Below are positions 1-64,000 of a stretch of DNA of 64,000 nt, one piece after another; position 1 is the first letter of the stretch; each line of letters begins with the position of its first letter. The stretch is from Penicillus capitatus (taxonomy: Eukaryota > Plantae > Chlorophyta): contig OZ287697.1 in NCBI GenBank assembly GCA_965649825.1, forward strand, positions 1,288,351 through 1,352,350. Direction: 5' to 3'. A model generated the notes under the pieces. It was not told the DNA's origin, made no database searches, and saw only the letters and a list, made by a program, of their open reading frames with translations. Made by a program: the position numbers and the translations under genes.

Positions 1-222
1 ACCCTCTTCTTTCTCTACCTGTTGGCCCTTTTAGTGACATTTGCGGCTGAGTACCTGAGAAGTGTATTGGTCAGAGAAGGAGTTCACTCATCTTCAGCAA
101 AAGGCACATTTCGCATTCTCCGTGCCTATCTTGTCGATTACCTCTTCGCTCGTGCGATAGCTGCCATGATCCGATGGGTCAACAAAGGAAGATCTCGTCG
201 ATACGGCCGTTCTGCAGTTTAA
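1..222 (+). CDS. 3' end (last exon, partial) of a family member with a class-2 membrane domain
   Basis: Frame 1 is open from base 1 (TLFFLYLLALLVTFAAEYLRSVLVREG...GTFRILRAYLVDYLF...MIRWVNKGRSRRYGRSAV*). It aligns by eye with the C-terminus of gene G (…FAADYLKTVLGRKG…GTFRILGVYFINCLF…MVRWVNKGKSRRYHRPDV*) and with B and H. Confidence 0.9.
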   Translation, partial: TLFFLYLLALLVTFAAEYLRSVLVREGVHSSSAKGTFRILRAYLVDYLFARAIAAMIRWVNKGRSRRYGRSAV

Positions 223-3200
223 AGTTGCTTTGTCGTTTTCAGATCTCTTTCTGTGTATTGGGAATAGGAAGGCGATTAAAACCGTCTCACCTTTCAGTGT
301 TTGACTAGTTTTTGGTACCGTAAGAGGCCATCAACTGTGAATGGAAAGTGTTTAAGCAAAAGTGTCTCTTTGGTGTGTGATTCAGCTGTCGTCCGTCTCG
401 ATGAACGGCAATCGGCGTTTCGTGGATGTATAGGGACAACAGCAATGATTACCTGACTCATACGAGTGACATCTCGAGATTCTGATTCTAGAGAAACTGA
501 GGAGCAGCATGTTCCTAACGCTTCATTGCTTCTCTGGTTTCGCCGTGGTCGAAAGCGAAACTCGTGTCTGTCTGTCGAGTCAGACATATGCAGCATTACA
601 GAAGACTGCATTTCACATGAAGAAGATTTTAGAGTCACATATGAGACACATGTTCGTGACTGAACGCGAGGACGATGAAAAGAGGTTTGTATCGTTGGAG
701 ATCTCGTTCCAAAGGCAACGACTTGAGAATCACACGAACGCATGCAACAATCACAGATGTTCCGCACATGATATCAATCGTGTCAGCTCACGTATATCGG
801 CACAAAAGACCGTGAGACATCAGCAAGAAAGGGAAAAACAAAGCGATGATGCGCCCATCGTCGCACAAGACCCCAGTCCCTGACAGAATGCGAGATCGTT
901 TCGCATGGAGGACTCGTCGTCTTCCACAACATCTTCCTCGTTTCCCTTAAGCAACTCACAGGAGTTGCTACTGTGTTATCTGTCAGCCAGGTTACGCTAC
1001 AGAATGACAGCTAGTTCCAGAGGGGCAGCAATGGAGCCTCACACCATATATGTGCGCCAGAATTGACGCGGGAGAATGGATCCGCGATGATGATGTTTCT
1101 GACGGGCGCACGCACCATGATGCCTCGACCCAACGATGGCAGGGAATTCTTGACACATGGCCGTGGAACGAGGCATGATGTCTGGAAGTGCTCGCCTTCG
1201 AAGTAGACTTCTTTCCCAGAATCGACAGGAACGACGTGTTCACAACGCACACCCTCTGAAAAGACAGTCAACATCAAGACATCCGCAGCGGAGAGCAAAG
1301 GCACAACAATTCGGGATGGATGGCAGAAGTCTTCATTCACACTGTGCATTCAGACCTGCAATCAAGTCGTCAGTCTGAGCCGAAAGAAGAATCGACAAAG
1401 CAATGGGTCACCTTGCAGAGACAGAGCAGAAGGATTGCTTCGAACAGGGTGTATTTGATCGGTGCTAGCTTCTCCGCGCTGTCGGGTGAATTGCGGACGG
1501 CGAGACAAGTCGGTGATTGATTGGCGATCGCGTGTTGGTAGGCCTTTGGCTTTGTGTCCGATTACTCGCTCCATCTGCCGATTGGATGGAAATGGATCTT
1601 TGCGTTTGGCGGTGTTTTGCATACATACGCACAGCGCGCTTGACGGAAAGGACAGCTCGGCCTTCCACTGAACCGCAGTGCCAGCGACAACGAGATACTG
1701 CCAGACTGTTGTTGTTTACCAGCAGAAGGCAAGAGACGCTGCTGTGTCTTCAACGCGACAACGCGGCCTAGGGATTCTGCAGACCGCGTCCTGAAACGGA
1801 AGGATGAGAGGACGGTGATCGAGACAGAACTGGATAAGGATGTGACGCTCTTTGTAAGAGAGGGCGAAATCCTGGTCTGCGGCGTGAAAGGCGACAGATA
1901 ACGGTTTCGCCGTACTGTGCCGTCGAAGACGAAGGTTTAAGCACTGTCACGAGCTCGAGAAAGAATCTGAACTTGTGTCGCTGGTGTGTGTGAATGTTGG
2001 TTCAAAGCCTTGCCGCGAGCTCGGGAGAGAGAGTCTCGGTCGATGTTGTTGGTCGTATATTCACCTGTGAATTCAGTACGGCAAATCTTAAGACGCATAG
2101 TGGTTGCATACGGTTGTCGATTTGTCGTCGCAGCACCAATGCTCCTGTTCGGCTGTGACGAGCGCTGTTTCTCGCTATTGTCTCTTGACAACGCCTAGAC
2201 AGTTTTCATTGTAGCGGATTCAGCAAAAGAAGTGGATGGCGGCGATCTCGTGGTCGTGACAATAATCGTACGATGAGGAAATGTCAGTCACATCGCTCAC
2301 TCACTGTAGGACTGTGGCAGATGAGGGCAGCAGAAACAGAAGCCGTAAGCTGCGTTTGGATTGAACTAGAGAATGGCAGAGATGTGCGACCGCTGGTTTA
2401 GAGCTGTCACATCCAGACGTTCCTTCGCTGCCTGCTAAGAGAGACACTATCCTTCCTACCTGACGTATTCAGCATCCACTAGGGGGACGATCTTTTTTCT
2501 GTGGACGGGACAAACTTGTTAAGCATTTCTTCAAACAACTGTACGACGACAGAAGGGTGGAAATGCGAGAAACCGGTAACCATTTTGCTGTAGCGTACGC
2601 AGATAGAGTCTCATCGCTGCACATCAAGGAGAAAGGAGCCCTCCGCCGTCAAGAAGACTGGCAGTCGACTGCTGTACGAGCAGCAGAATATGGTTTTTGA
2701 TCTTAAGAGAACAATAACCTCCATGGCATTTACGTCTATTAGCTCTTGCAGAAATCCAGTTCTAAGGCAGTGGCTGCCAGATCAAGAGATACAGGTTGAA
2801 AAGAAGAAGGCTCTGTTTACGCTAAAGGCACAAGGTCGTTCGTCGCTTGGCGGCGCGCTTCTAAGTAAACAAGCTGCTCTGCATTGACAAGACAGCTACG
2901 TTTTGTCGATCCGCGAAGAACGGATCTCCCTCGCATGCAGTAGCGGGCCGTTTTCGAAACAAGGTCGCTTCTCCCTCGATTGTTGAGCCAGCGATGCTGT
3001 ATGTGATCCTTTACCTTTCGGCACAGGCGGTGCGCTTGGTCGATGTTGTTCCTCTTCACTAGAACTGAGCTTTCTGTCGCGAATCCCTCCTCCTTGTCCT
3101 GCCATCGTTGGCGCAGCGAGCTGCTAAGACAGAGAGCGTTGAAGCACTTGGCTGTGCAGCCGCGAACGACCAGCCTCTGAAGGCGATGTCTTCAGAGCTA

Positions 3201-3499
3201 TGAAGCATGCGTATCTGCTAGCGCACACGCAAGGAAGAGTCGCGCGTCTCCATGGTCTGCATCTTCGAAGTAGATACCATGAGCCGAGACGGCATCCAGA
3301 AGAGAGACACGGAAGAACATGGCTCCACTTTCTGGTCAAGAAAGCTCTATCCCCTCTCATCTGCCAAACGGAGGCTACTGCATCGCATTGAATGCTCGAA
3401 CAGCTGCGACAGCAGATTCGTCGGCGAAAGATCGATGTCGAACACGTTGCAAGTCGCCGCCGAGTGGCAGCCGAACTGCACGGACGGCTTCGACTACGC

Positions 3500-4260
3500 A
3501 GGGATGAAACTGCAGCCTCTCGCTGCTGCAAGGCCGGCGTGACGAGCAGCTTTCGTCTTTACTGCTCACACACCAGAGTTCGATCTCATGATGCGACTGA
3601 GCCTTCGGCGGCAAACTCGCAGCAGCCGTACACCCGTAGACTTTACGCGTCCAAACAGCACGGTGGCGTCTTTGACGTCGACCACCGAAGACAGAGCTGT
3701 CGAAGCATTTGGAGAAAGAGGTCGTATGCAAAGGCCAACGCCAATGCGTCCACTGTGAAAGCTTCTAGACCGAGTCGCCTGGTTACATTTAAATCTGCAT
3801 CCTTTAGGACGTCGGTGCACGAGGACACGGCGAAATCTGACGGCACTAGCGGAAAGCGACCGACTTTGCAGTCCGAAGCGGATGTCTTCGCGAAAACTTC
3901 GTCCCAGTGGTCTCTCTGATGCGGGTCAACAGACGACGCCGAACTGTGCGTTCAGCAAGACAGGCCAGAAAGCTCTAGCTACCTTTTCTGCCGCAGAACC
4001 GAGCTGCGAGAGGTCGAATCGCTCGCTTCCGGGACGGTAGAGAGACCTCGACGCTTGCAGATATCTCTGTCCGGTGCAGGACAGATTCCACGATTGACAG
4101 GACAGGCGCATATCGTGGCATATAATGCGTTACTGTTGCGAAATTGAAATGCGAAGTGAGCTCGAAACCAATCAGCCCATCGTTGGACACACTTTCGAAA
4201 ACCATGCCTCACATTCCTCCTGCCACCGGCTCTGCTGCTGGCAACTGTCTCATGTCGTCA
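3500..4260 (+). pseudogene. Relic of a G-type gene: upstream region plus frameshifted start of the signal peptide
   Basis: Colinear with the reverse complement of about 48330-49080 (e.g. GCTGCTGCAAGGCCG..GACGAGCAGC.TTCGTCTTTACT, CACACCAGAGTTCGATCTC, GGACAGGCGCATATC, GTGAGCTC.AA.CCAATCAGC, TCGAAAACCATGCCT). The ATG at 4204 corresponds to G's ATG (48383), but the signal peptide sequence is shifted by a small deletion and homology ends at about 4260. Confidence 0.7.
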
Positions 4261-4320
4261 GTCAGGTCTAAAACACGTCAGCGTAGAAGACGCCAAGAGA
4301 CATGCGACTGTGGTAAACAG

Positions 4321-4610
4321 CGCGGTCTTTCCCAAGTCAAATCATGATCTGTGGTTGTTCGCTGCATGTCAACAAGTGTGGCTCTGCTCGACCTGAAAAG
4401 ACGTTCAGGGGTCAGCTCGACGAACAGACGCTGGAAGAGGCACGCTGCGTTAGTTCTCTGCCCCGTCGGGAGAACAAGGGACGCACGCGTGCATCATGCA
4501 CACCGACGCGTGGTCGCTGAGTCAGTTGCGTAGCTGCTGCATCAGGAATATTCCTTACCTCATCTTCAGGCGATTTCATGCAACAGGCCTCGTCCCGACT
4601 ATAAAAGCCA
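4321..4610 (+). promoter_or_regulatory. Conserved upstream block of gene A ending in TATA box (CGACTATAAAAGCC, TATAAAA 4600-4606)
   Basis: About 90% identical by eye to 20754-21045 upstream of gene C, and recognisably related to blocks upstream of B and H. The TATA box starts 60 nt before the ATG. Confidence 0.75.
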
Positions 4611-4659
4611 GATGGTCTGCAGGCGTCTGCTGGATCCGTCTCTCAGTTCTTCGTCGAAA

Positions 4660-7600
4660 ATGCGACGCCGTTTCCTTGGTTTGCTGCTGACGCTCGTCGT
4701 CTTTGGCGCAAGTGCGACCGCGTTCGTCTGCCGGAGGTCTCACCTCCGTCGAGCTTTGGCCGCAGAAACGGCAGAAGATGCCTCGACCACTTATGTTTCC
4801 ACAAAGATTCTTAACTCAGAACCGTCCACAGTCTCAGAAAGAAAGGCATCTGCACCGCCTAGTGCAAAAGAGTCTGCCTCGTTCCCGACGAAGCACTCGC
4901 ACAGTACAGCTCCGCCCCTCACGTCCGAGACGCGCGAGACGGCAAAGAAAGAACGCCCATCTGTGGCTGGAAGCGGTCGGAGTGAGAGCCGTTCTCTGCG
5001 CCAGGACGATGGCCGCGACGATAATCTTACAAGTAAGGAAGGCCCTTTGATGTCTCCGAGAACACCTGCTTGACGTCGGCGCTCTTGGTTTTCGCAGGCG
5101 TTCCTTGTTCGCTCAGCGAACGAACCATCGAAGAGCATCTGAACGAAACGACGAGAACGTGGCGTATCAACCGTACGATTCTTAACGACGTCGAAGATGA
5201 CATCCAAGTCATTGTCAACTGTACGAAGCCAGGCGACGTCCTCTCCTTCAGTCCGAAGCGCAGAATCCAGCCATCCTCTCGCATCGTCATACTGTGGCCG
5301 TTGACGTTGACTGCCCCAGTGAGCAGTTTCGAACTCGAGGAAGGCGTGTTCCCCCGTGCCGATACAAACACGACCTTTACCTGTCCTAACAGAGGAGAGG
5401 GTGTGTTCCTGGTGAAGTGAGCTTCGAATTCCCCCATCCACCGTTGTCTGATGCTGTTCTCGCGCTCAGGTCTAAGAATGTGACATTAGCGAATCTTGTT
5501 TTCGAGGGATGCGATTTCGCTGCGGCGAACAGCAATGAAGACGCCATCGTCAGAGTCGTCGTCGACGACTGTGCGACGACTCGTGCAGACGATCAGCTGC
5601 GTCTGCACCATGTCGATTTCCTAAATAACAGCCTCGACGAGAACAACGCCATCCGAGTGCCCTCATCATCGTGCTTAAGTCTGGAACTCGCTGACCTTGG
5701 TTTCGAGAACAATACCTGCAGCGGTCCATGCATCGTCTTCCCGTCCAATCAAAGCAGTCGGCTGCGCGACATCAGAGTCCTGAACATCACGTCGTCGGGA
5801 GAAGCTGCCGACGCCACGACCGCGTTTTGGGGTCCTCCTGGTTCGAAGATTAACGTCACTCGGCTGACAGCGGCCAACAACGCAATCCAGATCTTCAGCA
5901 TCGAAGACGGCACACTGGTGCTAAACGACTCGAAGCTGACGAACAACAGCGTGAGAGTTGGAAGTCCAGTCTATCTGTCAAAGTCCACTGGAACATTCGA
6001 AAACGTCAGCTTCGCTGAAAACGGTGCCACTCACAGCGCTGGATCTCTCATGTCGGACGACTCAACGATCCGCATAGATAACTGCACCTTCGAGGAGGGC
6101 AATGCCGCCGAATTCGGCGGGTTCGTCGACGCCGAAGAAAATTCTCTGGTGACCATCAGAGACTCGAACTTCAGTCGTGGCAAAGCGAAGGACGGAGGAT
6201 GTCTTCGAGTACATCTCTCAAATCTCACTCTTCATAACGTGACGCTGCGAGAGTGTCATTCCGTGGTCGACGGAGCGGCGATTCGTCTGTCCAATGCGAC
6301 TGCCAACATCAAAAACACTACGCTGGATTCGAACAGAGCGGGCGACGATGGCGGATGCTTGTATGCAGAGTTCTCCAATGTTGCCGGAGACGACTGGACC
6401 GTGAAGAACAACTCGGCTGGCGATCACGCAGGCGGACTCCGGGTGCGACTCGAGACGAATCTCAGTCTCGCCAACTCCGTTTTCCTCGACAACGAGGCAG
6501 ACAGAGGGGGAGCCGTGTCTCAGGAGTTGAATTCTGTCGTCTTTTTCACAGATGTCTCATTCTCTGGCAACGTTGCTGCGACCGAGGGCGGTGCGTTCTA
6601 CATCACCAATTCGACGACGATCCTCAGCAACTGCACTTTCAATGACAGCAGAGCTGATGATGGCGGTATCCTGTTCGCAAGGAAGATGACCACAGTGAAC
6701 ATTTCCTCGTCGATCGTGAGGAATGGCACTGCGAGACGCGGGGGATGCCTGCTCGCTCTCGACGGGTCTGTCAATGTTCAGAACTCGACGATGGAGAATT
6801 GCACGTCCAAGGAAGACGGCGGGGCCATGCATCTGCGCAACATCGCAGCACACATTATGAATTCCGGCTTCCTGTCGAATAGCGCAGAGGATAGTGGCGG
6901 AGCCGTCTTCGCCGATGAGAAGACCCATCTCAAAGGAAATGATTGGATAGTGGAAGACAACAGTGCCTGGGACAATGGAGGAGGCGTTTGGTTGAAGCAG
7001 TCCACGATCCAAGTGAACGACTCTCAGTTTCGAAACAACTTTGCTCTCCACGGCGGCGCCTTCTTCATAGTCGATTCGTCGAAGCTGAATATCTCTAACT
7101 CTACGTTTCGTGGTGGAAGCGCAGAAGACGACGGCGGGTTCGTTGCAGCCATCTCGAAGAGCTCTGTCGATCTGGAGCACACCAACATGACGAATGGAAA
7201 CGCAACGAATGGAGGAGCCGTTTTCCTCTCCGACAGTCTCTTCAAAGGGGATCATCTCAACGTCACCGAATGTTCCGCCAGTTCAACGGGCGGAGGATTC
7301 TCCTTCGAATCCGTAAACGCGGCAATGCTCACAGTTCAGCTTGATCACTCCATCGTGCAGAACAACACAGCTCGTCTAGGAGGTGAGGATACGCAGCCGC
7401 TCTCTCATGCGTCCGATGTGTTTTATCAGGTGGCCTGTATGTGACAAACAGCAGTGGACACCTCAACTGCTCGGAGGGCCACTCCGACTGCTTCCTCGTC
7501 ACTATGCTGAACACGACTTTCGTGAACAACAGCGCTGATTATGCAGGAGGCGCAGTGTTCATGGGCTGCACCCAGAATGTGCACATCGATTGCCCTTCGA

Positions 7601-10099
7601 AGAATGCGGAGAAGACTGGTGGTGTCCACACAGAAAAGCGAAAGCGTTCTGTAGGTAGTCTCAATTCAACAGACGATGTCTGTGGGACATGGAAGAAGAA
7701 CAACGCAAAACAGTATGGTGACGATGTTGCTTCGTTCGCATCACAAGTCAACGTGACCGTCAATGAAAGGGGCATCACAGGTTCAGAGGAGGATGGCCCG
7801 TACATATACAGAAGCGGATCGCCCCTCTCCATCAGTCTGGAGATCCGAGATGGTTTTGATCAAGGTCCTGCGGTGGGAAGGAATGGCCGCGTGGTTTCCA
7901 GCACCATCTCATCTCCAAACAGCCTCTTCTCGGGAAATCAGACAATCCTTTTGGGCTCTCCTTCTACGGAACTCAACGTGACTGGATTTGCGAAGCCTGG
8001 AAACTATACCGTTCTCATCAATTTCGATGAAGACATTCTAAAAGAGGAAGAGATCAATGTCACTGTGCAGAACTGCACGATTGGCGAAGCCTCTTTAAGA
8101 AATGGCACATTTTGCGAGCCCTGCAACGCCGCCACTTACAACGTTGACGTGGATGATGAAGACTCCGAGTGTCGGCCATGCCCCGACAACGGGAACTGTG
8201 CAACGAAAGTGATCGTTCCGAAACAAGGGTACTGGAACAGTTCGCCGTGCTCTCCGCACATCCAGAGATGTCTGACGACCCATGCATGTGATGGCGAAAA
8301 CAGAACCACCACTCTCCAGGAGAAATCAGAGAACATTTCCAACTGTGACATTAGCAAGGAACGAATCGAAGATTACCAACAGGCACAGTGTGAAAAGGCA
8401 AGTTTGATATCCTGATTTTCTCAGGTGTTGATGATCTCTGTTGTGCATGCAGGGTTACACTGGTCCACTGTGTGGATCCTGTATCAGTTCATACGGCAGT
8501 TCCCTGTCTTCCAAGTGTCAAGAGTGTCCTGTGAGAATCGGCAGTGTACTGGTGATTTGCATCTCAGCAGTGATTCTGCTGTTTCTATCCGGCATTACGA
8601 TCAGGGGAACATTGTGCACTAAAAACCGCCAGCGGATGATGCTTTCCGGGCAGAGGCAGATTTCCCGTGGCATTCAACTCTCAGAGCTTTCGATCCGAAA
8701 CATGGCAGAAACTTCGAGAGCAGAGGCCCCTCCTGAGAGTTCACACGAGGTTGAAGGGACAAACGCATCAACAGGAATGGTGCATGTGACTGAAGCGGCT
8801 CTGGCACAATGGAGAGTTACCGAGATGTTCAAGGTGTGAAAATCGTGTACGTTTTCTTCCCTAACAGTGACCGTTGTTGCAGATAACGCTGAACTACATC
8901 CAAGTGACAGTGTTGACTGCAACCTTGAATGTTGGATGGGCATTTCCTGTTCTCAAAGTGGGAGAGATAGCAGGTTATCAGATGTCAATGTCAGCCATCC
9001 GCATCAACTTATCGTCGTTGTTTGCTGTATAGAGTTCATCAGCGGGCTCGCCTCAGAGAGCATCCGGCGCTCTGTTGTCTGTCTGAGTAAAGCGAATCAG
9101 TTCCTTCATCCGACCGTTTGGGGCACGATCGTGAGCGTTTTTGTCGTTCCTGTTACTGCATTCCTGCTGCTCGTCGCATTCTGGATGGTAATGGGACTCG
9201 TCTATCAAATGCAACGGCCACTCCGTTACATCGCACAGAGATCTTTGCTTTCACTCATGGCACTGTGGTACATAACCTCCGCGTCAGTGATCAAGACAAC
9301 ACTCAGCGTTGTTCTCTGCGTTCGTGTGTACAACGACGTTCTGGACGCCACGGCAGAAACCGAAGAGATCAGTTATTGGGCGGTGGACACAAGTCTGAGA
9401 TGCTTCGAGGGCCAGCACTTGATGCTGGTGATCTGGATTCTCCCGTTCGTAAGCATCGTCTATGTTGGACTTCTCATCGCCTTCATCTCAATCCTTACAT
9501 CGCCCAAGGAACTGCTCGACCATCCGGACAGCTGGGTCTATCGGACCACTGGATTCCTGTACCGTGGCTATGGATCCGGATGGCGGCGCTACTGGGAGGT
9601 TGCCATCGTGCTGAGGAAGGCGATCATTGCTTTTCTGGTGTTCTGTGCACACCGCTTTGACAGTCTGTTTTTTATCACATGCCTCCCCATCTTCATCATG
9701 CTCGCGATGGGATTGCAGATTGTGGTGATGCCCTACAGAGAGAAGTTTGATGCTCTGAACAGAATAGATTTGTCTGCCCTTTTCGTCTCGAACCTGACGA
9801 TCTTGATTGCCATCATGCTGAAGAGTGAGGGTCTCACGAAAGAGTGGCGTGGAATGACGCTCTCAATCATCTGCGTTGTTCTCAACATCTCAACCTTCCT
9901 CGTTTTTCTCTGTTTTCTTGTTAAGTACTATGCCAAGTGCATTAAGCTCTCCATGAGCGAATGCGGAACGCACATCGATGCAGATGCCGGAACACTGAAG
10001 ATTCTGACGATCTGGCTGGGATGCCGTCTCCAGTCCTTAGCTTCCTATGTGAGACTTGGCCAGTCTCCCGATGAATCAAGTTTTTCTTCCGGCGTGTAA
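4660..10099 (+). CDS. Gene A: beta-helix (GGA-repeat) + Cys-rich + multi-pass membrane receptor-like protein, 1703 aa; helix type alpha, stalk I, membrane class 1
   Basis: Exons 4660-5032, 5098-5416, 5470-7382, 7430-8397, 8453-8833, 8883-8973, 9033-10099 (5112 nt, phases consistent). Introns are GT..AG except 8398-8452 (AAG|GCAAGT..CAG). Features: signal peptide MRRRFLGLLLTLVVFGASA; repeated GG[A/C/F]xx..N motifs; CEPC..CRPCPDNGNC..GYW.SSPC..CLTTHAC; hydrophobic segments with GFLYRGY..YWEV..LRK. Confidence 0.88.
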
Positions 10100-10420
10100 G
10101 CATTCTTCGGTCGACAGCATCACTCTTCATTTAAACATAAGAACATCTTGATTCAATGTCGATGGCGACATCCCAGTTGTTTGTGTTACTGGCATACACC
10201 AATAGATGCATGCTTTGAACAACGGACAGCTTGTGGCAGTCTGGGTAGGAGCATAGCGTTACTCAGCATCGATCGTAGGCGGTGCTTTCTCCTTGATTCT
10301 TTACTGCAGAGGAAACAATCATGTATGTAATCGGTTGTTGATGTAATGAAGGAACTTGTTTGATGTGACTGTGAGCTGATACGCAAGAATCTTAAAAGAT
10401 AAGAGTGCGTCTCCGGCCGG
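10100..10420 (+). repeat. 3' flank/UTR shared with gene E (reverse complement of about 33450-33768)
   Basis: Shared strings include CTCTTCATTTAAAC, CGATCGTAGGCGGTGC, TGCAGAGGAAA.AATC and GATGTGACTGTGAGCTGAT.CGC.AGAATCTT. Confidence 0.8.
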
Positions 10421-13400
10421 AAGCTTTCCTACGTCCAACTCCAATTCCTAATCTGAAGTGAATGAAATGCGTTCTTTCATACTTCCGCTAAAGCATGGCG
10501 TGCCTTTTTGCCTAAAAGACGAGAGTGTGGATATCGTGACACAGCAGCAGACACGGTGATCGCCGTCAAGGACGTCTCTGATGCAACCAAGCACGATCGA
10601 TGCGTCACTGCCCGCAGCTCTTTTGACAGTGGCGCGTCGCCCTTTGACGTCTCGTTGGACCATTTGGCCTTTCGATTCGCACTATCATCCTTAAACGCAA
10701 CCTCTATCTAGCGCGATCGCTTCGCGCAGAGTGTTTCGCGGACAGGATTCGTGAAGCGATGATGGTGAAGTTGGCCTTCACTTTGAAGGATCGAGCTATC
10801 CGTTTGGCAACGATTCTTAATCTGCGGTGAATAATCGAGTCTTGAGAAGAGGGATTCCGATCGCGACTGTCGGAAGTCTAGCTCCATACCTGTCCTGACC
10901 GAGAGAACCCGAGTATTCCCGTGTGTCGAAGATCGTTTAGTATCCTTTCAGCCTTTGTTATCAGCAGCCCCGCGTGACCGAGAAATGTAAGCTCAATGCG
11001 ACATAAAACGTGGTCTGCTTCATAATGAGTTGCACAAATAGACGGTAGCCGAGCGTTGTGGCTAAGAATGATGTGACAGATAAAGCCGCCAGATGTCTTA
11101 CGCCTTTAACCTGACAGTATGTAGCTAAATCATTCTGATGGACGACAAATCGCGATGAAGGAAGTTCTCATCGGAGCCAACTTGTGAGATAATGAACTTG
11201 CTAGTGTACTAAGAGTGTACACGAAATTTCCAAACAGGTTGAATGCAATGCGTCTCGCGCCGTTAAGTGAACTCGGACGCCTCCAATCATAGTCTCCAGC
11301 AACGTTGAATCGTTGACAGAACGAACTACCCAGATGGCAGCAGAGTTTTCCATCGCTGGTGTTTGTTGTGTAGCCCCATACCGTCGACTGCCAGAATCAA
11401 AATGCCCAATGATGATCGTCTTATCCATGGGCTTCGCAAGGAACGGTCGTCAATGCCTGGCCGGACTCGCATAACCCTAACGACAAAGAATGTAATGCCA
11501 GGGGCATACGTGCTTAGCCGAATACGTTATTCTCTTCTGTCTCAATAGTTTGAACTGAGAGCGGTACCCGCCCAGAGGAAAATCCCACGTTCACTCGGAC
11601 AACAGTGGCACGGGGTGCGCTGAACCGTACGATAAGTGTGTCCGTCCGGCTTGTGTACTCGAGTCCAGGTGTCCTGGATTGCTGTCAAACTGTATCGTCT
11701 TCAAACAACACTGTAGGCGGCGCAGCGCGCCCTGCGGTCGAGATGCACAGCATCGACCTTCGTCGACATCATATTGCGAAGACATGAGTATATTGCGAAG
11801 CATCGTCCCTCGCTGACAGACCGCAGAAAGCTTTGTGGAGGAAAGCAGGTTCAACGAGAACTTTGTATCGCTAGCCTTCACAATATCCGTCACATCAGGG
11901 TCGGCTACCGAAAACGGTGCCTCCAAATCAGAGTTCTCTTGTTTTCTAACGCACACCGCCTTTTGCGCCGGCGCTTACAAGCGCCTTCGGAGTTCGCGCG
12001 AAGCGGAAAAGCGACATGCTGTTAATCTAGGATCGTTGAAACAGCCGCTTAGATAATCGACATGCAACTGTTGGCGTTTGCTCTGCGATGTGAACGGATG
12101 TGACAGTCCGTGGGCGATAGTGAACTACACTGCGAACTGAGGTTATGCGATTTTTGTTATGTTCTTGCAAGAGTTTGGACAATGCATCGACAACACAATC
12201 ATGTGCTTTCCTGCTGATCAGTGGGATGAACTTCTGAGTCGAAAAAAGGGACGTCTCTGTGGATTGAGTCTTGAAAAACTCTCGAATCTATACGCGCGTG
12301 AGCTCAACGGACGACCCATTGCCGAACTAGCGACACTCCTTGGCCTTTACAGATCGGCGGCGACGAGAGCTTGAAACTCTTCTGCCGAGCTTCGTGTGGT
12401 CAGACTCCGTTTCTGGACGGACAGACTGCAGCAGTCTCTTCTCCTCCAGGATAGCCGATGATGCTTCGAATGCGGATGGAAGTATCGACAAGGGGTGGAA
12501 TGACCCAGCTCAGTGCCTCGACAAAAGTGGCGGCGTGCACTCCATACATCGACACAGCGGTTCTTGATGCGATTGACGGCGACACAAAAGTCACTCTCAG
12601 CTAGCTCGCTGTACGACAGAGAGAACGGTACGGCGACTCTTTCTACCTTCTGCTCTACGCTCGATCTACAAAGGCCGGCGATCAGAACAGTAACGAAGAT
12701 GAAAACTACTCGCGTTTTGTCTAACAAGTAGTGACTAGAAGAACAGATCCGACCGCTGACGCGCGTAGGAGGCTGCATTTTCCCATTTAGACGGAGACGG
12801 CTTGTACTCAAGCAGACGAGTGCGTCTGATCCTCTACTCTGTCCATTGCCAAGAACATCATGTCTACCGGAGTCGGCTCTGGAGACCACTCCGCTTCACT
12901 AAGTCGCATCGTATAGAGATTGGGTTTATCAGCAGCGCATTCAGGTGATGGAGCTTGGTGCCCGGTTTGCTTTGAACCGCCTGGATTCTAAGATTCGGAA
13001 AGCGTCATTTCACAGTTTGCATCTGATGGGTAAGTTAAATCGTCTCCCTTCTGGTGGCAAATAGGAACCAGCAGCCAGTAAGCAGTCATTTGAATGGCAT
13101 TGGATCAAGTGCTCTATTGACGAATGATAGACCCGTCACATCGCATGCATTCTGCAGGTCTCTTGTTCGGCACGTTGCAGAGTGATCAGACGCGCCTTTC
13201 TGTTCATGGAATCAAGTTCCGCACATCCGTTGACCCCCACTCCGGGCAAGTTCGTGTGCGATGTCTCGCCTCCATGTGTTCTTGGCCACTTCTTCTGCAC
13301 AGCCAGAATTGAATCACAACTGGCCAGTGCAATGTCATTCGTCAACCTCGGGGTTCTACCTATCGGTCGCGTGGCGCGTCACTCAATCATCCTACCTGTC

Positions 13401-13589
13401 ATCGTGACACGAACGGATCCCTTTTATCTGCACGAGAACGGATATGGACATTCTTCGCAGCGGGAGATAAAGAAGATCGCAAAGGACTCTGGCAGGTAGG
13501 ACATTCGGTCGACAATGCGAAGATCAGGAGATCACAAAACACGTTCTTATATCAAGAGATCTGGATCGAGCGGTCAGTGATAATGACAG

Positions 13590-13940
13590 ACGTGCGGCTC
13601 ACCGGCTGCTTCAACGCTGTCGCCAAGATCCAGCTGGTGGACAGCGGTGTCTTCGCTGCGACAAAGTTGTAATCTGTGTGCCACTGTTCGCTGCATGCTT
13701 GAATGGGAGGTGGTTCTGCTCGATCCGAAAAGATACTTAGAGATCGGCGAGACGAACAGACGATTGAAGAAGCACGCTGCGTTTGTTTAAATCCTAACTG
13801 GAAACAAGGAACTCGAGCATACGCTCATAGACGCTGACGAAGAGTTGTCGAGTCGATTGCATAGCTGCTGGAGTGGAAACGTTCCTCCCCTCATCTTAGT
13901 ACGATTTTCATGTACCCGGCCTTTTGCCGACTATAAAAAA
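13590..13940 (+). promoter_or_regulatory. Upstream block of gene B with TATA box (GCCGACTATAAAAA, TATAAAA 13932-13938)
   Basis: Homologous to the H and C upstream blocks (GGCTGCTTCAACGCTG..CCAAGATCCAGCT, GAAGA.GCACGCTGCG, AACAAGG). The TATA box is 63 nt before the ATG. Confidence 0.65.
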
Positions 13941-13994
13941 ATTCGTACGTTTGTTAACGTCTATTGAAGTTTCCGTTGAGTACTCTGTCAAAAC

Positions 13995-16900
13995 ATGCGA
14001 CGCCCTCGTTTCCTTGGTATGTTGTTGACGTGCGTGATGCTCGGCACAGACGCGAGCAAATTCACCTGTTCGAAATTCCCTCTTCGTCGAGGTCTAACCG
14101 CAGAGATGGCCGAAGATGCCCCGACCGCGTGTTCTTCCGACGGAATCTCAACCTCGAATCCGTCAGCAGTTTCAGAAAGAACGGCATTAGCGCCGCTTCG
14201 TGCGACGAAGACTGCCTCGCTACCGACGAGGCACGAGGACGAAGCGGCGGATTTGTTTCCCGCGTCCCAAGCGAGCAATGCCGCGAAGAAGAAACGTCCT
14301 TCCGTTGCTGGGCGAGGTCGGAGCTGGGGTCGCTCTCTGCGACAAGATGAAGGCCAAGACGACGAAATTTTTGCAAGTGAGACCCTGCTCATTCAGAAAA
14401 CGTTTTTGACGCCAGTTCTCTTGGTCTTTGCAGACATTTCGTGTTCGCTTAGTGAACGAACCATCCGAGAACATCTGAACGAAACGACGAGAACGTGGCG
14501 TATCAGTCGTTCGCTTCTCGATGACGTCGAAGATGACATCCAAGTCATTGTGAACTGCACGAAGCCAGGCGACGTCCTCACCTTCGGTCCAAGGCGAAGA
14601 ATTCGGCCGTCTTCGCGTATTGTCATACCATGGCCACTGACGTTGACAGCCCCAGTGAGCAGTTTTGAGCTCGAGGAAAGCATGTTCCCTCTTTCCGATA
14701 CAAAGATGACCTTCACCTGTCCTAACAGAGGAGAGGGTGTGTTCTTGGTGAAGTGAGCTTCGAATTCCCTTATCCACCGTTGTCTGATGCTGTTCTCGCG
14801 TTCAGGTCTAAGAATGTGACATTGGCGAATCTTGTGTTCGAAGACTGCGTGTTCGAATCTCGGAATCCTGGGTCCATCGTTGAAGTTGAAAACTGTACTT
14901 CAAGTCGCGATGGAGGCATCATTCAGCTATACCATGTCGGCTTCAGGAATAACACCCTGATCAAAGGCACGGGACTCGCAATGCAGTCTCCATCTTGCTT
15001 TGAGCTGGAGCTGATCGACTTCGTCTTCGAGAATAACACCTGCGACGATAGATGTGGTGCGATTTTGTCGGGACGAAATCGATTGAGAGACATCGTTATC
15101 CGGAACAGCATACCGTATGACCGTGAGAACAACAACACGGTAGTGTTCTATGCGTCTCCTGGATCTTTGACGTCAGTGGATCGCATGAACAGCACACAGA
15201 ACGGATGCTCAAGCCTCTACGTCGAAGGAGGAGCCTTGAACATGTCATATGCTGCCTTCTTTCGGAATTCGATCACGATTAGTCAGGATGGAGCGAGCAG
15301 TGCACCCCTGCAGTTGCACAATGCAACAGCGTCCATCAAAGATTGCCTGTATCGAGAGAACGAAGCAGAGTTCGGAGGAGTCATAAGTGTGGAAAGGAAC
15401 TCATCATGCAACATCGCCGACTGTCAGTTCAACAAGAACAGCGCGTCAACAGATGGTGGCGCCATCAACGTCGAAGACTCCGTGCTCTCGGTTCAGACGT
15501 GCAACTTCACCGAGGGATCTGCAAAAAATGGTGGAGGAATCTATGCATCCTCTTCCAATGTCTTTGTCGAGAACACCTTCGCATCCGACCTGTTTGCGGG
15601 TAGTGGTGGTGGATTCATCTCCAGCAGAACTTCCAGAATACGAATGCAAAACTGCCTGTTTGCTAACAACAGGGCTTCTGATGGTGGCGCTATCTACGTC
15701 GAAGACTCCATCCTCTCGGTTCAGAAGTGCAGCTTCACCGAGGGATCTGCGAGAGACGGCGGCGGAATCTATGCATCCTCTTCTAATGTCTTTGTCGAGA
15801 ACACCTTCGCATCCGACCTGTTTGCACGTGACTTTGGTGGATTCCTCTCCGGCAGTACTTCCGAGATACGTATGCAGAACTGCCTATTCTCAGACAACAT
15901 GGCTTCTGATGGAGGGGGCGTGATCGAATGCTATTCTAATTGCAGATTCTCGGATACGGGATCGAAGTACTCCGGCAACTCGGCTTATTCTGGCGGAGGC
16001 ATCTCCCTCACTGACAAATCCTCTGGGAACATCACCGACTGCCAGTTTGAGAAGAACAGTGCGTCAACAGATGGTGGCGCCATCTACGTCGAAGACTCCG
16101 ACCTCTCGGTTCAGAAGTGCAACTTCACCGAGGGATCTGCGACAGACGGCGGAGGAATCTATGCACTGTCTTCAGACGTTTCTATTCGGAGGACTGAAGC
16201 CTTTGACATGTTCGCCAGTGGACAAGGCGGTGCTATCTACTCTTCCGAATCAGTCTTCAAGATTATCAACAGCCAGATCTCGCATTGCGAGGCAGGAACC
16301 GATGGAGGTGCTGTTATGGGAAAACATTCATCGAGGCTTCTCTGCAGTGGCTGCACTCTGATCGAAAACAAAGCAACGCGCGGCGGAGCTATATTTTTTC
16401 AGTTCAAAAGCATTAGATCCATTTCCATACAATTGGACAATAGCATTGTTCTTAACAACTCAGCCGAATACGGAGGTATTCATGATAAGGCCAACATGAG
16501 AGGTGCACACTGTTCTTTATGTAGGTGGGATCCAAATCGCCGCTAAAAGGCCCTCCACATTACAGAAATGTCGGACAGAGCAGGATGAATGCATTGTCGC
16601 AGCCGTGGCGAACACTTCGATGATGAACAACAGAGCAAGGTCGGCAGGCGGTGCTGTCTTCATTGACACAGTGGCTGGTCTCCGACTGAACTGTTCTGGC
16701 GAATCGAAAGAACCGGAACTGCAATTCTATTCGAAAGAACAGTGGAAGTCCATGAAGCGCCTAGAATCCACCGACGATATCTGCCCATCCTGGAAAAACA
16801 ACACAGCTGGGAGATACGGATCGGATGTGGCTTCTGCCGTATCCGTTGTCCGAAAGAGGATCGTCAATGAAGAGACGGGAGAGCTGAGCTTGGTGAATGG

Positions 16901-19202
16901 GAATAATTACACCATATACAACCACAGACGCGGGAAGCCAATTCCCTTGATCGTCTCAACACCAGTGGATGATCTCGGACAAGGTCCGGCTGTTAATGCG
17001 AAGCAAGAAAACATCGAGGCTATGGTATCCTCACTGGATGGATTCTTCGTTGGAAGTGTCAGACTACCTTTAGACACTACTGTCGCGAACTTTAGCACCA
17101 TTGGATTTGTACATCCAGGCATGTACAAAGTTAAGATTGAGTTTGAAGGAGCAGACCTGGAGAGCTTTGAGATCACTGTGGAGGTGAAGCCATGTGAAAT
17201 GGGTGAAGTTCCTGTCGGAAATGGAACATTCTGCGAACCGTGCAGCGTTGCTTCTTACAACTTTTATCCAGAAGAGGACTTGGAATGCCATCCGTGTCCA
17301 GAGAATGGAGACTGCAGCAGTCAAGTCATCCTGCCAAACAGAGGATACTGGCACCGGACTCCTTGCGCAGAGCACATCCAGAAATGCTTCACAACAGAAG
17401 CGTGCGACAGTGGCCATCGCGAGGATGAGTTAGCACAGCGGACACAAGATGTACGGACATGTGATGAATTCGACGATCAGTACCTGCAGAACTACACAGA
17501 AGCGCAGTGCAGAGAGGTGCGGTTCAACTTTGTCTGTAGACTGCGTCCAGGGCTCTTTGGGTTTCAGGGGCACGAAGGACCACTCTGCGGCTCTTGCAAG
17601 AAATCATTTGGTAAATCTCACTCTTATCTCTGTGAGAAGTGCCTTTCGGACGTTATTAATGTCGTCCTAGTCGTTCTGTCTTTTTTTGTTCTGTTGGGGT
17701 TGTCTAGCATCACCATTAGAAGCAACCTCATCTCTGTATTTATATCGCAGCAGCGTCAACAAACACAAGTTCCTACGTTCTCTGCTGCATCCGCCAGTGC
17801 TCGAGCAGTTCCAACTGAGAGGGCGATTGAATTAGCAGTCTTGGGGAGTACCACAGATGGAGATCGTACTCATGGGCACTGTCAGGAAGCCGAACGTGCG
17901 CAATCTTTTGAAGATACAGAGCTTGCCAAACTGAAGGCCGACGAGCTTTATAAGGTTTAGCTTTCCCTATTGTCTGTTTTGTTCCTTTCCTTCTTACTGT
18001 TTGCTCTGCAGATTACAGTAAACTTTCTGCAAGTCACAGCCATAGCGATCTCTGCTGACGCGCAGTGGACACCCGAAATGGTCGCATTCTTCCAAGCTGC
18101 AGGCGACCAGGAGACATTCTGTTACACAGTCTCATGACACGTGGTGTGTTCTGCAGAGTTTATCGGTGCCGTCACATCAGAATCTGTGAATCTATCTGTG
18201 GATTGTCTTCCGTCAGACGGAACTCCTCTGCAGCGCTCCATCGCCGGTACACTCGTGGATGTACTGCAGCCGATCGCAGCCATATTCTTCTTTGCCATTT
18301 TCTGGCTGGTGATCAAGATCAGACAGAACAAGTCATGGACCTACCTGTTGAAGCGGTGTGTTCTCAGTACTCTCTCAGTCTTCTACATCAGCTACATCTC
18401 CATCAGCAGGACACTTGTCCAAATCCTCAACTGCGTTGAAGTCCACGATTCAAATGACACAACAAAAGTTTACTGGACAGTGGACACTAGTGTCGAGTGC
18501 TACAAGGAATCGCATGCCGCGCTGGCTTATCTGCTGGCGTGGCCATTCCTCGTGATCTTCACCTTTGGCTTTCCACTGGCCGTTGCATGCCTGGTCGCCA
18601 AAAAGGTTGCGGAAGATTACAAAGATGGCTGGATCTACGAAGCCGCCGGTTTCATGTATCAATCCTTCAGAAAGCGATACATCTTCTGGGAGTCTGTGAT
18701 CATGTTCAGAAAGGCTGTCCTCACCGTCGTGGTTGTCTTTTCTTACAAACTCGGATTTGACATCCAAGTCGTTATTGCTTCCTTCGTCCTTATTCTATCG
18801 CTTTACTTCCAAATGAAGTTCCGTCCCTATCGCGAAGAGTTCGATTCTCTCAATGACGTCGAGAGCCTCTCCATCTTGATCTCTTCTCTCACATTCGTCT
18901 GCAGCATCTTCTTTGGGGTTGATCACGTCTCAGATGCGGTTCATATGCTGATCAGTGTTCTTTTGTGCTTCACTAATGTTCTTTTCTTCCTTTACCTTAT
19001 CACTCTTTATGCGGTTTATTTCACAGCCGATTACCTGAAAAGTGTGCTGGTCAAAGAAGGCATTATTTCTGAAGAGTCGCACGGCGCCTTTCGGATTCTT
19101 GTTATTTATCTGATGGATTACCTGTTCATCATTGTGAAAAACACCTTGATGCGCTGGGGTCAACCTGTCAGGGCTCGGCGCTATCGTCGGTCCGAAGTCT
19201 GA
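13995..19202 (+). CDS. Gene B: same family, 1628 aa; helix type beta, stalk III, membrane class 2
   Basis: Exons 13995-14376, 14434-14752, 14806-16475, 16525-17516, 17568-17954, 18012-18102, 18157-19202 (4887 nt). Intron positions and phases are identical to gene A. Intron 6 needs a GC donor (CAG|GCGACC at 18103) to avoid an in-frame TGA. Confidence 0.85.
15452..15907 (+). repeat. In-frame internal tandem duplication of 228 nt (76 aa) in the gene B beta-helix
   Basis: GATGGTGGCGC occurs at 15452 and 15680. The units read DGGAINVEDSVLSVQTCNFTEGSAKNGGGIYASSSNVFVENTFASDLFA... and DGGAIYVEDSILSVQKCSFTEGSARDGGGIYASSSNVFVENTFASDLFA... Confidence 0.9.
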
Positions 19203-20644
19203 AGTTGCTACATTATGTTTCACATGTATTTCTTTGTGGTGGGAATGAAAAAGGAGATCGACGCCCTCCTCTTTTCGTCGCGTCAATGACATCCGATATC
19301 AGAAGAGGACTTCGATTGTCGATGAGTTTAAACAGATGTGTTTAATCGTATCTTTGCCGGTGTCAGACGATTCTTTTCGCTGTTCTCCTACTGTGGCAGG
19401 TAATCGCCGACACAGATCCTCGGAGACCATGTATAATTGGTCGTGCTTGCAGCCCCTTTTAGGTTAAACATCAGAGGCGCGACTGTGTTCAGTACAAGAC
19501 CAACGATCGACAGGCACAGAGACATAAATGACCAAGGCGAAGAATGAACGAAATGTGTAGGATAGAGTCCTCGGATACCATAGAGGAGCCAATCAATCTG
19601 TATGTAGGCCATCAGATGCATGACAAACCACGTTTGCGTTTATTTGTTTCTATTTTTGCAAACTTTCATTTGCAGTCCCAGTCTTGCTAACAGAAGAACC
19701 ATTGTCGGCAAGGAGAGCATGCATTCAGACAAACGCGTGAGACGCGAGACCATTCGGCTGCATAAAGCGTTTGCGTAAAACCCTTCACTCGCATATACAG
19801 AGTCTTGGCATGGAATGTGCCTTGTTCACAGTTATGACTCGTTGCTGTAGAGTACTTAAAACCATTAACCAGAAACGCACAGAATTACTGTCGATTCTGC
19901 ATCGACTTTAAACGGCTTAGCTGTTCGCCGCGGTCGGAGGTATAGAAATTGTGCTCTGTACTGTACCTTGTCCAAAATCAAATCTATCACTTCGGTCCTC
20001 GCACGTGCGTGATGTATGTCTGGTACGAACATTCATGAAACCAAATCATGAAGTTTGCTCGATACTGAAAAAGAGTGGTCTCAAGCTATTCAAAGCATGG
20101 ACGCAGATGACCGCATATTTATTTAGGACATGAACCAAGGGCATGGAAGGCCCCACCTTCCATGCAGTGTTCCACCGTGCGGTTTTCCATACCCGAACTC
20201 CATAACTGTTGAACTAAATGATAAATAACGAGGTGCCTGGAGCACCACAGCCCTAACTGAATCTGATGTTCTCCTTATGATGCGAGCAAGCTGCATAGGA
20301 GAAGGCACTGATCCACGAGCGATAGTACTGTGTATCCGGTCAAAAACGGCAGAATGCGCATAAACATACGAAAGGCATACCTACGGACACATCTCCGTCG
20401 GATGCTTTGAGTTGCAGTCGACCTGCCTCATCTTCAGGCAAGGCATCGGGTTGGATGGAACTCCGAAGCGATGGGCTTTCACGTGTCCTTACACTTGCCG
20501 TGGACTACTGTTGGTCACTGTTTCCTTAAAAAATCTGCTTCCGTTCTCTCGAGGAAGACCGTGGACATGTATATGTGGTGCGAGGCTAAAACGAGTGAAC
20601 GAGTGCCTTCGGTGCTGACACTCTAAATGCACAGCCTCAGGACA

Positions 20645-21045
20645 GATTCGCCGACGTCACGTAAGTGATAAAACAAGGTAGCAAAGCACGGTTCTATAAC
20701 AGCGATAGCAGCGGTTGCTTTGACACTGTCACCAGGACGCAGCCTGTGGACGGCGCGGTCCTTCCCGAGTCAAACTATGATCTGTGGTTGTTCACTGCAT
20801 GTCAACAAGTGTGGCTCTGCTCGACCTGAAAAGACGTTCAGGGGTCAGCTCGACGGACAGATGCTGGAAGAGGCACGTTGAGTTGGTTCTCCGTCCCATC
20901 GGAAGAACAAGGGGAAGCACGCGTGCATCATACACACCGACGCGTTGTCGCTGAGTCAGTTGCATAGTTGCTGCATCGGGAAAATTCTCACCTCATCTCC
21001 CAGCGGTTTCCGTGCAATAGGTCTCATTCCGTCTATAAAAGCCAC
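20645..21045 (+). promoter_or_regulatory. Upstream block of gene C with TATA box (GTCTATAAAAGCC, TATAAAA 21034-21040)
   Basis: The distal part (ATTCGCCGACGTCACGT..GATAAAACAA.GTAGCAAAG.ACGG) is shared with H. The proximal part is near-identical to the A block. Confidence 0.75.
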
Positions 21046-21098
21046 ACGGAGAGTCTGTAAGCGTCTGCAGGATACGTCTCGCAGTCCTTTAACGAATC

Positions 21099-24000
21099 AT
21101 GCGACGCCGTTTCCTTGTTTTGCTGTTGACGCTCGTCGTTTTTGCCGCAAGTGCGACCGCGTTCGTCTGTCGGAGGTTTTACCTAAGCCGAGCTTTGGCC
21201 GCAGAAACGGCAGAAGATGCCTCGACAACTTATGTTTCCACAAAGATTCTCAACTCAGAACCGTTCGCAGTCTCAGAAAGAAAGGCATCTGCACCGCCTA
21301 GTGCAAAAGAGTCTGCCTCGTTCCCGACGAAGCACTCGCACAGTACAGCTCCGCCCCTCACGTCCAAGACGCGCGAGACGGCAAAGAAAGAACGCCCATC
21401 TGTGGCTGGAAGAGGTCGGAGCGAGAGCCGTTCTCTGCGCCAGGACGATGGCCGCGACGACAATCTCACAAGTAAGGGCCCTTTGATGTCTTCGAGAGCG
21501 CTTTCTTGACGCCAGCGCTCTTGGCCTTTGCAGGCGTTCCTTGTTTGCTTAGTGAACAAAGAATCAGAGAACAACTGAACGTAGAAACAAGAACGTGGCG
21601 CATTAGCCCTTCGCTTCTCACTGACGTCGAAGATGACATCCAAGTCATTGTCGACTGTACGAAGCCCGGCGACGTCCTCTCCTTCAGTCCGAAGCGCAGA
21701 ATCCGGCCGTCTTCGCGCATCGTCATACCATGGCCATTGACGTTGACTGCCCCAGTGAGCAGTCCCGACGTCGAAGAGGGCCTGTTTCCTCGTTCTGACA
21801 CAAAGGCGATCTTCACCTGTCCGAGCGAGAGAGAAGGTGTATTCGTAGTGAAGTGAGCTTCGAGTTTACCCATCCGCCGTTGTCCGATGTCGATGCCGCG
21901 TTTAGATCGACGGGTGTTCTTTTCGCCAATCTGATCTTTGAGGGCTGCGCTATCAGTGCAGCGAACAGCAATGAAGACGCCATCGTCAGAGTCGACGTCG
22001 ACGACTGTGCATCGACTCGTGCAGACGATCAGCTGCGTCTGCACCACGTCGATTTCCGATATAACAGCCTCGCCGAGAACAACGCCATCCGAGTGCACTC
22101 ACCATCGTGCTTAAAGCTGGAACTCGTCGACCTTGGTTTCGAAGACAATACCTGCAGCGGTCCATGCATCGTCTTCCCGTCCAATCAAAGCAGTCGGCTG
22201 CGCGACATCAGAGTCCTGAACATCACGTCGTCGGGAAAAGCTGCCGACGCCACGACCGCGTTTTGGGGTCCTCCTGGTTCGAAGATTAGCGTCACTCGGC
22301 TGACAGCAGCCAACAACACGATCCAGATCTTTCGTATCGAAGACGGCACACTGGTGCTAAACGACTCGAAGCTGACGAACAACAGCGTGAGAGTTGGAAG
22401 TCCAGTCTATCTGTCAAAGTCCAATGGAACATTCGAAAACGTCAGCTTCGCTGGAAACGGTGCCACTCACAGCGCCGGATCCCTCATGTCGGACGACTCG
22501 GCGATCCACATTAATAACTGCACCTTCGAGGAGGGCAATGCCGCCGAATTCGGCGGGTTCGTCGACGCCGAAGAACATTCTCTGGTGACCATCAGAGACT
22601 CGAACTTCAGTCGTGGCCAAGCGAAGGACGGAGGATGTCTTCGAGTACATCTCTCAAATCTCACTCTTCATAACGTGACGCTGCGAGAGTGTCAGTCCGT
22701 GGTCGACGGAGCGGCGATTCGTCTGTCCAATGCGACTGCCAACATCACCACCGCGAGGCTGGATTCGAACAGAGCGGGCGACGATGGCGGATGCTTGTAT
22801 GCAGAGTTCTCCAATGTTGCCGGAGACGACTGGACCGTGAAGAACAACTCGGCTGGCGATCACGCAGGCGGACTCCGGGTGCGACTCGAGACGAATCTCA
22901 GTCTCTCCAACTCCGTTTTCCTCAACAACGAGGCAGACAGAGGGGGAGCCGTGTCTCAGGAGCTGGCTTCCGTCGTCTTTTTCACAGATGTCTCATTCTC
23001 TGGCAACGTTGCTGCGACCGAGGGCGGTGCGTTCTACATCACCAATTCGACGACGATCCTCAGCAACTGCGCTTTCAATGACAGCAGAGCTGATGATGGC
23101 GGTATCCTGTTCGCAAGGAAGATGACCACAGTGAACATTTCCTCGTCGATCATGAAGCATGGCACTGCGAGACGCGGGGGGTGCCTGCTCGCTCTCGACG
23201 GATCTGTCAATGTTACGAATTTGACGATGGAGAATTGCGCGTCCAAGGAGGACGGCGGGGCCATGCACCTGCGCAACATCGCAGCACACATCTCGAATTC
23301 CAGTTTTCTGTCGAATAGCGCAGAGGATAGTGGCGGAGCCGTCTTCGCCGATGAGAAGACCATTCTCGAAGGTCGGGAATGGTGCGTGAAAAACAACAGC
23401 GCCGGGGGCGACGGAGGTGGCGTTCTGTTGAAGCAGTCCACGATCCAAGTGAAGGACTCTCTCTTCCGAAACAACTCTGCCGTCTATGGCGGTGCCGTGC
23501 ATCAGAGCTCTTCCTCTAATGGAACGTTCTTCAACGCGACGATGATAAACAACACGTGCTCAAGGAATGGAGGGGCCTTCTTCATAGTCGATTCGTCAAG
23601 GCTGAATATCTCTAACTCTACGTTTCGTGATGGAAGCGCAGAAGACGACGGCGGGTTCGTTGCAGCCATCTCGAACAGCTCTGTCGATCTGGAGCATGCC
23701 AACATGAAGAATGGACACGCAACGAATGGAGGAGCCGTCTTCGCAGTCGACAGTCTCTTCAAAGGGGATCATCTCAGCGTCACCGAATGTTCCGCCAGTT
23801 CAACGGGCGGAGGATTCTCCTTCGAATCCGTAAACGCGGCAATGCTCACAGTTCAGCTTGATCACTCCATCGTGCAGAACAACACAGCTCGTCTAGGAGG
23901 TGAGGATACGCAGCCGCTCTCTCATGCGTCCGATGTGTTTTATCAGGTGGCCTGTATGTGACAAACAGCAGTGGACACCTCAACTGCTCGGAGGGCCACT

Positions 24001-26463
24001 CCGACTGCTTCCTCGTCACTATGCTGAACACGACTTTCGTGAACAACAGCGCTGCTTATGCAGGAGGAGCGGTGTTCATGGGCTGCACCCAGAATGTGCA
24101 CATCGATTGCCCTTCGAAGAATGAGGAGAAGACTGGTGGTGTCCACACAGAAAAGCGAAAGCGTTCTGTAGGTAGCCTCAATTCAACAAACGATGTTTGT
24201 GGGACATGGAAGAAGAACAACGCAAAACAGTATGGTGATGATGTTGCCACGTTCGTTTCCACGATTGTGGCAACGGTGAGACTCAACGGCGAAAACACGA
24301 CCGTCTCCAATACGAAGGATCCATGCCGAATCGGACCTTACAGAAGCGGAAGCTCCTTTCCCGTCGCTGTCAGAGCCGTTGACGATTTCGGACAGACTCC
24401 GGCGACCGGGAGAGATCATCGTCCTGTGGTATCCACAATTTCATCTCCAGACGATCTCTTCGCTGGAGACTACAGCATTCTCATGAATTCTGATCTGGAG
24501 TTCAATGTCACTGCTCACGCACGACCAGGCAACTACAGGATTCTCTTCGGATTCGGCGAAAAAACGCTGAGAGATTTCGAGATCGTGGTGGAGGTGCAGC
24601 GATGCAAGATCGGAGAAGAGTCGTCCGAAGACAAGACGTCCTGCGAGCCCTGCAGTGCCGCCACCTACAACTTTGACTTGGATGATGAAGACTCCGAGTG
24701 TCTGCCTTGTCCCGACAACGGAAACTGTACCACCAGAATCATCCTGCCCAATCAAGGCTATTGGCATCCGACACCCTGCTCTCCGCACATTCAGAAATGC
24801 CTTTCTACAGATGCCTGTAACAACGTCAGTCGGCAGCATAGACTGTTAGAACTCACAGATGATGTGGAATACTGTGACTTCAATGAAATGTTCATCAAGA
24901 ACTACACATTAGCTCAGTGTAGCGAGGTATGTACCTTGCCAGCATGTGGAGGCGAGCTCTATCGCCATGTGTTTTTAGGGATATGCAGGACCGCTCTGCG
25001 GTTCATGTGACATCGGTTACGGAATCGTCCAGTTCGTCTCTTGCGAAGAGTGTTTCTCGGATGCCGTAAATGTACACCTCGTGCTTCTGTCCCTTCTGGT
25101 CTTCTTAATCCTGACAGCGATCACCGTGAGAGCGAATCTGGGATCCACAATCCGCGATTCGTCGGCTCGTAAGATGATGGTCGAAGTCTTTAAGGCAAGC
25201 AATTACCTACATCGTTTTGCCTGATGCCAGATTTTTCGTCAGATTGCGGTGAACTATGCCCAAGTGACGGCCGTGGCTGTTTCGATCAACGTCTCCTGGG
25301 ACCTGAACCTGGTCCGACTATTCGAAGCTGCCGGTAACGACATGAAACATCGATCACCATCTGACGCACTCAGACGTCTGTGCATTCGTGTAGAGCTCGT
25401 CAGTGGAGTCATCGCTGATGCCATCGAACGGGCTGTGCACTGTCTTCTTCCCGACGGCGCCATCGTGGAGCGATCCGTTTTTGGCATCTTGATGGACATG
25501 GCTGCCGTCAGCATCGTCATCCTCATCTCCATCGTATTCTGGTTCACTGTCATGCCGTCCAGTCCTCGGGACTGGACATACCTCGCGAAGAGAGCGTTCC
25601 TCAGTGTCGTCGTCGTCCTTCATCTGGGCTACATCTCACTGACGAGCACCTTCATCAGCATCCTTAACTGCATCGAGGTCAATGAAGTGACGGAGACCAT
25701 GGAAACGGCCGCAACACAATACTGGACTACAGACACCAGCATTCGATGCCACGAGGGATCACATGCGATGCTGGAACGCGTCGTGGGCTGGCCCGGTCTG
25801 ATCTTGCTCTCTCTGGGATTTCCCCTCATCACCGCGTGCGTCATCTCTCTGGGCAAACAGACGCACAGGAACGAGGGATGGACTCAAGATCTCTTCGGTT
25901 TCATGTATCAATCCTACAAAGACAGTCACTGCTACTGGGAGTGTGTCGTCATTGGACGGAAGGCTGTCATTGCTGGTGTTGTCGTTCTTGCCTATCCACT
26001 GGGAGCCAGTCTCCAAGTCATGTTTGCTACCTTCGTCTTCACCGTCGCCCTCTACCTGCAAACAGCCTGTCGACCGTTCAGAAACGATCTCGATCTGCTG
26101 AACAACCTGGAAAGCTACTCCCTGCTCATATCGCTTCTGACGTTCATATCCAGTCTCTGCTTCGATACGGATCGTCTCTCGTCGAGTGCTCGTCTTTCTA
26201 TCGGCGTAGTGATATTGCTGCTCAATCTGCTGTTCTTTTTCTTCCTTTTGGTAATTCTATTGAGATCCATGGCAGACCATCTCAGAAATGTGCTTACGAA
26301 TCAGAATGTCTTATTTGATGCCGACGCAAGTCGACTGCAAGTGTTGGCAATCTATTTTATGGATTATCTGCCCGAATCTGTACGAAATGCAATTTGCATG
26401 TGGGCCAGTTTGTTTGCTGCACTTTATGACAAACCTGAGGCTGAAGACTGTCAAACGCCTTAG
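21099..26463 (+). CDS. Gene C: same family, 1680 aa; helix type alpha (near-identical to A), stalk II (G-like), membrane class 3 (F-like)
   Basis: Exons 21099-21471, 21534-21852, 21906-23899, 23947-24926, 24979-25194, 25243-25333, 25394-26463 (5043 nt). Intron 5 has a GC donor (AAG|GCAAGC at 25195). Confidence 0.87.
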
Positions 26464-26604
26464 CCATTGCAGCTTTAGCATTCTTCCCTGACATGTCTGA
26501 ACCCTCTCACTTAATCACACTGTTTTCTCGGGTCACACAAAAGCAGTTCGTTCACTGAAACAATGACCATTATCGTTTCTTGTCATTATGTGACGATGCC
26601 GGAA

Positions 26605-27083
26605 TGGAAGGCCGTCCTCGCAGTCGTTTTCGTCTTTTCTTACGAAATGGGTTCTGCCTCCATGCTGTTCTTACGTCATCCGTCCTAATCGCACCCCTTC
26701 ATCACTTCCAGACAGAATTGTCCCTACAGCGAGGAGTTTGATTCCATCAGTAATGTAGACAGCCTTTCCATTCTGCTTTCATTACTCTCTTTCGTCTGCG
26801 ACATCCTCTTTGGGGATGATCACGCTCCACAAGAGATCCGTGTGCTAGTCATTGTTTTCCTGCTCTGTATAAACACTATCTTTCTGTCTTTTTGGCCTGT
26901 CTTGTTTTCTTTGCAGTGGATCTGGAAACGGTGCGTCGGGGAAAGAATTTATTCTTCGCCGACACATGCACATTTCGCATTCTCTGCGTGTATTTTTAAT
27001 GCTTCTGTATTGATGTGAAAGATGCTTTAGTGCGATGCATCCATCATGGCAGATCTCGTCGCTCTGTATACTCCGAAATTTGA
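26605..27083 (+). pseudogene. Degenerate 3' end of a class-2 membrane-domain gene
   Basis: Translates in pieces as KAVLAVVFVFSYEMG…PYSEEFDSISNVDSLSILLSLLSFVCDILFGDDH..EIRVLV…GRSRRSVYSEI*. It is followed by the TGAAGTTGCT.. 3' flank seen after B, H and the first gene, and contains frameshifts. Confidence 0.8.
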
Positions 27084-28189
27084 AGTTGCTCTATCCTGGC
27101 GTACATTTCTTGCTGTGTGTCAAAATGAAAAGGGCGATTGCTTAACTTCTCCCAGCTTTCATTGTTAGAATGCTTTCGGGTATTAAGGAGGACATCAACA
27201 TGTATTAAGGTGGACAATTGTTTAAATAGAAACGTCTCATTGTTGTGTGACCTAGTCTCCGTTCGTCTCTCTGTGTGCTGCGATATCTATCTCCTAGACA
27301 TGAAGCGTAGGAGACAAATGTCTCACACTGTGAGAGTGATATCTCGATTCCGATTCCGGAACATGCAGAAAGGAGCATGTTCCAGATGCTCTGCGTTGCC
27401 TTTGTAGATTCTTCTGTCCGGGACGGAAGTGAACATCACCTACGTCTGTCAATCATCACGCTCTCTGTGTCACTACAGATGTTCGAGCGGTATGTCGAAT
27501 GATGACGATCCATACGTCATTTCTAAAAAGCTAAGGTAGGACAGAGTGTAAGCATGACGACGTCGCTAACGACATTCAAATATCTCACTTAAGTATAGGA
27601 GTGGCAACTGTCTAATGAACTCGATGAAACAGACGCGATATCGACTTTGGACTTATACAGAAAGTCCCCCTGCTACGAAATTAGTCAAATTCTGAAAACG
27701 GACTGTAGGGGAGTATACACTATGTGACGCAGATGCTTTCTTCTAACTGAACGCGTTACAAGAGACACACACAAGCGTGCAAAGTTGTTAAGTGTCTTTA
27801 GAACTATGTCACCATACAACGTGATCTTGAACACGAGCAGTAAGACCACGCCACGAGATGGCGAGAAACGCGTTAGTGGTCGGTCATCGGACAGTTCGTC
27901 GTCGAATCTTTCACGAGGATGAGAAGACAGTCGTTAACACAGGATGCATTCAGTTTCTGAGGCCTGTAGCGAAGAGATATTATGTTTTGTTAAAGAAACC
28001 AGACGTTTCAAAGCTAGACACCCTCATGAATGCTAGGCCGCATGTCGTCTAAACCATACATGCACTTCTACCTCTAAGACGATTATCTTATAAGTGATAC
28101 ACAGGGATGTGCAGAATGAATTTTCTTTGGATTTGGCTTTAGCTGGATCACTGTCTCATCTTGCCGGGTATACGAGTGGTTATTCGCAT

Positions 28190-28395
28190 GTCGATCGGAG
28201 GCCATCGATCGGATCGCAGTGGATCGGAAGTAATCGATTGAAATAAATCGATCCGATCCGATCCGATCCGATCGCAGTCGATCGCAGTCGATCGGAAGCA
28301 ATCGGGCAGACAGCAGTCGATCGGAAGTACTCAATCGGAATTAATCGATCTGATCGGATCGCAGTGGATCGGAAGCAATCGGACTGATCGATCAC
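28190..28395. repeat. GATC-rich degenerate microsatellite (5-mer units GATCC/GATCG/CAGTC, with higher-order GGATCGCAGTGGATCGGAAG copies)
   Basis: ATCGATCCGATCCGATCCGATCCGATCGCAGTCGATCGCAGTCGATCGGAAG. GGATCGCAGTGGATCGGAAG occurs twice (about 28210 and 28356). Confidence 0.85.
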
Positions 28396-28859
28396 TTCGA
28401 TATCAATATTCGCGATTTAGCCGACTTCGATCATTTCACCAGAAGATGAAACTAAGAATGACGTATCGATCGACGTACGATCGTCCATTTTTAGTCGGCG
28501 ATTCGGACATCAGTGTTTTTTACAGTCTATCGATCAAAGACTGGCGTTGATGCATTTGTCAAGGCGAATTTACGACAGTTGGGAATTGATCAAATGATTT
28601 TCGATTATTGACAGTCGGTCATAGACGTGGTGTTGATGGTTCCCCTTTCGATGACGCGATTCATCGACATCGCTGCGTTTCGTAAGCGTGTCAGCATTGT
28701 GCCATCTATCTCTCGCATGCAACGCAGCCGTGCTGGACTGAACAATGACGGTATCTGTGGACAAGCTTTAACAGTCATTGTCAGCGCATTGCTCCCGGAG
28801 ATGAATCAAGTCGTCGACCGCGAAGGCAATCATGGATATTCTACCAAGGACCTACTAGA

Positions 28860-29060
28860 CGTGGAAGACACGCCTTCGTTGTCGCGGGGACACATGAACG
28901 TCGCTTTTCTTGACTGCCTTCGGGAACACAACCTCCTCGGTCTCGGCGTGTTTCGCAAAGGCACTCAGGGTCATCGGCCATGGGAGGACAATGCGAGCGG
29001 AGGGTCTGATGACAAGACGGATCTTGCGGACTTCGCTGCCCCGAAGACCGCGCCACAAAC
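28860..29060 (-). pseudogene. Isolated degenerate exon-2 fragment of the family
   Basis: Reads VIRPSARIVLPWPMTLSA…EEVVFPKA…(frameshift)KATFMCPRDNEGV, compared with intact IRPSSRIVIPWPLTLTA…EEGVFP…KATFTCPNRKEGVF. Confidence 0.75.
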
Positions 29061-29369
29061 GCCCTTGCCAATACGACGCCTGTCAATTCCACCGGTGAAT
29101 AGCGAAAAGAGCCGAATCGTCTACGGTATCCCTCCCACACGGTTCTTTTCGTCTGGTCTTACCGGACGTCAAACGATAACGCATCGCCTCCAGAAATGCG
29201 ACAGGTTGTGACGCGTCGATCGGTCTTGATTCCATCAGAAACGTCTTCGACGACGATCTTCGACCCTCTAGCAGTCGCAATGACCATGGTCTCTCCTTTA
29301 GACAGAGAAAGCACGCCGCGCTGCGGCAGGAGTTCGGGAAACGCACTTCTGTCACCTCAGCGGAATCAG

Positions 29370-29455
29370 ATGGAGGTGAACACCCGACCGATTGCTCGCA
29401 TCTCCACCATCAACATCTGCGTTTCACTTCCAGTCGTATAGAATGACGTCCGCGC
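29370..29455 (-). repeat. About 80 bp dispersed repeat also at 33165-33240 (possible degenerate beta-helix fragment)
   Basis: CACCCGACCGATTGCTCGCATCTCCACCATCAACATCTGCGTTTCACTTCCAGTCGTATAGAA versus CACCGACCGATCGCTCGCATCTCCACCATCGACATCTGCGTTTCGCTTTCAGTCGTATAGAA. The minus-strand translation SFYTT(G/E)SETQM is reminiscent of VFYAPPGSETSV. Confidence 0.7.
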
Positions 29456-29526
29456 GCAGCCATATCCGCGACTGGTTCGCGCATGAGTCAGGATTAATGT
29501 GCAAATCTGAATCTTTAATGAATGTT

Positions 29527-32355
29527 TTACAAACGTCGGTTTTTCATGGAGCCACAATCGAACATAGAAGATGCGACAATCGGTCCATATCTGCCAGCTG
29601 AATTATTCTCCCAGGATGCACAGACGTCATCAATGGATGCGAGGCGCTTCATGGACTTCCACTGCTTCTTTGAGTAGAACTCCAGTCCCTGTGCTTTCGA
29701 TGCATCTGAGCAATTCAGTCGGAGACCAGCAACTGTGCTGATATAGATAGCACCACCTGCCGACCTTGCTCTGTTGTCCACCAGCGAAGTGTTCACCACA
29801 GCCGCAACGATACACTCTTCCTGTTCTGTCAGACAGTTCTGCAGGACGGACTGCCTCTTGGCCACAACGTGAAGCCCTCCTGCACAAAAAACAGCGTGTT
29901 AACGTTCTCTTTTATCGGCCTTTTCGTGAATACCTCCGAACTCGGCTGAGTTGTTCTTAAGCGTGCTGTTGTCGAGCTGTATGAAGATGGATTGAGTGTG
30001 GTTGTGCGCCAGGAATATGGCGCCGCCATAGCTTGCTTCGTTGTCGATCAGAGTGCAGCCACTGCAGAGCAGCCTCGATGAATCATTGGCCATGATGCCA
30101 CCCCCATCGGTCTTCGCCTTGCACTGCGAGATCTGGACGTCGTTCATCCTAAAGACAGATTCGGAGGAGAAGATAGCGCCGCCTTGCCGTGATCTCCCTG
30201 CGGTTATCGAGCATCGTGACATACGGATCGAAGAGCCCTCTGCTGCGATAAAACCGCCTTGCTCGGTGACAGAGTGGCCAAGTGCGTTGGTCTCCCAGAT
30301 AGAGACGTTTGAAGAGATTGAGTAAATTCCTCCTCCGAAATCTGCGGAACCATCGGTGAAGTTGCACCTCGAAACTGAGAGATCAGTTTTGTAAACGCTG
30401 ACGGCACCAGCACGATTGGATGCATCATTCTTGTCAAATTTGCAGTCGGTGATGTTCGCCGTGGAGTCAAGGGACAGCTCAAGTGCGGCGGCAATGTATG
30501 CCGTGTTGTGAGAGTAATTTGATCCAGTGTCAGTGAACCTGCACCCGATGTCACAGTACAATACACCTCCTCTGGCGGCCTTGTTACCATAGAATGAACC
30601 GCCACTGATGTTTATTTGGAGACCTTCACTGTCTGACATATAGCCTGTACCGTAGATAAATCCTCCTTCGCTCGCAGTCAGATTGGAAGCTGACGTGTTC
30701 CAGATAGAGATGTTTGAGAGCAACGCGAAAATTCCGCCGCCGAATCTTTCTGCAGATCCACCAGTAAAGCGGCACTTTTGAACTGAGAGCACGGAGTGCT
30801 CGACGTGAACAGCTCCACCAGATAGGCGGCGTGCGAGATAATTAACTCCGAATTTGTCAAGATCAAAACCGACAGAGAACGCACTGTTGTTGTCAAACTG
30901 GCAGTCGATGATGTTGCCAGAGGAGTTCTTTTCCAGACGTATGGCCCCTCCGTTCACTGCTTCGTTCTCTCGAAAGAGACAACCTTTGATGGACACTGTT
31001 GCATTCTTCAAGCGCAGCGACGAACTACTCACATCATCCCAGAAAACCGGGATCATATTCAGAGAAAGTGCAACCGGGATCGAATTCCGCACAAATCCAA
31101 CCTCTTTCATATCCAGATATCCGTCCTGAACTTCGATGCTTGAGCATCGGTTCTCCGAGCTGTTCATGTGATCGACTGACGTTTCTGATCCAGGAGGCGC
31201 ATAGAACACCATCTTATCGGTGTTTGTTGACTCGGATGGTTCGTTTTGATAAACGACGACGTCTCTCAGTCGATTCCGTCTCGACAGGATAACGCCGCAT
31301 CTGCCATCGCAGGTGTTGTTCTCGAAGACGAAGTCGATCAGCTCCAGCTCAAAGCAAGATGGAGACTGCATGGCGAGTCCTGAGCTGTTGATCAGGGCGT
31401 TACTTCTGAAACTGACATGATGGAGCTGGATGGTGTCTTTGATGTGATTGGAAGTACAGTTTTCAACTTCAACGATGGACCCAGGACTCTCGGAGTCGAA
31501 CGAGCAGTCCTCGAAGACCAGATTGGCGAGAAGTACACCCGTCGACCTAAACATTTAAGCAACGTCATACTTCAGTACCTAGGGACTCAAAGCTCACTTC
31601 ACAAAGAAGATGCCCTCTCTTCTGTTCGGACAGGTAAAGAGCGCCTTTGCTTCGGAAAGAGGGAACACGCCTTCTTCGACGTCGGAACTGCTCACTGGGG
31701 CAGTCAACGTCAATGGCCATGGTATAACGATGCGCGAAGACGGTCGGATTCTGCGCTGCGAACTGAAGGAGAGGACGTCGCCTGGCTTCGTACAGTTGAT
31801 TATGACTTGAATGTCATCTTCGACGTCATCGAGAATAGAACGGTTGATATGCCACGTTCTCGTCGTTTCGTTCAGATGTTCCTCAAGGCTTCGTTTAGTG
31901 AGCCAACAAGGAAAGTCTGTAAAAACAAATGGTACTTGAATCAGGAAAGAGTTCTCAAGGAGAGGAAGGGTCTCACTTTCAGGGGCTTCGTCGTCAAGGC
32001 CGTCATCTTGTCGCAGAGAACGGCTCTCACTCCGACCTCGCTTAGCCACGGATGTGCGTTCTTTTTCATCAGTCTCGCCTGTCCGAAACGTGGGGGACGA
32101 ATCCGCCGCGTCGTCTTCGTGTCTCGTCGGGAACGAAAGAGTCTCCGTCACGCGAGGCGTCGCAGATGTCATTTTTTCCCAGAGCGTCGAAGGATTCGAA
32201 TTCGGTTTCTTGCCCGAAAACGACTCGGCCGGAGCATCGTCGGCCGTCGTTGTAGTCAGAGCTCGGCGGATATAAAACGTGCGACTAGCAAATTTGTTCG
32301 CGCTTGCGCCGAACACTATGCATATCAACAGCAAACCAAGTAAGGTATGTCGCAT
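29527..32355 (-). CDS. Gene D: 3'-truncated family member with an intact ORF (887 aa: signal, pro-region, N-cap, beta-helix; no stalk, Cys-rich or membrane domain)
   Basis: Exons 32355-31977, 31916-31598, 31546-29934, 29879-29527 (2664 nt), all GT..AG. Homology to the family stops after ...AGRYGPIVASS (about 29565), and the frame ends 13 codons later at TAA. Confidence 0.78.
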
Positions 32356-32379
32356 TTTTCGTCAGGTGATTCAAAGACA

Positions 32380-32870
32380 ACTTTGACAAACTCTTGTAAA
32401 CCGTGCGGCTTTTATAGTCGAAAAGAGGACAGCTGTGGTATGAAAATCTGATGAAGATGAGGTGTACGTGGCCTGTCTGTAGCAGCTACTGTCCAACTGC
32501 CATCGTGACGCCTCTTCGGACACGGGATCCAGCCACGTGTCCCATGGTCTCCCGCTCCTGAATGCAAAAAGCGTAGCGACTCCTGTGACCGCGACGGATA
32601 GCCGTGAGCGGCGCAATCGCAGAACAAACGAGGCACCGCTACTTCGCGTTTCTCTTATTCAATCGATTCTCACTCTCGAGAAGTGTTATCAGATGACCGT
32701 GGTAAGGAGCAACGATAGGCTTCCTTCGTCGCACACGTTAAACTCGAGCGGCAACAAGACTACGAACACATCTGGAGTCTTCTTTTATGACAACTAAACG
32801 ACGCGGAATCGCCTTGAGCGTGTCGCGTTATCCTTGCAAATGGATTCTTTGGCGCCTTTAGGCATGGAAG
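32380..32870 (-). promoter_or_regulatory. Upstream block of gene D with TATA box (TATAAAA 32416-32410), shared with gene E
   Basis: Colinear with 38930-39415 (CGGCTTTTATAGTCG, ATCCAGCCACGTGTCCC, CCTGAATGC, ATCGATTCTCACT, TTCCT.CGTCGCA, TCTTCTT.TATG.CA). This block type differs from the A/B/C/H upstream block apart from the TATA element. Confidence 0.7.
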
Positions 32871-33768
32871 TGTTCACGACGAACTGTATCACTTGCTGTC
32901 TTGGATTGACAGCTTGATAGTAATCGATGATGCATCCTTACATCTCCCTCTGTTCGCGGTACATCCTATCATCTGTCACATCACGAAAGAAACGATTCTG
33001 GTAAGTGTTGGCATGAACTGAATTGCTTGACCAAGAGAACAGTGTGTGATCTAACCCAAGAGGTTCAAATATGTGTCAGGAACCAATGTAAACTAAAATC
33101 TTAAGCTGTACCGCAGTTTTCAGCATGCGAAATCGTGTCGCGGCCCATGACGTAGCAGTCGCTTCGACGCACCGACCGATCGCTCGCATCTCCACCATCG
33201 ACATCTGCGTTTCGCTTTCAGTCGTATAGAACGACGTTGGGTTGTCGCTGCAGGAGAGACGCTGGATGACGAAAACGCGACGATGGCAAGGAACCATTTA
33301 TGGAAGAATGGCGGCGGGTCGTTTTCCAAAGGAGTCTCTTCCGTCGTCTTTGACAGGCATTTTTGTCACTGGCACAGAGAAGCATAGCATGCGAGGTGTA
33401 CGTGCGCAGGAACGGAGTTGGACGTCGGACAACTTTCAGCCAGAACTCGCTATTCTTGTTAAAGATTCTAGCGCATCAGCTCACAGTCACATCGAGCAAG
33501 CAAGCTCCCTCATCGCATTAACAGTTGATTGCATACACGATTATTTCCTCTGCATCAAAGAATCAAATAGGGTGCACCGCCTACGATCGATACTGAGCAA
33601 CGTTATGCTTCTACTCAAACTGCCGCAGGCCGTCCGTTATTTACAACATGCATGAATTGTTGTATGCCAGAAACAGAAACAAACTGAGATGTCATCGTCG
33701 ACATTAAATTAAGATGTTTTTAGGTTGCTGCGTTTAAATGAAGAGGGATGTTGTCGACCAAAGGATGC

Positions 33769-36700
33769 TTACATGCCAGAAGAAAAACTTGATTCATCGG
33801 GAGACCGGCCAAATCCCACATAGGGAGCCAAGGACTGGAGATTGCAGCCCAGCCAGATCGTCAGAATCTTCAGTGTTCCGGCATCTGCATCGATGCGCGT
33901 TCCGCATTCGCTCATGGAGAGCTTAATGCACGTAACACAGTACTTGAAAAGAAAAGAGAGATAAAGGAGAAAGGCAGAGATGTTGAGAACAACACAGATG
34001 ATCGAGAGCGTCATTACACGCCACTCTTTGTTGAGACCCTCACTCCCCAGTATGCTGGCTATTGAGATCGTCAAGTGCGAGACAAAAAGGGCAGACAGAT
34101 CGATTCTGTTCAGGATATCAAATTCCTTTCTGTAGGGCATCGCCGCCATCTGCACTCCCATCGCAAGCATGATGAAGATGGCGAGGAATGTGATAAAACC
34201 CAGACTGTCAAAGCGGTGGGCACAGAACACCAGAAAAGCAATGATCGCCTTCCTCAGCACGATGACAACTTCCCAGTAGCGCCGCCACCCGGATCCATAT
34301 CCACGGTACAGAAATCCAGTAGTTCGATACACCCACCTATCCGGATGATCGAGCAGTTCCTTGGGCGATGTGAGGATGAAGATAAAGACGATGAGAAGTC
34401 CGAGATAGACGATGCTCACGAATGGGAGAATCCAGATCACCAGTATCAAGTGCTGGCCCTCAAAGCACTTCAAATTTGTGTCAACTGCCCAGTAACTAAT
34501 CTCTTCCTCCTTTGTCGCGACTATGGTCTCATCATCGTTCTGTGTTCCATCCAGAACGTTGTATACACGAACGCAGAGAACAACGCTGAGTGTTGTCTTG
34601 ATCACTGATGCGGAGGTTATGTACCAGAGTGCCATGAGTGAAAGCAAAGATCTCTGTGCGATGTAACGGAGTGGCCGTTGGATTTGATGGAGGAGTGCTA
34701 CTGCTATCCAGAACGCAATGAGCAGCAGGAATGCAGTAACAGGAACGATCGAGCTGCTCACGATCGTTCCCCAAACGGTCGGACGAAGAAACTGCTTTGC
34801 CCTGCTCAGACAGACAACGGAGCGCCGGATGCTCTCTGCGGCGAGTCCGCTGATGAACTCTATACAGCAAGCACACAATGATGATGAGGTGATGTGGATG
34901 ATTGACATCAGCATCTGCGGACCTGCCATTTCTCCCACAATGAGAACCGGAAATGCCCATCCAACATTCAAGGTTGCAATCAGCACTGTCACTTGGATGT
35001 AGTTCAGCGTTATCTGCAGTGCCGGTCGCTGTCAGGAAAGAAGACGCGCAGGATCGTTACACCTTGAACATCTCGGTGACTCGCCATTGTGCGAGGGTCG
35101 CTTCAGTCACATGCACCATTCCTGTTGATGCGTTTGTCCCTTCAACCTCGTGTGATCTGTCAGGAGGATCCTCTATTCTAGGAGTTTCTGCCGTGTCTCG
35201 GGTCGAAAGATCTGATAGTTGAATGCTACGGGAAATCCGTCTCTGCCCGGAAAGCATCATCCGTTGGCGGTTTTTAGTGCACAATGTTCCCCTGATCGTA
35301 ATCCCGCATAGAAACAGCAGAATCACTGCTGATATGCAAATCACCAGTACACTTCCGATTCTCACAGGGCACTCTTGACATTTGGAAGACAGGGAACTGC
35401 CGTATGAACTGTTACAAGATCCACAGAGTGGACCAGTGTAACCCTGCATGCACAACAGTGACCATCGATGTCTAAGCAAATTAGAATCTCAAACTTGCCT
35501 CTTCACACTGTGCCTGTTGGTACTCCTCGATTCGTTCCTTGCTAATGTTACAGGTGAGTATGTTCTGCGTCTTTTGCTCCAGTTTCTCAACGCGTTCTTT
35601 ACTATGGCATGCGTCTGAGCTCAGACATTTTCTGATGTTCGTCGAGCAGGGTGATGCGTGCCAATGTTCCTCGTTTGGCAAGATGACTTGACTGCTACAG
35701 TTTCCGTTCTCTGGACACGGATGACATTCCATATCCTTCTCTGGAAAGAAATTGTAAGAGACGGTACTGCAAGACTCGCAGAATGTTCCATTTCCGGAAG
35801 GAACTTCACCCATTTCACACGGCTTCACCTCCACAGTGATTTTGAAGCTCTTCAGGTCTGCTCCTTTAAACTCAATCTGTACTTTGTACATGCCAGGCTG
35901 CACGAAGCCGGTGGCACTAAAATTCGCGTCTTTGACGCCCAGAGATCTTCTAACACTTCCGACAAAGAATTCATTTGGTGAGGACATCACAGCCTCGATG
36001 TCTTCTTGCTTCGCATTTACAGCCGGACCTTGGACAAGGTCATCCACTGCTGTTAAGACGATCATGGGAATTGGTCTTCCGCTTCTGTGATTGTGTATGG
36101 TGTATTTACTCCCATTCACCAACCTCAGCATTCCCGTCTCTTGATCGGTAATCTCCTTCTGGACATAGGACACGGAGGATGCCACATCCGATCCGTATCT
36201 CTTAGCTGTGTTGTTTTTCCAAGATGGGCAGATGTCGTCGACGGATGTCAGGCGCTTCATGGACTTCCACTGCTTCTTTGAATAGAATCGTGTTTCGTGT
36301 TCTATCGATTCGTCGGAGCAGTTCAGTCGGAGACCAGCCACTGTGCCAATGAAGAGAGCACCACCTGCCGACCTTGCTCTGTTGTTCATCAGAATAGAGT
36401 TCGCCACAGCCGCTACTCTACATTCAACCAGTTTTGCCCGACACTTCTGCAATATGGACTTCGTTTCAGCGGCGATTTGGATCCCTCCTACGTAAAGAAC
36501 GGCGTGAATCTCGGTTTCTGTTAGCATCATCATAAGTACCTCCATATTCGGCCGAGTTGTCGAAGACATTGCTATTGTCCAGTTGCATAGAAATGAACTG
36601 AGTATAACTGTACTCGAAGAATATGGCACCTCCACGACTTGCATTGTTCCCGATCAGAGTGCAGCCACTGCAAAGCAGCTTCGATGAACGAGTGCCCATA

Positions 36701-38904
36701 ATGGCACCTCCACGACTTGCATTGTTCCCGATCAGAGTGCAGCCACTGCAAAGCAGCTTCGATGAACGAGTGCCCATAATGGCACCTCCACGACTTGCAT
36801 TGTTCCCGATCAGAGTGCAGCCACTGCAAAGCAGCTTCGATGAACGAGTGCCCATAATGGCACCTCCACCGGTCCCTGCCTCACACTGCGAGATCTGTGT
36901 GTCGTTGATCTTGAAGACAGACTCGGAGAAGAAGACAGCGCCACCTTGCTCACTGGCGGACATGCGAAAAGCTTCAGTCTTCTGGATAGAAACGCTTGAA
37001 GAGGATGCATAGATTCCTCCGCCATTTTTTGCAGATCCCTCGGTGAAGTTGCACTTTTGAACCGAGAAGATGGAGCCTGCGACGTTGATGGCGCCACCAA
37101 ATCTGGATGCGTTGTTCTTGTTAAACTGACAGTCGGTGATGTTCCCAGAGGATTTGTCAGTGAGGGAGATGCCTCCGCCAGAATAAGCCGAATTGCTGGA
37201 GTACTTCGATCCCGTATCTGAGAATCTGCAATTATAATAGCATTCGATTACGCCCCCTCCATCGGAAGCCATGTTGTCTGAAAATAGGCAGTTCTGCATA
37301 CGTATCCTGGACGTATAGCCGGAGAAGAATCCGCCATACTGATTGGCAGACAGGTCGGATGCGGAGGTGTTTTCGACAAAGACATTAGAAGAGGATGCAT
37401 AGATTCCTCCGCCGTCTCTCGCAGATCCCTCGGTGAAGTTGCACTTTTGAACCGAGAGAACAGAGTCTTGGACGTAGATGGCGCCACCATCTGTTGACGC
37501 GCTGTTCTTGTTGAACTGACAGTCGGTGATGTCGCATGATGAGTTCTTTTCCACACGTATGGCTCCTCCATATCCTGCTTCGTTCTCTCGATACAGGCAA
37601 TCTTTGATGGAAGCTTTTGCATTTTTCAACTGTAGGGTTGAACTCCTCGTATCATATCGTCTGTTCGGAACAGAATTCTGATAGAAGACAGCCTTCGACA
37701 TGTCCAAGACGCCTTTAACAACCTTCATACTCGGGCATTCGTTCTGTGTGCTGTTAATACCATCCACTGACGTCTCTGATACAGGAGGTGCATAGAACAA
37801 TACCGTGTTCGTCTTCTCAGGGTCGTACTGTTTGTTCTTCTGGATAACGATGTCTCTTAATCGATTCCGTCTGGACAGAATCACGCCACATCGGCCGTCG
37901 CAGGTGTTATTCTCGAAGACGAAGTCGATCAGCTCCAGCTCAAAGCAAGCTGGAGACTGCATGGCGAGTCCCGTGCCTTTGATCAGGGTGTTATTCCTGA
38001 AGCTGACGTGGTGGAACTGAATGGTGCCTCTGATGCGACTGGAAGAACATCTTTCAACCTTCACGATGGATCTAGAACTCCCAAATTTGAAGAAGCAGTC
38101 CTTGAATACCAGATTGGCGAAAAGGACACCCGTCGACCTAAACGCGCATCAACATCAGACAACAACAGATGTGAGAATTCAAATCTCACCTCACCAAAAA
38201 GACGCCATCTCTTCTGCTCGGACAGGTGAAGACTGCCTTTGCTCCGGAACGGGGGAACACGCCTTCCTCGAGCTCGGGACTGCTCACTGGGGCTGTCAAG
38301 GTTAATGGCCATGGTATGACGATGCGCGAAGACGGTCGGATTCTGCGCTTCGAGCTGAAGGAGAGGACGTCGCCTGGCTTCGTACAGTTCACTATGTCTT
38401 GGATGTCATCTTCGACGTCAGCGAGAAGCGAAGGGTTAATGCGCCACGTTCTCGTCGTTTCGTTCAGATGCTCGCTAAGGGTTCGTTCGCTGAGAGAACA
38501 AGGAAAACCTGCGAACACCAAGAGCGCCGGCGTCAAGCAGGTGTTCTCGAAGACAGCAAAGGGCCTTCCTCACTTGTAAGATTATCGTCGCGGCCATCGT
38601 CCTGGCGCAGAGAACGGCTCTCGCTCCGACCTCGGTCAGCCACAGATGGACGTTCTTTCTCAGCAGTTCTGTGCGTCGTGGACGCGGCGGTCTCTGTCGT
38701 GAGAGGCAGTGCAAATGGCCTCCTTTCTTGGAACGCGAACGGATCTGAGGCTAAGGGTTTGGCGAAAAAGAAAGTGGTCGGAGCATCTTCGATTGTCGCT
38801 GCCGTCAAAGCTCGGCGGAGATAAAGCCTCCGACACGTGAATTCCTTCGCACTTGCGCTAAACACTATGCATGTTAGCAGCACACTGAAGAAAAGATATC
38901 GCAT
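33769..38904 (-). CDS. Gene E: same family, 1599 aa; A-like exon 1 end and intron 1, B-like helix and stalk, A-like Cys-rich end and membrane class 1
   Basis: Exons 38904-38574, 38508-38190, 38137-36540, 36487-35499, 35443-35063, 35013-34923, 34859-33769 (4800 nt). Intron 4 has a GC donor (GAG|GCAAGT at 35498), as in gene A. Confidence 0.87.
36623..36869 (-). repeat. Perfect 3x78 bp in-frame tandem repeat (GAIMGTRSSKLLCSGCTLIGNNASRG x3) in gene E
   Basis: ATGGCACCTCCAC occurs at 36623, 36701, 36779 and 36857, and the intervening 78-mers are identical. Confidence 0.95.
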
Positions 38905-38929
38905 TATTCGTCAGGTGACTCAAGGACAA

Positions 38930-39415
38930 CTTCAACAAACGTTTGTAAACCGCGCGGCTTTTATAGTCGGAAAGGGGACCGCCGCAGTATAAAAGCCGCG
39001 TGAACATGAGGTTTACGTTATATACTTGCTGCAGCTGTCGTCTAGCTTCCTCCACGATATCTTCGTCGGGAACCATAATCCAGCCACGTGTCCCGTGTCC
39101 TCCCGCTCGAAACCTGAATGCGGAAAGTTTAGTGATTCCGTGTCGGTAACGAGTGGCCGTGAGCAGCTCTGTCGCATCGAGCGCGAAACGCCGATGTTTC
39201 ACGCTTTTCCAATTCTATCGATTCTCACTTGAGAGGTGCGCCTAGCCGACCGTCCATAGGGAGGAAGACGGGTTTCCTCCGTCGCAGCCGTTCAACTTGA
39301 GCAATGACAAGCCTCCAGACGCGTATGGCATCTTCTTCTATGGCAGCAAAGAATGCGTTGAATTGTCTTGAGTGGGTAACGCCATCCTTGCATACGGAAG
39401 GGATGTTCTTTGGTG
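38930..39415 (-). promoter_or_regulatory. Upstream block of gene E; TATA box (38965-38959) forms one arm of a perfect 13 bp inverted repeat
   Basis: CGCGGCTTTTATA (38953-38965) and TATAAAAGCCGCG (38988-39000), separated by a 22 nt spacer. Confidence 0.75.
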
Positions 39416-39479
39416 TCTTCCAAACGTGGAATTAATCTGAGCGAACTGTATTTGTGTGACCCCAGAAAACAGGGTTATC

Positions 39480-40925
39480 TAATGAAAGGGTTCAATTACG
39501 CTACGTATGTAAACCCAAATCTTCAGGCGTATCTCAGTTTGCAGTTTCAGGTTTGTAATCAAATGCAGCACGGCGACTGGCCCACATACGAATCGCATTT
39601 CGTACAGATCCAAGCAGATACACAAGATAGATTGCCAGCAAATGAAATTCACTTGCGACGGCATCAAAGTCAACATTCTGATTCGTAAGCACATTTCTAA
39701 GATGTTCTGTCATGGCTCTCAAAAGAAATACCAAAAGGAAAAAAGAACAGCAGACTGGATATGAATGTCTGAGGAGATACCAGAAGGGAGTAACTTTCTA
39801 GGTTGTTCAGCAGATCGAGATCCTCTCTGAATGGTCGACAGGCCGTTTGCAGGTAGAGAGCGACGGTGAAGACGAAGGCGGCGAACATAACTTGGAGACT
39901 CGCACCGATCGGATAGGAAAGAACGACGACGCCAGCAATGACAGCCTTCCGTCCGATGACGACACATTCCCAGTAGCAGTGACTGTCCTTGTAAGACTGA
40001 TACATGAATCCGAAGAGGTCTTGAGTCCATCCCTCGCTTCTGTGCGTCCATTTGCCCAGAGGGATGACGCATGCGGCGATGAGGGGAAATCCCAGAGAGA
40101 GCAAGATCAGACCGTGCCATCCTACGGCGCGTTCCAGCAACGCGTGTGATCCCTCGTGGCATCGAATGCTGGTGTCTGTAGTCCAGTATTGTGTTGTGGC
40201 CGTTTCCATGGTCTCCGTCAGTTCATTGACCTCGATGCAGTTAAGGATGCTGATGAAGGTGCTCGTCAGTGAGATGTAGCCCAGATGAAGGACGACGACG
40301 ACGCTGAGGAACGCTCTCTTCGCGAGGTATGTCCAGTCCCGAGGACTGGACGGCATGACAGTGAACCAGAATACGATGGAGATGAGGATGACGATGCTGA
40401 CGGCAGCCATGTCCATCAAGATGCCAAGAACGGATCGCTCCACGATGGCGCCGTCGGGAAGAAGACAGTGCACAGCCCGTTCGATGGCATCAGCGACGAC
40501 ACCACTGACGAGCTCTACACGAATGCACAGACATCTGAGTGCGTCAGATGGTAATCGATGTTTCATGTCGTTACCAGCAGCTTCGAATAGTCGGACCAGA
40601 TTTAGGTCCCAGGAAACGTTGATCGAAACGGCTACGGCCGTCACTTGGGCATAGTTCACGGCAATCTGGCGGAGAATCTGGTCGCATGCAAAACGACGAA
40701 GGAGATTTCTTGCCTTGAAGACCTCGACCATCATCTTTTGAGCTGACGAATCGCGGTCTGCGGAGCCCAGATTCGCTCTCACAGTGATCGCCGCCAGGAT
40801 TAAGAATACCAGAAAGGACAGGAGCACAAGGAGTATATTTACGGCATCTGAGAAGCCCTCCTCGCACGAGATGAACTGGGCCTTTCCGTAGCCGGTGTCA
40901 CGTTGACCGCAGAGTGGCTCCGAAT
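39480..40925 (-). pseudogene. Gene F: 5'-truncated class-3 membrane-domain pseudogene (paralog of gene C exons 5-7)
   Basis: Near-identical to C from PLCG.. through the membrane domain, including the 48 nt GC-AG intron (40713-40666). Cys codons are lost (C->R, C->G). An approximately 70 bp deletion plus a frameshift near 39740 gives the aberrant end LLFFFPFGISFESHDRTS*. Confidence 0.85.
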
Positions 40926-42321
40926 GACTCTAACAACCGCGACACGTGATATCGAGCATCTGAGAATTCGAACATAGACCGCCACTTAAGCACACTGAGC
41001 TATTCTTTCCGAATCCTCGCCCGCGGCCGTTGCCGCAGATCTATCAGCAAGAGCATTGGTCGAACGGATAAACCGACGCTCTGCAAATCACTTCATTCAC
41101 TAAGGCATCTTCGGGCTCCGCGGTATAGCTAAGAGTGGAATGATTTCCATTGTCGTGCTGTCAACCAATTCTGACACCGAACGACGTACAGTTTCAATTG
41201 TCATGCTGCTGTGGAACTTACCTCGCGTCGCCGAAGACACTCGCGACGATTAGACCAGAAATGCCTTTAAAAACGATCTGGCCTTATTCAGAGATAGAGA
41301 AAAGGTAGGATTACTAGCGACAGGATATCGGAGAGGATGTCCCGGATCGTCGATCCGCTCTCCACTTCTCATATGAAAACGGAAATTAGACACAGATGCG
41401 ACTGATTAATTACGTCCTGCGTGTGTTCGGAGTACTGCAGTCCTTTGACTTTGGCCCGACATCAAATGAATAGCGTAAGAAGAGAGAGGCTGGTCATTAT
41501 CGCTCGTCAGCTGCTCTTTTTCGAAGAACGACGTTTTGGCAGAGGAAACGTTCTCGGCTGTTAAACTTGCAACGATCGAATGGGTGTAATCCCTTCGACT
41601 TAATAAACGACTTGTGCATGCAGTCCATAGAGAGCCATGCGGTAGATGCAGTTTTTCGAGTGCCGTGGCGTCACTCTTAGTACAGCGTCCTTCTTTAGCT
41701 TTCTCGCATCGCCAGTCCGCCATCAGCGTGGCAGATGACGCAAGACAGTTGTAGAGCGTTTCGCTTAGCGAGCTTCAATGTGCAAACTGTGAGTGGAAGA
41801 CGTGTAGGTAGGCTCCATTGTTAGAATACATACGCCGAGTTTGTGCGAGGCGCAATATTCAGGTCGTGTTTGCCGCGGGACACTATAGTTACCACACAAA
41901 GTCTTCTCCTTAGACAAAAGCTAACGAGAGCGATGGTCCAAGGCTTGTACTCACGTTGCTCTGAACAGGAACCTTTCGTCCCACAGGCCGGAGGCTTCAG
42001 TCGACAGAGCTCCCTGTTGTTGTCAGATCACGCGTCGAGCAGCCTGTTGACTTCTTCTTGCCTACAGCGAAACGACGATTAGACTAGCGCCCAAAGCTCT
42101 GAGAAATGTTCTATTGGTAACATCTGCTGTGTACACCTCTGCGTCGATCGCGTCGCTGAAGGTTCGAGAAACACTGATCCCTTCTTGAGACGAAGTGTCG
42201 TGTTTCGCCATAGAGAACGCATCACCGTCGGCTCTGACTCGAAGAGTTCTCTGCTTTCTGACAGACGAGCGATTCCGAAGCGTCGAAATGTAAATCAATG
42301 CTCCAATCATTACTGGAAGAC

Positions 42322-42469
42322 AGTTCAAATGATGTCAAGTCAAGCACGAAGCCGATCTGTACAGACAATTGACGATGTACTGTTTCAAACAGGAAAGTTC
42401 AAATGATGTCAAATCGAGCACGAGGTCAATCTATGCAGATAATCGATAAAGTGAAGTTTCAAACAGGAA
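42322..42469. repeat. Diverged 2x74 bp tandem duplication in the 3' flank of gene G
   Basis: AGTTCAAATGATGTCAA occurs at 42322 and 42396, and both units end in GTTTCAAACAGGAA. Confidence 0.8.
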
Positions 42470-42533
42470 AGGGACCTTTTCCAAAACTCAACGGTAAGAG
42501 ATGGTAACGGATGAAGAACAGTGTAATGCAACT

Positions 42534-45500
42534 TTAAACATCAGGACGGTGATAGCGACGAGATTTGCCACGATTCACCCATCTCACCATGGCGTCCTTC
42601 ATATCAATGAACAGACAGTTGATAAAATAGACACCGAGAATGCGAAAGGTGCCGTCTGTCGGAGAGTGTTCAATTCCTTTTCTGCCCAGCACTGTTTTCA
42701 GGTAGTCAGCTGCAAAGCCAGCAAAAAGAGTGAGCAGATAGAAGAAGAACAGGACGTTGGCAGAACACAGGAAAACACTCATCAAGGTTCGGAGCTCATA
42801 TGATACGCGATCATCAACGAAGAAGATGCTGCAGACAAAGGTGATGGAAGAGAGCAGAATGGACAGACTCTCTGTGTCGTTGAGACAATCAAACTCCTTG
42901 CGGTAGGGACGACACTTCATCTGGAAGTAAAGCGCCACGATCAGGACAAAGGATGCCAGTACAGCCTGGATGTTGGCACCCAGTTTGTAAGAGAAGACAA
43001 CGACGACAGCCAGAATAGCTTTCCTAAACATGATCATGGACTCCCAGAAGATATACTCCTTACTGTAGGATCGGTAGACGAAACCAGTGACGTCGTAGAT
43101 CCAGCCGTCCTTGTAGTCTTCAGCGACCTCCACAATGACGAGGTATGCGATCGCCAGAGGGAATCCCAAGGTGAAGATGAAGAGGAATGGCCAAGCCAGG
43201 AGTCCGGCCAGAATCGCATGAGATCCCTCGTTGCAAGCGACAGCGGTATCCAGCACCCAGTAGTCGGTCGTCTGATCGATCCCAGCTGTCATCGAGTCAT
43301 GGACTTCGGCGCAGTTGAGGATGTTGACGAGTGTCTTGCTGATCGAGATGTAGCTGATGTAGCAAACGACGATGGCACTGAGAAAACACTTCCTCAGCAA
43401 GTACATCCATGGCTTGCTCCGTTTGATCTTGATCAGCAGCCAGAAAACGACAAAGACGAAGATGCATGCAAGCGGCTGCGATACGTCCACCAGTGTACTC
43501 GCGATGGAGCGCGGTATGGAAGCTCCTAACGGGATGAGACAGTCAATGGAGTGATTCACTGTCTCTGATGTGACGGCACTGATGAACTCTACAAACAGGA
43601 GACTCAGTTGTGAGTGACAGAATCGCTTTTCTCGCCTGCCGTCTGGAAGAGCACAACCAATGCGAATGTCCATTTCGCATCGACAGCGACAGCTATGGCC
43701 GTGACCTGAACAAAGTTCACCGTGATCTGCATAACACTCAGAATAGTGAGGACAGAAGAGGGGATTGGACGAGCTGTACCTTAAACAGCTCGATCGCCTT
43801 CCACTTTGCAAGCTCCGAATCTTGAGGATCTCGGACAGGATCGACGCTCTGACTCTGTCCTTGACTGAGTTCTTCTTGCGAACCTTGTCTCAGCAATGTC
43901 AGTTCTATCGAACAGCTGGGCGTCGGAGCTGAATTGCTGGTGGAGGGCACTGGTGCTATTGGAGCTTGTGGCCGTTGCGGCAGTGAGACGGCTGAAATCA
44001 AATTGCTTCGGATGGTGATGGCTGACAGACCTAGCAAAACGAGAAAAGACAGAGAGACCAACATGATATTTCCGACATCGTTGAAGCATTTTTCGCAGAG
44101 ATAAGAGTGCGACCTCCCATAAGATTCCTTGCAGGATCCGCATAGAGGCCCCTCATGTCCCTGCAAGGCACACGTCTGATACTCAGGTTCAAATCAAACA
44201 ATCTGCTGTCTTACCTCACTGCACTGAATTTCTGTGTAACTCTTGACGAACGTTTCATTAAAGTTACAGGATTCCACGTCATTTGTGAGCTCTTCCAATG
44301 CATGCTGTCGGCTGACGTTGCTACAGGCATCTGTTGAAAGGCATTTCTGGATATGGGTCGAGCACGGGGTTAGATGCCAATAGCCGCGATTGGGCAGGAC
44401 GACTCTGGTGGTACAGTTTCCGTTGTCGGGACAAGGCAGACACTCGGAGTCTTCGTCATCCAAGTCAAAGTTGTAGGTGGCGGCACTGCAGGGCTCGCAC
44501 GACGTCTTGTCTTCAGACGACTCTTCTCCGATCTTACATCGCTGCACCTCCACCTCGATCGTAAAGTTCTCCAGCGTTTCTTCGGCGAATCCGAAGAGAA
44601 TCCTGTAGTTTGTTGGTCGTACGTAACCTGTGACATTGAATTCCAGATCAGAGTCCACGAGAAAGCTGTAGTCTCCGGGTAAGAAATTATCTGGAGATGA
44701 AAGTCTGGATACCACAGGATGGTGATCTCTCCCGATTGCCGGAGTCTGTCCGAAATCGTCAACGGCTTTGATAGCGACGGGGAGAGGGCTTCCACTTCTG
44801 TAAGGTCCGATGTGCGTCGTTTTGGAGACGGTGGTGTTTGCGCCGTTCAGTCTCACAGTTGCCGCGATCGTGGAAACGAACGTGGCAACATCATCACCGT
44901 ACAGTTCCGCGTTGTTCTTTCTCCATGTCCCACAGACATCGTCCATCGAGTGGAGTCGTCCTGCGAATCGCGTTCGCTTTTCTGTATGGACGCCGGTCTT
45001 CTCCTCGTTTTCCGAAAGACAGTCGATGTGCATATTCTGGGCGCAGCCCATGAACACCGCTCCTCCTGCCTTGCGAGCTCTGTTGTTCACGAAGGACGAG
45101 TCTGACAGCCTGACGACTTCGCAGTCGTCGGGATGGTGCGCGTGTGACGTTTGATCACTGCTCGACACATGCAGACCTCCTAAAAAGCACACGCATACTC
45201 TCTTCATGAACCCGGATGGGATCTCACCTCCAAATCGAGCAGTGTTATCTAGCACCTTGCATCTTCTGAGTTCGACGATCAGATGTGTGCTGTTTCTGTA
45301 ATCGAGAGAGAACGCTCCACCGTTGCCTTCAGCTCTATTTCCTTCGAGGGTGCAGTCTGTGCACAAAAGAGAAGAGTTCCCTGCTCCGCAGACGCCACCG
45401 TCGGCGGATGCTGCGCAGTCGGAGACGAGGAGATTGGTTGCTTCGGAACCGACAGACGACATGGAGATGGCCCCACCTCTTTCAGCTCTGCCATTGATCA

Positions 45501-48383
45501 GTCTGGCATCTGCTATCGTGACTGAGCTGTTCGAATTCGCGAAGATGAAGCCGCCATCCGACCCAGCGGTTCCTCCTCGAAACTCCGAAAGCGTGATGTT
45601 CAAACTGGACTCTTCGACATGGAAAGTGCCGCCACTCCCAGAGCAGTTGTTATTCTCAGAAATCACACGGATGACTGAACCATCAGTTCCACTCTGATAA
45701 ACGGCCCCTCCGTTGCGCGCAGAGTTGCCCTTGACTGTCACGTCCGTGAGGCGGAAGCTGCATCGCTTGAAGAGGATCCCGCCTCCAAGGGCGTTTGCTG
45801 TGTTGCCCTCGATGACCATTCCCTCGCCTGTGAAGTTCTTCCTCTCTACAACAATTGCCCCACCGCTGTTCTCTGCTTCATTCTCCGAGAAGTTGCTGTT
45901 CGAGATGTGCGTGATCATATCGATAAGATGCATCGCGCCTCCGTCTCCTGAAGACGTGCAGTTTTGCATGACCGTGTCCTGGATATGCAGGGATCCATTG
46001 AGGGCCTGCAGGCAGCCACCGAGTCTCGCATTGCCGTTCCTGAATGTCGAACTGCTGATGGAGACACTGGAGTCTTTCTTGACGTACAGAATTCCACCGT
46101 TCGCCGCAGTGCTGCTGTTGTCGAAAGTGCAATTGACGAGGGTCGTCTTTGATGCATCGATGAAGAATGATCCGCCCTCGGTGTCAACGGTACTGTTGAC
46201 GAAGGAGACATTGACAAAGCGCGCAACGGCTTTCTGTTCTTGGAACACCACTCCTCCATTGTCTGCCTCGGTATTGCTGAACACAGAGTCTCGCACTGAT
46301 ATATTCGTCCAAGATCTCACGAAGAGACCTCCTGCATGATCGCCAGCCACATTGCCGTCAGCGATCAATCCCTTTGCGGTGATCGTGGAGGATGATTCCG
46401 CAAACAGAAGTGCACCGTCGTCTTCTGCACGGTTGGATGTCATGGTGGAATTGGTGATGACAGCAGTGGCGTTCGTGAGCCGCACGGCACCGCCATCGAC
46501 TTGGGAAACACATTTATGCAGTGTGACGTGCTCGAGCTTGAAATGGCCCTGGTATGCCTGAAGACATCCGCCGTCTGCTCTGGCTTGACCGTCTTCGAGC
46601 ATTGAGTGTGACATGGTGACTGTAGCGTTGTCTCGGATGGCAAAGAACCCTCCATTCTCTGCGCTGCCGTTTGCAAAGTTGCATTCGCTGAAGGTCATGT
46701 TCGCTTCAAATAAGCGAAGGGATCCACCGTTCTCTTCTGCCGAGTTCTGCGTGAAGAGCACACGGGTGAAATGCCCTTCTACCGTTCCCATCGCACAAGT
46801 CGCCCCTCCGATTCGCGCCTTGTTCTCCTCAAACGCGGCGTCGCTCACAACGAGCCTGGTCTGACCCTCGACGTAAATGGCACCCCCTTCGTTGTCGGCA
46901 TTGTTTTCTTTCAGCAGGATTCCATCCGCTGTGATGTCGGAGTTCACTGCGTAGACGCCTCCGCCGTTGTCTTGTGATGAACATGACGTCACTGTTACGT
47001 TCTTGATGAAGGCTCTCGTGTCCCGCATAACGATGGCCCCGCCTTTCTTTGCCCTGGTACCATCGATGGACGAATGGCGCAGGGTCACATCTGAGTCCTC
47101 TTGGGAAAAGATCGGGGCTCCATCTTCAATTTCGATGTCTCGAAACTGGCAATTGTCGATCACAGCTGTAGAATGCGTGAGATGAATGCAGGAACTGCGT
47201 GAGCGATTCCTCGTTTCAGCGTTTGGAGGGATGCCCGAGAATTCAGAATCTCTGAGCTTAAGTCGACCGTCCTCGATTCGGAAGATCTCCACCTCGTTAG
47301 CGAATGCCTTAATGCCTCTGGCATCGGTTTTCGATTCTTGGTTGCCACGGATGAAATGGGCGTCGCGTGTGCCGGATTTCAGCACCCCCTCGATGACGAC
47401 ATCCCTCAGCAGGTTATCTGCGGACAAGACGACGCCACAGGCACCGCCGCATTCGTTTCGCTCGAATGTGACGTCGACCAGTTCCATCCTCGAACAGGAT
47501 GATGCGCCCCCATCAACACCCGAGGCGCCGACGAGCACATTGTCCTTGAAGCTAACATGGCGCAGCTGGATGACGCCCTCGGTGTCCGTTGACAGGCATT
47601 CCTCTACCTCCACAATAGCCCTGGATTCGCCAGAGCCTTCGAAGTGACAGCCCTCGAAACGAAGATTGGCCAATACCACACTATCGGTCCTGAAACGCGA
47701 AACGCCATTCGCCCCTTTCGTTGCAACACGAGAATTGCACTCACTTGACAAGGAAGATGCCCTCTTGTGAATTAGGGCAGGTGAAGGTCGCCTTTCTCGG
47801 AGCTCGTGGGTAGACGCCGTCGATGCCTCGAGTGCGATTCTCCGTCACTGAGCTGATGGTGAGATTCCACGGAATCGCGAGTCGCCTTACAGGCTTGACA
47901 GAACCGCGAACGTCGACAAGCAGCGTATCGCCTTTCTGCGTGCAGTTGACAACGACCTGGAGGTCGTTCTTTACTTCATGGAGAACTGCCTCGTCGATGA
48001 GCCACGTGCGCGTTTGGGCGTGAAGGTATTTTCGTTTTTGTTGGGCTCCGAGGTCGCACTCGTACTCTGCGCAGACACAAAGGCCCGACGTTCGGCATCA
48101 CGCCCCGGGCGTTGTTCGTGGATTGACCTGTACGAAGAGATACGCCGTCGGCGTCGCCGTGCATCTCTTCCTGCAGCACGCGTCGACGTTGACTCCCGTG
48201 GCTATCTCCTCGTCGCGAAAGTGCGTTGGGATCGGTGTCGGCGCTCGACAGTCCAGCGCTGTCCACCACAGGTCGCATGTCCCCTAGTGGTGGCGTTTTG
48301 TGTGCTAACGTATTTTGAGATGAGGGCCGACATGAGACAGTTGTCAGCAGCAAGACGTGAAGTAGGAGGAATTTGAGAGGCAT
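42534..48383 (-). CDS. Gene G: same family, 1843 aa; divergent signal and pro-region, helix type gamma (distantly colinear with alpha), stalk II (C-like), membrane class 2
   Basis: Exons 48383-48128, 48066-47745, 47689-45228, 45179-44215, 44160-43780, 43726-43636, 43588-42534 (5532 nt). Signal MPLKFLLLHVLLLTTVSC. Intron 6 has a GC donor (CAG|GCGAGA at 43635). Confidence 0.85.
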
Positions 48384-50829
48384 GGTTTTCGAGAGTGCAT
48401 ACAACGACGTGCTGATTGGCTTTGAGCTCACTTTGCATCCAAGTTCGTAACAGTCACTCCATCTATGTTATGATATGCGCCTGTCCCCTCAACCGTGGAA
48501 GCTATCTCACACGGACGGAGTTATCTGCAAGCGTCCAGTTGTCTCTACCGTCCCGGAAGCGCAGCGATTCGACCGCTCGCAGCTCGGTTCTGCGACAGAA
48601 ATGGCAGCTGGAGCTTGCTGGACTGTCTGCTAAACTTACTGGCCTGCATCGTTCGTTGACCCGCATCGGGAGGACTCACTGGGACGAAGTTCTCGCGAAG
48701 ATATCCGTGTCGGACCACGAAGTCGGTTACTTTTCGCAAGTGGCGGCGGGGGTTTTTGTCGTGTCCTCGTGCACCCCTTCCTACAAGACGTAAATTTGAA
48801 TGTAACTATCGATTTGGTCTAAAGCTTCAGCACTGGACGCCTTATCCTTGGCCCTTGAATAAGCTTTCTTCTCTAACCGCTTCGGCGGCTTGTCTTCAGT
48901 GGCCGACATTAAGAACACTACGTTTGTCGTACTCTCGCATGTACTGTACGGGTTTTGCAAGTTTGCCGTCGAAGAGTCAGTCACATCACGAGATCGAACT
49001 CTGGTGTGAGGAGTAAAGACGAACGCTGCTCGTCCCGTCGGCCTTGCAGCAGCAAGAGGGTGTGCATTTTATCCCTGTTGTCCAATCGACCTTGATGCTT
49101 TGAGTTTTCGAGTAATGCGATCAGAGGAACGAAGTCCTGAGGAAGGTTTCCGATCTCGACTGTTGGAAGTCTACCTACCCTCTTGCCTGTTCCAGGTAAG
49201 AGCACCCGGATGTTCTTGCTGTCTGTTGAGAGTGAGTTGCTTGTTCTTGGTGATTAAGGCACGTATACGAATTCCGCTCGACAGAGGCATCTCTGCTAAA
49301 ACGACAGGGGATATGATGATGGTCTTCTACCTAATGAACCCATTTTGTTCGCACCTGATGTAAAAGCCGATAACCGTCGTTTCAATGGCAAGAATGGCTG
49401 TATCAGGCTTAATCAAAGCGGATGCTTTCGTTGATCTGGGCGCCACCCGCACTGCTTTGAATTCTCTTCTTTGGAGATGTGTGTAGCACAGTGAAGATGT
49501 TCAATCTCGTGCTCGAAATGTGATTTCCTACGGACTCATCGATGTACCAAGCAGCAGAAATGGATGAATGCTTGATGTTCCCTCGATCTCCGGAGCTTTG
49601 AAAGGGCTTCTTGCATGTGACCGGCGGCAAAGGCGTTGTTCTTTCTCGTTAAGTGAAAGCCGTTTGTATCCTCGGCCACCTCCTCGTCATTCTGTTCTCT
49701 GTGTATTCTTGAAAGTGCAATCGATGTGTGTTCACACAACATCACTGCGTTCTTTCGCTTCTTGGGTCTGTACCAGTAGTCAGATCAGTGACAGCTCGAA
49801 GGACATTAGAGTAAAGGCTCGGAAGAGGGATTCGGCGCACGTTTCTCTCTCTTTCACTGTCCTTGCTCGGTGCCTTGAGATTAGTTGAAGGAGAGAACCT
49901 GTTCAGAATAACGACCTCCACAAAGCGCATCTCTCTGTTCTCATAAAGAGTCCGTTTCTGTTCAACGGCTCGTCTCGGTGAGCTTTCGTCTTCTCTACTC
50001 TTCCACTACTTCACAGCCAGGGCGTACAATCTGACAGTACGATGACATTCATCTGCCGTGGTTCCTCATCTTTCGTACGCATCTGAAGCCATCAGAGTTT
50101 GCTTTACATCCAGGTCTGGTGGCAGAATTGCAGAGAACTCCTCGGACAATCGCATCTTTCGACGATGCAAGGATCTGCTCATCCTTGAGGTCATCCTTGT
50201 GTCATTACCATCTGGACGTGCAGGGGTCGATGAGTGGCAGTTTGATGACGGATACAGGAACAGAGCATACTGGTAAAACTCTTGCTACGTGAAGGATAGA
50301 CGATGTCCATCCGATCTTCAATTTTACGCAGATGAAGCTGTGTCGCTTGCTGGATGTCTACAAGAGGGGTACTTTGAGCAACCATCGTACGGTGGTAAAA
50401 TTCTCTTGTAAATGGCACAAACGTGGCGACCACGAGAATCTGTTTGCTATCTAGCGAAAGCTTTCTTTACTCATATTGTGACAAAACTCGTGAGTGCTCT
50501 TGTTTCAAGCCTACAAATCACGCAGCACGAAGAACGAGGAGCAAACGGTGTAACTTTCGTTTCTCGTAGTCCGTATGGCAGGATCCCATTGTCTTTGTAC
50601 ACTTTCTTCTGAGCAGCTCGTCCGTCTTCACAATGCAAAGGCATCGCGCGGGGTGGATTCCAGATCCGTGAGGGTTTCCTGTGACCTCGCATCTCCGTTG
50701 GAATATATGTTGGTTGGTGTCGCCATTCAAAGATGGCTCCTTTTCTTCGCTAAGACGGTCTTACGTGTCCTGTGACGCTAAGACGAGTGGACGACTTCTT
50801 CCTGGCGAACATCATCCAGCTGCACGGTC

Positions 50830-51250
50830 GCATTCTCTGGCCAAATTCGCCGACGTCACGTCAGCACGATAAAACAAAGTAGCAAAGTACGGACAGTTTT
50901 ACAACAGCGAAGGCAGAGGCTGCTTCAACGCTGCTACCAAGATCCAGCTACGGTCAGCGGTGTCCTAAGCTGCATGTACTCCGCGGTTGTTCGTTGCATC
51001 CGAGCATGTAAGGTCCTGTTCACTCTGAAAGGACATCCAGGGGCCAACGAGGCAAACAGATGCTCGAAGAGGAATGTTGCGTCGTTTCTGGTCCCGAGGG
51101 AAGAACAAGGGAGGTAGGCATGCGAGTATCACAGACTCTGTCTGACAAATGGTCGCCGGGTCAGTTGCGTAGCGACTGAAGTAGAATCGTTCCTCGCCTC
51201 ATTTAGATATGAGTTTCATCTGTCTAGTCTCATTCTGACTACAAAAGCCG
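50830..51250 (+). promoter_or_regulatory. Upstream block of gene H with variant TATA box (GACTACAAAAGCC, 51237-51249)
   Basis: Homologous to the C, A and B upstream blocks. The element lies 60 nt before the ATG. G and H are divergently oriented across 48384-51299. Confidence 0.65.
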
Positions 51251-51299
51251 TACGTTTGCTGACAACTGTTGGAGTTTCCGTTGAGTAATCTTTCAAAAC

Positions 51300-54200
51300 A
51301 TGCGACGCCGTTTCCTTGCTTTGTTGTTGACGTGGGCGATGCTCGGCGCAGACGCGAGCAAATTCGCCCGTCCGAAGTCCCATATCCGTCGAGGTCTGGC
51401 CGCAGAGACGTCCGAAGATGCCTCGGCCGCTCGTTCTTTGGACGGAGTCTCAACCTCGAATCCATCGGCACTTTCAGAAACAACGGCACCTGCGCCGACT
51501 CAAGCGACGAAGACTTCCTCGTTTCCGACGAGGCACGAGGACGAAGCGGCGGATCCGTCTCCTACGTCCCAGATGAGTGTAACTGGAGAGGAGGAACGTC
51601 CTTCTATTGCTGATCGAGGTCGGAGCCAGGGGCGCTCTCTCAAACAAGATGACGGCCAAGATGACGAAGCTCTCGAAAGTAAGACTACTTCTGTCTGCGA
51701 GAACTCTTTCTTGACGCCTATGGTCTTGGTGTTCGCAGGTCTTCCTTGTTCGCTCAGCGAACGAACCCTAAAAGAGCATCTGAACGCAGAGACAAGAACG
51801 TGGCGCATTAGCCCTTCGCTTCTCGCTGACGTCGAAGATGACATCCAAGTCATAGTCAACTGCACGAGGCCAGGTGACGTCCTAACCTTCAGTCCGAGGC
51901 GAAGATTCCGGCCATCTTCGCGCATCGTCATACCATGGCCACTGACGCTGACAGCACCAGTGAACAGTTCCGAGGTCGAGGAAGAAGTGTTTCCGCTTTC
52001 CGACTCAAAGGCGACCTTCACCTGTCCGAACAGAAAAGAGGGCGTCTTCTTTGTGAAGTGAGCTTTGAGTCCCTAAGTATTGAAGTATGACGTTGCTTTA
52101 ATGTTTAGGTCGACAGGTGTACTTCTCGCCAATCTGGTCTTCGAGGACTGCTCGTTCGACTCCGAGAGTCCTGGGTCCATCGTCGAAGTTGAAAACTGCA
52201 CTTCCAATCACATCAAAGACGCCATCCAGCTCCACCATGTCAGCTTCAAGAACAACACCCTGATCAACGGTACAGGACTCGCCATGCAGTCTCCATCTTG
52301 CTCTGAGCTGGAGTTGATCGACTTCGTCTTCGAGAACAACACCTGCAATGGCAGATGCGGCGTGATCTTGTCTAGGCGAAACCGTCTGAGTGGTATCGTC
52401 GTTCAGCACAACAAGCCGCATGCCTCTGCAAACATTGACACGATGGTGTTCTATGCGCCTCCTGGATCAGAGACGTCAGTTGATCACATGAACAGTTCAA
52501 ATAACCGATTCTCAAGTCTCGAAGTCGATGACGGATCTCTGAATATGACAGAGACTGTTTTCACGCGGAATTGGTTCGTCATTAGCGAGAATGGTGCGAG
52601 CAGTACATCCCTGCGCTTGAAGTCGGCAACAGTGTCGATGAAGAAGTGTCGGTTTGACCTGAACGTGGCTCAGAACGGAGGTGCCATTGACGTATCTGGA
52701 TCGAATGTCACCTTCACTGACAGCATTTTCGCAGAAAATGCCGCCGTAAACGGAGGTGTCATGGTGCTTCGCGATGACAGCATTGTCTCCATTCGATCCT
52801 GCAATTTCTCTTCGAATGAAGCTTTCGACAATGGCGGCGTGTTCCAGGCGAGACAGTCTCGATTGGTTGTCATGGACTCCTTTCTGGAAAAGAACTTGGC
52901 GAACGACACTGGTGGATGTATTTTTCTGGATCGCTCGAGTAATCTGACAATGTCATCCACGGTGATGATGAACAATACAGCTGATTATGGTGGTGCTCTT
53001 TCGCTTGAAGGGAACGCATCGGGAAATGTGATCAATTCGACTTTCTTCATGAACAGTGCATCCACATCTGGCGGCGCCGCTTACGTCGAAGACTCCCTAA
53101 TCTCAGTTCAGAAGTGTCAGTTTGCCAATGGGTCTGCAAAATTCGGAGGAGGAATCGTATCGCTGTTTTCTAAGATCTCCATTGAGAATACCTCCGCATC
53201 CGACATGTCTGCGCGTCAGTATGGTGGATTCTTATCTGCCCAAACTTCCGAGATACGCTTAAAAAACTGTTCGTTCTCGAACAACAAAGCCGTTATTCGT
53301 GGAGGTGTTCTTACATGTCGTCCCAACTGCAGTTTCTCGGACACGGGATCGCAGTACTTCGGCAATTCGGCAGACTACGGTGGCGCTATTGACCTCTCGA
53401 TTAACTCAACTGGCAGCATCACCGACTGCCAGTTCACGAAGAACAGTGTGTCAACAGATGGTGGCGCCGTTTACGTCCCAGACTCCTTCTTTTCGGTTCA
53501 GCAGTGCTATTTCTCTTTGAATGAAGCTTTCGGATTTGGTGGCGTGTTTCTGGGGAAAGAGTCACGATTGGTTGTCATGGACTCCTTTCTGGAAAAGAAC
53601 TTGGCGCAGAAGACTGGTGGATGTGTTTCTCTGGATGGCTCGAGTAATCTGACAATGTCGTCCACGGTGATGATGAACAATACAGCTGATTATGGTGGTG
53701 CACTTGCGCTCGAAGGGAACACATCGGGAAATGTGATCAATTCGACTTTTCTCATGAACAATGCATCCACATCTGGCGGTGCCGCTTACGTCGAAGAATC
53801 TCTAATCTCGGTTCAGAAGTGTCAGTTCGCCGACGGTTCTGCAAAATTCGGAGGAGGAATCCACTCATTCTCTTCTAATGTCTTTGTCGAGAACACCTCC
53901 GCATCCGATATGTCTGCGCGTCGGTATGGTGGATTCCTCTCTGGTGACACTTCTGAAATACGCATGAAGAACTGCCAATTTTCAGACAACACGGCTTCCG
54001 ATGGGGGAGGCGTGATCGAATGCGATCGCTATTGCAGGTTCTCAGACACGGGATCGAGTTACTCCGGCAACTCGGCTGACATTGGTGGCGCCATTAACCT
54101 GAGAGAAAACTCATCTGGCAGCATCACCAACTGCCAGTTCACGAAGAACAGTGCGTCATCAGATGGTGGCGCCGTTCACGCCCACGACTCCGTCTTCTCA

Positions 54201-57200
54201 GTTCGGAAGTCTCACTTCACAGATGGATCTGCAGAATTTGGTGGAGCAATCCACTCATCTTCTTCAGATGTCTCCATCCAGAAGACTGAGGCTCTTCGCA
54301 TGTTTGCCAGTGAGCAAGGCGGTGCTGTCTACTTCTCCAACTCTATCTTCAAAATAATCAATACTCAGATTTCACAATGCGAGGCAGGGACCGATGGGGG
54401 TGCCATTATGGGCAATCGTTCATCGAAGCTGCTTTGCAGTGGCTGCACTTTGATCGACAACAATGCAAGTCGCGGCGGAGCTATATTCTTCGAATACAGT
54501 GACACGCAATCCATTTCCATGCAACTGGACAACAGTATTCTTCGGAACAATTTAGCCGAATATGGAGGTGTCCTTGACAAGGCAAACAACAAGAGATGTT
54601 CACGCTGATGTTTTTTAGGAGGGATCCAGATCGCCGCCGAAATGTTGTCTTTGCTGCAAAACTGTCGGACAGAACAGGATGAATGTGGAGTCGCAGTCAT
54701 GGCGAACACTACTCTGATGGATAACAAAGCACGGTCGGCAGGTGGTGCCGTCTTCATTGACACAGTTGCTGCTCTCCGACTGAACTGCTCAGACAGATCG
54801 AAAGAGCAAGGACTGGAATTCTATCCGGAAGAAGAGTGGAAGACGATAAAGCGCCTAGTATCCGTCGACGACATCTGCACATCCTGGGAAAACAACACAG
54901 CCGAGAGATACGGACCAGATGCGGGAACCTCTGCATTCAATGTTCGAAAGGAGATCGCCGATAAAGAGACTGGATTGCTGAGATTGGTACAGGAGAGTAG
55001 TTACACCATACTCAACCACAGAAGCGGAGAATCATTTCCCCAGATCATCTTAACACTAGTAGATGAACTCGGACAAGGCCCAGCTGTTGGAGAGAACAAT
55101 AAGGACATCAAGGCCGTGATGTCTTCGCCGGATGGATTCTTCGTTGGAAGTGTTCGCAAGCCTGTGGGCATCGAAGGCGCAAGACTCAGTGCCAAAGGCT
55201 TCGTGCAGTCTGGTAACTACAAAATTCTGATCGTGTTCGAGGGAGCAGACCTGGAGAGCTTCGAGATCACTGTGGAGGTGAAGCCGTGTGACATTGGTGA
55301 AGTTCCTTCCGGAAATGGGACATTCTGCGTATCTTGCAACGTCGCCTCTTACAGTTTCTCCCCAGAAGAGGATGCCGAATGCCATCCGTGTCCAGAGAAC
55401 GGAGACTGCAGCAGTCAAGTCATCCTACCAAACAGAGGATACTGGCACCAGACACCGTGCTCAGAGCACATCCAGAGATGTCTCACAGAAGAAGCGTGTG
55501 ACAGTGGCAACCGTGAAGACGCGTTATCAGAACTCACACAAGATGTGCAGACGTGTCAATTCGACGATCAGTACCTGCAGAACTACACAGAGGCGCAGTG
55601 CAGAGAGGTGAGCATCGTGCTTGACTATGGACTGCCTCAAGTGTCGTCGGGGTCTCAGGGGCATGAAGGGCCACTCTGTGGATCGTGTAAGGAATCCTAT
55701 GGCAAATCTCACTCCCATCTCTGCGAGAAGTGCCGTTCAGATGGCATCAGTGTCGTCCTAGTCGTCCTGTCGTTTCTTGTTCTGTTGGGGTTGGCCAGCA
55801 TTACCGTCAGAAGCAACCTTCTCTCAGCCTATTCGTCTCAGCAACAAACACAAGGTTCTCAGTTTTCTGCTGCCTCCACCAGCACTCGAGCAGTTCCAGC
55901 CGAGAGAAGAATAGAAATGACAGTCGTGGAGGCGATCACGGAAGGAGGCTCAACTCCGGACATTCCTCAAGAAGCTGATCCTGTTCAGTCTTCTGAAGAC
56001 GCAGAGCTCGCAAAATGGAAGGCCGTCGAGCTCTTTAAGGTCACACTTTTCTCTGTTGCCTACTGTGTTGATTCATCTTAACTGTGTTGCAGATCACAGT
56101 GAACTTTCTGCAGGTCACCGCCATAGCGATCGCTGTTGATGCACAGTGGACATTCGCATTGATCGCACTCTTCCGGACTGCAGGTGAATAAGAAACAACT
56201 AACTCTGTCCATCAGTTCCATGACACGTGGTGTGTTCTGCAGAGTTCGTCGGCGCCATCACATCGGAAGCTGTGAATCGATCCATCGACTGCCTTGTCTC
56301 GGCAGAAACTTCTCTGCAGCGATCAGTCGTTAGTACACTGGTGGATGCATTGCAGCCGATTGCATGCATCCTTGTCTTTATCGTTTTCTGGCTGCTGATC
56401 AAGATCAGACGCAGCGAGTCGTGGACTTACCTGTTGAGGAAGTGTGTCCTCAGCTCTCTGGTCGTCTTCTACATCAGCTACATGTCTGCCACCAAGACAC
56501 TCATCAACATCTTTAACTGTGTCGAAGTCCACGATTCAGCAACAGTTGGAATCGATGAGACAACAAACTACTGGGCAGTGGACACCGGCGTTGAGTGCTA
56601 CGAGGGATCGCATGCCGCGCTAGCTTACCTGTTGGCATGGCCATTCCTCGTCATCTTCACTGTTGGGTTTCCGCTCTCCATCGCATTCCTGGTTGTCAAG
56701 AAGGTTACAGGAGACTACAAGGATGGCTGGATCTACGAAGTCAGCGGCTTCGTGTATCGATCCTTCAGTAAGAAGTTCATTTTCTGGGAAACCGTGATCA
56801 TGATCAGGAAAGCCTTGCTCGTTGTGGTGATCGTTTTCTCTTATGAAGTGGGGTCTATCATCCAAGCTGTTCTGGCCTCCTTCATCCTGATCATGGCCCT
56901 TTACCTTCAGACCAAATGTCGTCCTTACCGCGTGGAGTTTGATTCTCTCAATGATGTGGAGAGTCTTTCCATTACGATTTCGTCTCTCACGTTTATCTTC
57001 AGCACATTTTTTGGAGTCGATCACGTGTCGGATGAGGTTCGTGTGCTCATCAGTGTTCTCTTGTGCCTTGCAAACGTTTCTTTCTTTCTTTACCTCCTCA
57101 GTCTTACTGCCGTCTTTGCAGCCGAGTACCTCAAAACTGTACTGGCTGGGGAAGGAATTCGTATCTCGTCGACAGATGACACGTTTCGAATTCTCACGAC

Positions 57201-57297
57201 GTATTTGATTGATTACCTGTTCATGAATGCGAAGAATGTCATGACGAGATGGGGTCAACCTGCCAGATCTTATCGCTACCGTCGTCCTGAAGTTTGA
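51300..57297 (+). CDS. Gene H: same family, 1890 aa; beta-type helix with a 235-aa duplication, stalk III, membrane class 2
   Basis: Exons 51300-51678, 51739-52057, 52109-54567, 54619-55607, 55659-56039, 56093-56183, 56243-57297 (5673 nt). All introns are GT..AG. Confidence 0.88.
52815..54224 (+). repeat. In-frame internal tandem duplication of 705 nt (235 aa) in the gene H beta-helix
   Basis: AATGAAGCTTTC occurs at 52815 and 53520. Both units carry SRLVVMDSFLEKNLA..TGGC..LD.SSNLTMSSTVMMNNTADYGGAL.LEGN.SGNVINSTF.MN.ASTSGGAAYVE.SLISVQKCQFA.GSAKFGGGI. Confidence 0.9.
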
Positions 57298-58769
57298 AGT
57301 GGCTTCATCATGTTTTACATGTCGATTTGTGGCGGGTGAAGAAAAGCGATCGTAGTTCTCTCCCCTTGTTGTTGTCAATGACGACGGGGTTCTCAAAAGA
57401 ACAGCAACTGTCGATGAACATGTGTTTAAGGAAGAGTGTCTGGGTGTTTTTTAATTATTCTCTCCAACATCGTTTTCGATACGCTGCGATCACCGACTGC
57501 TCGATGCAGAATGTATAGGAAGATTCTGATTCTGACACCTGCAGAACGCAGCAGGTTACAAAAGAGCATCTCCTTTTCGGATTCTCTGTTTGGAGAGAGG
57601 GAATACCTGTCGACTGCGACGACTTCTGTGTCGTTGCAGACGTTTCGTGGTGCGTGTCTGATGAAAAGAATACGAGTGCCCGTTTCCAACACGCAAAGTG
57701 TGACGAAGTGCGAGAATGTCTGCGGCGCTGTCGCAACGCTGTATCGTCGTAGATCTCACTCAAGGACAGGAGTATCGCCTGCTAGTGCATTCTCAGAAGC
57801 AGACAACGCGTCGACTACAGACTCACGCGACAGAGATCTTACAAAGTTCTTTCAATCTGAGAAGTAGACTGTCATGAGACTCGACTCGATCCTTAACAGA
57901 GCGCCACTGTTGCAGCTGAGCGTTTCGTTTTTGAAATCACCTAACGCACTATGTGCGTATCAGAAGCAGAGCTTGCGAATGCGGTGCTATGTCGGTCGCT
58001 CTGGATGCAGAAGCCCGTTGAGTGATGGTACACGGTCCGCTTGTCAGGACACTGCACAGAGCAGTAGCTTCCTCATGGAAACCGAACTTTGCGAGGCCTT
58101 AGTTTTGGACTTTCATTGGAGATCATACTGTCGCCGTCATCGTCGAGGTCCGAGTGGCGGTGGTGTGAGCGATCTGATAGTGTTGGAATCGGGAAGCGCT
58201 GATGCGACAGCAAAGAGAATGCTGTGACGCTCGCGCGTAAAGGCCTTTATCTGACTGCTGTAGAAACTCGAATTCTAGAGAGCTTACCTCACGCTGTCAA
58301 AACGCTTGCGACATTCTGTCACGAGTCTAGAGCCTGCCACAGTTTCAGGTTGACAGGAAGTACACGCAAAAGAGCGGAGCGACTCGCAATGTCCGTCGTG
58401 AAAAGACGTGCCTACCGAAGACACCCAAACAGTCGCGTGAAGAAAAGAAAACCACGATGCATTTCTCGCCGTTCACGCAATGCGCTTCAAATCCCAGTAG
58501 TGGATATCGTACTTACTGTAAACAGACTTTCGCATAACTGTCAAAGCTTTTATAGGTGCCGCAGGCAAGCTCGTTGTCAGGCAGACTGTCATCGCGTTGT
58601 TGTTATGGTTACTACTGTAAGGTTCCAAGGACAATGATAGAGGTGACAGGTAGTACTTACCTCATGATGAAAAAATCGAATCCATTCCACAGAGGAATTG
58701 GTTCAAACCGATTGAGATTGTTGAGTGTCCTAGGCGTGACCTTTCTCCAAATTTCACTTTCACGACGAG

Positions 58770-61700
58770 ATGGCCCTTACAACAACCTCTCGTTTTCGTC
58801 TCGTCTTGTGGATTCTTGCACTTCTGTGTTCTCGTAACACCCTTGCTGAACCAGCAGTAAGCTCGGAGGTTAACCGACCCGCGTCGACGAGGAGTCGAAA
58901 TCCCAGTGACGAGTTCGATGTTCGTCCACACTCTGTTTCTCGACGAACGGCTGACGATTTTGGCACTCAGAAACCACGCTTCACTCGGCATCTGTTGCAG
59001 GAGGACACCGACAGTTCGAAGACAGGTAACCGTTTGAGGCAACAGGCGTTTTGCCATATCCATTTGTGTTTTCGTAGACTACCTCTGCTCTATTCAGGAA
59101 AATATGACGGAGTATCTTGATACGGCCACACGAACGTGGCGCATTGATGGTGCTGCTCTCAACGCGATTGACAACGACGTGCAAGCCATCGTGAACTGTA
59201 CGACAGAAGGCGACACGCTGCTCTTCGACGTCGGCGTCGTCATTCGGCCGCGAGCTCGAATCACGATTCCGTGGAATCTGACGATCAGCGCAGCGACAGG
59301 CAGGACTCGAAGAGTGAACGGCCTCTATCCAAAAGCTCCTCAGAAGGCGACGATCACATGCCCCACCGAAGGAGAAGGCGTCTTCCTCGTGAGGTGAGCT
59401 CAAAGTCCTCAATGTGGAGGCACTGTCTGACCTTCTTTCTCTCCAGGTCTAAAAGTGTCCTCTTTGCGAATCTCAGATTCGAAAACTGCTCTCTTCGAGG
59501 TTCGTCTGGATCCGAAGCCATCGTCCAAGTCGAGGAGTGTCAGTTCAACAGGACACAAGACGCTGTTCAGCTGCACCACGTTAGCTTCGAGCGCAACACC
59601 TTGATCGACGCAGCGGCTCTCTCAGTGAAGGGTCCATCCTGTGCCAGACTCGAACTGGTGGACTTCGAATTCTCGGACAGTGACTGCGGTGGTCGGTGCG
59701 GTGTGACGCTGTCCGCGCAGAACCGACTGCGGAACATCCGCATTCATCAGATCCGTTTCTTTGACTCAGCCAACAGGAGCTCTACAGTCTTCTACGGTTC
59801 AGACGGGTCAGAGACATCCATCAAACGCATGAACGCAACAGAGAACGAGTGTTCCCTGTTGCATGTCGAAGGAGGCACCCTGAATGTGTCAGACTCTACA
59901 TTCCTCGAAAACGACATGTACAGCACAAGGGAGAACGATGTGAGGTTTTGCATTCGACTGTCGAACTCGACTGGGTCTATCCAAGATTCTCAGTTCCGTC
60001 GGTACAAAGTTCGAACAGGAAGCGCCGTTACTGCCACAGCGTCGAACTTAACGGTGATTGGCTGTGTCTTTGGGAACAACGTGGCAGATGAAGCCGGAGC
60101 CATTCGCCTCGCTGCCAGCTCGGCATCTATTCGCTCGTGCAACTTCTCCTCCAACGAGGCCATCTTATCTGCTGGCGTTCTGATGGCATCCGAGTCTCGA
60201 ATCACCGTCAGCGATTCCATCTTCGAAGCAAACGAAGCAGAACTCGATGGCGGCTGCTTCTATCTGAAATCGGCGAGCAACATTAGTCTGATTCGCTCCA
60301 GTGCTTCACAGAACGCAGCCCGCAACGGCTCCGTCGCCTTCCTCGAGAAACAGTCGAGTGGGAGAGTCGTCCGTTCTTTCTTTGGCAACAACTCTGCTAC
60401 CTCGAACGGAGGATCCTTCTTTGCAACAGACTCCAGACTCTCCATTCGGAGATGCCGCTTCGAGAATGGCACAGCCGAATCTGGCGGAGCCATCTTTATG
60501 GAGTCCGAATTTCCTGGGTTGTTCGTCAACGTCACTTTCAGAAATAACTCTGCAAACTTCAGTGGTGGTGCCCTCCACTTGAAGACGGCGAATGCGAATC
60601 TGATCCGCTGCCACTTCGCTGAAGGTCGCGCTGATCGCGGCGCAGAACATAGATGCAGATACGGAGGCTTTGTGTACGCACACCTGAGCTCCGACGTAAC
60701 GGTCAGCGAGTCGGTAATGGAAGACGGTGAAGCAACAGAAGACGGCGGCTGTCTGTTTGCAAGAAACTCGACGCTGTCCATTGACAAGCTGACCATGATA
60801 AGATGCAATGCTTCCGAGAACGGAGGCGGTTTGATGGTGCAGAACATCTCATCGGCAGATCTGAAGAACATTGAAATCCGTTCAAGCAGAGCCAAACATG
60901 GAGCAGGAATCTATGCCGAAGACTCGAAAGTTATTGGACGAGGATGGATCGTGACGGATAATGAAGCTTTCCGAGCAGGAGGAATGTATGCCTTGAGATC
61001 AAGTGTCGCCGTCAAAGACTCCGTCATGCAGAACAACACAGCAGAATTTGGAGGAGTGCTTTGCCTACCGGAGAATTCTACTGGTACCTTTGTCAACGTT
61101 ACCTTCAGAAGAAACTCGGCGAAGCAAGATGGAGGGACGTGCCACGTCGAAGGTTCCGAGCTCGTCGTTCGGAAAAGTCACATCACCGAAGGATTTGCTC
61201 AGAACGGCGGAGGAATCTTCGCATTGTTTTCAAGAATCTCAATTCGGGAGACCACGGCGTTTAACCTCGCTGCAGCAATGTATGGTGGTGTTATCTCTGG
61301 CAATGCTTCCGAGATTCGCATGCGTCACTGCTCAGTCTTGAACAACACAGCTGCTGGTGGAGGTGTGCTCCAATGCCATCCTAACTGCACATTCACAGAC
61401 ACAGAATCGAACTATTCTCGTAACTCAGCAGAGTTTGGCGGCGCTATCAATCTAGACGAGAACTGCTCGGGAAGCATCAGCGGCTCCAAATTCGACAAGA
61501 ACAACGCTTTCAAATATGGAGGCACGATCTACCTTGGAGCGAGCACTTTCAGTATAAGCCAATGCAACTTCTCCGAGAGCAATGCTACGTGGGGAGGCTT
61601 CATCTACGCAACCGAAACGAGAATGAACATTTCCAATTCGAACTTCAAACAGGGTTCAGCCGACTACGGTGGCTGTACCAGAGTAACTGAAAGCAAAGTA

Positions 61701-64000
61701 AACCTTCAAGATGTTAAAATTGCATCTTGCAGAGCCCGATCTAATGGAGGAGCAGTGCAATTGTTGTCCAATTCTGCTGGTACCTTGAAGAATGTATTTT
61801 TTGTCGCGAATTCTGCACAGTTAAGCGGCGGATCTATCATCGTCCAAGAATCAAATGCCAGTCTTGATCATTGTACTTTTCAAGAGGGCCATGCAGAGAA
61901 CGGTGGATTACTAACGATTGCCGAAAGTGGGAGAATGAATATGCGCCATTCTGTGCTCCGGAATAGCACAGCGAAGTGGGGTGGATGTGTGCGATGTGAA
62001 GGAGGAAGCATTGACATCCAGAATGTGACAATGGAAGAATGTCTAGCAGAGTTGTCAGGAGGAGCAATCAGAATGGCATTCTCCAGCGAAGCCGCAGTCC
62101 AGAACTCTGTCTTTGTGAGAAACCATGCGAATAATGGCGGAGGCATTGCTTTAGTACAATCATCGTCGCTATTCGGAGATGGTTTGCTCTTCGAGAACAA
62201 CACTGTTCATGAGGGTGGCGGGGCACTTGCTTCTGAACAAGCGAGCACCATAGAGATAAACAGCTCCGTTTTCCAAAACAATGCTGGCGGCGATGGAGGG
62301 GTGTTGATCCAGCACACCAACACTACTGGGATCTTTACGAATGTCACGTTTGTCAGGAATCAGGCCTGGCGGAAGGGAGGAATAGCCTACGCAACAGAAT
62401 CTAATATCAGTTTCGATCGGTGTGTCTTCGAATGGAGCATCGCAGCGGAGCACGGCGGCTTTCTCTATTCGCAAAGAAGCGTGCGTTGTCACTTTAATGG
62501 ATCGGTGTTGATCCATGGCTTCTCGCGGGAGGGAGGATGCATCGTCGTGGAGAAAGGGAATCTCACGTTGCAGAAGACATCCATCCATAACTGTATTGCA
62601 TCGAAGGATGGAGGTGCACTGCATTTGTCGGAAGGCGCGAACGCGACAATCACTGATTCAAGCATCGACGCAAGTCATGCTGGCGAACACGGAGGCGGTG
62701 TTTACATGTCACGCAGCTCTCTCAGTGCAAACAGACTCCTTCTCACTGAAAACATCGCAAAAGGCGACGGGGGTGGCATCTTCTCGGAACACTCTACTGG
62801 CATCAGAATTTTCAACGATTCCTACTTCGGGAACAATTCTGCGCAGTCCGGTGGAGGCGTGGCATTGAGAAACACAACAGGGTCCTTGATCGGCGTCAGA
62901 ATCTATGGCAACTTGGCATCGAATCGTGGAGGGGCCTGTTGCGCAGAAAGCTCTTCTAACCTGAGGGTCGTAGAATGCACAATCCGTCACAGTGAGGCCG
63001 GAAGCGGTGGCAGTTTCTTTGTCCGGAAGTCGCATTTGAAGCTCATAAGTTCAAAACTCAAAGCTGGACGGGCTTCCGCGGAAGGAGGTTTCATCTCAGC
63101 TACGGAGAACAGCTCGATCCGTGCGGACACCACATCGATGATTGCTGGCGTATCGAAAGAGGGCGGCGCTGTTTTCCTCTCTGAATCTGTCTTCACAGCC
63201 ACGGGCATTCGGATATCGCAGTGCAAGGCAGACGGCGACGGGGGTGCCATCAAGGGCATCGATTCGTCGAGGATGCTCTGCAGTGGCTGCACTCTGAACA
63301 ACAACAACGCAACCCGCGGTGGAGCTGTGTTTGCTATGTATAACGACACTCGAATGCTCTCGATGCAATTAGACAACTGCACTCTCCAGAACAACTCGGC
63401 AACATTTGGAGGTATTCTCGATCACACTAGGGTTAGAGTGAAGTTCACATTCTTCCACGCAGGAGGCGTCCAGATCGTGGCCGGACCGGAGTCCGTATTT
63501 CGGGACTGCCGTGCGGGATGGGACACTTGCAAAGTTACAACTTTGATGAACACAGTCTTTGCAGACAACGAAGCAAAGGCGGCTGGCGGAGCCGTCTTCA
63601 TCGACACAGTTGCTGGACTCCGACTGAGCTGCTCAGATGAATCGGCAGGACATGGACTGGAGTTCTATTCGGAGAAGCGGTGGAAGTCCATGAAGCGCTT
63701 GACATCCACCGAAGACATCTGCCCATCCTGGAAGAACAATTCAGCTGGCAGATACGGACCAGATGTGGCATCTTACGCATCTGATGTCCTAAAGAAGGTC
63801 ACCAACAAAAAGACAAAATGGTTGAGTCCATCAGGCAAGAATCATTACACCATACGCCGCCACAAGAGCGGAAGACCGATTCTCATCGCTTTCACACCCG
63901 TAGACGACCTCGAGCAGAGTCCAGCTGTCGGGATGGACAACAACAACATCGAGGCCGTGACGTTTTCGCCCGATGGATTCTTTGTCGGAAGCGTGAGAGT
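58770..64000 (+). CDS. Gene I (runs off the window): same family, longest beta-helix (exon 3 = 3965 nt)
   Basis: Exons 58770-59025, 59078-59393, 59447-63411, 63463->64000. I translated the frame starting at 59448 by hand and found no stop codon up to base 64000 (intron 3 is 51 nt and stop-free), which probably explains its absence from the ORF track. Signal MALTTTSRFRLVLWILALLCS; RHLLQED motif; continuous GG-repeat helix; stalk motif SWKNNSAGRYGPDVAS. Confidence 0.85.

Follow-up and report, generated by a model that had tools for sequence, protein, structure and literature searches.

The 64,000-nt stretch of Penicillus capitatus DNA analysed here, hereafter the window (GCA_965649825.1 OZ287697.1:1288351-1352350), carries eight genes and four relics of a single seven-exon family, whose products place Pmp-type repeats ahead of a multi-pass membrane module. 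This array is probably a repertoire of putative sensor-channels with diversified ectodomains, built on Pmp rungs and a PF06011-type domain. It is presented as an undescribed candidate sensor repertoire and not as a proven immune locus; its novelty lies in the domain architecture, the birth-and-death and gene-conversion mode of evolution being already familiar.

Organization of the gene array

With six complete copies (A, B, C, E, G and H), one copy leaving the window and one truncated copy, the tally agrees with the initial annotation, in which at least ten copies or relics of a seven-exon gene had been counted. Each complete copy has seven exons and no internal stop in the spliced CDS, with intact frames of 4.8-5.7 kb across six spliced introns and predicted proteins of 1599-1890 aa. 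The spliced models reproduced the regularities noted initially: introns of 47-67 nt occupy the same positions and phases in all copies, exon 2 measures 319 nt in five complete genes, 322 nt in G and 316 nt in I, and exon 6 is 91 nt long in all six complete genes. The variation of exon 3 was also as described, with lengths of 1598 (E), 1670, 1913, 1994, 2459 and 2462 nt in the complete genes, 1613 nt in D and 3965 nt in I, each equal to 2 modulo 3, so that the reading frame is always preserved. GC replaces GT as the donor of the fourth intron in A and E and of the sixth intron in B and G, four introns in all, and the stop codons TAA, TAG and TGA are all in use across the copies. These intact multi-exon CDSs bear out the view that the genes are eukaryotic and spliced. 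The array goes on well past the window on the same contig; its tandem copies probably cover more than 160 kb of a eukaryotic nuclear genome, the window being one section of them.

Gene H, the reference model, lies on the plus strand at 51300-57297 (1890 aa; exons 51300-51678, 51739-52057, 52109-54567, 54619-55607, 55659-56039, 56093-56183 and 56243-57297). On the same strand are gene A (4612-10099, homologous ATG at 4660; 1719 aa; exons 4612-5032, 5098-5416, 5470-7382, 7430-8397, 8453-8833, 8883-8973 and 9033-10099), with repeat alpha, a chimeric exon 4 and membrane type 1; gene B (13995-19202; 1628 aa; exons 13995-14376, 14434-14752, 14806-16475, 16525-17516, 17568-17954, 18012-18102 and 18157-19202), with repeat beta and membrane type 2; and gene C (21099-26463; 1677 aa; exons 21099-21471, 21534-21852, 21906-23899, 23947-24926, 24979-25185, 25243-25333 and 25394-26463), with repeat alpha, a G-like exon 4, a short exon 5 of 207 nt and membrane type 3. 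Gene I, also on the plus strand, runs from 58770 to beyond 64000, with exon 1 at 58770-59025, exon 2 at 59078-59393 and exon 4 from 63463; its exon 3 (59447-63411) encodes 1321 aa and ca. 40 rungs without a stop. The minus strand carries gene E (38904-33769; 1599 aa; exons 38904-38574, 38508-38190, 38137-36540, 36487-35499, 35443-35063, 35013-34923 and 34859-33769), with repeat beta, an exon 4 that switches from B/H-like to A-like and membrane type 1, and gene G (48383-42534; 1841 aa; exons 48383-48134, 48066-47745, 47689-45228, 45179-44215, 44160-43780, 43726-43636 and 43588-42534), with repeat gamma, a C-like exon 4 and membrane type 2. Intron 3 of G (48 nt) is in frame, which accounts for an unspliced, bacterial-style ORF of 1185 aa.

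The truncated gene D (32355-29527, minus strand) consists of exons 1-3 (379, 319 and 1613 nt) and 117 codons of exon 4 followed by a stop. Its 887-aa frame comprises a signal peptide and the repeat region and lacks the membrane module; the truncation initially described stands, and for the copy then called soluble two readings apply, a secreted form or a pseudogene. Relic F (ca. 40930-39697, minus strand) retains exons 5-7 with membrane type 3 and a 124-nt exact match with C, but exons 1-4 are absent, a premature stop is present and the cysteines of the GxxGPLCGSC motif are lost. Further remains are a membrane-module end of 60 codons at 40-219 (plus strand; 55% identity to residues 297-356 of the H module), belonging to a gene mostly upstream of the window, a membrane-module relic 3' of gene C (26608-26976, plus strand; 36.5% identity to residues 195-320 of the H module), and an exon-2 relic downstream of D (29010-28858, minus strand). 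The family has undergone tandem gene duplication and decay.

Predicted proteins, their algal relatives and the membrane module

In H, a signal peptide and an N-terminal domain are followed by ca. 24 Pmp rungs, a stalk, a Cys-rich region, a first membrane helix, a linker and a membrane domain of 8-9 helices. The Pmp-type GG repeats proposed at the outset were confirmed by matches to PF02415 (Chlam_PMP) of 47-49 bits against a cut-off of 20.6, and both the Cys-rich region and the multi-pass module were indeed found downstream of them. Each exon 3 encodes 13 to ca. 40 rungs of 26 aa, for which 149 rungs yielded the consensus N.AA..GGA[IVL], and the ectodomains carry 23-51 N-glycosylation sequons. 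Each gene would give rise to a large type-I-like membrane protein with a small N-terminal domain and a cytosolic linker, the rungs being presumably folded as a right-handed beta-helix. Among the window proteins, Chlam_PMP alone passed the Pfam threshold, no catalytic family reached it and no immune-type signalling domain was found in the domain search; paralogues on related contigs displayed weak Beta_helix (PF13229) and NosD matches.

The ten named full-length top matches all came from Caulerpa lentillifera or Bryopsis sp. KO-2023; judged from these best homologues, a siphonous green alga of the order Bryopsidales is the most likely source. Spliced H aligned end to end with gene models of these algae at 28-33% identity over up to 1947 columns, and the alignments were gapless across exon junctions. 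The whole architecture is common and collinear in Caulerpa lentillifera (EukProt g3776.t1, g3968.t1, g397.t1 and others) and Bryopsis (GMH38983.1), including the N-terminal domain, Pmp rungs, stalk, GY.G.LCGSC Cys-rich region, membrane helix, linker, ..INFLQV.. helix and membrane domain. Although they belong to other genera and are unnamed or "hypothetical" in the source gene sets, these homologues are, judged by their sequences, members of the same family, which is not unique to this locus. No such family is mentioned in the Bryopsis and Ostreobium genome preprints, the Halimeda genome paper or the bryopsidalean phylogenomics preprint. The GC content of the window is ca. 50%, next to 52.4% for the diploid Ostreobium genome. 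A bacterial origin is ruled out by the spliceosomal introns and the collinear Caulerpa and Bryopsis proteins.

An exhaustive profile search with the membrane domain recovered 7983 representative proteins at E<=1e-3. PF06011 was matched by 19 of 64 family members (best E 7.3e-13), one of them reaching 35.5 bits against a cut-off of 28.5, while the window's own membrane modules gave no direct match, falling below Pfam detection. Through this transitive link by profile-found relatives, the module is classed as a predicted divergent member of PF06011, the fungal Pkd2/Flc/TrpR "TRP-like" family. The "receptor-like" membrane module of the initial annotation is thereby retained as multi-pass and refined to a divergent TRP-like domain; with such a module, the proteins have the appearance of receptor-channel fusions and not of kinase- or NLR-type receptors. 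AlphaFold2 modelled the membrane domain as an all-helical bundle (pLDDT 90.3). Its ca. 350 aa keep (near-)invariant Cys, Trp and charged residues across ca. 30% identity. Three (near-)invariant cysteines occupy two places in the model, immediately ahead of the first long helix and in the hairpin loop that follows the second one, and we read both places as probably facing one, extracellular, side. Foldseek found no match to this confident model among solved structures, canonical TRP and polycystin channels included. The label "channel" is hence owed to the fungal precedent only, and yeast Pkd2 is itself termed a putative channel.

Mosaic genes, rung duplication and selection

Per-exon identities reproduced the module classes initially recognized, and these classes differ along the gene: repeat exons group as A with C, B with E and H, and G alone; exon 4 is closest between C and G (86%) and between B and H (81%); and membrane modules unite A with E (89-92%), B with G and H (74-75%), and C with F. 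The module shuffling claimed earlier was further supported by max-chi2 breakpoint tests, with p<=0.0005 for five triplets (chi2 272-936; none of 2000 permutations reached the observed value). Breakpoints fall mostly inside exon 4 and not in introns, so that repeat-exon, stalk and membrane modules recur in differing combinations, and the short contig L009 and other parts of the contig hold further combinations. Gene A is exactly identical to C over 277 nt (7261-7537 and 23778-24054, both plus strand), a stretch that runs from the last part of exon 3 across intron 3 into the beginning of exon 4 and is read as a probable recent conversion tract. Their similarity stops ca. 200 nt past this tract, near 7700-7750, and exon 4 of A is itself chimeric, with 91-100% identity to C over ca. 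300 nt and ca. 50% afterwards. At its 3' end, in a breakpoint region at 8250-8400 (plus strand), identity shifts to E, reaching 81-97% from there through the 3' flank as against ca. 45% upstream, in exon 3 and the greater part of exon 4. The initial scheme of A as alpha/I/1 therefore holds for repeat alpha and membrane type 1, but not for a single-class exon 4. Taken together, these patterns demonstrate exchange between paralogues, by homologous recombination or ectopic gene conversion.

Rung gain and loss, also anticipated, has left traces in three genes. Exon 3 of B contains a 228-nt unit twice in tandem (15452-15912), that of E a perfect 78-nt unit repeated 3.2 times (36623-36869), and that of H an internal duplicate (52800-53099 and 53505-53804) with copies 705 nt apart and 90% identical. 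Rungs have evidently been duplicated in tandem and in frame inside exon 3.

Pairwise dN/dS lay between 0.41 and 0.54 for exon 3 and between 0.21 and 0.32 for the membrane module, and ranged from 0.13 to 0.55 over all modules and the haplotype comparison; no value above 1 was obtained among window paralogues or in the L004/L005 haplotype pair. All modules are thus under purifying selection, with the repeat exon less constrained. Since dN/dS is below 1 in every module, gene-wide positive selection is unsupported. Polymorphism between related genomes was seen. L009, which overlaps the window, is polymorphic relative to it, and at a sister locus the haplotype-like paired contigs L004 and L005 (12x and 13x) differ by a replaced tract of ca. 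2.5 kb in exons 3-4 of one gene, with a divergence of 9-22% against a background of 1-2%. The high dS in this tract (ca. 0.5) points to tract replacement and not to adaptive point change.

Possible functions and known systems

We expect the proteins to span the plasma membrane and to expose the repeat region on the outside. If fission yeast Pkd2 is a guide, binding to or pulling on the ectodomain would be coupled to cation (Ca2+) entry, with wall polymers, microbes or other surfaces as candidate partners. The diversity may be of use in immunity, in self-recognition or in sensing the wall. A surface repertoire would be in keeping with the biology of siphonous algae, whose giant single cells house bacteria and need to seal wounds. 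We nevertheless consider it unlikely that the array is a repertoire for immunity, allorecognition or gamete recognition, in which rungs form a variable ligand surface like LRRs and diversity is kept by selection. The birth and loss of tandem copies, module shuffling, the wide range of rung numbers with very recent duplications, the confinement of the hyper-divergent L004/L005 tract to exons 3-4 and the higher dN/dS of exon 3 are all compatible with this reading, but no comparison exceeded a dN/dS of 1, the dS of the tract indicates divergence that was imported or old instead of amino-acid driven, families devoid of a recognition role likewise undergo concerted evolution and gene conversion, and immune-type signalling domains were not found in the domain search.

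We give little credence to a role as wall or matrix hardware, with repeats binding or modifying wall polysaccharides (pectin-lyase-fold- or carbohydrate-binding-like) on a multi-pass anchor, in a dosage-driven family whose variation is largely neutral concerted evolution. A conserved membrane domain of 350 aa exceeds the needs of an anchor, and Chlam_PMP as the sole Pfam match at threshold leaves no catalytic family, even if the abundant sequons, purifying selection throughout, the PF13229 and NosD matches typical of the pectin-lyase-like superfamily, and the ties of fungal PF06011 proteins to cell-wall synthesis and integrity (PMC8618638) would suit such a role. An artefact, be it assembly chimeras of near-identical paralogues, a pseudogene graveyard or bacterial (chlamydial) contamination, is highly improbable. 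The contig was assembled from a metagenome at 13x, its end cuts through a further family member, and the perfect 78-nt triple repeat of gene E could be assembly stutter; yet six copies have kept intact frames over six introns each with dN/dS well below 1, paralogues 5-50% apart are too divergent for collapse, junctions are gradual changes in identity without abrupt joins, and other module combinations lie on contigs assembled separately. A repertoire of putative sensor-channels remains the reading we favour.

In their evolutionary mode only, the window genes resemble plant NLR/RLK clusters and other receptor arrays that evolve by birth and death, with which they share tandem arrays, pseudogenes, repeat-number change and paralogue exchange leading to mosaics; those clusters have another repeat type and signalling module, and the positive selection on binding surfaces typical there was not detected in the window genes. 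Animal polycystin-1 and PKDREJ, with a huge modular ectodomain, a multi-pass channel-associated region and roles in mechanosensing and calcium signalling, are a functional analogy only: no homology to polycystins was detected, and the membrane model had no polycystin or TRP match in the PDB. Chlamydial Pmps have in common with the window genes the GGA[ILV] and FxxN repeat type (PF02415) and a multigene family, and their passenger domains are predicted beta-helices (PMC11166332, PMC10715098). They are bacterial outer-membrane autotransporters with a C-terminal beta-barrel, in contrast to the alpha-helical eukaryotic multi-pass anchor and spliceosomal introns found here. Trichomonad Pmp-like proteins, borne by a parasite, span the membrane with one helix that leads into a short tail, and are not known to have a channel-like domain or an exon-module mosaic. 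These Pmp-like/BspA-like families are expanded eukaryotic surface proteins with Pmp-type repeats and a proposed role in adhesion (PMC6701047).

The only functional precedent comes from the fungal PF06011 proteins (S. pombe Pkd2, Trp1322 and Trp663, S. cerevisiae Flc1-3, A. nidulans TrpR and C. neoformans Flc1), which have a homologous multi-pass domain by the transitive Pfam link and the same order of signal peptide, extracellular N-terminal domain, multi-helix membrane domain and cytosolic tail. Membrane stretch makes fission yeast Pkd2, a protein with an extracellular domain at its N-terminus, permeable to calcium (PMC9727806), and PF06011 proteins have roles in calcium homeostasis and cell-wall integrity (PMC8618638). 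Three such genes are present in S. pombe and four in A. nidulans (PMC8618638), and recombining tandem arrays of them are not described in these fungal studies (PMC8618638, PMC9727806). In most fungal TrpR homologues the ectodomain is of the TRP_N (ML-like) type, thought to recognise lipids (PMC8618638), whereas in the algal proteins its place is taken by Pmp rungs, stalk and Cys-rich region totalling 1100-1400 aa, to which an extra membrane helix and a linker are added.

Gene structure and content of the window

The window is even in composition (GC 45-55%, about 50% overall; published values are 52.4% for Ostreobium, 45.9% for Bryopsis, and 40.4% for Caulerpa) and carries long, bacterial-style ORFs of four recurring kinds, namely a leader with a small domain, a long GG-repeat, a stalk/Cys-rich region, and a hydrophobic stretch of about 350 aa. 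TBLASTN searches with four pieces of one copy identified eight genes and four relics, distributed on both strands. The model of gene H (51300-57297), obtained by reading its exon junctions, comprises six short introns and a CDS of 5673 nt (1890 codons) free of internal stops, and was transferred to the other copies by an H-guided splice-site scan combined with inspection. The six complete copies (A, B, C, E, G, and H) all have intact frames encoding 1599-1890 aa, each interrupted by six spliceosomal introns, and intron sizes are 47-67 nt. Exon 2 of these copies measures 319 or 322 nt and exon 6 is 91 nt long in all six, while the repeat exon, exon 3, spans 1598-2462 nt in complete genes and 3965 nt in gene I, which leaves the window at its right end. 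Since every exon 3 length equals 2 modulo 3, the frame is always preserved, and the use of TAA, TAG, and TGA at gene ends indicates the standard genetic code. Hydrophobic N-terminal leaders were found on the encoded proteins. The rederived gene and relic counts, exon sizes, and frames agree almost to the nucleotide with the gene description of the initial annotation.

Incomplete copies complete this picture. Gene D consists of exons 1-3 and 117 codons of exon 4 followed by a stop, and encodes an 887-aa product that has a signal peptide but lacks the membrane part. Copy F is a decayed relic of exons 5-7, and three smaller fragments occur besides. In the type-3 membrane modules of C and F, the cytosolic linker that connects the first membrane helix to the exon-6 helix is mostly missing; in the other types this linker is variable and of low complexity. 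Exon 5 of gene C (24979-25185) measures 207 nt, versus 381-387 nt in the other copies.

Four of the 36 introns, at two of the six intron positions, begin with a GC donor. These are intron 4 of A (8398-8452, forward strand) and of E (35498-35444, reverse strand), which share the donor GCAAGT, and intron 6 of B (18103-18156, forward strand) and of G (43635-43589, reverse strand), whose donors form the pair GCGACC / GCGAGA. They were recognized by inspection, a GT-only splice scan placing all four introns wrongly. The share of GC-AG introns seems high; the annotation pipeline used for Ostreobium presumed that green algae have no alternative splice sites.

No tRNA gene was detected in the window, and none of the intergenic frames of at least 110 aa looks coding, all having by eye the appearance of chance frames. 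Two antisense ORFs, at 31417-32343 (forward strand, 308 aa) and 56620-57396 (reverse strand, 258 aa), overlap opposite-strand exons of D and H, respectively, and were set aside as chance frames in GC-balanced coding sequence. Intergenic tandem repeats occur directly downstream of D (28184-28371, 1.9 units of 97 nt) and of G (42322-42471, 2.0 units of 74 nt).

Database searches revealed that all 10 of the best relatives looked up derive from Caulerpa lentillifera (EukProt entries with no descriptive name) or Bryopsis sp. KO-2023 (annotated as 'hypothetical protein'), and that these relatives share every architectural part. Judged by these best homologues, the window probably derives from a bryopsidalean green alga, perhaps similar to Ostreobium, which also fits the GC content and the paired contigs and DCD-domain gene described below. 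The H protein aligns with C. lentillifera gene models over nearly its full length (up to 1947 columns) with 28-33% identity; the Caulerpa alignments are gap-free at the exon 3/4, 4/5, 5/6, and 6/7 junctions, and those with Bryopsis at the 4/5 and 5/6 junctions. The family is therefore not unique to this locus, and is already present, functionally unannotated, in published Caulerpa and Bryopsis gene sets. No description of the family, or of its combination of Pmp-type repeats with the PF06011 membrane domain discussed below, was found in the papers searched, including the Bryopsis, Halimeda, and Ostreobium genome papers; 11 'TRP-CC' genes are listed for Ostreobium, which may or may not belong to this family.

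Module exchange, rung duplication, and variation between related contigs

Per-exon nucleotide identities conflict between modules. From exon 1 to the first part of exon 4, gene A most resembles C (83-95%), and its exons 5-7 are closest to those of E (89-92%). The copy nearest to C in exon 4 is G (80-86%). Gene E pairs best with B and H across exons 2-4 (about 80%), yet matches them at only about 62-65% in exon 7. Sliding windows along the genomic sequence place the switch points inside exon 4. The similarity of A to C extends from the 5' flank to about 300 nt into this exon, where it falls from more than 90% to about 50%, and that of A to E begins at the end of the exon and continues into the 3' flank. 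Maximum chi-squared analysis of five triplets gave values of 272-936, with none of 2000 permutations as high (p ≤ 0.0005). Moreover, 277 nt of A (7261-7537) are identical to C (23778-24054) across intron 3, in surroundings that diverge by about 5%, and are read as a recent conversion tract.

The repeat exon is built of 26-aa rungs with the consensus ..F..N.AA..GGA[IVL]....SS.. (149 rungs), gene E having the fewest (about 13) and gene I the most (about 40). Exon 3 of E contains a perfect tandem of 3.2 units of 78 nt (36623-36869) adding 26-aa rungs, which is explained either by rungs gained very recently or by a stutter in the assembly, while gene B has a 228-nt tandem in two units and gene H a duplicate located 705 nt apart and 90% identical. 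These comparisons show that homologous recombination or conversion moves modules (repeat exon, stalk, membrane) between copies, and that in-frame tandem duplication alters the number of rungs. Both the gene structure and the recombination are near certain, and the shuffling of modules between copies that had been proposed at the outset is upheld by per-exon identities, sliding windows, and maximum chi-squared analysis alike. Tandem paralogues, pseudogenes, and exchange between copies, the combination by which birth-and-death evolution with gene conversion is recognized, are all found, making the array an example of repeat-protein diversification by rung duplication and module exchange.

The array continues beyond the window, whose contig corresponds to ctg340394_13x_l (576,620 bp) in the ENA assembly ERZ25074695. 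Further members lie on this contig 24-45 kb past the right end of the window (locus L007), 30-50 kb past its left end and reaching the contig end (L006), and at record position about 78.8-100 kb (L005). These additional copies contribute new module combinations: in one, the repeat exon is of alpha type and the membrane module of type 2, and another is 80% identical to H in exons 3-4 but 95-98% identical in exons 5-7. A gene with a DCD domain, which is mainly a plant domain, occurs nearby. The contig end (L006, 1-962) falls within another family member and carries no CCCTAAA telomere repeat, leaving a subtelomeric location unsupported; the array probably extends past this point and broke the assembly.

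Locus L004, on the 12x contig ctg340204_12x, is collinear with L005 at 96.9% identity over 21.2 kb, and these paired 12x/13x contigs are probably haplotypes; Ostreobium was reported as diploid. Against a background of 0-27 mismatches per 500-nt window (0-5%), five consecutive windows of L005 (13979-16479, about 2.5 kb) show 46-112 mismatches each (9-22%) with no indels. This tract corresponds, in one family member, to exon 3 together with the first part of exon 4. Its dS of up to about 0.5, with a dN/dS of 0.41, implies that the tract was replaced, rather than separated by amino-acid substitution, the source being either conversion from a diverged paralogue or the retention of an old allele. 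Diversity of the repeat proteins thus already differs between two close genomes. A second case is provided by L009 (ctg222858_20x, 7666 bp), compared here with window positions 17565-24067. It matches 17565-21558 at 96%, covering exons 5-7 of B, the spacer, and exon 1 of C. About 400 nt in the region of exon 2 and intron 2 of C are absent from it, and its exon-4 pieces resemble gene A (88-92%). L009 represents either another haplotype or a segmental duplicate of recent origin in which modules are combined differently. A full second haplotype of the window was not found in searches of 90% clusters, which recovered L009 only. Polymorphism at the variable module, as anticipated by the initial annotation, is therefore seen at the sister locus L004/L005 and on L009.

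Two other records deserve mention. Several family members occur on a 46.6-kb contig flagged as circular (ctg296184_87.61x_c, locus L003, sample ERZ26696514), where they adjoin a Ty3/gypsy-type pol ORF (RVT_1, RNase H, integrase); circularity is odd for a eukaryotic gene array and may reflect an assembly loop through repeats. In the same sample as the window, the 6.9-Mb contig ctg340592_344x_l (L002), also deposited at NCBI, carries a diverged member, 49% identical in its membrane module and adjoining an ABC1/UbiB gene. The L002 genome is far more abundant (344x), so the sample contains at least two related algae or genomes.

Ectodomain and membrane module

The only direct Pfam match of the window proteins is Chlam_PMP (PF02415), detected in G and H with 46.9 and 48.7 bits, respectively, against a gathering cut-off of 20.6. 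Based on the repeat type and on published predictions for Pmp proteins, the repeat region is presumed to fold as a right-handed beta-helix. The region ahead of the first membrane helix contains 23-51 N-glycosylation sequons, and Pfam searches gave no match to the autotransporter domain in these proteins, nor to TRP_N or ML domains in their ectodomain.

The membrane module was more difficult to place. A Pfam scan of the C-terminal 837 aa was empty, the window copies gave no match to PF06011, the fungal Pkd2/Flc/TrpR 'TRP-like' family, even at E ≤ 10, and word-index protein searches, for which the membrane module, its profile, and exon 4 served as queries, returned unnamed metagenome ORFs only. 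An exhaustive profile search with the membrane module retrieved 7983 representative proteins at E ≤ 1e-3, many of the best matches being proteins of 1500-3400 aa with the module at their C-terminus. Among 64 diverse family members, selected with the window-based profile at E ≤ 1e-49, 19 matched PF06011, with a best E-value of 7.3e-13. One of them, P0207, exceeded the gathering cut-off (35.5 versus 28.5 bits) and was the sole member to do so; others scored 15-27 bits at profile positions of about 190-403, and the Bryopsis protein GMH38983.1 matched weakly (E 0.047). With the window copies themselves giving no match, the link to PF06011 is transitive, and it is by this route that the membrane module appears homologous to the PF06011 domain.

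Members of PF06011 have been associated with calcium homeostasis and wall integrity (PMC8618638). Fission yeast Pkd2, a protein of unsolved structure whose N-terminal domain is extracellular, was found to be calcium-permeable under membrane stretch when reconstituted (PMC9727806). An AlphaFold2 model of the H membrane module based on a 64-sequence alignment (m6928c9669b71) reached a pLDDT of 90.3 and a pTM of 0.83, an 18-sequence alignment having given a poor model (pLDDT 66). The confident model is all-helical, with about eight long helices. Invariant or nearly invariant cysteines occur directly before the first long helix and in a beta-hairpin loop after the second, and in our reading of the model both sites would face outwards. 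The predicted topology is Pkd2-like, with a signal peptide, an extracellular N-terminal domain, a multi-helix membrane domain, and a cytosolic C-terminal tail. Foldseek comparison of this model with 350,542 PDB chains returned nothing at E ≤ 0.001, the weak matches included neither TRP nor PKD2 entries, and the PDB yielded no match to sequence or profile queries either. The membrane module thus gave no structural match to the canonical six-helix fold of TRP channels and polycystin-2, and the 'TRP' label of PF06011 may not reflect a TRP-channel fold.

A putative surface-sensor family and its relation to known systems

Caulerpa, Bryopsis, Halimeda, and the coral-skeleton borer Ostreobium belong to the bryopsidalean algae, giant single cells with many nuclei that survive wounds, regrow from extruded cytoplasm, and host dense microbial partners. 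The family combining Pmp-type repeats with a Pkd2/Flc-type module could be a candidate surface-sensor system of these organisms. Its members would be cell-surface proteins that expose the Pmp repeat region to the exterior, and binding to the ectodomain, or mechanical load on it, would lead to cation entry by analogy with Pkd2. We consider a sensor of this kind, coupled to a channel, the somewhat favored reading, the chances being about even for channel function itself. The little-understood PF06011 family, studied so far in fungi, would then reach green algae with a very different ectodomain.

The purpose of the diversity may lie in the recognition of microbes or non-self, in a range of wall ligands, or in largely neutral concerted evolution. 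Pairwise Nei-Gojobori estimates, restricted to pairs close enough to align, gave dN/dS ratios of 0.54 (A-C), 0.41 (B-E), and 0.41 (L004-L005) for exon 3, 0.13-0.38 for exon 4, and 0.21-0.32 for exons 6-7. With values below 1 everywhere, the genes are functional and the repeat exon is their least constrained module. The initial annotation had expected positive selection, but these pairwise comparisons of few alignable copies revealed no gene-wide signal, including on exon 3 as the putative binding module; individual sites may yet be under such selection. We regard an immune or allorecognition repertoire specifically as unlikely. Similarly doubtful is the broader proposal that siphonous green algae possess a large recombining repertoire of 'ionotropic' receptors, in which a hypervariable beta-helix ectodomain would directly gate a calcium-permeable domain of the Pkd2/Flc type and ectopic gene conversion among array members would generate allelic diversity. 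If this were true, the recognition of microbes, foreign cytoplasm, or wound surfaces would give rise to a calcium signal with neither a kinase nor an NLR in between, and the array would represent a non-LRR, channel-coupled analogue of the variable immune and allorecognition receptors of plants and animals.

In contrast to the chlamydial Pmp autotransporters, the algal proteins end in an alpha-helical multi-pass region instead of a beta-barrel and are encoded by genes with six spliceosomal introns. Unlike PF06011 proteins with a TRP_N ectodomain, which is ML-like and thought to recognize lipids, they carry Pmp rungs, a stalk, and a Cys-rich region. They evolve in the manner well known from receptor arrays.

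Follow-up and report, generated by a model that had tools for sequence, protein, structure and literature searches.

Exchange of sequence between tandem paralogues, through interlocus (ectopic) conversion or unequal recombination, is a familiar feature of plant resistance-gene clusters. The algal locus described here resembles such tandem receptor and surface-protein arrays in its patchwork paralogues, its short two-sided tracts, its in-frame chimeras, and its truncated copies and orphan fragments (D and F). It is unlike them in its green algal host and uncharacterised family, and in that the gene types joined are about 45-55% identical and meet through 5-8 bp of identity. In-frame, architecture-preserving chimeras at low identity, with breaks at short identities and domain borders, are likewise found in the var genes of Plasmodium falciparum (PMC4270465; PMC3936766), whose recombining exons average 63% identity (PMC4270465), and for which 50-mers of low folding energy at domain borders have been proposed as drivers of recombination (PMC3936766). 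A low-energy DNA structure also lies at the algal junction considered below, as in var genes (PMC3936766), although in the alga that association is not general across the family, and the parallel is suggestive, a lead rather than a result. The algal events are, moreover, evolutionary footprints, unlike the mitotic events observed for var genes. Programmed antigenic cassette systems combine one expression site with silent donors and switch during the lifetime of the organism. In the algal array D and F are truncated or orphan copies, and most of the copies are full-length open genes. With the chlamydial Pmp proteins the algal proteins share GGA(I/L/V)/FxxN repeats (Pfam Chlam_PMP) and a predicted beta-helix ectodomain, and only this repeat fold is common to the two; the algal gene is eukaryotic, carries introns, and encodes a signal peptide and a multi-pass helical C-terminal domain in place of an autotransporter barrel. 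The proteins that share that C-terminal membrane domain are those of other Bryopsidales (Caulerpa lentillifera, EukProt EP00210, and Ostreobium quekettii, CAD7699384.1; E down to 1e-61), which have the same overall architecture and a length of 1,500-2,000 aa, with an identity in the tail of only 25-37%.

In the window, by which we mean the whole 64,000-nucleotide stretch of Penicillus capitatus DNA that was analysed, a gene of roughly 6 kb, interrupted by short GT-AG introns, is present eight or nine times (copies A to I). The window is one part of a tandem array of paralogous membrane-protein genes that extends over more than 115 kb. The flanks were taken from ENA assembly ERZ25074695, contig ctg340394_13x_l (576,620 bp), in which the window corresponds to the reverse complement of roughly 462.5-526.5 kb; one protein called on that assembly is identical to the 350-aa ORF at window 23958..25010. 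Three flanking loci on that contig prolong the array, two of them (L004 and L007) upstream of the window start and one (L001) downstream of its end, and they add the copies A', C', Z, M, J and K. Three further contigs served for comparison: a 4.08-Mb contig at 180x from another sample (L005), which is syntenic with L001 at about 78-80% nucleotide identity; a 1.46-Mb contig at 41x from the same sample (L008), at about 77% identity, which supplied an outgroup gene; and a second contig carrying J (L003), which was compared by DNA alignment only. Copies D and F lie, truncated or orphaned, within the array.

Gene C, whose structure and translation were compared with Pfam, serves as the reference for the coordinates that follow, all of which are window positions unless a locus is named.

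21099..26463, + strand: gene C
23900-23946, + strand: intron 3 of gene C (47 nt)
23947-24926, + strand: exon 4 of gene C
24927-24978, + strand: intron 4 of gene C, inside the tract that C shares with C' and J
24231..24248, + strand: YGDDVA of gene C, the six codons that close a block conserved family-wide
44884..44901, - strand: YGDDVA of gene G, a relative of the gamma type (defined below) inside the window

The encoded protein reads, in order, as a signal peptide, Chlam_PMP/beta-helix repeats, a conserved block of the pattern C..W..N.A..YG.DVA, a variable beta-rich region, a Cys-rich region and a multi-pass membrane tail. Against Pfam it gave 27 bits to Chlam_PMP (PF02415; cut-off 20.6) and a weak match to Ephrin_rec_like, and its tail, a run of hydrophobic helices, matched no Pfam entry and no barrel family. 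One paralogue gave a weak TRP-like match. An Rfam scan of the window returned no match, and word-indexed protein searches returned only copies from the same metagenome contigs, none of them named. With the tail as query, an exhaustive HMMER search returned 2,836 homologues; 20 long matches were looked up, and 17 of these were Caulerpa lentillifera gene models while one was the Ostreobium quekettii protein CAD7699384.1. The family seems to be confined to bryopsidalean green algae, where it was previously known just from gene models, and we found no published function or recombination analysis for it in the Bryopsidales. Consecutive gene-model numbers suggest that the Caulerpa genes are arrayed as well.

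An earlier note on this DNA had described C as a gene made chimeric at the YG.DVA motif, nearly identical to A up to KQYGDDVA and G-like thereafter. The identity of C to A, to the window gene G, and to J, which lies just outside the window, is as follows.

23778-24054 (late exon 3, intron 3, early exon 4): A 277/277; G 45%; J 43%
24055-24071: A 14/17; G 13/17; J 13/17
24072-24247: A 171/176 (97%); G 80%; J 81%
24248-24266: A 9/19; G 18/19 (95%); J 15/19
24267-24926: A 57%; G 84.5%; J 98.8%

The near-identity of C and A up to the motif is thus as had been described, intron 3 included, and the change is abrupt rather than gradual, from 97% to 47-57% at 24248. When C, A and G are aligned together, the last site at which C agrees with A and not G is 24233, and the first at which it agrees with G and not A is 24239; as the latter is synonymous and also differs between C and C', the firm interval for the switch is 24242-24248. 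A maximum chi-square breakpoint test on informative sites (MaxChi, 2000 permutations) agrees with this placement. With C as the product of A and J, the break fell at 24244-24248 (543 informative sites), and with A as the product of A' and C it fell at 24242-24248 (289 sites); 0/2000 permutations were as extreme in either case, and the same count was obtained for C with parents A and G and for A with parents A' and C'. Exon 4 contains the switch, with 296 bp separating it from intron 3 and 680 bp separating it from intron 4, and the reading frame is kept across all of the junctions. In an anchored protein display the block that ends in the motif is conserved in 15/15 family genes examined (its invariant columns being W, N, A, Y and G), and type-specific sequence follows directly after it. 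The peptide beyond the switch does resemble G, as claimed, and only the choice of relative needs amending: at the DNA level G is 84.5% identical to C there and J is 98.8%, the closeness to J being limited to a bounded tract (24267-25025).

What did not survive the comparison is the identity of the recombinant gene. By alignment, two ancestral gene types are relevant here, which we call alpha (represented by A' and by an outgroup gene, A3, in L008) and gamma (J, G and Jo, the J orthologue in L005).

L004 1-5250: A', with the alpha arrangement throughout the patch region
L004 6668-12560: C', with the same structure as C
L001 6383-12720: J, gamma on both sides of the motif, as is Jo
24059..24068, + strand: J1, the junction of alpha head and gamma body in the C lineage, in GCAGGAGG, the GGA motif of a PMP repeat
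24072..24247, + strand: gamma-type segment common to C, C', A and Z (97-99% identity), a foreign patch in A and Z
7555..7730, + strand: the gamma patch in gene A, the recipient copy, whose own YGDDVA lies at 7714-7731
24242..24248, + strand: J2, where A and Z part from C and C'; the 3' edge of the gamma patch, in a GTTGC microhomology
24248..24266, + strand: native gamma stretch of the C lineage between two tract borders (C-G 18/19)

A' shares its head type with A and C; A' and A are 96% identical before the segment 24072-24247 and 95% identical after it (95% in 24248-24266, then 97-100% up to about 24635), with only 43% identity within it. The outgroup alpha gene A3 is collinear with A' in this region (83% identity, against 41-43% to A, Z and C), and its homology to C ends at 24070. 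Since the outgroup follows A', the arrangement of A' is ancestral for alpha genes, and it is A and Z that were changed at J2. The identity of C to G is, for its part, steady across the motif (79% and 80% in the 212-bp flanks; 80% before and 85% after when counted by segment), and that of C to Jo is 80% before and 75% after. Gene C is therefore gamma on both sides of the motif, and its own junction is J1. At sites 24068 and 24071 the base is shared by C, C', Z, G and J while A retains the alpha base, which argues that the gamma block of C begins further to the left than the patch of A. In addition, the 19 bases at 24248-24266 fit neither A (9/19) nor J (15/19) and agree with G at 18, as would native sequence of the C lineage. 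On this alignment C and C' read as an alpha head joined to a gamma body, and A and Z as alpha genes with a 176-bp gamma patch of which the 3' edge is the switch; the gene spliced at the motif is apparently A, with its sister Z, and not C.

The copies beyond the window repeat both structures. The 10.4-kb segmental duplicate in which C' lies shares 95.8% identity with window 17218-27638. Z, whose place is between L004 and the start of the window, resembles C' as far as the motif (99-100% identity) and A from there on (96-100%). MaxChi recovered J2 independently for A (C joined to A') and for Z (C' joined to A'), both at +11..+17 from the Tyr codon, and it placed J1 (C as A' joined to G) at C positions 3316-3325, 113-122 bp inside exon 4. 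As J1 and J2 both lie well inside exon 4, the proposal of homologous recombination rather than exon shuffling stands, with the proviso that it may have been microhomology-mediated. Both edges of the patch fall in microhomologies of 5-8 bp within conserved motifs. At J2 native alpha and gamma sequences have GTTGC in common, then CGTTCG two bases later, and nothing else. Within 24072-24247 the sequence of C, A and Z, that of G, that of J and that of Jo are mutually about 75-82% identical, a range that does not single out the donor of the patch within the gamma clade. Gene A also has alpha bases at 24055, 24068 and 24071 amid C-like sequence, and these need either patchy repair or an additional micro-event.

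Two further tracts bear upon the appearance of the switch.

23778..24054, + strand: C/A tract, 277/277 identical; contains intron 3 and ends 190 bp before the motif
24267..25025, + strand: C/C'/J tract, 98.8-99.8% identical; spans intron 4 and reaches into the first codons of exon 5

In the former, C differs from C' at eight sites, at which it matches A and mostly A' as well. Given that C sides with A over C' at these sites, A is probably the donor, and the 277-bp identity is a separate and recent conversion tract that likely ran from A to C. In the latter, differences between C and J number 0-6 per 100 bp within the tract and 11-21 on both flanks; being bounded on both sides, it represents conversion rather than a crossover. 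Among the heads of C, C', A, Z and A' identity varies from 70 to 100% in a fine patchwork, and the tails have been swapped as well, at positions that we give relative to the motif: A' is A joined to B at +558, A and Z diverge at +771..780, and G is J joined to H at +657..669. A pairwise scan for jumps in identity missed the C/J border and was dominated by alignment artefacts, and a scan for long identical tracts met single mismatches inside longer tracts and gave no clean borders.

It is reasonable to postulate that the paralogues of this array trade short segments in frame, whether through interlocus gene conversion or through unequal recombination, and to the resulting account of paralogue mosaicism, including the history that follows, we assign a probability of roughly 0.7. 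A gamma gene would have gained an alpha head at J1, through the 8-bp identity GCAGGAGG, to give the C type, which would later have been duplicated into C and C'. An alpha gene would then have gained C-type sequence up to J2, an event resolved within the 5-bp GTTGC of the YG.DVA codons, and the alpha-gamma-alpha genes A and Z would be its products. Later conversions would have re-homogenised what homology remained, from A to C over 23778-24054, between C' and Z up to the motif, and between C, C' and J over 24267-25025. As the C type and the A/Z type have no usable homology 3' of the motif, every exchange between them stops there, and the identity cliff at KQYGDDVA arises from exchanges that are forced to end at the motif. 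The paralogues lie on one contig, MaxChi supports the change of closest relative along the gene, and the tracts are bounded on both sides, as gene conversion demands. The sequences themselves show the mosaic with its statistics, the ancestral states and the limits of the tracts on either side. The order and the direction of the events, and their resolution in microhomology, are what we infer from this pattern; the alpha gene could instead have first taken the 176-bp patch from the gamma ancestor of C, with C then taking its head, and the present-day sequences would look identical under that order.

The reading closest to that of the earlier note derives C from a single homologous crossover at YGDDVA, with an A-like gene supplying the left part and a G- or J-like gene the right, and several observations favour it. 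The switch is sharp, with C 97-100% A-like before it and 98.8% J-like from 24267; a single event would cover the two nearby borders at 24242-24248 and about 24267; and C does resemble a recipient of A sequence over 23778-24054. We nevertheless consider it unlikely. Gene A is gamma-like only in 24072-24247 and alpha on either side, unlike A' and the outgroup, which makes the motif junction a property of A and Z. The gamma bases of C at 24068 and 24071 are absent from A, the stretch 24248-24266 matches neither of the proposed parents, identity to J falls again past 25025 (to 83-89%), and identity to G is continuous across the motif. A crossover in C would also require an unsampled gamma donor, 97-99% like C, for the patch in A. 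Much less probable still, to the point that we give it very little weight, is an assembly artefact in which A-like and J-like reads were joined at the common motif. The coverage is modest (13x, going by the contig name) and identical stretches of up to about 1 kb occur within the family, both of which would favour such an error, but C' repeats the structure of C in a different flank, at 95.8% over 10.4 kb, and Z repeats that of A. Furthermore, bases specific to C stand on both sides of the junction (24189, 24197, 24239 and 24266, along with the lineage-specific 24248-24266), and the junction itself offers only about 8 bp of identity, not enough to deceive an assembler of long reads.

The motif had also been proposed as a recombination hotspot, on the strength of the truncation of gene D.

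29566..29589, - strand: YGPIVA of the truncated gene D, with homology ceasing 6 bp later (similarity to B, E, I and K ends at 29566-29569)
24243..24274, + strand: imperfect palindrome at the switch, with 14-nt arms, 86% complementary, and a 4-nt loop

The truncation of D at this motif is confirmed, its similarity to B, E, I and K ending 6 bp past YGPIVA. After a further 117 bp comes a stretch of 66 bp (29384-29449) that matches the 3' flank of E, and an internal deletion of about 2.8 kb is thereby indicated. The deletion in D, J2 and the beginning of the C/J tract accordingly make three borders within about 30 bp; they represent two or three events, and their clustering is largely forced, as the motif closes the last block conserved between the types. 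The hotspot is suggestive only. A stronger version would have the motif region act as a true hotspot in which the hairpin palindrome provokes breaks or stalls repair synthesis. The palindrome lies exactly at the switch, and few structures in C, C' and G are more stable: the 44-nt hairpin there folds at -12.0 kcal/mol, in the top 0.4% of gene C windows and the top 0.4-0.7% in C, C' and G. The 50-mer at 24244-24293 is the fourth most stable in gene C, the second and fourth covering J1 and J2, and the three rearrangement borders lie close at hand, with a precedent in the var genes of Plasmodium falciparum (PMC3936766). Against this, five other junctions (A' as A joined to B, A as Z joined to E/K, Z as A joined to H, and G as J joined to H) have no unusual structure in product or parents, and, counted by position, the two matches reach only 0.019 and 0.039 in a test that was post hoc. 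Folding of 121 nt around the site gives nothing exceptional (z = -0.92), the alpha recipients, as represented by A', lack the hairpin, and the coincidence at the motif is mostly explained by homology ending there. A causal role for the hairpin is thus improbable in our estimation. An AlphaFold2 model of exon 4 (12-sequence alignment) reached a pLDDT of 41.5, too poor for a fold search or for the placement of domain borders; in this low-confidence model the sole moderately confident part is beta-rich, and its first strand comes after the motif (residues 95-100).

A more far-reaching possibility, which we regard as more doubtful than the hairpin hotspot, is that the array is a dedicated diversity-generating locus in which motif codons with palindromes (GCAGGAGG at J1, YG.DVA and the hairpin at J2) serve as preferred joints. 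If this were so, whole ectodomain modules would be swapped in frame between otherwise unalignable paralogues, and var-like, structure-guided shuffling would occur outside parasites, perhaps in the service of self/non-self or microbe recognition.

Under the conversion history that we favour, the process is pervasive in-frame gene conversion of a known kind, and it is the family and the host that are new. This is ordinary gene-family mosaicism, and nothing is overturned by it. The case does illustrate that a recombinant named from three sequences within the window was the wrong gene, and that the junction was reassigned from C to A and Z once neighbouring paralogues and two outgroup genomes had been added. 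The locus records an uncharacterised and fast-reshuffling family of giant membrane proteins. In-frame exchange of modules at microhomologies of 5-8 bp, between paralogues that are about 50% identical, is best known from the antigen families of parasites, and such exchange in a free-living or endolithic alga would be of interest for the evolution of gene families.

The first codons of exon 5, which read G.AGPLCGSC, constitute a second border region in common, located at 8485-8492 in copy A and at 24951-25026 in copy C of the window. It is here that A and Z, an A-like gene lying upstream of the window, diverge into different tail types, and here also that the tract identical between C and J, a gene of the gamma type (one of two ancestral types) found downstream on the same contig, comes to a stop. 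The tail switch of G falls close to the end of exon 4.

Within 39400-48770 on the minus strand, the head and middle of G are of the gamma type, while its tail, from approximately 44241, is of the B/H type. D (29380-32463, minus strand) consists of a head only, with a stop codon 14 codons past YGPIVA, its version of the conserved YG.DVA motif. The following elements accompany the array:

40990-39400, minus strand: fragment F, an orphan C/J-type tail, approximately 1.5 kb past the end of G
29384-29449: 66-bp remnant of a gene's 3' flank, at D
17182-17703 of the upstream locus L004 (same contig): reverse-transcriptase (RVT_1) ORF, between Z and C', a duplicate of C

As the tail type of F is also present in J and in its orthologue Jo from a related genome, G and F together look like what is left of a J-like gene after some 3.3 kb bearing a different tail displaced the original one. 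The 3'-flank remnant indicates that D lost approximately 2.8 kb by internal deletion, and the RVT_1 ORF means that the array contains a retroelement. Repeats were found both within genes and between them:

15452-15912: tandem duplication of PMP-repeat coils inside B, 228 bp x2, 86%
52800-54210: tandem duplication of PMP-repeat coils inside H, 705 bp x2, 82%
36623-36869: 78-bp perfect tandem repeat in gene E, 3.2 copies, unit of 26 codons
28184-28371: intergenic tandem repeat, 97 bp x1.9
42322-42471: intergenic tandem repeat, 74 bp x2.0

The M-J-K gene order of the downstream locus (L001) recurs at half the coverage on a second contig, ctg330099_6x_l (L003), which represents the other haplotype or else a duplicate of very recent origin. 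Its J differs slightly from that of L001, and in one stretch of the head agrees with G where the L001 J does not.

In Caulerpa lentillifera, the homologues carry closely spaced gene-model numbers (g3773, g3776, g3781, g3785 and g3791; g7128 and g7132; g6361-g6429), which suggests that the family is arranged in arrays in Caulerpa too.
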